Of a stretch of DNA of 64,000 nt, positions 1 through 64,000 are shown in pieces. The DNA is from Ginglymostoma cirratum (Eukaryota): contig JAHRHZ010000046.1 of assembly GCA_024137785.1 (NCBI GenBank), positions 11,770,914 through 11,834,913 of the forward strand, given 5' to 3'. How positions within the stretch are numbered: position 1 is the first letter of the stretch; every line of letters starts with the position of its first letter. The notes under the pieces were generated by a model that had not been told where the DNA came from, ran no database searches, and worked only from the letters and a program-made list of their open reading frames with translations. The position numbers and the translations under genes were made by a program.

Positions 1-174
1 CCCCCTCTCTCCCTATTTATTTCAGAACCCTCTTCCCCTCCCCCATTTCTGATGAAGGGTTTAGGCCCGAAACGTCAAGTTTTCCTGCTCCTATGATGCT
101 GCTTGACCTGCTGTGTTCATCCAGCCCCATGCTTGTTATCTCGGATTCTCCAGCATCTGCAGTACCTTTTATCT
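1..174 (+). mobile_element. Penelope-derived short element, family A (3' end with tail; runs off the window start)
   Basis: Shares ctgatgaagggtttaggcccgaaacgtcaagttttcctgctcc...ttgttatctc plus the tail ggattctccagcatctgcagtacc with several other copies in this window. Confidence 0.8.
49..76 (+). ncRNA. Minimal hammerhead-ribozyme-like core (putative)
   Basis: CTGATGA-A-GGGT-TTAG-GCCC-GAAA-CG-TC: both catalytic boxes, a 4-bp stem II, palindromic ACGT in place of stem III, and a GUC triplet. Stem I is weak. Confidence 0.65.
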
Positions 175-1302
175 AGGATACAGCATTGATCGTTCGTGAA
201 GTGACTGATAACGGCAGGGTGCTTTTTCAAGTCGCCAAAGTGACAGAATGCGATTTCAAGCAGCCAAAGTGTCTGGCTTGAACAGAAGGTCGCTGACCTG
301 GCCACTTCAGTATAAACAGAAGTTTTCATACCTTTATAGAAGTTTCACCCTCTGAGAGAAGTTTCATCCCCTGACAGAATTACAGATGTCTCGCACCTTT
401 ACAAACGTTTCCCACCCAATCCTACTCAGGCAGGAAGTTTAAGACAGTTTCCACATACCCCTGTGTAGGAAGATAAGGAGCATAACAAACCCATTAACAC
501 CTCACTAGAAGCCTATATGTAAACATCTTGCTGGGGGAATCATAAACAATGAAGTTGATATCTCCAAGTTAGCCAAAGTTCCTGCTATATTTTGCATCAT
601 CCTCTATGCTTAGTCATTGCAACTTTGGTTTTAAATGTTTCTTGCTGGGTTTAACTTTGTCTCGTGACCCCTGAGTCATTGAATAAATTAATGACCGTAC
701 ACACAGATAGAGACCTTGTGTCCTGTTGCATTTGTTTCGTAGCAAACTTTCTGCATGTCTTCTTTTGTCGTGCTAAAGCTTTCACCCTGTGGTGGTGTTG
801 TGATGAAAGGTTAAGATTTAAGATAAGCAGGTCAAACCAATTTTGAATTATTTGCAGCTTCATAGTTGTTCTGTCTCCTTTATCAAAATAATGTTAAAAC
901 ACGTTTGTTATTGTATGTCCACCTGAAATAAGAATGGTTCATTAAGCAGTAAGCCAACTTTGGATGTCCGTCATTGTTGAAGCCATGATACATGTAGATC
1001 CTGTCGGAAGATGATTTTTACTTTTCTTTCTGAAATATTGCTGTGAAGTCATGAGTGACTTCTTGCTCTTAGCATAATCACAGAGAGGTATATAACTTAC
1101 ATGTCGATTTACCTTGAGACTGACCATTGAGTATTGAAAAACTGAATATTAAACACAGCATCTCATTGACTAGGAATGGAGTGATAAAATTTGAATTGCA
1201 CTGTTGAGATTAGAGTTTACCCTCAGGTAATTATTGTCTCCATCAGTTTTCTTCTCATCTGTAGTGGAGCACTCTTGTGTAATAACAATAGGCGATTTAG
1301 TT

Positions 1303-1394
1303 CTGATGAAGGGTTTAGGCCCGAAACGTCAAGTTTTCCTGCTCCTATGATGCTGCTTGACCTGCTGTGTTCATCCAGCCCCATGCTTGTTATC
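1303..1394 (+). mobile_element. Penelope-derived family A insertion, tail-less, with putative hammerhead core at 1303..1330
   Basis: Identical by eye to 49..140; flanked by ttagtt at 1297..1302 and 1395..1400 (candidate 6-bp TSD). Confidence 0.8.
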
Positions 1395-1684
1395 TTAGTT
1401 TGAGTTTCCTGCCATTGTACTTGCTTGGATATACCCAAATTTGATAATTTAAATTTGTTGCCCTCTCCCCACATCTGAAGTTAAGATTTTATCTGTGGAT
1501 TAACATGTAATCTTTTTTGAAGTGCAAAAATTTGAAAATGAATAAAATGCAGCATGGTCCGATAAATATATGTTGTGCAATTGTACACTGATCTTGTGAT
1601 ATTACAGCGTGGAGGACTGCTATCTGTCTGAATTTTTGAAAAAATAAAGTGAAGTCTAAGTTTCATTTTTAGTTAAATGAAATG

Positions 1685-1822
1685 ACAATCCTCGCAGGGA
1701 CTTGAGAGTTGTTGGGGGAGGCAGACAGGAAAGTGGCGTTGAGACCAGCCATGATCTGAACAAATGACAAAGCAGATTTTAAAGGGTAGAATAGTAGCCG
1801 ACTCTTAGGTATCATGTTCCTT
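1685..1822 (+). mobile_element. Decayed CR1 LINE 3' end
   Basis: caggaaagtggcgttgagaccagccatgatctgaacaaatg... resembles the 3' UTR of the better-preserved CR1 at 61880..61966. Confidence 0.55.
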
Positions 1823-2099
1823 TGAGCAGATGCACTGATTTGGATTTTGTCTTGGTTTGAACATTTCACAAGTCGACTATTGTAAAACAGAAAATTATAC
1901 CTTCCCATCCATTAAGAAATGGAACGGTAAAATTTGCAGTAACTGTAGCGTTGACCATGTATGGCCCACATCCCTTGACTGATAAATCATTAATTCTTTG
2001 TGTTGAACACCATGTGGGGGAAGCTTTGAGGGTAGCAAGGGTGCAAAATGTGCTCGGTGGGTGACTTCAATATCCATTACCAAGAGTGGCCACTGCTGA

Positions 2100-3420
2100 C
2101 CGAGCTAGTCAAGTTCTAAAGTACCTGCTAGACTGGGTTTGTGGCAGATTGTGAGCAAATCAACTAGAAGGGAAAATCATATTTTACCTCCATCCTCACC
2201 AAATTGCCTGACTCCAGTGCATCTGTCCATAACAGTACCAGTAAGAGTGACCACTGGTCACTCCTTGTGGAGATGCAGCCCTGTCTTCACTTTGAGCGTA
2301 CCCTCCATCATGTTGGCATTATCACCATGCTGAATGGGATAGACTTAATACAGGTCCAGTAACTCAAGACTGGGCCATCAGCAGTACACAGTTGTACTCT
2401 GGTACCATCCTGGTGGTGGGGGAGGGGGAAGCTGGGTGGAAGGAAGAACGTCTCCACGGGTTGGTTTCATACATAGCGTAAATGAAGGTGATGATGTTTG
2501 TTGGAGGTCAGGCATCCCGGTCCCAGGACATCTCTGCAGGCATTCCACCACATAGTGTCCTAGACCCAACCATCTTCATCTACTTGCGTCCTTCCATCAT
2601 TTTTTCCAAGTGGGGATATGCGTTGATGATTATACGATGTTCAGCAACATGACCAATAGCTCATATTGAAACCTTCCATGTCCACATGCCCCATGCCCTA
2701 TGACCTGGACAAAATCCAGGTTAGGCTGACAAGGGTCAAGTGCCCCACAAATGCTAGACCATGAGCATCTCTGCCGAGAGAGGTTCTGGGGTTATCATTG
2801 ACCAGAAACTGAAGTGGATGAGCCATATACTCGTGGCTACAGGTATAGGTCAGAGGATAGGAATACTGTCTGCAGCAAATAACACACGACCTGACTCTCT
2901 CCATCCCATGCAAGGGAGGGGTAAGGAGAGTGGCAGAACACTCCCCACTTGACTGAAAGGGTGCAGCTTCAACAGCACTCGCTGCTAGTACCAAAGCAGC
3001 ATGTTTGCTGGCACCATGTCCCTTCTTTTTTGTTTTTGCTCTCTCTGCCAGCATCATTCAGCAACTGTTTCTGTCACCTAGAGGACGTACTGCAGGAATC
3101 CACCAATGCTGCTTTGCCAGCACCTTCCAAACTCTCACCTATTACCATCAAAAAGGACAAAAGCCGTGGATAAATAGGAACATGACCCACTTTCTAGTTG
3201 CTCTTCAAGCAACTCATCATTCTGACTTGGAAATATGTTGTTTTTCCTTCAATGTCCCTGGGTCAAAATCCTGGAACTCCTCCCACGGTAGTGTGGCTGT
3301 ACCTGCACTGAATGGACTGCAGCAGTTGGAGAAGTTAGGTTACCCCACCACCTTACAGGTAACAACAAATGCTGGCCCACCCACGGATGCTCACACCCCA
3401 TGAATGAGTTTAAAAACAAA
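2100..3420 (+). mobile_element. Decayed CR1/L2-group non-LTR retrotransposon fragments with 3' end
   Basis: Degenerate RT C-terminal motifs (VDD, DLDKIQ..ADK, GVIIDQKLKWMSHI..GQRIGIL); ends gatgctcacaccccatgaatgagtttaaaaacaaa. Exact clade uncertain. Confidence 0.65.
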
Positions 3421-3888
3421 ATATTTTGATTTTGAGCCTTCCTGTCGGCAGTGCGTTTCACTGGTTGACTTCAATGTTTGTCAGTATATGTGATATGTTA
3501 AACTAGAGGCAAGTGTAGGGGATCAGCGTGTCTGAGACTGTCTTCCAGATTTGCAACAATTGTTGTTAAATTTGTAGGCCATCTTGTCTACTGGCCCAAA
3601 AAGCTGATTACTATGTCTGAGTTTTTTTTGCTGTATACAGCTTAGTGATGTCCACTTATGTCTGCGAAAGTAAATGTTAATGCTTTTTATTCTTGACTCA
3701 AATATGTTTCCAGCATCTTCTGTTTTTCTTGGTTAATATGTGCAAGGTTGCGAATTTGGCAACTTTTACTTCAAAAGTTTCAGAATCAAATTCTCTTGTG
3801 ATTTTGGTTAAACATTACACAATTAAGGCACTATAGATATCTTGATCTCGATACTTAACGCATCTTCTACATGTGAAGAAATGGTTAA

Positions 3889-4143
<255 letters not shown>

Positions 4144-4359
4144 TAATTCCTTTAAAGCTGTTGCACATTATGGAAGTTTCGTGAATGTATATTCTATGTT
4201 TTAGTTGCAGTAAAGGGCACAATGCTTTATTTGGAATGTGCTCGATCCTATTCTTAATGTTGGCAGTAAGTACTTCAGGGTTACAATACATTTGTAGTGA
4301 TGCATATAAACCTAAATCTATGAACTGTTGGTTCAGTGTGACTTCTTAACTTGAAAACC

Positions 4360-4900
4360 TTTCTGTACAAGGCACTAGTCAGACTACATACAACAGTGTG
4401 GCCACTTTTAGTCCCCTTATTTAAGGCAACACATGTTGGCATTGAAGGCATTCCAGTTCACTAGATTGATTTGTATATGTACGTGGAACGGTTCAGTATG
4501 TTGGGCTTGGGCTTGGGCTTGTACTTGTTGGTGTTTAGAAGAGTGAAAGAAGACCCAATTGAAATGTAAGCTTCTTAGTAAGTTTGAGAGGGTAGATGTG
4601 GAGAGGTTGTTCCCCCTTGTGCTCAAGTCTAGGATCAGAAGACATAATCTGATAAAGCGGTTACCAATTTAAGACGAATGAGGACTTTTTTTTTCTCGTA
4701 AGGATGGGGAATCTGTGGAATTCTTTACTGCAGAGGACTGGTCTTTGGGTATATTTAACATTGGAATAAATTTTTGATCAGTAAAGGAATCAAAGGTTAT
4801 GGAGCCAAGGCAAGAAAGTGGATCTTTCGGTGATTAGATCAACCATGGCCTAAGTGACAAGGCACATTTGATGGGCCATCTCACTCACTTTGGTTTTGTC
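4360..4900 (+). mobile_element. Decayed CR1 LINE 3' fragment
   Basis: LYKALVR..SPYLR..LALK-like remnants and gggaatctgtggaattcttt; colinear with 61380..61950. Confidence 0.75.
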
Positions 4901-7900
4901 TGAATGTTTCTTTTACATGTTGAGTTTGTCTAATGGCAACTTGAAGCCCATTGCGTGAAATGGCTAGATAGAAATCACTTTAATTTCCTCCATTTATGTT
5001 TTGGATACATTGAGGGGGAAAAGATTATACTCCATACATTGGCTGAGTGTAAAGAACTTGCCAAGTATAGCATTGTGCATTTCCAAATCTCAATTCTTTC
5101 TAAGTGGTTGGTCCTCCAACTATCTTCGTTTGCACTCTGGAACACCACTTGTGAACCTCCGCCTTGCCATTGCTACGTAAAATATTTAATATTAAATGCA
5201 CCTAAAGTGCTGTGCAATCAATGAGTAGTCTCAATCCAATTTCCTGAAAGTGCAGGTCCATTTGAATACTAATTTTATACCAGCACTTGTACCTGACTGT
5301 GCTCCTGACGGCAGATGAAAGGTTTTTTGTTCGGTTATGATTTTGAAAGTTTGAAATGGGATTGTGAAAAGGACAAAAAGTTGTTTCTTTTTTTGTCAAG
5401 ACTAAATGTATCTTGTTTCGTGATTATAAACTTGTTCTCTAAGCATTGTGTATTTCTACCCTGCTGCAAGCTTTGAGCTGACTATACAATTTTTCATTGT
5501 GTTTTACAGACGCAACCTTTTGTGTTAACTTTGGTTTAAAAATGAGCGGCTGTGTAGTTCAGATAAATTCAGTTCTCCACAAGGTAAACTGGGTGTGGCT
5601 GGAGATGATGGGAGTTAAATAAGGTGGTATAGCATGTGTAGGACTTGGTAGGTCAGTCTCAAAACAGATGTTGGCAAATGAATTGGGTCATAGGTCATTA
5701 AATTGCAGAAATTTTATCATGGCGCCAAAGATGCATAATTAATTTTGAGAGCACCATTTGTGTTGTGAGGAAGGTTGTCTTGCCTAAACTACTTTGGTCC
5801 AGAGGTATGCATTTAAATTCCACGTGCATTAATGATATCCTGCTCTGTCTCATCTCCATTTTAAAGTACTTCACTGCCTCTGTCGTCGGCCTGCTCGTGC
5901 TTAATGCAATTTACAAATTGCAGTTATCTTCAGTCACTGGCAAAAACACTGGTCATTCTCCTCATCCACATTTCCAGTCACTACTGTGGGCAGAAGTAAT
6001 GCATTCACGTCCTTGGCTTCTCATTTTCCTTGAGTGGAGCTTCTAACCCATATCTCCTCATCACAGAGACCACTTAATTCTGCCAACATTTACATTTGCC
6101 ATAAATTCCACTATTGCATTGCTGTTCCATCTTCCTCTATACACCTTAAGCTCATGCAAAATTCTGCTGTCTATACTGTAGCTTGGTATCAAGTTCTACC
6201 CTCAATTTTGGATTGCATTTTTAAGTTGGGGAAATTTGTGCTTACCCTATCTTTGATTTTTTTTCATGTATTTCAGTTTGTCAGGGAAAAGCAATAAATT
6301 GTATCTTCAAATTGAAAATATGTAGTAATTACTTGATTTTGGGTGTAAAAACAGCATTAAGGATACCATTTTGGGACCACGAGAAATGATTGCAGATGTA
6401 TTTCTTAGATAAAAATATTTTCTAATCAGTCTATTCAGAGATGTTATGAGACACCTTGGAGCTGTGAATCTAAAGTAGTGCAATTTTCCACAGTTAATCA
6501 ATTAGAAAGTTCAGAAAATAGTGAAATTGAAAACATTTGCACTTTAAAAACTGTGAAACATTTCAGCCCTCTGGAATGAAATATGGTCAACTTAATGTTT
6601 ATTAGTGTTGAGATCCCTTCGTGTGATGTATAATGCACAATGTACCAAGGTCCACTGGCATTTTGTAAAAGTACCACATACTGTTGTGCGTATCAATAAT
6701 TTATGTTTCATCATTTTGAAATATTTGCAGTATATACTGAGCAGAGAAGGTTTCCTTAGGACGTCAGCACCTTTTAGGTATTCTTTGTTTGGAGCTAAGT
6801 TTTTTTTTAATACTTACAGACAGAAGAACTGAGCTGTAGCTGCACTCAAAAGTATATATGAAGCATTCCAAGTGTAGTAATGATTTGTTTTGTGCGTTAT
6901 GCTGTTTTGTCCTGCCTTCAGGTATTGGTGGGCATTTGAATGATGAAGTAGCTGGAGATGAGATGACCTGTTTGAATGCATTTGTTAATGTTGATTCGTG
7001 GTATGGAGGGTCTCTTGCATCTATTTAAAAATCCTGTGTTCTCGGTAATGATTTGAGTGAAATGACCCCTGCATTCTATTCACAGTCAGTCTGTCTCCCA
7101 GTGTGTACAATACAGATTATGAATATCATGAATTTACATGATACCATACAGACATGGTACAGTCTGTACCATGTAATGTGTGCACAAGACAGTAGATAAT
7201 CAACTGAGATTCTGAGTACTCTGTACAAGCTTCTTTTTTGGAGTGATTCTGTTTTCTTTAATTTTAATTTGCATGAACCTTGATGTAAGTTTGGAGGCGG
7301 TACAAACATGGTTGAACAAAGTGGGAGGTCCCTTCAGTGGTTGAGCAGAATTTGGGTGTGCTCCGGTATAATGGTCATAATATAATGGTCCAATCTCTCA
7401 TTCACGACACCACAGTCTTCCCAATGTCTTCCATGGGGCATTTGATGAAACAGCAAGCAGAATGACCATTTAGTCTTTTTGCACAGACTCTCGTGTAGCA
7501 GGAGTTGAGCCTTATTGAACTGTCACTTTGGCTATAGCTTTTTAAATGGGATACAAAGCTGTCAGCAGTCAGTTGGGCAACCACTACTACTTTGAAGCTC
7601 ATGACCCCAAAATCCTGTTTGCTGGCCTGCAGTGGAGTTGCAGCAGTTTGGGAAGCCCTGACCTTGATAACCAGCCCAACCAAACATTACTAATCAAATG
7701 GGTTAACAGAGAAAATTTGTCTTCAATGGTGGCGAACTAACTGAATCACTGATGTTTTTCTGGCAAAATTGCTTTTTGCTGTTATTTGCCTTTGAGTGAC
7801 TGTAATTTCTGCGCAAAACAGTCAGACAAAATATGAAGTGCAGAAAAAAATTGATACAATGCGCATGTTAAATCCCCTAAACTCTTTCAAAAGTCCTAAC

Positions 7901-9297
7901 TTTGACTCAGATTGCACAGCATTATCTGCCAAAAGCAGACCCTTGGTTCTGAATGTGCATAGTTGATCTAAAGGGGGTCAGTAACAATTAGAGTTCAAAA
8001 ATATAAGTAAGGTCCAGTTTATGTACAATTGTTAAGTAGATTGTGTTTGATTTTTAATAAAAGCCGCACTTTCAAGTGAAATTTCAAGTGAGTATGTGGT
8101 CTGTAATTAGTGAAGTTGAACACTTGCACCTGTTATAGCTTTAGTTCCTTTTGTTTTTCAATTCTGTTGTCTTCCCGCTGGAAGAATCTGCTTATTTTGT
8201 CTTTTAGTCTGAGGTAGAAACTAAATTTAAATATGTATGAACAAAAGGAAATTGGAACTATTTTTGCTCTATGAAGTATATTAAGCTGAGGGGCATGGAA
8301 ACTGGATACTAACTTGTCCCTTCCCTTTTTTTGAAGAAGTTTTACAGATTCATTTTCCAATCAGGATTCAAGCATGACAACACTAATATCAGGTTTAAAC
8401 TAAGCAAATGTAAATGTTGTAATTGTTGACAACGATCAAATGTCAACCGCACAATCCAGCTGTTTCTTCCCTAAATATTACTATATCAGGATCCTTGTGT
8501 TTCCTCCTCCAGGTTGTCTGACCCGAAAGCTACTGTTAAGCAAAACTCTGATTCCTTCTCACAGTTGAGTTGAACACCCCATCTTCTCCCTGCAGTTGTG
8601 CTGACCAGTAGGTTTCCAGACTGGAGTGCAACTCTGCATACCCACTTCACCCATGTTGTGATATCTAATTGTCAAACAAGGTGAAGGTTGCCCAGTGCAG
8701 CCAAAGCCTATGCCATGCCTTCCTCATCATTTCTAAATACTTGGACATGCGATCAACTACGTACATTTTCTATTGATGACTTTTATGTGATTGAACAGGA
8801 ATGCATCCTCGAACAAGTCACGTTCTTGAGATTGAATTGATAGTCATTTCATAGCTTCTTTAACAATTGTGTATCTGCTTATTATGATGTTGTATATTTC
8901 TAGCAATAGATAGGATTGAAAACATTAAGTGGCTGCAGCTCTTTTTAATGAAAATGAAAGAAATTAAGTCAACAAGACTTATCTCACAGTTGACTTAACA
9001 CTAGCTGTATACTGTGTTTTTGTAATTTGCCTATTTGTTCACCAGTTCTAAATTAGTTCATCTAGTGCAAGTCCCTTGATATTATAGATTTTCAACCTTA
9101 GTAATAGTGCTGTGAGCCATTGCCCAAGTCCTTGGAAATTCAAAATATTTTATCCGAGCAGGTTCTTTTGACAGCTGTGCTCCTAGAGGAGTTATGTGGC
9201 TTGGTAATTCTGAAATGTTATTATGTAGCTGAGCAATTTTGCTGTCTTTTTGTTTTGTGGGGCAAGAGCAGAGCATTGTCATAATCGGTGTTGTTAA

Positions 9298-9540
<243 letters not shown>

Positions 9541-10099
9541 TAAGTGGTAACATGTCAAGACCTTCATGGCCGAGCTTGTTGATTGCTTCCGTAGTTAGTT
9601 ATAGTCAGTAACCTGAAGTTTTGTGTGTCTAATCAATTAATTTGTGATCACGGCTAATGAATAGGTGATCTAATTAAGGAATTTTAGTGTGAAAGGTCAT
9701 CTGAGTACCTTTATTACATAATTAAAGTAATTTTTGGTAACTACTGTGTTGAATATCTGGTTTTGTTGACAAGTTTTTGCAATGGACTCGGGTCACTTAT
9801 CTCTCTTGCTGTTTGATAGATGGATGAGAATTTTAACTGAAGAAACAAAACATAGTATCAGAAATGATGCAACCATATAATCTGATTGTGGAAAATAGTC
9901 TTGGGTCTTAATCTCCATCTGAGCAAATGAGGGAAACCAAAGTGGAAGTTGCAGAATAGAACCTGTAATGGATTTTAGAAATATTTTTAAAGTGAAAGAT
10001 ATAGGGATAGGATGTTGGAATGGGATGTGTGGATAACTTTCCGAAGTGCCAAATGCGCTTGCTGTCAAATGGTCATTCTCCTCTTATCTTCTATGAAGC

Positions 10100-10432
10100 T
10101 CAGAATCTCTACAGTGCAGAAAGTGGCCATTTGGCCTATTGGTCTGCACTGACCCTGCAAAGAGCATTCCATCCGGATCCACTCCAACACCATGTCTGTA
10201 ATTCTGCATGGGGTTTTATTTTACGGTTAACCCGCATTATCTGCACATTCCTGGACACGATGGGACTGTTTTTTTAGTACGGTGAATCCACGTAACCGAA
10301 ATATCTTCGGACTAGGGGAGGAAACGCACGTAGACAGGTTGGGAGTGTGTTCAAACTCGAAACAGTTGCCCCAGGCTAGAATGGAACCTGGGTCCCTGGT
10401 GCTTCTAGGCAGCAGCGAGTTGTCACTGCTGT
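10100..10432 (-). mobile_element. HE1/V-SINE-like tRNA-derived SINE, decayed
   Basis: Colinear with 63635..63962 (agaatctctacagtgcagaaagtggccatt...gaacctgggtccctggtgc). Confidence 0.75.
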
Positions 10433-11459
10433 CCTGAAGGTGGATTCCGTTTGTGTGCTTTCCTTAAAAAAAAAATTCAAACTCATTTCATACGTTGAGC
10501 AATGTTTATATTCTGTGAGCTGTGATTTGGACGCAGCACACGTCAATATATAATTCAGTGTCTGTGCAACTACTCCAGATAAATGCTTGCGATTTTATGT
10601 CAAGAAAATTAGCGCATTGGGTTTCATGAGTTATTGGGGTTGCATTATGACCAGTACAGGTATACTGCTTGCATTGAAGCTAGTGTTTAAGTTTCTGATA
10701 TGAAAAGTACGAATTTACACCTAAATGCCTTTCATTACAGTTCATTGGCTTCAATGCACAAATGTGGATAATATTCAAGAAGGGTCAGTTGTAGACGTCA
10801 TGTAATAGAGTAGTGGAAACTATTAGCTCTCGTTTTTGAGCACGTAATCTACACTGACATTTTGCGGTACTCCTGCATTGTGAGAGATGGTATCTTTTAG
10901 ATGTCGTGTTAAAAGATCTGTCTCTTCTGGATGACTTGAGCCTTTTGCAAATTACATGATACTGTTGAGTTCCGAGTATTCTACGTTGAAATTTCCGTAA
11001 ACTAATGTAAGTAGAAATTGTCCTTTTTTTTGCTATTGTGCGATAGTCTGTATGCAGATAACGGCCCATCTAATTAATTGTGCTTTGAAATATTTTTAAT
11101 GTGAATTACTACAGGCTGTTAGTGGCCTGATGTGGATGGACATCAGTTATTTATTTTTCCCTTTGAATTGGTAGCCATGCTGATTTGCTTTTTTTTTCAT
11201 ATGTATCTGCTTGGATTTCCCTTGAATACTGTGGAGCAGTGACTATACGCACAGGCTAATTAGCAATCTGGACTGCAGTGAGAATGCTTCCTCCATGGCC
11301 AGAACTGTCTTTAACCACCGTTGAGGGTGGTATAATGATTTTTTTCATAGAGATATTTCATTTTGTCTCCTAGATATTTTCTAATCAACCAGCCCAGAGA
11401 TGTTATGACACACTTTTGAACAGATGGGACTTGAACAGGGCCCACTTGTAGCCTCGAGG

Positions 11460-11797
11460 CCCAGGCTAGTGCTTTGGGGTCAGAACTTCAAGTCCCACTA
11501 CAGTGGGTAGAATTTAAAATTAGTTAATAAAATCTAGAATTGAAGCCCAGTCTCAGTAATGCCAAATGTGAAGCTGTCATTGTTGTAAAAGGCCATCTGG
11601 TTTGTGTATGTTGTTGAGGGTAAGAAATCTGTCATTATTACCAATTCTGGGCTAGATGTGATCCTGATCCACAGTGATGTGGTTGACTGTTAACTGCCCT
11701 CTGAAGTTGGCGAGGAAGTCACTTAGTTTAAAGGCAGTTGAGAATGAACAACAAATGTTGGTCTTGCCAATGACTCTGACATTCCTTGAAAGAAATT
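11460..11797 (+). mobile_element. Second SINE family, decayed copy
   Basis: Colinear with 50535..50893 (gtagaattt..aataaaatctagaatt, ccatctggtt, gttgactgttaactgccctc, aaatgttggtcttgcca). Confidence 0.6.
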
Positions 11798-12929
11798 AAC
11801 TTTTGCAGTGTTAAGTCATAAATATCGTTGATCGAACAGATGTTTTCTGATAATTTAAAAGCTGGAGCTCTGGTCTGCTTCAGCCTGTACTAGATGTGAC
11901 AGTTTTGTCAGTAAGTTAAGGGCGGTCATTCATTATGCAAGTTGTTTGAAGTATGCAATGCTTGCTTGTTAACCAGTACCATTTTGTCTTGAATTGAGGA
12001 CCAATGCAGTAAACTAAAATGTATTTCATCGTAAGGATGAAAAGAAACTACAAGTACAACAAATCCAAGATAGCTACTTGTTTGGTAAAATAAAAACAAG
12101 TACAAATACTGGAAACTTGAATTAAATATAGAAAATTACTGGTGCAAATCAGGTTTGGGATATAACTACTGGCACCCTGGCATTAAAAAATTATAAGAGG
12201 TTTTGATAATGCACCGGGAGAAAATGGCAGAAAGGTGAAAAATCAAAGGTACAAATTTAAGGTATTTGGGGAGAGGACCAATGAAAAATTTGTTTTTAAA
12301 GCTGAGAGCAATGCTGTAATGAATGCGGAAGAAAATTCAAGGAGGGAAATCAGAGATGCATTGAACGGAAGTTTACAGAACTATTAACCAGCGGTCAGGC
12401 ATGGGTTCTAATTTTATATTCCTTTTCAAGAACTAGCATAAGTGTATTAATATGGATGACCTGTTTCTGTGCTGCATGATTCTGTGTGCATTTCTATGGT
12501 GGTAACTCTCTGGGAGATTGGAGGTAAGTTAAGTGAGAGAGTGTTCAGCTGATGAGAATTTGAGTCCTAGCTGCGTATGATGGTGGATGCAGATTCCTTC
12601 AAAAAATTCCTCGAATGAAGTAGCTCGAGACTTCGTGACGTGAGTTGGATATGTAGAGGGAGTAGAAGTCGAAAGTGCGAAGAAGTTGGTACTGGCAGTG
12701 AAATGTGAAATCTGCTGTGGGCCACAGATATGAGACTGAATAAGGAGAAAAGATGGTCCCTAGCTGACGAAAATAATTGAATTGGATATGAAAAAAATAA
12801 TGAACGTTGATTTTTATTTTTGTTTGGGGTTAGTCCTGTGTTGCAACAAAGTGCTGAAACTGTTGTGAGTTGAGATCCTTGCTCATTTCCACCCCCATTC
12901 CCCTCAGGACTAAGTGCAGATGATGTTGA

Positions 12930-13728
12930 TACAAAATCTGACTGAAAAATGTGACCGGAAGCCTCCCCATTGGTTCCACATGGATCAGTGAGCCCTTGTT
13001 GGTAGTATATATAAATGAGTTAAACTTGAGTGTAGGCATGAAGATTTAATAATTTTGCGGATGATACCAAAATTGGTAGAGTGCTAAGTAGTGAGGAGGA
13101 TAACGTCAGATTAGAAGAGGATATACACCGGTGGGTTGATCAGTGGCAAATGGCATTCAGTCTGGATAAATGCGATGCATATAAGCAGGACAGGAGGCCA
13201 TAAAATCAAATGAGAATAAATAATGAATGATAGGACTGCAGAAAGCATCACAGATCAGAGGGACCTTGGTATGCATAACCACCGGCCCTTTAAGGTAGCA
13301 AGGCAGGTAGATACGGTGGTTAGGAAGACACATGGGAAACTTGCCTGTATAAGTAGAGGCGCAGAATTTTAAGAGCAGCGAGTTTACGGTGGAACTGTTG
13401 GCCAAGCTGGTTAGGCCACAGCTGGAGTCTTGTCTGTCCAGTGGGCCTTAGATTTAATGTAACCGACAGAAAGTTTTTAGAGGTAATGTGAGGAAAAAGA
13501 TCTCCATTGAGAGGACGTTGGGAATCTGGAGCTGAATGTAGGTGTGGCTGGTCGAGGCAGGTACCTTGTATTATTTAAGTGTTTAGATATACCCTTGCGA
13601 TGCCAAGGCATACAAAGATGTGGGCCAAGTGCTGGAAAATGGGATTGGAGCAGTAAGATTGTTGTTGTTTGGTGCATACTAGGTGGGCCAAAGGGCTTTT
13701 CCCTGTGCTGTAGACTTCTGTGATTCTA
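12930..13728 (+). mobile_element. Decayed CR1 LINE (RT to 3' end, internally deleted)
   Basis: ttt gcg gat gat acc aaa att ggt = FADDTKIG RT motif; WQMAFSLDKC; tail ttctgtgattcta. Confidence 0.85.
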
Positions 13729-13830
13729 AAATGAATAACTCTTTTCTAGATGACAACTATACTTGGAGCATTTTCCACTTTGTACTGTCAGTGTTTTTTT
13801 GAATGGAGGTAGTTAATCCCTTAATAATGA

Positions 13831-13953
<123 letters not shown>

Positions 13954-15067
13954 TGATTAAATTAATTCAATAACCCATGTAAGCAATTGAGTAGGAGAAG
14001 TCTATGAATGTCTGCAGCATAGAAAACTCTGTCAACATATTTGTTCAAGGTATATTTACTTAGAGATTCCATTTACATGAAACCAAAGCTACTAATTTGA
14101 ATTTTTGTGTTGAAGGTGACATTTGAACAGTTAACAAAGAATCTGAGCACTTCATGTTTCCTCAGGATTATGTATTTGGAGACAGATACTTTGTGAAAAA
14201 ACATATTTCCATCGTTATTCATTTGAGGCTTTTTTCTCAACCAAGATCCTTGTTGTGAGGCGAGGTCTAGATGAGCAACATATTTATTAAGCATGCTGAT
14301 ATATTGTGAAGCAAGACGTCCATCTTATCCAATGGCTCGTGGGTTATGTTTTATATGAAAATCTGTTTTAGATTTCAAATAGTTGAATGACTCGAAGGGG
14401 GCATAAAATTCTGGAATACTGTTTTAAGTTTATTATCAACTCTGGAGATTTAAACTCATTGCAGTAAACTCTTCAGCTAGACTGCTATAGTAATTGACTA
14501 ACTCCAATTAGTTTTACCTTTCCTGTGTAAAACACAGGATAAAATTTCTGGTCTGGATGGGTTACATCTGTGCATAATTAAAAAAAGTTAGAGACAAATT
14601 CATTAATGTCAACAGTCGAAGTATTAACAAATATGGGAACTGAAAATATTAATGGTTAGAACAGATTTCAAAACACACGACTGGCAAAGGTTAAGAAGTA
14701 GCATTCCACAAGGTGCATCGCTAGGACGACAGTTTAGTATTCAGGTGCTTTGGAGGAGGCTTGATGGGCCAAATGGCCTATTTCTCATTCTGGCTTGCTT
14801 GTAATTTGGATTTGGGAAGCAGACTTATAATGATATGAAAATTGTTGGAAACTTGTGACAGAAGAGGTTTGCAAAAAAAAAAAAAGGAAGGCAATAGGAT
14901 GGCTGTGTACTTTGAAAATGTGCTTCAGTGCACGTGTGTGAGGTGCTATATTTATTACGAAGGATAAGGAGATTGCATTTTCTTTGTAAAAGAAATTCCT
15001 GAATGAGGCAGAGGAACAGTGGGCTTTGAGGGCGAAAACATGCAAGTCACTGAACATAGTCAGTGTA

Positions 15068-15140
15068 AACAGAAAATACTGGAGAAACCCAGCAGGTCTG
15101 ACGGCATCTGTAGAGAAGAGAACCGAGTTCTGAAGATGAC
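15068..15140 (-). mobile_element. Penelope-derived family B terminal fragment
   Basis: aacagaaaatactggagaaacccagcaggtctgacggcatctgtagag is the reverse complement of the motif at 20040..20085. Confidence 0.6.
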
Positions 15141-16651
15141 TTCAGTCTGTATTCTTGACACATTATAAACTGGGTGTTTAAAAAAGTTTTGCACTTCATA
15201 GCCCCAAAGCAGCTATGGTGAGTCTGATGTGATCTTTCGTATATTTTAATACTGCAATATTTTATTCCATTGTTTTTTAAATTTTATATCTCCACAACTC
15301 CATTGGAGGTGGAATTCTGCATTTTTTTTAGCCTACAGTACAACAATTTGCATCAGAAAATAATCACCGACTGTCTCCTGTAGTCGATTCAGGCCACATG
15401 GATCTGCTTGAAGTTTAAGAAGGATTGGGAATTCTCCCATCATTTGAGAGCATAGTCCTAAGCATCAATCTTTTTATAAACCATTGAGTGGAAAATAAGA
15501 CCTGCCAAGTAAATACTGACAGCGGCAGTGGGGCTTTTTTACTTTTTGTGGTCTAGGTGGTCAGCTTAGATGTGCCATGGTTTGCACGTGGCAACATCCA
15601 TCTCCTTTTACTTTAATCTTTTCTGATGAAACTTTGGTTAGCTGCCCACATTTCCTTAGCTTGATGCCGTTTGCTTCCTCCTTCCTCTCCCCACTTCGTG
15701 CTGTGATGTATGAATTTATTTCAAAATGCAGATGTGCTATTGATCCAAGTTATTTTTCTGCTAAGGTCAGTAGCTATTTTCCACATGAGAAAATGGAGTA
15801 TAAATGACCAACTGTGCAAATCACTGAAATCCTGTTGTGACCCTTTGCCCATACTTGTGTATCCAGGAGTCATTAAGTAATGTTCAGAAATAGGATTTGC
15901 TGCTGATTTTGACTTTTGCTTTTCTCACTGTTGTGAAGTCCTGCTATTATTTTAAGTCCAGTTTGGCAGAGACTAGTTTTGGGCCTCCTTGTCTTTATAA
16001 CTGGGAACCATAGCTGTTGAATTGCTGGACATCTGTCTTTAGCAGTTTGGACACTTGAAACTTTGGCACGAGACTTTAAAAGAAACTTTGCAGTGTAGTT
16101 TAGTGTAGATCAGGAGTGAACAATTTATGGATTAAGTTTTCCTGGTTAAAAATCTCATAGTCTCAGTTCTGCATGAGTGTGTGGCAACATCTGTTGATTG
16201 GGTTCTGGAATATGTTTAACTTGCGTTAATTGGCATTTTCATTCAGAAGCTCATTGTGTGGGTTGTTGAGCTTCCAGTTCCTGGAACATTGTAAAACATC
16301 CCCGTATTTGCCGATGTGGAAATTACGTTATGCCGATGTAGTCCTCGGATACAAGTGAACTAGTCATAGATAACCTTACCAGGAAAATTTGATCTCTCTT
16401 GTCAGTTGCAGCAGTTTTGTTTTGAGGTTTGGAATTAACTTGAAATCCTCCAATATGCAGCATGGATTGCAGACCTTTATTCAGTAACATTCATGCAGGC
16501 ATAATGTTAATGGTACAGAAACAGGCCATTCACCCCGACAGTTCTGTGCCAGTGTTAGCTGCTACGTAAGTCACCTCTTAGTTATTTCACATTGAAGGAT
16601 GCATTTTTAATCTTTTTGGTCCTTAAATATTTATCTAGCTTCCTATTAAAT

Positions 16652-16958
16652 GTGGCACGATGGCTCAGCGGGTGGCAATTCTGCTGACAGCACCATGAAT
16701 CCAGGTTCAGTTCCAGCCTTGGTTGATTGCCTGTGTGGAGTTTGCACATTCTCTCCATTTCTGTGTTGGTTTCCTCCAGGTGCTCCGGTTTCTTCTCTCG
16801 GTCCAAAGATGTGCGGGTTGACCATTGGTAATGCAGGGTTACAGGAATGGGGGGTAGCGGGTGGGTCTGGGTGGGACGTTCTTGGGAGGGTTGGTGTGGA
16901 AGGATGGGCTAAATGGCCTGCTTACACACTAAGAATTTCATGTTTCTATGATTCCATG
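16652..16958 (+). mobile_element. HE1/V-SINE-like tRNA-derived SINE
   Basis: tRNA-like head (tggctcagcggg...ggttcagttcc), V-domain-like tgtgtggagtttgcacattctc...ggtttcctccaggtgctccggtttc, CR1-like tail ending ttctatgattccatga. Confidence 0.85.
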
Positions 16959-19746
16959 AAAAGTTCTACTCAACATGAATGGAAAAGTTTGATCTAAATT
17001 CCTGTTGGGGTTTATTAGTGACCAACTTCGGTTTCGGGCTTCTGGTCTTCACAAATGGAAACATGTTGGGAGTCAAATTCTCCTATGTAAGGAGATTAAA
17101 ATAAGCTTCTAACAATTCGGCTGATTTTTCACCATGCCAGGTTTAATTTTCCACTGACTTGGAAAGTACTTTCAATTTCAAAGCAAGTGAAAGTAACAGT
17201 GAGAATAAATATCCAAATGCATATGAAGTATGCTCTCAGTTTCAGCAGGAAGATGATTCCGTTTCTCATTGCTGTTCACATGTGGATCAATTTTACCCCA
17301 CTTAGTACAGTGGTTCTCTAGAATCCCCGCATGTTTTTAGCTTTTTTAAAAATCAGGTTATCTATCACTCTTTTTTCTTTTCTGGAGAAAGGAGCCATTT
17401 CTTGTTCATCAAGATCCAGATTAGTTAAATTCTGGAATTTAGATGTGTATATGTATATTACAGGGTACACTACAGGCTTGCATATCTTTGAGAAAGTTGA
17501 GGGTTCAGTATAATGGGACAATTGAACCAATTTTTTCTGACTGTTTAAAGCCAGAACTTTGAGTCTGAATTTTGGAGAAAGCCGAACCTTAGAAGTTGAA
17601 ATTGGTTGCTGTTATTTTCTTTGTAACAGTGTGTATTCAATTTGTGGTAATTTGGCTAATATTTCAACAATACAAGTCCCCATTAACTTTGTAGAATTGA
17701 TAGACTTCCTGTACTTACATTATTTTATGTGTGTTTTCAAGTAAACTCAATTTTTATCATGTAATTATCAATTAAATTGACGCATTTTGTGAAGGATGGT
17801 TATTTGACTTCTAGTTGTCCTTCAAAGTTCACAACTCAATTCTGCATTTACTATTTTACTTGAAATTGACCTTGGCCTAGTGGGATGTTAATACATGAGG
17901 CAAAAGTAATGTAGTTTTACTGCACCTGTTATGTTTTTAACTCAATAATACATTTAAAGGATCACATCAATACAATGGTCACAAAATGAAGACTTTTAAA
18001 TATTTGCGGTAAGTTCTTCCAGCAATGAGCTAAAATAAATAGGCATAATTTTAATTGACAATTGGCAGGTGAGAAAAGTCTGCCACTGAATCTGACACAC
18101 GTGCGAGGGTAAAATTTGATACAAAAATGGCTGGTTATGAATATAACCTTGGAACAGTGAAGAAATGGAGGATGTCAAACTCAAATGGAGTTTCTTACTC
18201 TATTCACAGCGTTTTGTACATGTCTGCCTATGTTTTCCAATTTTTAAAAGTATGGCTGCACCAGATTATGTAACAGTTTTTGAGAACGTTCAGTCAGCTG
18301 TCTCCTATGTTTTAAAAGTACCTGGGTTATCCTACTTAGTATACCATAATATGAAATAGTACATTTAGCTACATTGCTGCCATGGTGATTAGACAATGTC
18401 ATCCTTTTCGAGCCTTTTCTTCCAACTTTTGAACAGTTTTCAGTTCACGTTCTGTTAAGAGTTGCAGCTAATTACATTAAGATGCATTGCTGTTATCTAC
18501 ACTTTTAGAATGGTGTTCTGTCATTATTTGTTTCATTTCACTTCTCTCAGCCACCCCTAGTGAACATTTGAAGTTGCTTAATCTTGAGGAATTCTGTGCT
18601 GACCACCTCACTGAGAATTGGTGAGAACCATTTCTCATTTTGGCAGTGGGCAGTCATTCCCATTTTTGAACCATTATTCTATCTGCAGTTACAATAGTGT
18701 TAGAATCAGTTGGCAGCATTTGCAAGTGGGAAAGTCGATCAGTGGACAAACAAATGTTGGCAGATTTGACATTTTCTAGCAAGTAACACTGAGTCCAGGA
18801 TTGTGAGTTAAGGATCGTTTTTAAAAAGCAAAAATCAGAGGATAGAATTTCAAGACAGTATGTTTTTGTTAATTTTCAAATACTGCACAGTGTACCTTTT
18901 TAATGTTTGCCTCGGAGCAGGTAGATTTAATTGTCTGACTACTGTTGGAGCATGAATTGCTATTTTCACTGTTGTGAATTGTTCCATCTCTGCTGCCTAT
19001 TACTGGCATTTTCTTTTAATCTGTACTATTGGGAGATAGCTTTTATTTATGCTATTGGTGAAGACTTAAATGTGTTATTGGAATTGGTCCCTGAAATGCA
19101 TTTTGCAAATGCACGCGCATCAATATTTTACAACTGTTATTGCCATTGCTCACTGTAATTTTCCTGTAAAGTAGTCTCAAAAACTGTTGACTCAATAGCC
19201 CCAATTGGATGATACACTCTAGTTCTGTATGCTTGTCACTGTCTTATCTTAGTCATTAATGATCACAAAATCATATGCTTGACAAATAGTTTCAATTAAT
19301 TAATTTTTCCAAACATGAGGTATTGTAAATAATGTATTGTAGAGTTAGATTAAAGTGTTAAGATGTGTGGTATTTGATTGACAAATGTCAGAACATAAAA
19401 TCAAAACTACTTCAATGCTATCTACATTCACAGAAAGCAAAATACTGCTTTGTGATAAACTGTACATTAATGCTAGCTTGTGCAGTGGCCATCTGATGAT
19501 AGTGGGAACCTTCTGTAGGACCATTTGAAGTCTGAAAGTGAATGTTGTGCTGCCATTTCTTTCTGCATTGATAAAATGTTGCATTGTTCCTCTTTGTTTA
19601 TAAGGAAACTCTATAGTAATGCGCATATTGTTCATTTTCCCTCAGTATACTTTTATTGTCTGCCATTTCAACGCAACAGCCAAACATATCTTGATAGTCA
19701 GAATTGATGCAAAAATAATACCTATGGATAATGAAATGATCAGTGA

Positions 19747-19956
<210 letters not shown>

Positions 19957-20002
19957 TGATATTTTATTTAAGCTTGTTTCTCTTAGACTGATATTTAATT
20001 TA

Positions 20003-20090
20003 AAGAGTCACTGGACTCGAAATGTTAACTCTACTTTCTCTCAACAGATGCTGCCAGACTTGGTGAGTTTCACCAGCAATTTCTGTATGT
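20003..20090 (+). mobile_element. Penelope-derived family B fragment with half hammerhead (stem II + GAAA)
   Basis: GAGTC-ACTG-GACTC-GAAA-TGTT-AACT then cagatgctgccagacttggtgagtttcaccagca; the CUGANGA box is absent. Confidence 0.65.
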
Positions 20091-20439
20091 TTTTAAATTT
20101 AAAAATACTTAGTTATGCTACAAGTATGTTGCATGGAAGGTGCAGGATTTAAGCTTGGTATTCAAGGTCACCTTAACCGAGAGCGCACAAATAAGAAAGT
20201 CTGGTGCTTCGGTGATTGTCAGTTGGACTGAAACCCTCGCCCCTCGAGATAGGTGGCAACGCTGAACTGGGAGGAACAACTCGGGCTCCAGCATTTTTCT
20301 TAATATGAAGGTGTAGATTTTAGGCCTATGATTGACTAACAAGTTGATGAAAGACCATCAAATGTAATTTCAGTATTAGTAGAGCTACATGCTATTTGAC
20401 TGTGAAAGCAGCTTTGAAGTAGTTGGATTTTTTTCTAAG

Positions 20440-22030
20440 CTGAAAAGCTATAGGTCAGTCACTTTAACCTTGGAGGAAACTTTTAGGAGTGGTACCTCAG
20501 GAAGACATTAGTCTTCACTTGGACAAATGTGGCTTATTTAAGGAGAGCTGGCTTGGATTGGGTGAGGGTGCATCATATTTAACTAACTAATTAAGAGATT
20601 TTGGATGTGGTAATGGATGATAATGCCGTTGATGTGGTGTGCGTGAACTTCCAAAAGGCATTTGATAAAGTGCAGTGTGAGGGACTTGTCAGTCACATGA
20701 TTGCAGAATTGGTTGAGTGACCAAATAAAATGCTGACATGCAGTTATGCTTTGGAATAGGGAATATTTAGAACAGTATCATGACCTGGCTTCTCTTACTG
20801 TTATGGATGAATCACCGTGGCAGTGCTGTACAGGCACAATTTTAGAATTTGCAGACTGTAGGTAACTTGGATGTATTTTGAATAATGAGGAGGATAATGT
20901 AGTGACATAGACATTGGAATGGGCAGATGAAATCCAATGCTGAGAATTTTAAAGGGCATCATTTTGGTCGCAAGGATGTAGAGAGGTTACAAAGTAAACG
21001 GTCAATTCTTAGTGGTTGTCGGAGGAGAGAGACGTGGGTGTTTGTGCGCGCATCATTGGAAGTTGTAGGATGTGTTGAGAGAGCATTAAACAAAGCACAC
21101 AGTCTCCTGATGAAAGCAAAATACTGTGGATGCTTGAAATCTGAAGTGACCACTGAAAGATGGAGAAGCTCAAGAAGGTCTGGCAGAATCTGCAGAGAAA
21201 CAGTTAATATTTCAGGGCTCCGAAGAGCATTCATACCAGACCTAAGCTGCATAGTATCCTGAGATTTATAATTACTAGCAGAGAGCACAAAAGCAAGGAG
21301 GTGTGTTCAACCTGGATAAAATGCTTTTTTTTTCCTCAAGTGGAGCATTGTGTCTAGCTTTGGTTTCTCATTTATGGGAAGATGTGAAGGGATCAGAGGA
21401 AGTGCACAAAAAATCATGAGAATGGCTCCAGGGGTGAGGAGCTTCAGTCACGTAGATTTGTGATGTCGAGGCTGTTGTCCTTGGAGAAGAGGTAGGGAAG
21501 ATGTTTGATAGAGATATTCCATATCATGAGCATCTGAACAGTGCAGATGGAAAAAACATTGCCAATCGTCTTAAATCCGTGCCATTAATTCTTAGCCCTT
21601 CCTCGATGAGAACAAAGTGATGGCAACAGGAGGACTTGACTTTTATGCAGCAAGTGATCAACAAATGCAATTTACCACCCTATCACCACCATTTGGCTTC
21701 CACCCCTGCCCCTTCTCTTCATCTACAGCACCCCTTATCCCCACATCCAGTTCTGAAGAAAGGTAATAGCTGAAATGTTGACTCGTTTCTTCCAGATGGT
21801 GCCTGGCTTGCTGTGTTGTCCCAGCTTCCTGTTTGTCTAAAATACAATGCACTGCTTGGCTGTCTGGTGCAGGCAGTTTCAATTAAGACATTCAAAGGGG
21901 TATTAGATCATTATCTGAAAAGGAAAATGGACGGAGATGTGGGGAAAAGATGCGGGCGTAGACCCATTTGAATTACTCCTGCAGAGGGCCAGCAAGGTCC
22001 TGAAAGACTGAGTGTCACCTCTTCTGTTGG
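20440..22030 (+). mobile_element. Decayed CR1 LINE with nested family B insertions (~21115..21235 minus, ~21660..21840 plus)
   Basis: gatgtggtgtgcgtgaacttccaaaaggcatttgataaagtg = DVVCVNFQKAFDKV RT motif; the colinear CR1 3' end resumes after each insertion. Confidence 0.75.
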
Positions 22031-22327
22031 AAGTATTTGACCATTTTGTGAGTGTAGTTAGTTAATGCTCGTCTTAGCTGATTGCTGCCTGCTGTTTGGA
22101 AAGGTGCCATGTTCATTTGTCAGGCCTTGATTTGCGCTGCCAAATTCCATAGCAGTTACATTACTTAGCAATACAGACTCTTGCAAAATATGTAATGAAT
22201 ATTTCCTCTGAATAAATTAAGATTAAAATCAAATATAACTGAAATCATGATCGTTAGCATGCATTCAAGGTCTAAGTATTATCGTCTCGGAAGTTGTACT
22301 TGAAATATCACCATGTGAGATGTCACA

Positions 22328-23420
22328 ACTAAGACACCTACGTCAGACTCCTGCTCATTGACTACAGCTCCACCTTGAGCACCATTATCCCCTCCAGACT
22401 GATCTCAAAACTGCCGCCTGCACCTGGATCCTCGGCTTTTTACCCATCGGCTGCAATTAGTGAGTGGAGGTAACTGCACCTCCTACACAATAATAGTCAA
22501 CACTGGAGCCCACAAGGATGCGCGCCAGCCCGCTCCTGTACTCCCTGTACACCTACGACTGTGTTGCTAAATTCTGAACCAACACCACCTGCAAGTTCGC
22601 GAATGACACCACCGTAGCGGGCGGGATATCTAAGAACAACGAGTCAGAATGACCAAGGGAGCTAGAGGGCTTGGTGGTATGGTGCAATGAAAACAGTCTG
22701 TCTCTCGGCGTCGGCAAAACTCAAGAACTGCTCATTGACTTCAGAAAGAAAGGAGGAGAACTCATCTACATCAACAGAACTGAGTTTGAGAAAGTGAAAA
22801 GCATAAAGTTCCTTGGAGTGACAATATCTGATGACCTGTCCTGGTCTCCACATGTAAATGCGGCAGTCAAGAAGGCACAACAACACTTATTTTCTTTCTC
22901 GGGCAGCTCAGGAAAGTTGGCGTGTCCATAAGGTCCCTCACCAGCTTCTACAGATACACCATTGAAAGCATACTGTCTGGGTGCATAACGGCCTCGTATG
23001 GCAACTGATCTGCCCAGGACCGTAAAAAAACTACAGAAGGTGGCATTCACTGCCCAGACCATCACGGAAGCCAACTTTCCATCCGTGGACTCCATTTCCA
23101 CGGCTCGCTGACATGGAAGGGCAACCAACATCATCAAAGACCCGTTGCACCCTGGTAATGATCTCCTACAACCTCTTCCGTCGGGGAGAAGATACAGAAG
23201 CCTGAACGCGCGCCCAAGCAAGTTAAGGAACAGCTGCTTTCTGGCCGTTATTGGACTAATTGAGGCTAGAGCCCATTCAACAATGTAACCTGCAATGTAT
23301 GCCTCTGAGTGCTTATGATCTGTATATCCTTTGCTTGCTGTGATCTGCCTGCACTGCTCGTAAACCAAGCTTTTCAGTAGTTTGGGACACGTGACAATTT
23401 AAAAGAAAAGGAATCAAATG
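22328..23420 (+). mobile_element. Rex1/Babar-like non-LTR retrotransposon, 5'-truncated and frameshifted
   Basis: TYVRLLLIDYSS, KFANDTTV, WCNENSLSL..KTQELLIDFRK, KFLGVTISDDLSW, FYRYTIESILSGCITASYGN. Confidence 0.85.
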
Positions 23421-23841
23421 TGGTTCCTAAATACTTAGTTTTCAGTCCTTAGTTGTATTATGTTGGGGCATGTGAAAAGCTTGAACATGTAATCCTTCAC
23501 ATTTTTTTGATTGTCAGTTTGCTTGAAGTAATGACTTTGCAAATAGTTTTATAATCTACTTTCGCTAACTTTTATTGATTCGACTAAAAACCTGAAAAGG
23601 TGCTTTAGTGTCTGTCAATATCTCTTGGGGACAACTGATAAGTTTGCCAAGCTGTGTTGCTGCAAATTTCTTCTCCAGGTGGCCAAAGAATGCTTTGATG
23701 GCAAGTGATGCTGTCTGTTACTCTGAAGAAATATTCAGGCAATTGAATGGGGCAAGGCACAAATTTTTGCCCCCCCCATTAGAGGATTTCCCTTCTTCAT
23801 ATTTCACAGGGACTTCTCAGCATATGAACCTCAGAAATGCA

Positions 23842-23964
23842 TCAGAGATAAAAAGGTACTGCAGATGCTGGAGAATCCGAGATAACAAGCATGGGGCTGG
23901 CGTCAAGTTTTCCTGCTCCTCTGATGCTGCTTGACCTGCTGTGTTCATCCAGCCCCATGCTTGT
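23842..23964. mobile_element. Penelope-derived family A fold-back insertion with deleted centre and 15-bp TSD
   Basis: Minus arm with tail joined at 23900/23901 to a plus arm; aacctcagaaatgca is repeated at 23827..23841 and 23965..23979. Confidence 0.85.
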
Positions 23965-24802
23965 AACCTCAGAAATGCACTGCCTTTGTGCTGTATATTT
24001 CGCTTCCTTGCTAATGTTCAGTACTGCTCTGTTATTGTTAACTATTTGGCAAGCAGCATTTTTAAAAAGAAAATCCATTTTCCAAGCATGACCTTTGCGC
24101 TAATTTATTCATATGCTATCAGTTCACGTGATTTTAGAATCTCAATGTAAAAAGTACTGAATACAGAAAATATTCACATGGGCTGAGGCGAATTCCTGCT
24201 TTTCAGCTGAGAGCATTTAGTACAATCTGGGGAAAGGAAAAAAACGTTCTACATGTTTGTGAAACATTTGATGGGTTTTTCTTTGAGTAATCTAAAGCTA
24301 AGTTTTAGTGGGTGTTGAATTTTACTCCAAAAGAGCATTTGCAACAGCTAATTGCACTTGCACTTAATTGTCCGCCTCCTGATGATTACAAAACATGCTT
24401 AATTATAGTTGTGATATCTCCCCTTATTTTTGCATTTGTCAATTAATACTTATCCAATCATTAATGTTTAAAGCATCCAATAAATTTTGAATCTTGGTTT
24501 GAATGGTTGTATACTTGCAATTACAGAATTATGAGCACAAGAGGGAAGCCATTCGAACCAGATGTCCTGTGTTGATCTTTTGGTACAGCTATTTAATCAG
24601 TTTTCTTACCTATTCTTTCCCCATAGCCTTGTAGAATAATTTTCACTTTAAGTATTCACTTTGCTTGCAAATATTACTATTGGATCTGTTTGGGTCATTG
24701 TTTTAAGCAATGCATTCATGATTGCAGCAGTTGACATTTTAAGTAAAGTAGTGTCCTCTGGAACCTGTTTGCGACTGGCAAGAAACATTTTGCAATTTTT
24801 TG

Positions 24803-25010
24803 TAGAGGCAGTCCCCGGTTTGTGAACGGTTTCCATTCTGGAGTCTGTTTGCGAGTTGATTTGAATGCAAGTTGGAGCTCGATGCAGGACAATATAACGG
24901 TGCCGTTCGGAAGTACAGAAAATTTTTGTATGTTGGTTCTTTGAAATTACATGTCTGTATGAGCCCACGTTCATAAGTACAAGTGTTCGTTAAGTCAGAG
25001 ACCCCCTGTA
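24803..25010. mobile_element. Tigger/pogo-like (Tc1/mariner) MITE, decayed
   Basis: TA-gaggcagtccccggtttgtgaac ... gttcgttaagtcagagaccccctg-TA: imperfect ~23-bp terminal inverted repeats with TA flanks. Confidence 0.6.
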
Positions 25011-25024
25011 GTTGAATCTTCGAG

Positions 25025-25770
25025 ATTGAATACCTGCTCTACTTTGAGGAAAATCTCCCCAGCTTCTCCAGTCACTCCACACACTGGTGTTCCTCTTTCC
25101 TCATTTCATTTCTGGAAATATTACCTTCTCAAACGTCGTAGTATTTGTTTTGAAGTGAGGTGCCCAAAACTGAACATAACACTCCACCTGAGGCCTTGCT
25201 AGTGTTTTCAAGAAGATTTTAATGTTAATTAATTTTCAGACTCTTTTTAGTTCCTGACGAGAGATGATGTTACTGTTCCTGGAGCTTGCTTGCAAACAGT
25301 ACTGTGGGTGTATGCATACTCGATGGCCTGTTGCAGTTAAAGGTCGCAGCTCACCGTCACCATCTCAAGGGTGATTAGGGATGTGCAATAAATCCTCGCC
25401 TTACGCAGTGATGCTCACGTGCCGTGAACGATTTAAAAAGAAACTGTAACCAATGAACACTGTTACATGCCACCTTCTCAAGAGTTTGTGTCCACATACA
25501 CACACCCCAGTGTTTGTTCTTGCATTTTTTAATATTGTATCATTTAGTTTACATTGACTCCTTATTTTAGTGCAAAAATATATTATCTCACACTTGTGTT
25601 AAATTTCATCTGCCATGGGTCTGAGCTTTTGTCCAGCTTCTTTTTACTGAAGTCTATTACTGTTTACCTTATACTTGATTACATTTCCAAGTTTGTCATC
25701 TGCAAACTTTGTAACAATACCCTGTTTATCCTCGTCCGAATCCTTGATATATATCAAAAGGAGCAGAGGG
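25025..25770 (-). mobile_element. Old CR1 LINE remnants, interrupted by a plus-strand LINE/SINE tail at ~25335..25442
   Basis: ccaagtttgtcatctgcaaactt reads KFADDKLG on the minus strand; gtgaggtgcccaaaactgaac reads VQFWAPH. Confidence 0.65.
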
Positions 25771-26599
25771 GATCACTGTTGTATATCCGGGTCTTTGGGG
25801 AATTTTGTGCTATACTGTATTGGAACCCAAAGCTTATCTGGAACTTCAGTTTACAAGATGATTCCCTTCCTGATAAACTACTTCTGTTGCACTAAACATC
25901 AGTGCATGTCCACATTGAGAGATCAGATCAAAATATTTCTTCTGAAGTTAAGTCTGTTACACCCAAATTAAACTTTTTACTTGTAGACTTTTGGTTCAGC
26001 TTTTATTATTTAATATTCAATCGATTCATAACTCAACATTTGTTTATTAAGTGTGTCCATGCACAGCAGTCATTAATTGCCGACACGGAAGCATGTGATC
26101 CAGTATGCAATGGCATCTCCTCAGTTTAGTTAGTGGATTCTTCCTGTTAACTGTAGTGCTGCGAATCGTTTGCAGATCAAATACCCAATAGTCAACATTG
26201 TATAATTGCTATACACAACTTGTAAGATCGTAAAGGTAATTTTAAGATCCCTATTTCTCCAACCAGGAACAAATAAATCGTAACATGCCAGGATATAAAG
26301 ACGAATCACTAACAAACACTTATTGATGATTTAACATTTAACATGAGCAGTGGGCTCCATCACGCACATCTTCTATCAATGGCTTTATTTGTCATTAGGA
26401 TGCTACTGTGTTAGAGGCTTAAAAGACAATTAATTTGTACAAACCCTTGGGTCATGAGTCTAGATATTATATCATCCAACCTTGAATAGGCTATAATGTT
26501 ATGTAATGTTAGTAATATTGTAAACTTTAATCACGTGGATTTGTTGTTCAGCCTTTGGTAATGTCAGGATTATGCCTGTTAGGGAAGTAGGGTGGGTTA

Positions 26600-27542
26600 A
26601 TTGATTTTTTTTTTGTCACATGTACTGAAATACAGTGAAAAACTTTGTTTACGAGCGGTACAGGCAGGTCACTGCAAGCAGAGGACGTACAGATCAAAAA
26701 GCCTTAAAGGCATACATTGCAGGTTACATTATTTGAGTTTAGAGCCCATTCAACAGTGTGATAACGGCCAGAAAGAAGCTGCACCTGAACCTGCTTGTGC
26801 ATGTTCAGGCTTCTGTATCTACAGCCTGACAGAAGAGGTTGTAGGAGGTCATTACCAGGGTGCGATGGGTTTTTGATGACGTTGGCTGCCTTTCTGTGGC
26901 CTCAAGCCATGGAAATGGACTCCATGGATGGAAAGTTGGCTTCCGAGATGGTCTGGGCTGTGCGCTCCACCTTGTGTAGTTTTTTACGGTCCTGAGCAGA
27001 GCAGTTGCCATATGAGGCCATTATGCACCCGGACAGTATGCTTTCAATAGTGCACCTGTAGAAGCTGGTGAGCGACCTTATGGACATGCCAAATTTCCTG
27101 AGCTGCCTGAAGAAGAAGGAGGATTTTTGTGCCTTCGTTATTGTCGCATTTACATGGAAAGTCCAGGACAGGTTGTCAGTTGTCGTCACGCCGAGGAACT
27201 TGATGCAGTCCACCCACTCAACCTCAGCTCTTGCTGTAGATGGGGGCATGTTCCCCTCCTTTCTTTCTGAAGTCGATGATCAGTTTAGTTTTACTGACTT
27301 TGAGAGACAGATTGTTTTGGTTGCACCACGTCCCAAGTCGTCTGTCTCCCTTCGATATTTTGACTCGTCATTGTTAGATATCCGTCCCACTACGGCGGTG
27401 TCATCAGCAAACTTGCAGATGGCGTTCCTTTGGAATTTAGCAACACAGTCGTAGGTTTACAGGGAGTACAGTAGATGGCAGGAGATGCATCCTTGGGGGC
27501 TCCAGTGTTGAGTATTATTATGGAGGAGGTGCAGTTAACTAT
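26600..27542 (-). mobile_element. Rex1/Babar-like non-LTR retrotransposon, 5'-truncated
   Basis: Minus ORF 26902..27249: IKFLGVTTTDNLSW...FFRQLRKFGMSIRSLTSFYRCTIESILSGCIMASYGNCSAQDRKKL; KFADDT at ~27400; homologous to 22328..23420. Confidence 0.88.
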
Positions 27543-28308
27543 AGTCTGTGCAGATCTGTAACCAGCTCTGAACACCATTCTGCCTTCTGTGCTTTGCCAA
27601 TGTGGCACTGTTCGTTTGTCAGCCACTGGCTGTGCGTGTGTCCTGTCCACCACCATGACTTGTTCACTGGCTGTTGCTATGGTTTACATTTGGCTGCCTT
27701 TGCTGGAGCATGTGCAGGCATGGCAAAATTTCTGAAACCATGAATTAAATTAATAATGAGTATACAAAAACTGAAAAGGCGTAGGTGAAAACTCAAGCAA
27801 AAGCAGACGTTTGGATAAATTAACTTTCAAATTGTTGCCTGTATTTTTGGGCAAGTCCTTCTCTTTGCATTCAGTTGTCAGGAGTAACAAGGCATCAGGC
27901 GTCTGTAGATTAGCATTTGAGAATGTGTTTGACTTTTGTCAACGTGAAGATTTCTTCTTAACACGTTTTAATTTGCCTCGTAAGGCTTTTAAATTCCTTT
28001 TGGTCTTCTTTTTAATGCTGTGTTTTTGGTTCATTCTGCAAGCAGAACCTGGAGCCCTTGTTAATAGGAATTTACCTTTCTTCAGTGTCTGGTCATATGA
28101 TGGTGTGATTGTGATTGTGAAGTGCTAATCTCAATCAACTAGTTAGCACCTGATTTGCACATGCCTTCCCAAAGTTTTAAAAGCCAGATTTAGTCTTTCT
28201 TGGTGAGACAAATTGGTGTGCGTAGTTGTTGAACGTGGCAGATTGTGAAGCTGTGTGGAGACTTCATAGTGTAATTTTTTTGTCCAATGTTTCCTTATGT
28301 TCCAGTAG

Positions 28309-28578
<270 letters not shown>

Positions 28579-29487
28579 TAAGAGCTGCTTGAGTTGCAAC
28601 TTCTTCATTTAAACTTGTTGAGTGTAGAGTGGATACAAGTGACTTGTTTTTCAAGCAGTGTTGCTTGTTTCCACACAATGCGTGATAGATCACAAACATT
28701 ACAAAGCTTAACATTTTTTGAAATTGAGCTTGATATTGGTGGCTTAATAAATGGCTCTACATATGCTCTGAATATGGCAAAGTCTGTCTAATTGGTTGTG
28801 ATCTCCTTGAGATTTCTTTCCCTCTCTGACTGAAGTGATACAAGATGGATTAATTAAAGCCTTAACATGTGTGCTTGATCATCTTAAAAATTGCTAGGAA
28901 GAATGTATGTAGACAGAAAATGGAGGCAAAAAGTAATATTCAAATTACAGTTATTTGCTAGCTTAGGAGACTCAGTGTTGGAGATGTTACTTGCGATCAA
29001 ATGACATCTTATCCTGTGTGTTGCACAGTATGGATGAGAAACTGTTCGGTAATGACGTTAGTCCCTCTCTAAGCGATTGTTTGCTGGAACTAGAGGGAAA
29101 AAAAACATTGTACTATTTTTGATTCATCTGATTGTGACCTGAATCTACTCATCCCCAACAGCAACATGGCCCAGCCCCTGATGACTTAATCATTTGGTTT
29201 GTCAGTCACAGATCCAGTGATGTTGTGACATGCTGAACAAAAACCTTTCTGGAATTTAAGTTTCTTGAGAAATAAATCATGTGTTGAATTGCCTTGAATT
29301 GTGACCCAAACAATAAGATTTTGGTGAAGTTGATATTCTGCAGTCTGTTTTTCCAACGTGTTACTGATGTAGTAGAAACGTTATTGGAACCCAAGGGGAT
29401 ATCGAATGCTTCTTTGAGAACTCTTGATAGTCATAGAGCGCCGGAACTGCTCTTAATGCATGTCTTCCTACATAATGCTGTTCATTA

Positions 29488-29721
29488 GAGATAGTAGGAA
29501 CTGCCAATGCTGGAGAATCTGAGATAACAGGGCGTACAGCTGGACGAACACAGCAGGCCAAGCAGCATCAGAGGAGCAGGAACGCTGACGTTTCGGGTCT
29601 GGACCCTTCTTCAGAAATGGCCCATTTCTGAAGAAGGGTCCAGACCCGAAACGTCAGCGTTCCTGCTCCTCTGATGCTGCTTGGCCTGCTGTGTTCGTCC
29701 AGCTGTACGCCTTGTTATCTC
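29488..29721. mobile_element. Penelope-derived family A fold-back element: 2x100-bp palindrome plus 33-nt tail
   Basis: 29521..29620 is the reverse complement of 29622..29721 with one mismatch; hammerhead-like cores at 29628..29655 (+) and 29587..29614 (-). Confidence 0.9.
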
Positions 29722-30939
29722 TAAGTCAGTTCATTACCTCATTTACCAGTAAGAAATTGTACAGCACTTGATTCTTTCGAAGTTGAAGAAAACTGGAAAA
29801 AGTCAAAATTGGAGAAAAATTCTGCTTCTTTGGATCTTGTTGAACTTGATGGGGCTTTTCAATCCGAGACGCATGAACTGTTGGTATGGTGTTTAATGTC
29901 TGAGATCTAGTTTGTGCCGGTAACCTAGATAATTGTAAAGTTTTGGAATGGTAAAGTTTTACCGTTGGTTCAATATCTTGCATAATTAAAAGTTGTCCCA
30001 CAGGGCATCCATGCTAGCTTATGAATGGGAGCGTTAGTGAGATCAAGATTTGAAGGAGATGTGAAATGGGACTAAGGAAGAGAGGGTATAGAAAGTGTCA
30101 TTTAAGAGATTGGTGCTATGGTGAAACTAGGTGCAGTTATCTTTAATTTGTGTCAAATGTATTTCATCCAAGTTGGATCACTTGACAGAAGGTGAATGGT
30201 TCAATCGTACAGCATTGAGTCTTCACAAAAGAAACTGTAGCGACAAGGTGCACTGTGATTCTGCACGCTAGCATGTCTTTGTAGTCTCCGGTAAAATTGA
30301 TTGTCTACACTACTTGGCACAGCTTAAGAGGTTCAGCTCAGTGTAGTTTTTAGACTGAGGCTACCCAGTAGATTTAAATTTTAGCGTAATTTGGGAAACT
30401 ATAAAGGTGTCTTTGAGAGCGAGGATGTTGCAATGTAGATGTTGAAGTTTGGTCATGCCTTTCTGATGTGTCCGGTGCTTTTAATAGAAAGTTGGCGTTT
30501 TTGATTAGCTTAGAAAATAAGCTATTTAAATCTACTTAACTATTGATAGGTAGCTGACCTAATTTTGTAGGCTAAGTTAGGTGTTTGAGTTCTCTGTTAG
30601 TCGCCATTAAACCAGTTAATGCTTTCCTGTGTCCCACCAAATACGTTACATCCATCTTACTGCTGCTCCCGTCTGTTTTTGAGTATTTCACTTTTTTGTT
30701 TGTTTTATTTGCAATGAGGAAAAAAACCTGAAATTTTGTACAACCTGTAATAGTGCATCCTGAAGAGTTTGTATTTTGATATTCCGAAATAAATATTGCA
30801 TTCTATGTTTGCCACTTGCGAAGATGACACCTGAGTGTCTCTCCTAAATGTCATCTAAATATCTGACCAGATAAGAAATTTTACAGTGCAAATCCAGGAG
30901 CAAGAAGTGAGGAAAGGTTAATTCAAAAATATAAAATAG

Positions 30940-31158
<219 letters not shown>

Positions 31159-32569
31159 TGAAGTTGTTCTAATAATTTGAATGAGTTATGGTTCATGAAA
31201 ATAGAGTTACTATCATTAATAAACGGAAAGGTAAAGTATGGATGAGCTGTACAATTCAACTTGAACTAGCGTGTAGTTTCGATTGCAAGTTAACTAGATG
31301 AAGTTAGAAGTAGCCGTAAGCAAGTCAGGTCTTGAGAAATTAATCTTCAACATTGCTGAGAATTGTGGGGGACCAGGTCTAAATTGTGGCCAAGAACTGT
31401 GGTTTTTTTTTTTTAAAATTACATGATGTTTGGTTAACTTGCCACTTGCGTGCAAAGGATCAACTGTAGATAAAGCAAGCAATTATAATAGTACATATAT
31501 TTAAGCAGCAGCTCTTAGGTTGTTTTGCAAGTTAGGCTGAAGTGCAAAGACTATATGGCAAAACCAAAAGATGTTTGTACATCAGTCACATTTTCCACAT
31601 GTTTAAGTTTAAGTACGGGGCTATCACACAGCAGCACTCAAATTTTACTTAAGTCTTGGAGCATCACAGGATCTCATTTGAAACATGAAATGTCAAGCAC
31701 ATGTAGTGGTAACAGTGCATCTTCTGACATGCTTATTTTTGTTTTTAACCCTCATACAGCTGTCAGTTGAACTCCATACATGAGGAATAATTTCTCCATA
31801 ACAGGCAGACAATAAATCAGAAATAAAACAAACTTTTGTTATCCTAACTTAAACAGTATAGTTTTGCCAGGAAACTAAAGAATAATTCAGTGGGCACAAA
31901 CTGTTGCTAGATCTAAAGCTGGGTTCCTACACTAGAAAATATCAAAACCACTGAAAAGGCGAATTTGATTCAACTACTGTAGGCCGAACGCTGCAGTTTG
32001 CATTAAGGCATGAAAATGTTTACTGTTCAACTAAACATGCAGCAAGCTAAGTCACTGAAGAGCTATTCCCATTATAATCCAAAGCAGCAGCTGTCAACAT
32101 TGGTTAAGATGTGAACCCTTAAAAGTAAAAGCTTTCTCAGACCTCAAGGCAGGGATAGAGACTGTGAAGCCATTGGGTAGCAGTTCACCCATGAGAGTGG
32201 ATAGAAAGCAATCCATGGTGAGAAGCTTCATAACATGACAACATTTGAGCAGTAACAAGGAGGTTTGGAATCAACTCTTCAAAACAAACCAGTTCTGTGT
32301 TCAATCACAATGCTCACCAACTTTCTCCTTAGCTACTAGTACTTGTGAATTGTATTTCATTAACTAAAAGACACATTAAAAAAGTGGAGATGTCATTATC
32401 TGTGTAAGCATATTTAGCCCTGCAAATGCTCAATTTTGTTGGTAAATATAGTACAAATGAATGAGTATGTGGAGTATGTCATTCTCCCCCCACCCCATGC
32501 CCCTCCCGAAAAGACTTGCTTTTCTGCTCAATAACATCATTGTTGGCCTGATTGTCGCCACAACTCCAT

Positions 32570-33270
32570 ATACCCACTTAGTCCCTATACCTTTGACTCC
32601 CATAATGTTCCAGAATTATCTGCATTCAATTTATTTAATGATTCCCCTCCACTGTGTTCTCGGGAAGAGAGTTTCAAAGATGCATTCACTTCTGAGAGAA
32701 AAAGAATTCCTGCACCATCCTTTCGGCATTCACTCTGTCAAGTTCCCAAGAATCTTGCGTTTTAAAAAGATGGCATCTCATTTTTCTGAATTTCAATGGG
32801 CGCAAGCCAAAACCGTCCAACTTTTCCATGTAAGGGAGTTCCCTTCCCTGCCATCCCAGGTTTCAGTGCAGTGAACCTTTTCTGAATTAGTTCTAACATC
32901 TCTTGCATCCTTTAAATATGGGGATTAGAACTGTTCACAGTCCCAAGTGTGGCCTTATTAATGCGCTATGCAAGTGTAGCAAAGCATTCCTATTTGTACA
33001 TTCTATTTGCTTTCCTATCGTTAGCTTTTCCTGCATTCAGAATTTTTATGTTTTGATATACTAGCTCCCCAAGAACCTTTCCTGCCGCTCAGTTCTGCAA
33101 TCTCTCGCTGTTTAAATAATGTTTCCTGCCCCTCCTGGCAAATTGGATAAGCTCTGTTTCCCACGTGACAAGTCATCTGCCAAATTTTTGCCCATTCACT
33201 TAACGCTGTTTCACTTTATACATTCATTCATCCTTTTCACAATTTACTTTTGTCCTCACCTGGTATCATT
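32570..33270 (-). mobile_element. Old CR1 LINE remnant
   Basis: agaactgttcacagtcccaagtgtggccttattaatgcgctatgcaa corresponds to the LYxALIRPHL..QF region on the minus strand. Confidence 0.65.
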
Positions 33271-34037
33271 AAATTTAGAAACCATGTAGGCAACAGAGCA
33301 AGTTGTCACTCTGCCTCTTGGTGTCTGTTTGTATAATTTAAAAGCTTACTGTTGCACTATTGATCCAGCTTCTTTTGTTGAAAATATGTTTCTTTTCCTC
33401 ATTTGCTCATGCTCCTTCAGTCTTGTGATACTGCCATTTTAGCCAAGTTTAAATTTTTTTACGCGGACTCTTTAGTGTTCCCTCGATGTTCTTATCTATA
33501 TTGCCTCCCCAGATTCACATTATGTGTATCTGTCGCTTTTCTGAGCTCTCTTCAACAGTTCTACTTACTAATGAGTAATAATTTGGCTTTTGGTGTTGAT
33601 AATTCCACAATTATGACTGCTGGCGATGCCTCCAGAGAATCTCAACCTCGTTCTCCATTTGCACTCCTTTTTGTATCATGAATTGCATGGTCTGAAATTG
33701 AATACAGCCAGTGCAAAGCTGCCAAGTCTTTTCTGATTCTGAAGGAATAGCCTGTATCCCCACAGATATTCTGACTGAATTTTTCCCTAATGATGGACTG
33801 TCTGATGAACTTGTAATGTCCCAGAAGGAATATAACAAGTTTGTTTTAAAAACTACGTTGGCACACATACCACTTTTTTTTGTTGTATTGATGTGTACAG
33901 ATGTGAAGTTTGTACATTGTGAAATTTTGGTGCACAGATTTTCTTGAATGCTGCCATGCAGAGTTAAATTCCTGGAAAATTAATCTTTTTTTAAATTTTA
34001 TTCCCAGGCTGCACAATGGGCTTCTCACCTTTGCTAA

Positions 34038-34489
<452 letters not shown>

Positions 34490-37400
34490 TAATTTGCTCT
34501 CTTAACAGTGTTGGTGATTTCTTTTTTGGGCCGGGGATGGGGGTTGAAGATAAAACATACACACGGTTCTTAAATAAAAGACTAGACCTTAATTTTACCA
34601 CTTTAATAAACTCTTCAGTCTGTGTGAAATTGTCGTTGAATGGCTGATTGCATCCTGTTGTTTGTTCCGTACAAGAGGTAACCCATGTCAACACTGAAGA
34701 TTAAGCTATTATCTGTATTGGAAATTGCTATGTGAGTGCATCAGAGCATGAAAAGTGATTTTTGCACCGATAATTGTAGGTTATATATGACAGCGGGACA
34801 TAATTTTAGTGTAAAGGGCGACTGACAGGAAGGGGGTGGAATAGGGAGGTGGCAGGGAATCAATGTATTGTAATAGTGTTATGTGCAGTTCGCTGCATAG
34901 AGTCTCATTTGAGATGGCCATGATTCATCTCTTTTTGAATTGTCTGCCAGGATGAATGGCTGGCCTTGTTGAGAAGTCAAAAAAAATCCAAATGGGAAAA
35001 TGAAGACTTCTCAACAATTCAGGCTGATTCGTATTCTGATTTTTCTCTTGAAAATGACTATATTTGAATTATAAATATCTATAACGGGGGGCAGTTTTCA
35101 GAACTGAATTTCTGATTTTGTGATAGAGTAGAACTGTTGTCACGAGGAAATAATCTTTAATAAAAGATCTTTAATTCTGTACGAAGTTTCAATCCCAAAT
35201 TATCAGTCTTTCTCTTGGTCATCTGGAATATTAGCAAGATCATTGCAATCTATGGCCTACACTGGAACAAGCTGCACTGCTGCCATTAATAACAGTGCTG
35301 ATGTCATTTAAAGTATAGGAGTGTGATTGCATGATTAACAGCTGTGCACGACAAAGGCTGCCCACTGGCATGGATAGTTTTCTTTGAAAAATGCTAGACA
35401 TCAAAAGGTGTTTACTTTTCATGCAATTGTGAAAAAAAAATGCTTCTGTTTGATTTTTGATGCATTGTGCAGCTAATTCTACAAGATAAGCTTACAGCTG
35501 TCTGCTGAGTTCGGGGAATTCTGAAGAAGATCTCCATTTTCTTAGGCTTGTGAGCTGCTTCTAGTTCAGAGATGAACAGGGTGCATGGTAGATTCAACAC
35601 ATCCCCTTTTTGAAACTGATGTTTCCTCTGTGTTATCAAGGGAATTTATGTTTTTAAACTGCATTTATCACTTGACAGTTGTCGTTTTTTGCCAGTCTTT
35701 AAAAGGCTTGACTTATAATTGCTTCCGTAACTTAACAGCATAGTACATATGAATTTAAGGCATTTATATTTGAACTGCAAACTATGATTAAATTTCATGA
35801 TCGATACAGATAACCGAGAAGATAAAGCAATGTTTTGCAAACGTTTCCCACCGTAACCGTATTCTGAGGCTTGAAAACTGTTTTGACTCCTGGGTGAAAA
35901 TTGGGCATGGGTGAAGTGAGAGAAAAACTTTTGATATTTTGTGTTTGGAGAAGAAACTTGAGGTGGTCAGCAGTCCTTGTCTTAGAGTTGTTGACTTTAA
36001 CTTCCAACTTATAACCGCCCTTGGGGTCCTGCTGCTTACTTCGGAAAGCCTTGGAACAAAGCATAACAAAATCTATGCCGTTTATAGGAGCATGACCATT
36101 ACAATGACTGCAATATTGACTCCAAAGAATTTAAGTTTGGCCGAATTGTTTACTGGTCAGGTTTTATAACATGATCCTGTACCTTCACACAATGGTGAAG
36201 ACATTCTCCGTGTATGTGGCTGAAAGTAACTAATTGCATTCAGGGCTATGGGGATTACTTTAGCCACAAAATGCTAATGATATTGGCTTAGTAATTTTGA
36301 GTTTGTACCCAAATGCTTAACCTGGTTTTGCTCTTTGTAGACGCTCAGACTCAGAAATTATCCACTTGTTTCACTTTGAAGAGAACCTTTCCAAATCACC
36401 CAGACGTGGCAGTATCAAGCCACTACAAAATTTCATGATGACCAAGGTTTAATTTGGTTTGACAGCATAATTGCATATCCTGTTTTCTTTATTTAATGCT
36501 ACATTTTATTATTTGGGCATAATAAATTACGTTGGCCAGGGAACCACATGGTCCTTGCTGCTTCAAGAATGTCATGGGACCTTGACTATACAGCAGAACA
36601 GTCAAGTCAGGTCATCAATTTAAGATTTTGTAGGAAGAACCACATCTTTGTAAATGTGGCATTGCAAGTATTTGATTGTGCTTCAGTGAAGGGCGTGGAA
36701 GCTCAAGCAATCTGCATTATCTTCTTTAAAAAAAGGGGATATTTTGATAAGTTAGTTTTGGGTTCATGAATGTATATTTGGTCTCATGAGTTGCCTTGTT
36801 GATGTCCGATGGTTCTGTTGGATGGAAATAGAGCCCAGCATTTAGATAAATTCTCACGTGATTAAAAAAATGGCCGTGAGAAATAACAGGAGACCGCCCA
36901 TCATTAATAAATAAATAAATAGTGGTGGTGGCGTTAGAGACGCTACTCAGTTAATATAACCGTATCAGATCTGATTCACCTTGAGCAGTTGAATCTGTAG
37001 TCCGTTTCAGAAGAAGAAGAGGCCTATTAAAAATGTTCATTTATTTCTGTTCTACCTTGTCACTAAATTATGTGAGCTGCAATAAACCACGGTAGGACAC
37101 TTTGGTTCAAAACTACTGTTAGAATTTCCCCTGCATGCTGACGTCTGTCCAGAAACATCTGAGTGAGCTTGGTTATTTTCAAAGACCAACATGGGAGCTG
37201 AGCTTTAACACAGCTGTTGGGTTTGCATCTTAGTTTAGAGAAAGCAAACCTGTTGTACTGAGTATGATACCACCTGATTTGCTTCTTGTTTCTTTGCATC
37301 TTTGACACTGTTTGGACACATCTCTTGTATTGATGGTTTTGTGGGTTTTTCTGTTCTTTCTTTAACCGTCTTTCCATCTGTGTGCTTGCTTGCCACATCA

Positions 37401-39271
37401 TTTCTCACTAAGTTTACAATTACTTAAATCAAGCACTTTTTAAATTTCCTGCCCTTATTATCTCAGTGACAGGGCTCAGATAACATGCAATGAAGTACTT
37501 TTGAAGTTAGTCGTTGTAATATAGGGAAAGATTGCAGGTAGTTTCAGCACTGCAAGATTGCACAAAAGCACCCGAGCGGTCATGGCCAGATAATCTGATG
37601 TGCTGATGTTGCTTGAGTGATGGAGGTACTATCTCGGCAACACAAGAATTGCTGCTGTCTTAAATGTACATAAAAGAACAGAGAAAATTGTTTCTGTAGG
37701 AAGTTGGTGTGTCTCCATATAAGCTAGTACAATATTTTCTAGCTCTGTGTCCTAGACCACATGTATTAAATTTGAAAACCAACTATGTATTTTTTTTTTT
37801 CATTTCTAGAGTCACCAGCCATGCTGGTTCTATTCTTTGGCAATCCACTTCCTTTTACGTAACTTGCTCAGCCTCTTCAGAATTTGTCTGTGAGACATAG
37901 TCAAATTTTAACCATTGTTGTCTGGTTGTTTTTTTATTGAGGTGCCTTCTCTCACTGTTACATAGCCTTGCATATTTTTATTGTTTGTTCAATTGAAATT
38001 GTGCTTTCAGAAAAGAATTTTTAAAGTGCTTCACAATGCAGCCTTAACACATTTTGTGATTATGTTGTTCTGATTGAAAATTTGAATCATTATTGCGTCT
38101 GATAGTTAACTTTCTATGGGCAGGTTTTTGGTGGACTTTCAATGTATTTTGTTAATAACTTGCTCTGTTTGAGCGAGTAAGAAAATTCGGCCTGTTAGAG
38201 AATGAAGTCTACGCCTTAGGGAGGAAGCTGACTGCAAGAAGGTGACTTTTTTGTTAAGGCAAACTTTTAAGCTGGACTCAGTTGTGACGTGCACCATTCG
38301 TTGTCAACACTCACTACTTGGCTTCAGACACATTGGTTTTCCGTTGTGCCTCTAATTTAATCAAGTATCCAGCATAGATTGAAACTATGTTGAGCTGTAA
38401 TGCAGCAAAGGAGAGCTGATTGAAAATAGAATGATGTTTTTCTTGACCTTTTTTTGCAACGTGGAATGGAAAGAAGCAAAGCTAGTGAAGATATTTAAGA
38501 AGGGAGTTGCGAGTCTTTACTGCTAGATGACTGACCAAAAGGAGGATATGTTTCACATCAAGCCACAGTTGATTATCTATATTGGATTGTGGATGATCGC
38601 AGAACTGTAGAGGGGCAAAGACTTGTCAATGACAAGAATTTCAAATTGGGTAATGAGACATTACGAGTGATGGCGCGTGATGTGTCAGTGGGGCGAACTG
38701 ATAATTGTATCGTTTTCTGGCAAATTGCAGTTTTTGGGTAATGGAGGTGTTGAGGCAACAAGGAACATTTGGGTGAGTGAAGAGTAGCTATTTGGATATA
38801 AACACAGGACTGCTATTGATGTCTGTGAATTTAGATGGTAGGATGGCTCCATGCTTTCAACACAGGAAAGGAGAAAATAGGTAATGGGGAAAAAGATGTA
38901 CTGAAACTGGTGGGTTTATGAGAATTCAACAGTTTCAATAATAATTTAGAGAATGGACAGCATAACATAGTTTTCTTTTAAAGAAAGCAGTTGCAGGTGA
39001 TCCGAAGTTGAATTGGTGCCCAGCCTGGACAAGGTTTTTGAGAACAAGTCTTGTCTGCTGACCTTTTGAGTTTGGCTCACTATTAGAAAAGGAAGTGTGT
39101 GCTTTGCCAGATTTGTTCAATTAGGCATTGTGATGTTATGGTTTCCGTAAACTGTGAGAATCTATGAATGTTGAAGGCCCTCAAAATCAAAACACAAGAT
39201 TTTTGTTTTATTGAAGGGTAATTGGAGTTAATGAACTACAATAAACTGTAGGAAAAATACAATAATACCCA

Positions 39272-39840
39272 AACTCTTCTCTTCCCCCCCCCCTCGCCCA
39301 TTTCTCACTCTTTTCTCACTCTCTTTCCCCCTGCCGTCTCCCCGTCCCCTCTCTTAACCTCCCTCTATTCCAGACCTTCTGCCACTTCTGTTCTCCCCCC
39401 ACCCAGTGTCTCTTGCTCTATACCCTCCTATTCTGTGTACCCTTTCCCCTCTCTCTCGCTGTATCCATCCTTCCGCATCTCCTCTCTCTCTCTTCCCATG
39501 CTCCCCTCTTCTCTTGCTGTGCACCCCCCGCCATATTCTCTGTCTCTGTCTCTTCCTCTCCCTGTGCCCCCCGTTCTGTCTGTCTGTCTCTCTTTTTCTC
39601 TCTCTCTCTCTCTTTCTCTGCCCGTGGCCCCCCAGTGTGCACGCGCTCTCTCTGTCACCACATGCACCACCTCTCTGTTCTCTTTGTATCCACACCCTCC
39701 TTGTTCTCTCTCGCGCTCGCTCTCTTAACCCCCCCATCCCAGTTTTCTTTCTCTCTTTTTTTTTTCCTCTCTTCTCCCCCTTTGCCACTCTTGCGTGATC
39801 TCTCTCTCTCTCACTCTGTCCCTGTCCGCTTTTTGTATAC
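39272..39840 (+). repeat. ~570-bp CT-rich low-complexity tract
   Basis: Almost entirely pyrimidines on the + strand, with (CT)n and (CTGT)n runs. Confidence 0.9.
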
Positions 39841-40190
39841 CTTATAAAGGCTTTGTGCTACAGTGATTCTGAAACATGCACTGCTTTTTCTACATTTTTG
39901 TCTTTGTATTGCCTTTTCATTGATCTAAACCCTCAGTCTGGAACCTCGTTACTATCTTGACTCATCCCTTGCAAGAAGTAATGTTGGCTAGGTGTTGGAG
40001 CGCCACAGTGGAATGGAGTATTAATAAAACTCTGGTTTTATTTTGACTTATCACATAAACCCTGGAGTTAACAAATTGTCATGTCAGTACATTTGTCATT
40101 CAGGTAATAACCCCAGAGTAACAGTGATATGCTGATGTTGGAACTGGATTGTAAAAATTGAAGTGAAAAGTGAAAATCTCTAAATAATGA

Positions 40191-40340
<150 letters not shown>

Positions 40341-43300
40341 TAATGCTGGGTTAGCAGTTGCATGAAAACATGATTTTACTGAAAATGGAAAGGTTTGTCT
40401 TGCGGAGTTTCACAAACTGAGCAGCAGTATAAGGATGTTACCGTGTCCTGGGATTGACAAAGGTGAGTCCTCGGAGAGAGCTTGTGGGGATTCGTAAATA
40501 TGGCCAGACCTGCAATTTGTGTTTAGTCCATGGTGCTGTAACATTGCTGTTAGCTGCTACTTGAACTGATTCCAGATGGTGTTCTCTGGAGAATTTCGGC
40601 ATTCTTGCCACGCGTTTCCAGCCTATTTTACCAGTATGTTAATCCTTGTCTGTTCAGATCTGTTTTATTCTGTTGGGGGAAAAAACAGTTATTCGTCTTC
40701 CATGCAGCACGTTCTACATCACTTACACCACAGTAATAGTTCTTTGAGCTGACAAACCCTTACCAGTATTCATAGTTGTTAGGAGCGCAGATGGAAATGT
40801 TCATGGTTCCTAGGTCCCTGTTGCAATACAGCAGTTAGTTGGCACTGCATTTCAAAAATTGCAGTACCGTATTCTCTTGAGTTTGCAACGAAGTTCATGT
40901 TTTAAAAGAGGATGATAAACAGACTTACTTTCAAAGTTGTTTCTGAAAATGTTGATTTCTTGGTCAGTGCACTGATCCTGTTTCGAATTTTGTTTTGCTT
41001 TGCTTGACCTTCGTGATGTTAGATGGCATTACAGTAAAATGTAAAATTAAATAAATAATTTAGTAGTGTGAATTCTCGTGGGTCCACGATGTTAGCTCAA
41101 AGAATTAAATTGGTATTTCACCTCCTCCAGTGCAGCCCAATGGATTAATTATCTCTGTTCCATCCTCAAACAGCTGGACCCTACAGATTCACTCTTATGC
41201 TGTCAATGGATGGTTGTTACAATTCAAAGAGGAGTGGCTTGTGAATTTCCTTCGATTGAAGTTGCTTACGTTATAATGGCCAGAAAATTCCTGATCTTTT
41301 CTCCTGTTTTTGTTAATGCTGCTTTGGCAAAAGTGCATGGAAATCTTGTCTGACTAAGTAATGCTACAAGAAGAGAGCAGATCTGTGCAACCAGTGAGTT
41401 CTAATAATTAGGATTCATACTAAACCAGACAAAAGGTGCAGGTTTCCAACTGCTGACGTTTCCTGAATTGGCATCAATGCACCTATATCTCACCAACATT
41501 ACATTGACTATACATACTATTCCCTAGGATCCGAAACAACAAGCATTTCTCTAAAAGAGCATTGAGCAAGATAAGGAAGGGCCCAGAAACTGCTTCTTTA
41601 ATTTAATCACCAATTCGAGGAATCATTCTGAATCTCAGAAGCATATTTTAACCGACAGATTCAATTCTACGTACGAATGATGAATCAATTCACTTTAGTT
41701 GGCATGTTCTAATGTAGCCATTTACTACTTCATTATACTAGTGCCCCTTCGTTTCTTGAGCTAAACAGACACTTGGCATTCCTTTTGCTGTTGTATTTGA
41801 GCATCTATTTCACTGCCATGTGCTGTAGAGTTCATAAAGGAAGACACATTTTGTTGAGATTATATTTATGTTTATAATCAACTGAGTGCTGAGAGCAGCT
41901 CATTGAGGGTTGCAAAACAATATTAAAAATATTTGTGATACCCAGCAAATGTAGTTGATCATTGAGAATTTTGTTCACTAAGCATTTTATACAGGCAACA
42001 TTATAATATATGATGCATCGTCTAGTTGAGAAAATGCTTGGGCAACAAGCATAAAACTTGGTGTGTTACTGTCTTAAGACAGCATACTTCAGCATGTGGT
42101 GTTCTTTTTAACATTAAGCATACATTTTCCAAGTTTTTGTCTTTTGTCAGTGAGTAAGTCTTGCAGACTTCTTTGAAATTGTCTGGCTTGAACGAAGATG
42201 GTGCTGCATTGTACCATGGTATTCTGCTGCGGTTTGAGTGGCTACTAGTTAAAACAATAAACCGTATTTTAGTGTTGCTTTAAATGTCGCCGTTTAATCA
42301 GAATTATATTATTATTGGTGAGCCCAATGACCTTTGGTATTTAGTTTATTTTTATAATGCGTCCCATGTTATTGTGATTTACATAAATGTGTGGCTTTGT
42401 CAATCAGGCAGATGTGGATCATCTGAAAATCTTCAAAAGCTTTCTTCTGCATGCGATGGTGTCTTCCTTTATTTAAAACAAAAGTTCCACAATGTTTCAG
42501 GTATCGCTCACGCAGATTTAACTTTTTGGATATTACAGTGAGTTGTTCTTCAAGTACTGTTGCTTTCGAGTTCTGCTTGTTATTTTGTGCAAGAGAAATT
42601 CTTTGTCCGTTCTAATGTACATTTTCTGCGCCGTTGGAAATTGGTGTTGCTTTGTTAGATAGGGAAGGGAGCTAATTCGTGCATGGTTCAGAACTTATCC
42701 TGAGTAGGTTTAGTCCCTGCCCCGTACCAGTCCCCGCCCACCCAGCACCTGTTCCTTGCCAGAATTGTGTCAATGTGGTTAGCTGCAGGTGTGTTTCCAA
42801 TTCAGTGCAAGTCTCTTTTTCTTGTACAGATCCTTTTTCTAAATATATCCCTAGCTCAGCAAATTTGTCTGAAACTGTGTGCAGGAGTATTTGGGTGATA
42901 AATCAGTGCTCTGACAAGCTATTGAGTTGGGCTTGTTGCTGTAGCTGTTGAAAGAGAGGAGGGAGATACTGCTGTGAGCTGACTGTGAGTGTTGCCCTGA
43001 CGGGACAATGGGTGGCATCACCAGAGTTTCAAACAGCTTTGCCTTTGACCGCAGAAGGATCTATTCTTCAGTTGATCTAGAGAAGACGTCTGTGCAGTCA
43101 TGTCAGTGTTAGAAAACTTTATACTGTACTGTGTCATATGGTTACGCATGTTTAGTGTATGAGAAAAATTACTGTTTTCACAGCTGCAGTCATGAGGGTA
43201 GGTGAAAGTTTCATACCTGTATGCACTGGTAAATCTTGTAATTGTGAGATTTGTACGGTTCTGGTTTTACCGTAGGAAAACAAAACTCATGACTTAATTT

Positions 43301-43563
43301 CGGCGGAAACTAACTCTGTCAAGTATCCTAACTTGCAGAATGGGGTTCCTGCTGAATGAAAGTTGTGACAAGCCAATCTCCTCAATAGTCCCTGCATCCC
43401 AGTCCCACCATAGTCGACAATACAGTTGAACTATTAGATGCAGCAAATAATTCAAATGAGAAACTCAACCTCTTCAGACTCGTAACATAAAATGGTACTT
43501 TTCATTTGTTCCCAAAGTGGCAGTCCTAACAAACAAGGTTGAGTCGTTTCTTCAAGTATTCCC

Positions 43564-44141
43564 TGTTACGGGCCAGACCAGACCCCCTCAAAATATTTTA
43601 GGAAAGTAGCCTAGACCCTAACTTTTTACTATTTTAAAGGCAGACGCGAAGTGCCGTGTTTCAGATGCAACGCGACTGGTCAAACTAGTCGATGTTAAGC
43701 AAAGAATTTACTTAAACACTACCTTTAAAAATAAACAAAAGAAAGAAGGAATTGAAAAAAACTTAACCCTACTGGAAAACTTAGCCAAATAATAGCTACA
43801 GTAATTATTACTAAGTAACTGTTCCAGTATCGAAACATTCCATCAATACCCCAATGGCAAAAAAGGAAAATTCAGAAAAATAGATTTGTCTCAAAGGTAA
43901 TCCAGCAGCAGAGAGAAACTTCAGCTTCTAACTGGAACCGAGAGAGGGAAAAGATAGCTTCTACTTCTTGAAGCCCACAACAGCAACTGCTTAAATCTAA
44001 ACCATAAAAACTAAAAGGAAAAAGAAGAAAATCTGGTCTGCGAGTTGGCCACACCCAGCCAGGCTGCCTTTGATGTTTCAGCTTATAAAAAAAAAAAATT
44101 CCCAAGGCCTCATAAGCTCTTTAATTTAGTTCTTCTTGACA
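43564..44141. mobile_element. Possible solo LTR
   Basis: Begins tgttacgg and ends ttgaca (TG...CA), ~580 bp, A-rich on + unlike the T-rich flanking intron; no matching TSD seen. Confidence 0.4.
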
Positions 44142-44280
44142 CATGATACAGGCACATAGGAGCAATTCATATCCAGCATGTACTTGGCTCCATGCGCAAA
44201 CAAATTGAAATCAGTCAGTGGTAGTGACTGTTAAAGCTATTAATTTTTGAGGGGCTTGCTAACTGGAGTTAAAATTGTAT

Positions 44281-44477
44281 CAGAGATAATAGGTACTGCA
44301 GATTCTGGGGAATCCGAGATAACAAAGTGTGGAGCTGGACGAACACAGCAGGCCAAGCAGCATCATTGGAGCAGGAAAGTTTGACGTTTCGAGTATAGGC
44401 CCGAAACGTCAAGCTTTCGTGCTCCTATGATGCTGCTTGGCCTGCTGTGTTTGTCCAGCTCCACACCTTGTTATCTC
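44281..44477. mobile_element. Penelope-derived family A fold-back element (~80-bp arms plus 33-nt tail)
   Basis: 44316..~44395 pairs with ~44397..44477 with a few mismatches; the fold-back point lies inside hammerhead stem II. Confidence 0.85.
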
Positions 44478-47400
44478 TGCTAACTGGAATGTTGCTTTTT
44501 CACCCTATTGTCCTGAAGTGGCTGATTAATTGCATGGTTGCGTGATGGTTATCGTTCTTTAGTAATTTGCCCAATCCAGTGATAGAGGCAGCGGGAAGCC
44601 ACCCTTCCTGTCAGCTTGCCCTGGCACCTTCGCTGGGTGGAACCAGAATTTTGACGGACTTGTAAACTCGCATTTCCCTTTCAGCCCCCACGGCCAACTT
44701 GGTGCTAAACTTGAGTGTCATGCCTCAGTTCTCAATTGTACTGCAGATAGATTTGATCAACGCTTTGGCCTTCTGGGGTTTAAATCCAAATTGGTTGATA
44801 TTTTTGGTTGATTGCCACAGCAGCTAGCATGTTACACAAATGAAGAAAGTGCCAGTTTCTCAATTGAAGTGACAATGTTTATAATGTTTGGGCACCACCA
44901 TCAGGCCTCTGTCAGTTTCAGATCATGACAGAAAAAATGTTAGGATAAAATTACCTGCTGTCAGTCATTGCAAGTTCCTGAACAAATTGCAATTAAAATC
45001 ATGCACAAAAGGTGGAAGATAAATGAAAGCATCTGAATTAATACTGTGCCTTTTGTATTCTTCAGATATTTCAATGTGCTTTATGTTGATGCAAAACTTC
45101 TAAAATCTAGGAACTGTGATGTAGAAAAGTATTAGCCAGTTTGCAGACAATCTTAAAATCAGCAGAGAGAATATGGCCAGTAGGGCTTGTTTTCATGTCT
45201 GTTAGTTTATTTTTTCCAATCTGCATTTTCATTCCATGATTACACAAGAATGATTGGCTTTGCACGTTTTATTGAGAAATTTTATTCTTTGACCGACTGA
45301 CTTCCCCTGGCTCCCAGTCCTGAGTAACCTTATCCATCACCCTGTGCTTGTGGAGGGTAGTTAGAACACACAACCTACTGGAGAAGGCCTGCTCCAACCT
45401 AAGCATTGAATTGAATTAGCAATGTTGCCACGTGCTTGTACTGCTTAAGGAGATGATCCCCTGATGCCTCCCCATATGGTTAAACTCGCCACACTGAGGA
45501 GTAACAGTCAAGAATGTATGTTAGGAGAAATGTGCAGCAGAAATTACTGTTTCATCATAAACCCTGGTGCTCATCATTGGCTTGGATCTCCCATATAGAC
45601 AGTGATGAGTGCCATAAGACTGACCAAGGCCACTGTGCATTCACCCCAAATCAGTGGGGTTGCCAAACACATCCAGGCTGCAGCTGTGTCCTAAACAAAA
45701 CTCTTGCCTGTTTCTGACTAGGTGCATGCGAAACAAATCCTGAGCAATAGTCCAGCTGATGAATAAAATTCCTGATTGAAGATGTGTTGGAAGCACTGCA
45801 TCCTCCTTTAATTGTTCAAAGTCTGTTTAAAACTGAATGTTTTCTGAGGGCTTAGCTTTAGATTATTCCAGTAGAGTTTCCTTGTGTTGAGTTCAGCATG
45901 CAATACAGTTAACTTGGTGAATCTAGTTTGTGGCCACCTGAAGTTTAACTTTGGTTTTAGGTTTCCAGTTTAAAAAAAAGTCTTTAATATAGCGTAAACT
46001 GCGTTTGATTCAAGTCATTTTGAAACTTTTTTATTAACTTGATATTTTCTAATATTCTCCACCTTCCTTTCTCTCATTAAACTCTTCCTGTACTTTCTTA
46101 ACCTGTTGGAAAGCAATAGCATTACATGAAAGTGCACAGATTTTAGTTTCTTCTCTTGGCTTCCCTTCACATTCTTTGCAAATCATATTCTATCTGCCTG
46201 ATATAATGTCTTCGTAGCAACTACGCAAACTGACAAGCTGGCCACAAGTGACCTATTTTGTTGTGTTCCTCATTTCTAAGTATAAGTCTGTCTTGGTCAT
46301 TTGTAAACCAATTGAATTGCCTGCATGATACTTGAGGGAGGGCTGCACAAAAGTCAAGCGCTTGGTCTTCCAAAGTGGATAGCAGTCAGCTGTTTTGCCA
46401 TCACTCCTGCTTACCCCAACTTTGTCTCCTGTCAGAACTCAAAGCTTGCTCTTGAGGTTTGTAGAAATGGTTCAGGTAATCTCCATTCCCTTTGTTTTCA
46501 TAGTCAGTTTTACCATAAATTACTAAGACTAGATTGTCGAACTGATGCGACTCTCCTATTTGTGGAGCTGTCTTGCATTCAAATCAGTTGCTGTGTTTCT
46601 TCGGCTAGGAGGATGGATGCACTTCAGAAGTATTTAATTTGCTGAGGTTCTTTCGGATGACTTGAGGACACGAAAGACACTACGTAAAGGTTAATTTTGT
46701 GCAGTTCTGTTGAGCATCAAACCTCACTGACTCTTGCATGAATCAACATTGCGTGATGTACGAAGTGGAAAAATTGATGCACAGGATCTGAGGTTGGTAC
46801 TGAATTGAGACGAGATGAGGTTTACTTTTACAGCTGTCGACTATTACCTGACCTGCGTGTGCTTAAGTATGGGCCAAATGTAAAATTATATCACTTAGCA
46901 TCGAGTTCCTTTACTTAAACATAGCTAAGTTGAAATACTTCCTGTTTGTGATTTTCAGTGAAGTAGAATGTTTTATGTTTAATATTGACTTCTGTTAGTT
47001 TGAAATATTGGGCGAAAGAACACAGGGATATAGTTTCAGGCCCTGAGTTAAATTTAATCTTGGTTCTAGTTTGGGAGCGGTTGAGGTTTATAGTACATCT
47101 AGTTAATGTGTCTGTCTCTGACTTAGGTTGTTAAAAAGCATTGTATCGCCCTCACACCGAGCTGTATATTTGTAACAGTACTAGTTGGTAGTTCACCTCT
47201 TTCGTCGGTGCTATAGCTATGGCTTTTGCAATTTGTCGATATAAGTAGAGGGTTGCACCTACAGTTGGTAAGATCATGCCACATGCAAATACAGTGCGCA
47301 AGTCAAGTGTATTGTTGAGATGCTTGATTAAAGATATGTATAGCAGTGTCATCCTCTTGAGTTCACTTCAAGCATGACAAAATTTTAAAATCATTTTTAA

Positions 47401-49441
47401 GTTGTAGTTTACTATATTTTAAAAACTATGTTCAATTTTCAATGTTGATTTGATTGTGGCATAGTGTGTGGAAAAAATTCCTAACTGCTGGTTGATCGGT
47501 GGCTTATTCAGTTAGAAACATGTTTGCCATGTAATTTGACTGTTTATATAATCATTTTGCACTCATCTCCACACATACAGGGCAGACTAGTGCGGCCTCC
47601 ACTGACTTGCTATTATTAGCCGCTTCTGAAGTAATGGAATGTGTTGCAGTTTTTAAGAGCAACAAACCTGTTTGCTTTGTCTCTGCACTAATTTCACATA
47701 AAAATGGTAACACTTGCGATAATTCTATGAGTTTTGCACAGACTTGGCCATTCCTATCTGAAAATATTCTCTGGCTTGGTACTTTTTAGAAATGCTACTT
47801 TTAAGCATACTGATGAAAAGTATTATTATTAATTGAGAGAAGTGCCAAGTAAGGATCCTTTTTCTTGATTGCATTATGGTAAAGAAATAGGTAGTAGCAG
47901 ATCGAAGTAACAGGCCATCAAAGTGCAAAATGCACCACCGTTCGTACCCATGATCTGAATGTTGTTTGAGCCATGCTTTGCGCTCGTACTTTAGCAGAGG
48001 AATGAGCGGTTATATTTTCCCAAGCGGCGTCTTTCAGATGAGCTGTTAAAACGCTTTTTGTCTTCCTGCTCAGGCAGGCTCTATTTAAAGCGGACTTGGG
48101 GAATTTTCCTGGTAGCTCAGACAGTATTTATCTTGTTTCCAGTATGTCTTCTCTGCAAATTCTCATCCATGTTTTTCTAGGCTCCAGACTCGGGTGTTCC
48201 ATTCATGTCTTGATCTGCATCTGATTTTCCACCATCTGTAACCTTTAATTCATCCAAATCTCTGCCTGTATTCCAACTTGATGGGCCCACAAATGAACTT
48301 GACTGTATTTCATGCAAAAAATGGTATTTAATTTATAATAGCTGAATATATAATTTGTTGTGTTAAAGTGACTGCTCTGAGATTAAAGATAGTTCACTAC
48401 ATTAATTTGCAGTTGCAAAACTTTCGACTTGGATTGTGCAGTGGCTTTACACTTGGTTGTAAGTTCCAGATTGTTGAAGAGTCTTAACCTTAGCAAAAAT
48501 TTATAAGTTTCACTGTTTGAATATGTCATTGCTACAGGGTTGTGATCTCAGTTATAGCACTTGAAATTTACGTGTTCAGATTAACTGAAAGAGAGTGAGC
48601 CAGCAAATACTTGTCTGGACTTTGGTTCCCATGGAATATAAAGATGTCAACTTCATAATGGTCATAAAAGTGTCTTGTAATTGTCGCTAAATTCAAAGAA
48701 GAATGAATGAAATTGTAGCACCGACTCTTCAAGATTGCAGAATCTCATTTAAAAAGAAATAGGATTTAGTTTCCCCTGTGTGCTTTTGGCTCATGTGTTC
48801 TTTGAATTGTAGGTTAATCCTGAAGTTAATACATCTTTGTTGCATTAGTGTGAATCTCACCTGAAATTGCATTGCCATACCTTGTAAGATAAAGACAAAT
48901 GTTTCGCATAAATTGACAAAGTTACAGAATTTGAATGTGAAAAGCATTTCAAAGCCATTTCAAGAAATTAAGTATTAGAAATGGATTGCGAGTTTTAGTA
49001 GGAACATTGGTCAAGGTTAAGCAGCTAACCGATTAGGTAATACCGATTATTTAGCAAGTTAAAAACTTGTAAATGTAGGAAAGATATTGAACATTTTGGT
49101 TATTACACCATTGCTGTCTTGTACAGTACACGAACATGAGTTTGCAGTTTGCAAAGTTCTAAGACGCTAGGTTATTTTGATTTGAAAGGTGCGGCTTACA
49201 TGGTTGAGTAACAAGGCATCAGTGGCAAATGCTGTGGTTGCATTGTTGTTTGGAAGATTACGAAATATTTGTGTTTTGTGATATCAGTATTCATGTGCAA
49301 GAAGTGCCATTGGTTCAATTGCAATTGTATTTTGTAAAACCTGAGAAAATTTTCAACCTGTTGAAATATTGAGGCCACTGTTCAGTAAAATGGCTTGAGT
49401 GCATCTGTTCGTTCTTGTTTTATCTAAGCTGCATTTCATAG

Positions 49442-49699
<258 letters not shown>

Positions 49700-50068
49700 T
49701 GATGTCATGGCCTGTTGAAGTTCAGGTTATGAGCGTTGTCTTCATTAGCTTGTGTTTTTTGTAGATGTTGGTATGTCAATCTCACTTAAGTATTTGAAAA
49801 ATCTGCAGTTTGTAATGGGGTTTTCAACGTAGATTATTCCAATTTCTCAACTTAGAAGTGATCAGGTGGAGATTATTAGTGGTAATCACTTCATCAATGA
49901 TTTAGAATCCATAATTGTAATGTGGCAACATTGTCCATTTTCTCTCCTTCCAAAGGTTTAAAGATCATTTGGAATTACTGTTGTGGGGCATGGATTAGAG
50001 CTATAGTACAGATACTTTGAATTTTTGTTCCAAAATTTTGGTGCCAGAAGTGTCTTTCCTCCTCTTAG

Positions 50069-50392
<324 letters not shown>

Positions 50393-50534
50393 TAAATGGG
50401 TGTATTTAAGTAGCGCTTTATAACCTCTGAAACATCTCAGTGCTTCAAATGGGCCGATTGATTTTTATAGCAGATATTAAAGTAATGCAAAATGTAAGAT
50501 CTGTCCTGCTGACAGTGGGACTGCATGAGCAGCA

Positions 50535-50893
50535 ATGGGGAAGTGATGGCCTAGTGATGGTATCACTGGACTGTTAATCCCGCAACCCAGGTCGTGTCCT
50601 GGAAACCTGACTTGGAATCCTGTCATGGTAGATGGTGGAATTTGTATTCAATAAAAACCTGGAATTAAGAGTCAAATGATGACCATGAATTTATTGCAGA
50701 ATATCAACAAGATCCATCTGATTTACAAACTGCCATCCTTAACTGGCATGGGATGGTCTTATCTGGTCCTACGTGTGACTCAGACCCACAGCAATGCTTT
50801 TGACTCTTAACTGCTCTATGGGGAATTGGGGATGGGCAAGAAGTGATGGCCTAGCCAGTGACACCCTCATCCCATGAATGAGTTTTTAAAAAA
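50535..50893 (+). mobile_element. Second tRNA-derived SINE family
   Basis: tRNA-like head tggcctagtgatggtatcactggactgttaatcc...; 3' end gccagtgacaccctcatcccatgaatgagtttttaaaaaa; homologous to 11460..11797. Confidence 0.7.
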
Positions 50894-52923
50894 TTGGATG
50901 AATGATCCTTCAGTTTGGTTTCAGTGTTTTGTTGATAAAAGAGGAATATTATACTGGAAGCTCTCTCACAGATGTGAGAAGAGAAACCATTTTAGGTGAT
51001 GTGGTATCATTGATGCAGCAGGAAAGAAGGAAAAGGAGAGAGCAGAGCTACGTTTGCAGACTAGAAAACAGAGACTGGAGAAGAGTGGGGTGCTTAATCA
51101 TGTTGGAAGGCTATGGAGATGTTGAGGATATGAGACACAAATGAGGTGTCGCAGTCGCAGAATTTGGTGACTTTGACGATGATCGTTGTTGTAAGTGAAG
51201 TGAAATGCTTGATTGCAGGTCTTCAGTCAACCTAATCGCATTCCAGTCATGTTTAAATTTGACACCAGATTTCTGAATTGTAAGGATGTCGTTGTGGTAT
51301 TTGAAGAGTACTTGAGACAGTCATGGAGGAGATGGATATAAGTATTATTGTCGTCTTGAATGGTAGGTGAGTAACTGCGGACGTTGATATGCAAGACGTA
51401 GGAAGATCTATCTCTCAAGGGTCTGTAGTGTAGGTGGTTTGGTGCGCCATGGCAAGATAATGTGTTACGAGGAAGTAATTTTAATAATGTGTCAGCAGTA
51501 AAGTTCCCGGTGTGTGAAAACAATAAGTCCTAACGTTCAAGGAAAGATTATATGTGTGGATTGACTAGCCACTATGTTTGAGAGAGTGGGTGGTGGTGAG
51601 CCTGCCGGGTGACCAGCACTGAGGGAGGCCATGTGTAAGTATAACCTGAAGTCATTCACAAGAAGACTTTGCATGCACAGAAGCAAGATAGAAAAGAGAA
51701 ATCAACGAGGAAGTTACCTGGTGGGGAAGTGGAGTACTGAGAGAAACTTTTGACCAACAAAAGTGAAGCCTGTTCGACTTGAGCAAAGGCATGAGTGAAG
51801 GGCTTCAGGAGATGATTGAGAACTGATGGTAGTCTGAGATTTGCATGAAAATTGACAAATAAATCCAGCATCTAGAGAGCCAGAGTTCGTATGAAGTCTG
51901 GAGAGCAGTTCTGGATGAGAGCAGAGGCCAAAGCACTATTCGATTTCCCATGGAGGTTGCCAAGTTCTCACTGCACTTGTATTGGAATGGCAACAAGAAC
52001 TTGAATTGAAAATTGCTACTCTGTTGCAATATTTCTAGATTGTACTTAAAAGTAGTCCAAGTTAACAGCAATGAAGATTTTGCTCATTTGCGCACCAAAT
52101 TGTACTGTTGCATTGGTCGACTTGGTTTTTTCAGGAAACTTTGTGACTTGGTATGCCTTTTATAATGTATGCATCATTCTTGATATTGCTAGGCTAGGAA
52201 AGTTGTGGGCAATTAAAAATGTTTGCATTGTCATGGAAGTTCTTATGCTTTGAGTTGCTTAAACATGGACGCTTGTGTTGAACCGTGCTATGCAGTGATA
52301 TTTTAACATGCACGGATCAGAGGCCAGCTGGAGTATAATTAATGAGTTAAAACTTTGTGGTAACTTGCAATTTGTTGGAATCGACCGATAAGATTGTGCT
52401 CATTTGATATTTTGGATTACAGGATATTAAGGGTCTTCTGTTGCTTATGAATAATTTTTGGCATGTAACAAAATACGTTGTAATGAGCAAATCTAATTGT
52501 ATGAAATGGCAGGAAGTAATTGGCATTTTCACTGCTTCAGCTGTTCTTCTGCACTGTGTATAAAGAGCAGAATGTAGGCAGTGAAAACTAGTAAGATCTG
52601 AGATCAAAGATACTTGACAACCTATTCTAACATTTCTTCGATGTATAGTTTTGATATTTTGCTTTTCTCAAAAAGAAACTACTTAATCTTTATTGCACTT
52701 CCAATGTTTGCCTAATCTGCTGACTCCACTTGCTTTCTCTCACAACTTCGAACCCAGCTAGTTGGAAATTATTTTTCCTCCTTGTTGCTGTGTGAAAGCT
52801 CTCCATGTTATTGCAGTGTAATTGACAAGCATAGAGACTGTGAATTAGATATTTCTATGATGAAAGGAGTAAACAAGTTTCTTTTGTCGAGAGTGTGCTG
52901 CAGAATGGATCATCTTAAGAAAG

Positions 52924-52948
52924 TGTCATGTCATGTCATGTCATGTCA
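52924..52948. repeat. (TGTCA)5 microsatellite
   Basis: Five perfect units read directly. Confidence 0.9.
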
Positions 52949-53019
52949 AATATTAATCAGCACAGCTTCAGCACAGTAAAATAATGCTGTTGGAGTTCCT
53001 CAAAGCAGCATATTCATTT

Positions 53020-53370
53020 GCTTCATCGGCCATGTCCTCTTTGTCTTTGATTTCAGAATGGGATTTGTTGATGGCCATGTACCATTTTCAGTCCCACTCT
53101 CAACTCTTCCAACAATGAAGCGGGACCCAGGCTGCCTTGAAAAATGGCAGGCAATATTTGCACCTTGTAGGATTATCTAGGGCTTAATATCCCAATCAGT
53201 ACTCTGAGCTTGAACATTGTCACTGCTTCCATAATTAAGATCCTCCACTATCAGTATTTTGGGCAGCTTAACTGAACCAACCATGTCAATGCCACGAGTA
53301 AAAGAACAGAGCAGCTAGCCTCTTTGCAACAAGTGGCGCACCTCCTGACTACTCACTGTTCCCTCAACAT
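53020..53370 (+). mobile_element. Decayed CR1/L2-group LINE fragment running into the gap
   Basis: Colinear with ~2600..2910 (aaatggcaggcaatatttgcacc, cacctcctgactactc). Confidence 0.5.
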
Positions 53371-53770
53371 NNNNNNNNNNNNNNNNNNNNNNNNNNNNNN
53401 NNNNNNNNNNNNNNNNNNNNNNNNNNNNNNNNNNNNNNNNNNNNNNNNNNNNNNNNNNNNNNNNNNNNNNNNNNNNNNNNNNNNNNNNNNNNNNNNNNNN
53501 NNNNNNNNNNNNNNNNNNNNNNNNNNNNNNNNNNNNNNNNNNNNNNNNNNNNNNNNNNNNNNNNNNNNNNNNNNNNNNNNNNNNNNNNNNNNNNNNNNNN
53601 NNNNNNNNNNNNNNNNNNNNNNNNNNNNNNNNNNNNNNNNNNNNNNNNNNNNNNNNNNNNNNNNNNNNNNNNNNNNNNNNNNNNNNNNNNNNNNNNNNNN
53701 NNNNNNNNNNNNNNNNNNNNNNNNNNNNNNNNNNNNNNNNNNNNNNNNNNNNNNNNNNNNNNNNNNNNNN
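53371..53770. other. Assembly gap (400 N)
   Basis: Run of N characters. Confidence 1.
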
Positions 53771-53881
53771 TCTTCAGAAAAAATTTTTCTGAAGAAGGGT
53801 CTAGCCCCGAAACGTCAGCCTTCCTGCTCCTCTGATGCTGCTTGGCCTGCTGTGTTCATCCAGATCTACACCTTGTTATCC
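53771..53881 (+). mobile_element. Penelope-derived family A element (palindrome centre and right arm) with putative hammerhead core at 53789..53816
   Basis: tcttcagaaaaa-a-tttttctgaaga centre, then ctgaagaagggtctagccccgaaacgtc...ccttgttatc. Confidence 0.8.
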
Positions 53882-54818
53882 TGGAAGTGTGTTTTTTTTC
53901 AAAATGACGTTTTTGATTTGTACTTATTGTTGAGATCTTAATGCAAAAGAGGGATCAACATAAAGCAGCTCAGCCTCTGGAGGAAGCAGCGTAGGTTTTG
54001 AGGCACAATTAACAGGAAGTTCAGTCCGGAGATGGCTGAGTTTTTTGAGAGGCTAAGGGACACAGGAGCAGTGATGTTTTAGAATGTGTTGAGAGCGTAT
54101 ACAGTGAAATGATGAGTCATTCCAATCTTTGTTCTCTCCCTGGTTGCACTGTTATAGATATTTATCTAGTGGCTTGAAAACAATTGCTAGAATTTCAACC
54201 TGGGAATACTGAATAATAGTGAGTATAGATGGCTCTTGTTTAAATACGGTTCTGTGGAGCTTCAGTGCTGGCGCGTGAGCTACTGGACTTCCCTTTTTGA
54301 CTGATATTATTTAAATGTGAGTGCACAGAGTGGAAGACACTGATTTGAAGCTGCTTTACCAGGATGAAGTTAACTGCACAGCGGAGATCTCTTGCACAAA
54401 CCTTTGGGGTTAAATATACCTCCCACTGCTAAATGCGCATGGGTTGAGTAATTCCTTCCAGTCAGAGTTTAAATAATAATTTTTGTAATTGTTTATAATG
54501 TTTTGACTGTTGAAGTGGTTCCATTAAGTTGTCTTTGTTTCGATTGTTGTCAGATATTTTTTTCGCTGAAACATTTTCTTTTAAGTTGGATTTCGAGTAA
54601 AACTCTTGACAACTATTTCAGTTACCCCTCTGCAGTACTGTTCAAATTAATAAGCTCTTTAATTTATGGAAATCCTGAAGGTGGATTATTTGTATGGAGT
54701 GCTTTCAGTCTACTTTTGAATTAGTGATGCATTGAAACCAGCTGTACAGATGGGCTTTATTTGCATCCCCTTGGGCATTTGCATTTTGCTGCACTTTGCA
54801 CAACATGTCTTGTGTTGA

Positions 54819-55274
<456 letters not shown>

Positions 55275-57784
55275 TGAATTCTACGCATTTGAGGTCCGGT
55301 ATTGTGACTTTGAGTTCATAGGCTAACAATTCATAAACTGAATCTGAGAAACATGTCCTTGTAACATGTTTTAATTAGCCATAAGATGCAGTTACGCAGT
55401 GGAAAAATGGTTATTTTAGCTCTGGGATCCTATCTAATCTATTACAGAATGTGTTGCAAACTTGTAAGACTATTGCCGTAGTTCTTAAATTGGACACATT
55501 TAATCATTCACTTTCTGAGCATGAAATTGTGAGTTTACCATGTTAGTTGGAGGATTTAAGGCAGTGATTGTTTCAGTGCCTTCATTTTGCTTGAATACAG
55601 GGCCCAAAACAAGAATGTGGTGTTACATGTCAAGAATTAGTAGAAAATCTGTGTCATGGTCGTGTGGCTTGCTGATCTGTGCAAAGTTGTAATCTTGGGA
55701 AGTAGCAGCTGATCGACTGAAACGAGCAAGAGAGAATCTAACTGTTGTAGGGAGAAATATCAAAAAGGAGTCTGAAATGTTGTGTTCCCAAGCACAGACG
55801 ATGTTTATTCAGAGCTCTATTACCACATGTAGGGAGGCCAGAGACCACCCCAAACCTGGCCTTCACATGGGGCACAGTCGCCCTCCTAATATCCAGCTCA
55901 GATCTGATGTCATTGTTGCTTTGAGTTCCCCAGCTAAATACGACATTTTTATACCCTTTGCGTTACGATAATTCCATGCAAAATTGATGTCGTTGTTAGC
56001 CATATCCCCCTAATCTAGAAGCGCAATCCAGTAAACACGTGATCAATGATGGCCAACTCTACGGACACCCCGATAATCTCATGACATTTGCCAGATACCT
56101 GTCTTTGGGATGGTAGAATGCTTCTGACAGTTTTATTCTTTACTAGACATTTGCTAGCTGCACCGCATGATTTGCCAACAACTTAGAGTTGCTTTTTTTT
56201 AAGAACGCTTCCAAGTTCTGGACTTAGTTCAGTATGGTAGATGAGGAAAGATATTAATTTTTACCGATGGTTATGAAGTCTTTAAAGTCAACTCTAATAT
56301 CAAGTTACTGTGACATAGCTGACAAACTGAGAACAACCCCTCTTTCACTTCAGCCCGAGATGTCAAACAACAGTTTCTCTGACGTGCAACTGTAGTTTAC
56401 AACCCCTACTGGTAGGTGGATTTTGAAAACAAGTTTCATTTTCAAATGAAGCTGTACTATTTCCACTCTGAGCACTGTCCATTATTAATTATCTTTAATT
56501 AATAAAAATTGTCTGTTTAAATCCACTGATGAGGGTAAAATTCTATCACTTTACAACTGTACCAAGCCATTAAATAAAATTAGTTGTAGAATCAACAAAT
56601 TAGGAGACAGCTACATTTTTCATTCTGTATTTTGTAATCTGCCTTTGTCACTCTTCGCTTGATTTTTGGATGTAAGAATTTGTTCGAATTATCTACAACT
56701 GCGTTTTCGTTTCAATTGTTTATCTCTCTCAGTTGTGATGTGTCTTTTTACAACCTGGCCAATAGTTGTTTTGGAGGGAGTTGTTTACGCAATTTATTAT
56801 TTTATCTTTCCTAATAATGCAGTGGGCCTCTTTACTACTTGGAAGCATTTGCTGAAGGAATGCAACTAACCATTTCACACTAATTTGTTGTTGCCTTTCT
56901 AATTCTACAGTTTTCTAAACTACTCAAAATACTGTAGGGTCAGACTTTTCCTTCTTTTTGCTCAAAAACAGGCTTGAGAATGTGGCTAAACTAGGCCTTA
57001 CAAAAATGCTCCTTAGTAGAATACCTGTATGTCAAACCCATTTGGCTGCCTTGCTTTAGCTAAAAAAGCCCAAACGGTCATATCGTCAACTTAGTCGTGG
57101 GTCACTACAACAGTGGCCATCACCTGTTGACGTTCAGTGACGTTTCCATTATTGAATCCCCCACAATCAACATGAAATGTTTTTTGGGGATTGTGGGGCG
57201 GAGTGGGGTGTGGTGGTGATAACGATTGCCCTGGGTAAGCAATGTATACACTAGCTTCAAAAGCATACCAAAAGTTGGGAATGCTGCTCCCCGTTGTTTG
57301 TCCACCATCTACAAGGCAAAGATCAGCATTGAGATGGGAATGCTTTCCACTTTACAGGATGAATGCAGCTCAAGACCGTCTGGGCTAAAGCAGCCTGTTT
57401 TGTTTGGAACTCTACCCATCACTTTGAGCATCCAGTCTTAGATTGCTTGGAACTGTGGAATCCCAGTGTGTACGTTGGCCAGTGAAGATAAGTTTGTGGA
57501 GAACATGAAGAAAATTTGTTTGCTTTATTTCAGGTGAATTTGAGCATTGGATGGTGTCCATTAATGCATCTTACGAAATTCTTAACGTAGGTGTGGATTC
57601 AAACTGAGCGAATGTGTCATCTACCTCGTGGAAACATGCAAGGAGTTTGAGATTAGGTGTTATTTCTTGTAAACATATTGTTGTCTTCTGTCTATCGCAA
57701 GTCTTCCTACATTGGCTGCAATATACAGTGTGATTCTTATGGTTTCATGTGCTATGAGATTGACTTTGTCAGCAATCTTGTAAG

Positions 57785-58445
57785 TAGAGCCATGTCCATG
57801 TCATTAATGTGTGAACATGAAGGTGAAATAGAGATGAATCAAAACCATCCTACGCGATAATGGCTGTCCTGTTCTGATCATTGCACAAGCTATAGCAAGC
57901 AAGCAAACTCGTGGGGCTACTTTTGGTCTTGTGAAGTGCCCAGTCTCCCTCTCATTTGTTAAGGTATCTCCACAGTTTGAGCAACAGGTGGAATTAACTG
58001 TTTTGACACTGCTGCTACGGTGTTTGCCGCTCGCAGCATGCTGGTCTCCAAGAAAAAAGATGTTCTGCCTATCTCTCAAATGAGAAATGTGGTATGTGAA
58101 TTTCAGTGCAGCTGTGGTACCTTGCTGTGTAGGTTGTATGTTCCACAGACTGGCAGATCATATCAAACTACAAATCCTTTTATCTCTTTGCAACTAGCAA
58201 AGTACAGACTGTGCCCAATCAGCTGCACTTGGAAAAGTCAAAACATGGTGTCCAACTTTGGTTGTGACTTCACCATTTGACAAGACTAAACCTGAGGATG
58301 CAAATAATTACAATGACAATCAAATTGAGATTTTCAATTGGGCTCAGTGTGGCACAGACATGTAATTTCCAGTGCACATATGTAATTCCATAGGCCGCGG
58401 TTTTTTGGAAGCAGAAAGAACATGTACACACACTGCACCCATCTC
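57785..58445 (+). mobile_element. Decayed Penelope-like element coding remnant (GIY-YIG endonuclease region)
   Basis: KKDVLPISQMRNVVCEFQCSCG followed, after a frameshift, by (Y/C)VG..HRLADHIK; resembles the PLE motif VVY..C.C..YVG.T.R.L..RI. Confidence 0.6.
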
Positions 58446-58454
58446 ATCTCAACT

Positions 58455-58750
58455 CGGAAGTCTAGAACCAGGGCTCGCAGTCTTAAGATTTGGGGTAGGC
58501 CATTTAGGACTCGGATCCAAAGAAATTATTTCACTCAGAGAGTGGTAATCCCATTGAATTCTCTGCCGCAGAAAGTGGTTAAGACCAAATGGATTGAGTG
58601 CTTCAAGAAGGTGTTCGATGTAGTTGTTGTGTATAAAGGGATCAAAATGTGTTGGGGGGGAAAGCAGGAATAGGGTACAGAGTTGGATGAACAGTCGTGA
58701 TCATATTGAATTGTGGTGCAGGCATAAAGGACTGAATGACCTTCTGCTGT
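58455..58750 (+). mobile_element. CR1 LINE 3' fragment
   Basis: SRTRARSLKIWGRPFRTRIQRNYFTQRVV; colinear with 61660..61945. Confidence 0.85.
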
Positions 58751-61309
58751 TATCTGCAGCTGACTGCAATTTGCTGATTCAGTTTCTCAGAGCAATATCT
58801 TTGCCAGAATCAACCTGCTTGTTTTAAAATTTAAACAAACCTTGTCAGTTAACTCTCGGGCATCATTAGCTGGTGCAGTGTCAATGACCATGTCTTTACC
58901 AATCACAGCCCACTTGCCAATCAATCAGCCCTTGCCTTTGATACAGGTTAAATCTTGTTTTCTGTTTACTTTGGTAATTCCTAGAGATTGTTCTGAAGTC
59001 ATCAGGTTGAAAAGATTTGACAAAATGTATTTTTAATTTCAGTTTTATACAGGATAAATATATATGCGCGGTTGGTGTAGGACACCAATTTGAACATGCA
59101 TTTGAAGGAGTGAGAAAGGACAAGAGGAATGGTACCAGCATGATGTATCAGACTCTTGGGAGTGGTTTTCAGTGAAATAGACATAATTCTTGTCTTCATG
59201 TTCTGACTTTACGTGTCGCATTCTGTTCTGACATTACTTGAAGGTTTCTTTTGAGTACAAATGATGTGAAGAAACAATGACTGCTGTCAAAAAACGAATG
59301 GAAAATTTCTATGACCCACAGCCTGCTGATGTTTCTGTATGCATCTTTGCTTTTTCTGTCTGGTAATGTAAATAAACAACTGAAAACCATTTCCTTATTT
59401 ACGGACTGAAAGACAGCTCAGCTGCAACTATCAAATTAGGATAGAGAGCTAATGTTCTGACTTGGCGGTTACGTCACGAAGAAATGCACAGCACTTGCTT
59501 TGTGCTTCCCATACTAAAAGCAGCATGCGTCCAATACTTCAATTTTTCTGATGCTGACTAACCTCCTGTTTTAAGTTGGACATTTTCTGCTGTATTCTGC
59601 TACTTTTCCATTGGCTAATTCATAGCAGAGTTAGACTAGTTTTACTTGTTTACAGAATACCAACCTGTACACTTACTCTGTCATAGTTAATCTCATGGAC
59701 AGGAACCCATTTGTTGACCTAATTTAGTTATCCCAAAGTACAAAATTCAAATTTATTGTTTGGTTTTACAAATCATACTACATTAATTCCTATATTTTGA
59801 GCCAATTTCCCTAGTCATCTGTTTTTAACTCTCGCCATATGTGTTTTCTCGCTCTATTTCAAGTGGTAGAGCTGTCGGTTGTCCACCCTATCCACCTCAT
59901 CATTGAATTTGTGTCTTTCGACTTTTTTAAATGCCCTTTGAAACCCTGTCTCTTCTGCATCTAATTCTTCTAATATATAATATCAGAGATTGCCCTGTGG
60001 AATGCCTGTTCATGTAATGGTATGTTAAAAGATGCTATGTATTGATTACAACAAATGCCAATACCACAGACGCACGTGGATTATGTCCTGCACTTTTTCA
60101 GGTGCTGGCATCAATCCTAGAGTAAACTTGTAGACCCCTGCCTACCAGCAGCTGGGATCGCTTGGTGGTTTATTTTTATTCCCTGCATGAGGCTAAGTAT
60201 GGTTGTGTTTATTGCAGTTTCCAGGGTGATTTGAAAGCATTCTGAGTGCCACATTATGTCCGACAGGAGTCTCTTGTAGGACAGACTGGGAGGAGTGTTG
60301 GAATTTTTGGAATTATTAAAATAATGTTTATTATCGCAAATGTTTATTACATTGGCACTTAGGTTGGTCTTGGAAGGACTGCTCACTTAAAACAGCTACA
60401 AGGTATAGCTGGTATGGATTTTCTAAGTTGCTTAATGATGAAAGACTAAGTTGTGTAGCACTTCATCACATCTCAAAGTCGGAAAGCATCTTGTACACGC
60501 TGAATTACTTTGAAATGCTGCCGCTGCTTGGTGAGCAAAAGCAGCAGCATTTTAGGCGTTAATAATTTTTAACCATGTAGCAGAATGGGAAGAAAGTCTG
60601 TCTCTTCTAGCGCTGCTTAAGGGAGGAATGATGACCCGATCAAAGGGATCTTCACCTAATTATACCATTAAATGACATCAACAGTATGCTCCAAACGGAT
60701 TATTGCAATGAAATGTTGTAGTAAATTTAACCATGGAGTGGGCCTCAATCTGAAATTTTGGTGCAATACTGCTATCAGCTGTGCCGTGGCATATTAGGAG
60801 TGATGCAGCAGGGATATCAGTAACTGCAAAGAAATACGAGATGAACCTTTTTAGGCATAACTAAATGATTAAAGAACTGTCTCTTAGCAAAATTACGAGG
60901 AGAAAAGCAAAGTCATTAGTAACTGAGCTAAAGAGGCAGTATCCAGCTTGTTTTAAATAACTCAATTGGAGTTCTGTCACTCTCCAAGTCCTCTGACAGG
61001 AGTCACTTTCCATGACGCATTCTCCTCATTTTCCCCTGTTTCTTAATTGCTTGACACGATTTTCTTCCCTAATTCTCTCAATTTCCAGACCCATACCTAA
61101 TAGGTTAAAGGCCTAAATGTTCGAGTCTTGGGATATTTAGATGCCAGGCATAACCTAAAGATAAGAATCCGAGCCCTTTAGAAGTCTCAATGTATGACTT
61201 TGCAGGAATTGTCTGGAATTTAAACATCCAACGGATAATTCCCCAGCTTCCCAGGAACCTGTGCAAATATCTTGGATTTGGAATCAGGAAATTTTGAAAA
61301 ACCTCTGAC

Positions 61310-61966
61310 TTGAAGAAAGCTAATGGCATTGCTGGCCTTCATAACAAGAGGAATTGAGTATAGGAGCGAAGAGGTCCTTCTGCAGCTGTACAGGGCCCTG
61401 GTGAGACCGCACCTGGAGTATTGTGTGCAGTTTTGGTCTCCGAATTTGAGGAAGGATATTCTTGCTATTGACGGAGTGCAGCGTAGGTTCACGAGGTTAA
61501 TTCCCGGAATGGCGGGACTGTCGTATGTTGAAAGATTGGAGCGACTGGGCTTGTATACGCTTGAGTTTAGAAGGATGAGAGGGGATCTCATTGAGACGTA
61601 TAAGATTATTAAGGGATTGGACACTCTGGAGGCAGGGAGCATGGTTCCGCTGATGGGTGAGTCCAGAACCAGAGGACACAGTTTAAAAATAAGGGGTAGG
61701 CCAATTAGAACAGAGTCGAGGAAGAACTTCTTCACCCAGAGAGTGGTGGATATATGGAATGCTCTGCCCCAGAAGGCAGTGGAGGCCAAGTCTCTGGATA
61801 CTTTGAAGATAGAGATGGATAGAGCTCTTATAGATAATGGAATCAAGGGTTACGGGGATAAGGCAGGAGCAGGATACTGATTGTGGATGATCAGCCATGA
61901 TCATAATGAATGGTGGTGCTGGCTCGAAGGGCCGAATGGCCTACTCCTGCACCTATTGTCTATTGT
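61310..61966 (+). mobile_element. Young 5'-truncated CR1 (HER1-like) LINE with open ORF2 C-terminus
   Basis: ORF 61323..61880: LYRALVRPHLEYCVQFWSP...QRRFTRLIPG...RRMRGDLIETYKI...FFTQRVVDIWNALP; 3' UTR ends in ctattgt x2. Confidence 0.95.
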
Positions 61967-62569
61967 TTGCCTGGATAGTTGCACAGGAAATGTTAGAAAT
62001 AATTTTAATCTAATTTGTGGGTAATTACAACTGAGCCTTTTGACTCTGTCTTTTTAACCCTTCCCTCTCTGGTTCCCCAAACTGATATCCTGACCCTGTC
62101 CACACTGCTATTTGACCCAGTTGGCACCTGCCATACTGCCATTTAACTCAGCCACACTTTTATGCATGAATGCTACAAAAAAGGACTGTGGCTTCACTCT
62201 TTCTTTCTCCCAGTGATGCTGTGTGTTGATGAAACACTCTGGTGGAAAACTGGTCTGCCTTTCTGACGTGGCTAATTTTCGAAGTCCTGGCCACAGATGC
62301 GGAGGTCCGTCATAGGGAAAAATAGGAACAGAGGGACAATCTTACAGTGACTTCCTCTCCTCCAGATGTTTTGGGCAATATTGTGTTCGCTTCATGGATG
62401 CTGGAGGCCGTGCTGAAATTTGTTTTCACGTATTCCTTGGTGGCAGTTACTCGCTTTGGTTTTAAAATTTTGATCAATGTAAAATACAACTCAACTTTTA
62501 ATCATAACTGCAATCTGTTCCTTGTCCTGTTAGCGTCTTGTGCTAATTCAGAGAGGACCATAAAAATAA

Positions 62570-63000
62570 ACCTTCACCTTTCCAGAGAAAACAATGAGTT
62601 TTTCTAGCGCCTCCATAGAGCACATACCCTCTAATCCTGGTAAACCTCTTCGGCACCCTCTCCAAAGCCTCCACATGCTTACTGTAATGTGGTGACCAGA
62701 GTTGAAAACAATTCTCGAAGTGTGGCCTAAACAATGTCTTATAAAGGTACAACATGCCATCCTGACTCTTGTACTCAATTCTCCAACCAATAAAGGCAGC
62801 ATGCCATGTGCTGCCTTTGCCATCAGATCTACTTGCGTGGCCACTTTCAGGGAGCTGTGGACTTGAACCACAGGATGTCTCTGTACATCAGTACAGTACA
62901 GTGTAGTTCCTGCCATTAACTGTATACTTCTCCTTAACATTTGATTTCCCAAAGTGCAGCCCCTCGTACTTAGCCAGAATAAACTCTGTCCACCTTTTCT
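62570..63000 (-). mobile_element. Decayed CR1 LINE fragment
   Basis: LYKTLFRPHFENCFQLWSPHYSKHVEALERVPKRFTR on the minus strand. Confidence 0.85.
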
Positions 63001-63011
63001 CTGACATCATC

Positions 63012-63332
63012 TCTCAACATTCAGCATTCACTCCTTCACTGCTGATGTACAAGGGTGGCAGTGTGTTCTATCGGATGCATTGTTGGAACAGTAAGGCTGC
63101 TTCAGCAGCACCTTCCAAATCTGGGACCTCTGCCATGTAGAAGCACAATGCCAGCAGGTACATGGGAACACCACCACCTGCAAGTCCCTCAATATCCTGA
63201 CGCGGAACTATATTGCCATTCCCTCATTGTTAAGGGGTCAAAAGCCTAGGGCTCTGTCTAACAGCACTGAGTGTCCCGACAACAAAAACTGCAGCAGTTC
63301 AAATAGGCAGCTGATTATCACCGCCACTTCCT
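63012..63332 (+). mobile_element. CR1/L2-group LINE 3' fragment
   Basis: cagcaccttccaaat... colinear with ~3050..3350. Confidence 0.6.
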
Positions 63333-63335
63333 GGA

Positions 63336-63545
63336 CAAGTCCATCATGAAAATTAGCCTTTCTTCCATTGACTCCATCTACACTTCCTGCTGCCTCAGGA
63401 AAGCAGTCAAAATAATCAAAAATTCCTCCCACCCTGATTATATTCTCTTCTACCCTCTTCGATTGGGCAAAAGATACAAAAGTTTGAAAACTTGTGCCAA
63501 CAGATTTTAACAGCTTCTTTCCTGCTGGTATCAGACTTCTGTTAA
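63336..63545 (+). mobile_element. Rex1/Babar-like 3' fragment
   Basis: tccattgactccatctacacttcctgctgc...aacagcttctttcctgctg colinear with 23060..23260. Confidence 0.7.
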
Positions 63546-63634
63546 GGCAAACCACGGCAGGACTTAGACAGTTAACAGTAAGGGCCTGGGGAATATTGCT
63601 GAACAAAGAGACCTAGGGTGGAGGTGCCTAGCTC

Positions 63635-63962
63635 ATGGAATCGTAGAATCCCTAAAGTGTGGAAACAGGCCCTTCGGTCCAACAAGTCCACACCGAACCT
63701 CAGGGCATCCCACCCAGACCCATTCCCCTCTAACCCACCTAATCTAGGTATCCCTGAACATTGTGGGAAATTTAGCGTGGCCAATCCACCTAGCCTGCAC
63801 ATCTTTGGACTGTGGGAGGAAACCGGAGCACGTGGAGGAAACCCACGTGGACACGGGGAGAATGTGCAAACTCCACACAGACGGTCGCCTGAGGCTGGAA
63901 TTGAACCTGGGTCCCTGGTGCTGTGAGGCAGCAGTGCTAACCAGCGTGCCATCGTGCTGCCC
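63635..63962 (-). mobile_element. Full-length HE1/V-SINE-like SINE nested in a CR1 fragment
   Basis: Minus strand: gggcagcacgatggcacgctggttagcactgctgcctcacagcaccagggacccaggttcaattcc head, V-domain-like centre and tail. CR1-like sequence on both sides (63570..63634 and 63970..64000). Confidence 0.9.
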
Positions 63963-64000
63963 CTTGAAAGTTCCTTGAAAGTGGAGTTGCAGGTAGACGG

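Follow-up and report, generated by a model that had tools for sequence, protein, structure and literature searches.

Domesticated intronic hammerhead ribozymes of the RECK type are single-copy, fold stably as monomers and are conserved across species. The RECK-type hammerhead is named in PMC6155905; the minimal hammerheads (min-HHRs) of metazoan Penelope-like elements (PLEs) were described by Cervera and De la Pena in 2014 (PMC4209133). The Poseidon PLE of Anolis carolinensis was characterized by Frangieh et al. (2024, PMC11167929): its hammerhead needs the element's protein, and no RNA-seq ends fall at its site. Neptune and Nematis are endonuclease-bearing PLE clades defined by Craig et al. 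(2021, PMC8557442), and non-LTR retrozymes (bioRxiv 10.64898/2026.07.22.740005) carry type I hammerheads of PLE origin; the preprint on them includes one chondrichthyan. The role of PLE hammerheads is called unclear in both PMC8557442 and PMC11167929.

We have analysed a stretch of 64,000 nucleotides from Ginglymostoma cirratum (contig JAHRHZ010000046.1, positions 11,770,914 to 11,834,913; hereafter the window), in which the first-pass annotation had placed five min-HHR cores, four of them on the sense strand of muskelin introns. All five cores, of the form CTGA(T/A)GA-A-stem II-GAAA-CGTC, are indeed present, muskelin lies on the forward strand and every core is intronic. The cores are 3'-end pieces of an autonomous-type shark PLE of ~3.5 kb, and the relevant features are as follows.

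1..175, forward strand: PLE 3' piece with pyrimidine-rich pseudo-LTR, min-HHR, downstream segment and tail of ~35 nt; youngest subfamily, 99% match to the copy at locus L106, 5' end beyond the window start
14..20, forward strand: TATA-like TATTTAT, 31 nt upstream of A45; putative promoter role, from sequence
43..49, forward strand: Inr-like CCATTTC with the presumed transcription start A45; 45-48 doubles as the 5' strand of stem I
49..76, forward strand: min-HHR core 1, stem I of 4 bp, stem II of 4 bp, ACGU; predicted cut after 76; in the first coding intron of muskelin
1297..1400, forward strand: solo short insertion beginning at the core; 6-bp duplication TTAGTT (1297-1302, 1395-1400)
1303..1330, forward strand: min-HHR core 2, stem I of 2 bp only, its 5' strand lost
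3985..55259, forward strand: muskelin coding exons (tblastn blocks) at about 3985-4134, 9394-9537, 13840-13938, 19834-19947, 28309-28500, 31006-31086, 34382-34447, 40206-40322, 49481-49699, 50069-50290 and 55131-55259
23828..23979, head-to-head: insertion of the same family, without a core; 14-bp duplication ACCTCAGAAATGCA
29487..29721, head-to-head: insertion with a tailed copy on the reverse strand and a short copy on the forward strand; 8-bp duplication GTTCATTA
29587..29614, reverse strand: min-HHR core, antisense to muskelin
29628..29655, forward strand: min-HHR core, predicted to be sequestered in a near-perfect hairpin of ~100 bp with its inverted partner
44276..44477, head-to-head: insertion that lacks both CUGANGA boxes; 11-bp duplication TGCTAACTGGA
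53771..53880, forward strand: short copy; before it, the first part of an inverted partner, which enters a 400-N gap (53371-53770)
53789..53816, forward strand: min-HHR core, three of four stem II pairs; CUGA box inside an 11-bp hairpin
54846..54975, head-to-head: insertion without a CUGANGA box; 10-bp duplication GCCTTTGATG

Target-site duplications of 6-14 bp flank all five window insertions for which both flanks are readable. The window has one insertion per ~9 kb, a density at which cores of this kind must be present in most shark genes, and as a finding about muskelin these insertions have little weight.

The five cores stand out from chance: a loose core pattern matches 12 times in the window against 5.45 expected, a number reached by none of 100 shuffles, and the full descriptor (stem II of at least 3 bp plus NUH) retrieves exactly the five, with 0-1 matches in 20 first-order Markov controls. 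Each core has the catalytic boxes CUGANGA, GAAA and NUH, a G-C pair at G10.1-C11.1 and a palindromic ACGU helix III; together with the inserted A and a short helix I, these bear out the assignment to the minimal type I hammerheads of the Penelope-like class. Stem I, which had been put at only 2-3 bp, amounts to 4 bp (AUUU/AAGU) at core 49 and to 2 bp at each of the remaining cores, which is toward the weak end of published helix I lengths (about 2-5 bp). The A after CUGANGA, earlier treated as a caveat, is instead a conserved feature of PLE min-HHRs (consensus CUGANGAH in Fig. S3 of PMC4209133), and in the shark family 65 of the 67 matches with an inserted base have A there. The claim that stem variation falls where a hammerhead tolerates it does not extend to GGG-UCUAGC-CCC at 53789, in which one stem II pair is broken. 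Overall, the window cores resemble the min-HHRs of PMC4209133 in CUGANGAH, G10.1-C11.1, the palindromic 15.2/16.2 positions, short helix I and pseudo-LTR location, and the shark copies are likewise mostly dispersed and truncated, with opposite-strand pairs. They differ in a stem II of only 4 bp and in their host group, since Table S1 and Fig. S3 of that paper include no cartilaginous fish.

The cores had been ascribed to a young short repeat family. The family is young; it is not a separate short one, as copies extend upstream into an ORF for reverse transcriptase (RT) and GIY-YIG. One frame of 811 aa matches Pfam RVT_1 (E=1.8e-08) and, C-terminally, GIY-YIG (E=2.8e-04), the latter exceeding its Pfam cut-off in two other copies of the PLE. 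The full unit runs from the hammerhead-bearing pseudo-LTR through ~140 nt and the ORF to the next pseudo-LTR, with a period of 3,494 nt at locus L101, and a tandem unit also occurs at L095. Among the inspected copies none has an intact full-length ORF, the full-length ones being interrupted, and a PDB sequence search with the ORF gave no match. The DKG motif, a CX4CxxC linker and CCHH are visible in the ORF, and the element has the EN+ traits of a 30-40-bp tail, an inverted 5' copy and variable target-site duplications. It shares with Neptune and Nematis (PMC8557442) the CX2-5CxxC linker, CCHH endonuclease, DKG, the C-terminal position of the endonuclease, inverted 5' copies and the tail; its linker is of Neptune/Nematis type. 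An assignment to Poseidon was dropped once the CX4CxxC linker was seen, because this linker is by definition absent from Penelope/Poseidon (PMC8557442).

The shark PLE resembles the anole Poseidon (PMC11167929) in its RT with a C-terminal GIY-YIG, in a pair of 3' end sites separated by 30-40 nt (the tail), in an apparently uncut RNA template and in a hammerhead at the junction of pseudo-LTR and ORF. The anole ORF starts inside the ribozyme, whereas the shark ATG lies ~140 nt past the cut site and both 3' ends precede it. Retrozymes are head-to-tail tandem arrays without an ORF, whereas the copies in the window derive from a protein-coding element and stand alone or in head-to-head pairs. We rejected the idea that cores 49 and 1303 bound a retrozyme or a circle, since the DNA separating them does not recur as a unit and only 176-485 matches another repeat. 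The shark cores also differ from RECK-type hammerheads in being high-copy, young and without a stable active monomer fold. The hammerhead class dates from 2014 (PMC4209133), and the shark family may already be catalogued; in the openly accessible literature we found no paper on shark PLE hammerheads.

Genome-wide, there are at least 68,213 exact cores (55,274 + 12,939), far above the 4,000-9,000 given for coelacanth and Xenopus in PMC4209133, and 141,326 exact downstream 32-mers; reversed-pattern controls gave 0. As a rough estimate from the 16 of 40 random stretches that were usable (156 kb), the family makes up 3.4-3.6% of sampled DNA. Target-site duplications of at least 9 bp occur at 11 of 25 other loci (shuffled mean 0.9), and copies frequently come with a head-to-head partner. 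The value of the family is as material: it is young, its exact ribozyme cores exceed 68,000, it has target-site duplications, and its 5' and 3' ends can be counted.

The first-pass annotation had proposed looking for excess conservation of the catalytic core and for covariation in the stems. The former is found: the core is more conserved than its flanks, with 11 non-CpG changes against 23.1 expected (p=0.004), and in young copies alone 1 against 7.0. In young copies this could also reflect post-insertion selection or constraint at the DNA level. The CpG G12 decays at a neutral rate, with mutations in 8 of 71 copies, a level comparable to that of other CpG Gs (2/20, 4/23). Core, stem II and ACGU are all kept in 46 of 119 copies, and helix III has CG in 48 of 68 family matches, most others showing CpG decay. 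Within the family covariation is lacking, the only variation being U-G or U-A (52 and 15 of 71); across four families stems are replaced and yet pair, families C and D being represented by just 4 and 2 copies. Stem I pairs over a mean of 2.5-4.0 bp within families and 0-1.55 bp between A/B and C/D.

These data bear on whether the motif is a relic without catalytic function, or a DNA- or protein-binding signal that merely resembles a hammerhead. Rfam 15 yielded no hammerhead match even at E values up to 5, predicted monomer folds of the core motif are no stabler than shuffles and do not yield the active fold, compensatory change on both sides of a stem is missing within the family, and cut RNA is not seen as template. 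Against this, the catalytic boxes are retained in four families whose stems I and II and palindrome (ACGU, or AGCU in family C) have been exchanged without loss of pairing, and homologous motifs cleave in vitro, with C3 and G8 mutations abolishing activity (the ribozyme assays of PMC11167929). We therefore regard a relic or binding signal as highly improbable; the hammerhead fold has likely been selected in transposing lineages. Over the inverted repeats, Rfam returns just hairpin matches to miRNA models, under gathering scores.

What the cores do to their host gene is a separate question. The first coding exon of muskelin lies ~23.4 kb upstream and the gene runs on for ~34 kb downstream, and the sense cores could cut its pre-mRNA enough to matter, most plausibly if cores 49 and 1303, 1,254 nt apart, formed a dimer in cis with core 49 cutting after 1330. 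The two are intact, identical, on the sense strand and in the same (first) intron, core 49 can pair a 4-bp stem I with the site at 1330, and tens of thousands of transcribed copies could supply partners in trans. The 95/95 identity of these two copies, however, is expected of a subfamily with 12,539 exact copies of that 95-mer genome-wide, which also makes local duplication or gene conversion unnecessary; the active dimer is computed at -9.8 kcal/mol, 19 kcal/mol above the best dimer fold at -28.8 (a model with one of the two stems I and neither tertiary contacts nor protein); and PLE min-HHRs are described in PMC4209133 and PMC11167929 as inactive as monomers and weak as dimers. The relevance to muskelin RNA suggested earlier is further weakened by features of single cores: 29628 and 53789 lie in hairpins (98.5% identity for the inverted pair at 29521-29721), a stem II pair is broken at 53789, and stem I has lost its 5' strand at 1303. 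RNA contigs in three of four runs, from three studies, span the spliced joint 28500-31006 (GT..AG) across the pair at 29.6 kb; contigs do not display RNA ends, strand or level, and this splice evidence pertains to that intron and not to those of cores 49, 1303 and 53789. Splicing in some molecules is compatible with cutting in others. Sense copies are not depleted in the gene (7 sense, 6 antisense, a small count). Cutting of muskelin pre-mRNA to a meaningful extent is thus very unlikely, and we are confident that the cores are end fragments of a highly abundant shark PLE that inserted into muskelin introns, where they are likely passive passengers that seldom if ever cut the pre-mRNA.

The copy ends are informative about the element itself. 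Of 119 3' ends, 56 fall at +90..+98 and 52 at +124..+131, giving two classes at ~95 and ~130 nt past the core start. At the 5' side, 36 of 103 ends lie at -6..+1, just upstream of the core, and a second set shows the same in 25 of its 58 core-bearing copies. Copies initiated at the cut site were sought and rejected, with one of the 67 5' ends between -6 and +45 there and 0 of 18 in the second set. The base before ATTTCTGA is, genome-wide, G in 2,868 cases, A in 2,116 and T in 904 (49% G against a background of 27%), and the excess weakens to 35% one base further 5'. This excess rests on the genome-wide counts, since in the small alignments G accounts for 12 of 36 at -6..+1 and a cap-G is not clear; the junction G is part of the duplicated target in at least 5 of 25 inspected gap-free loci. 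No microsatellite targeting was seen in the junctions inspected.

Because of these 5' ends, the G excess and the TATA/Inr-like spacing, the data suggest that transcription starts ~3 nt before the ribozyme and that uncut RNA is copied. By the end counts, the in vivo template is uncut RNA, in agreement with the in vitro result for the anole, and the ribozyme would seem to occupy the extreme 5' end of the transcript; a search of the open literature returned no paper on a transcription start at a PLE hammerhead. In the mechanism that we propose, the Inr-like A three bases upstream of the core is the likely point where transcription begins. RT probably initiates within the RNA, at either of two downstream sites, as has been demonstrated in the anole PLE, and would copy toward the 5' end of the uncut RNA. 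A template that begins at the ribozyme would give copies of 95-135 bp beginning at that point, and read-through tandem transcripts would account for the longer copies that contain the ORF. Ribozyme activity would depend on dimerization, on the element's protein or on both, and would remove a leader of ~31 nt from a minority of transcripts; inserted copies would then decay neutrally. In its complete form, with the hammerhead as the first ~31 nt of a capped transcript, stem I drawn from the first four bases, the tens of thousands of SINE-like copies of 95-135 bp as run-off cDNAs from internal RT starts to the cap, and cut RNA almost never inserted, we hold this account only tentatively. If it is true, the ribozyme is a self-decapping switch that removes transcripts from the transposition pool, and the genome holds a population-scale record bearing on what PLE hammerheads do.

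Alternatively, the pile-up of 5' ends might arise because RT stalls at the C-rich tract, because the endonuclease cuts at ATT, or through TTT/GAT microhomology with A+T-rich targets. The junction contains ATT, which the anole endonuclease prefers (endonuclease data of PMC11167929), many junctions have an extra T or a target-derived GAT, and the commonest single 5' end is -2 and not -3. Yet there is no peak at the other ATT sites (about -33 and -29), the -3 junction most often has G whereas A prevails at truncations inside the element (15 A and 5 G of 31), and the TATA-like and Inr-like motifs lie 31 nt apart. Short re-copied pieces beginning ATTTC at several loci, and 20 family-B copies that also show unrelated sequence a few bases before the core, argue in the same direction. 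We consider these non-start origins possible but rather unlikely; under them, the identity of the element and its passivity would be unchanged. If transcription does start at the hammerhead, it would probably do so in the sister families as well.

The five 28-nt hammerhead cores lie at every coordinate where the first-pass annotation had placed them, and inside muskelin introns as it had proposed: exons found by tblastn on the forward strand, spread from ~23.4 kb before the window to ~34 kb beyond it, bracket them, and the translation of one exon is a 100% match to shark muskelin.

49..76, forward strand: core with a 4-bp stem I and 4/4 stem II pairs, in the first coding intron
1303..1330, forward strand: core with a 2-bp stem I and 4/4 stem II pairs, in the same intron
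29587..29614, reverse strand: core with a 2-bp stem I and 4/4 stem II pairs, flanked by exons at 28.3-28.5 and 31.0 kb
29628..29655, forward strand: its head-to-head partner, with the same pairing and location
53789..53816, forward strand: core with a 2-bp stem I and 3/4 stem II pairs, flanked by exons at 50.1-50.3 and 55.1 kb

A descriptor built from the two catalytic boxes, at least 3 bp of stem II and NUH, with stem I left out, matches exactly these five in the window, versus 0-1 matches in 20 Markov controls; an Rfam scan of the window gave no hammerhead match. The earlier estimate of 2-3 bp for stem I holds for four cores and falls short for core 49. The extra A between CUGANGA and stem II, previously raised as a caveat, is described as a hallmark of the minimal hammerheads (min-HHRs) of Penelope-like elements (PLEs), with consensus CUGANGAH (PMC4209133). 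The cores are real and their class is already known; the motif has every sequence-level feature of PLE min-HHRs, with catalysis predicted. Our paper searches, outside whose scope repeat databases lay, found no shark-specific description of PLE hammerheads.

The cores belong to one family with seven insertions in the window, three without a complete core. What had been called a short repeat family is longer: copies elsewhere extend upstream to take in an ORF that encodes RVT_1 and GIY-YIG. One locus (L101) holds a whole unit, with a core, an ATG ~140 nt past the predicted cut, an interrupted ORF and a second core 3,494 nt on; the layout of locus L095 is similar. With its DKG, CX4CxxC linker and CCHH endonuclease motif, the protein is of Neptune/Nematis type by the criteria set out in PMC8557442, the linker ruling out Penelope/Poseidon. 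Its nearest named relatives are from carpet sharks (77-92%), which marks the host as a cartilaginous fish. The carrier thus has, at the sequence level, the features of an endonuclease-bearing PLE. A recurrent CTGAGGA...GAAA look-alike on the antisense strand of the endonuclease region (loci L058-L086) was rejected as a hammerhead, being without stem II.

The family is abundant. Exact genome counts reach 55,274 and 12,939 for the cores, 141,326 for a downstream 32-mer and 12,539 for a 95-mer common to cores 49 and 1303 (reversed-pattern controls, 0), and the family makes up 3.4% of a scattered 156-kb sample and 3.6% of the 257 kb surrounding the window. An unselected 960 kb contains 119 copies that span the downstream anchor, and their 3' ends form two classes, at +90..+98 from the core start (56/119) and +124..+131 (52/119), the latter found again with a longer reference. 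This spacing is that of the 30-40-bp PLE tail, which has been tied to two internal RT start sites (PMC11167929). Target duplications of 6-14 bp flank each of the five window insertions whose two flanks can be read, and duplications of at least 9 bp flank 11 of 25 other loci, versus 0.9 by shuffling. Gaps of 400 N (53371-53770 in the window, and at many other loci) often lie within or adjoin inverted PLE pairs, which suggests that PLE palindromes break the assembly. A 310-bp piece of another repeat (176-485), LTR-like by eye and matching many copies at 94%, lies immediately next to the first PLE copy's tail, so that the PLE was probably inserted into it.

The value of the family is modest and comes from its record of 5' ends. 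Among 103 copies, after 16 gap-adjacent ones were dropped, 36 begin at -6..+1 of the core, a density of 4.5 ends per base compared with 0.17 immediately upstream and 0.88 within the core; 67 copies begin between -6 and +45, one of them at the cut site. In a pattern-picked second set, which shares a few loci with the first, 25 of 58 start at -6..+1 and 4 at -60..-7. The window has TATTTAT from position 14 and CCATTTC from position 43, the A of the latter lying 31 nt after the TATA-like box; we take the two motifs, from consensus, to be a putative TATA box and Inr. Similar motifs have been proposed for a rotifer pseudo-LTR (PMC3846280), whereas the internal promoter described for D. virilis Penelope is TATA-less (PMC2377424). 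Across the genome, where the base before ATTTCTGA is other than C, it is G 2,868 times, A 2,116 times and T 904 times (49% G versus 27% background), with 35% G one base further 5'; an extra G is reported to mark capped full-length L1 insertions (PMC11702581). We consider it rather probable that transcription begins ~3 nt upstream of the core and that RT runs off uncut RNA at its 5' end, the short copies being the resulting cDNAs. Against this reading count the modal 5' end, at -2, and the fact that at least 5 of 25 inspected junction Gs are part of the target duplication. At the 5' junctions of five loci (L305, L306, L307, L313, L325), short pieces re-copied from ATTTC onward lie between target duplication and element, resembling repeated template jumps at an RNA 5' end.

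The excess conservation of catalytic positions proposed as a check was found at non-CpG sites. Across the 71 copies whose 5' end is at -2 or further upstream, frequent variants within the motif are at N7, loop II, a U-G/U-A pair and CpG sites, and non-CpG catalytic positions differ in 11/710 cells versus 112/3,337 in the flank (p=0.011; 11 versus 23.1 expected when base-stratified, p=0.004); 31 young copies have 1 core change versus 7.0 expected. G12, in a CpG, is lost in 8/71 copies, similar to upstream CpG Gs (2/20, 4/23). Core, stem II and ACGU are all kept in 46/119 copies. Stem II covariation, the other check, is absent within the family (no two-sided compensatory change), but across four families, two of them small, stems are replaced and pairing is kept. 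These families (A-D) hold 68, 20, 4 and 2 of 99 descriptor hits, with 5 outside; they differ in stem II and have palindrome ACGU or AGCU, and stem I pairing is 2.5-4.0 bp within family and 0-1.55 bp between A/B and C/D. In our reading, the fold is selected in transposing lineages and inserted copies then decay neutrally; some selection acting after insertion could likewise explain the excess in young copies. Loci L237-L296, L116 and L143 and DNA flanking the window hold at least three other min-HHR families, with these stems II:

GGGUC/GACCC, with a GUU site
GGGGC/GCUCC, with an AGCU palindrome
GUUACC/GGUAAC

In family B copies, unrelated sequence stands a few bases ahead of the core.

For muskelin the cores appear of little consequence. 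A single predicted hairpin (29521-29721; -223 kcal/mol, z=-28) buries core 29628, and the CUGA box of core 53789 is inside an 11-bp predicted hairpin with a remnant of its inverted partner. Predicted monomer folds did not reach the active form, and their stability did not exceed that of shuffles; for the most favourable case, in which core 49 cuts site 1330, the value was -9.8 kcal/mol and that of the most stable dimer fold -28.8 kcal/mol, in a model of one stem I and RNA without protein. In contigs from 3/4 runs (three studies), 28500 is spliced to 31006 at GT..AG, evidence that concerns this intron and, coming from contigs, cannot show RNA ends. Of the anchored copies within the gene, 7 lie in sense and 6 in antisense orientation. 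Published min-HHRs are described as inactive monomers and weak dimers (PMC4209133), and the anole PLE min-HHR as needing its protein, with RNA-seq ends at its site not found in that account (PMC11167929). Taken together, hairpin burial, unfavoured active folds, splicing, strand balance and published weakness make host-relevant cutting of muskelin RNA unlikely.

The head-to-head insertions 29521-29721 (98.5%) and 44316-44477 (90%) are long intronic hairpins, possible ADAR or Dicer substrates, scoring miRNA-like in Rfam under gathering thresholds. In four runs that are probably RNA, summed contig depth is 25,000-260,000 over the family copy at 29484-29911 and at most ~10 nearby; these libraries are very rich in family sequence.

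Other repeats are present in the window. Inverted ~930-bp copies of a LINE-like fragment (22468-23397 and 26613-27540) are 80% identical, and one frame matches Pfam ALKBH8_N. Fragments at 58459-58749, 61220-61949 and 62543-63006, with open frames and no Pfam hit, resemble LINE 3' ends, presumably of CR1 type. A further short repeat has 73-81% identical copies at 16649-16817, 34036-34231, 63770-63957 and 10095-10415.
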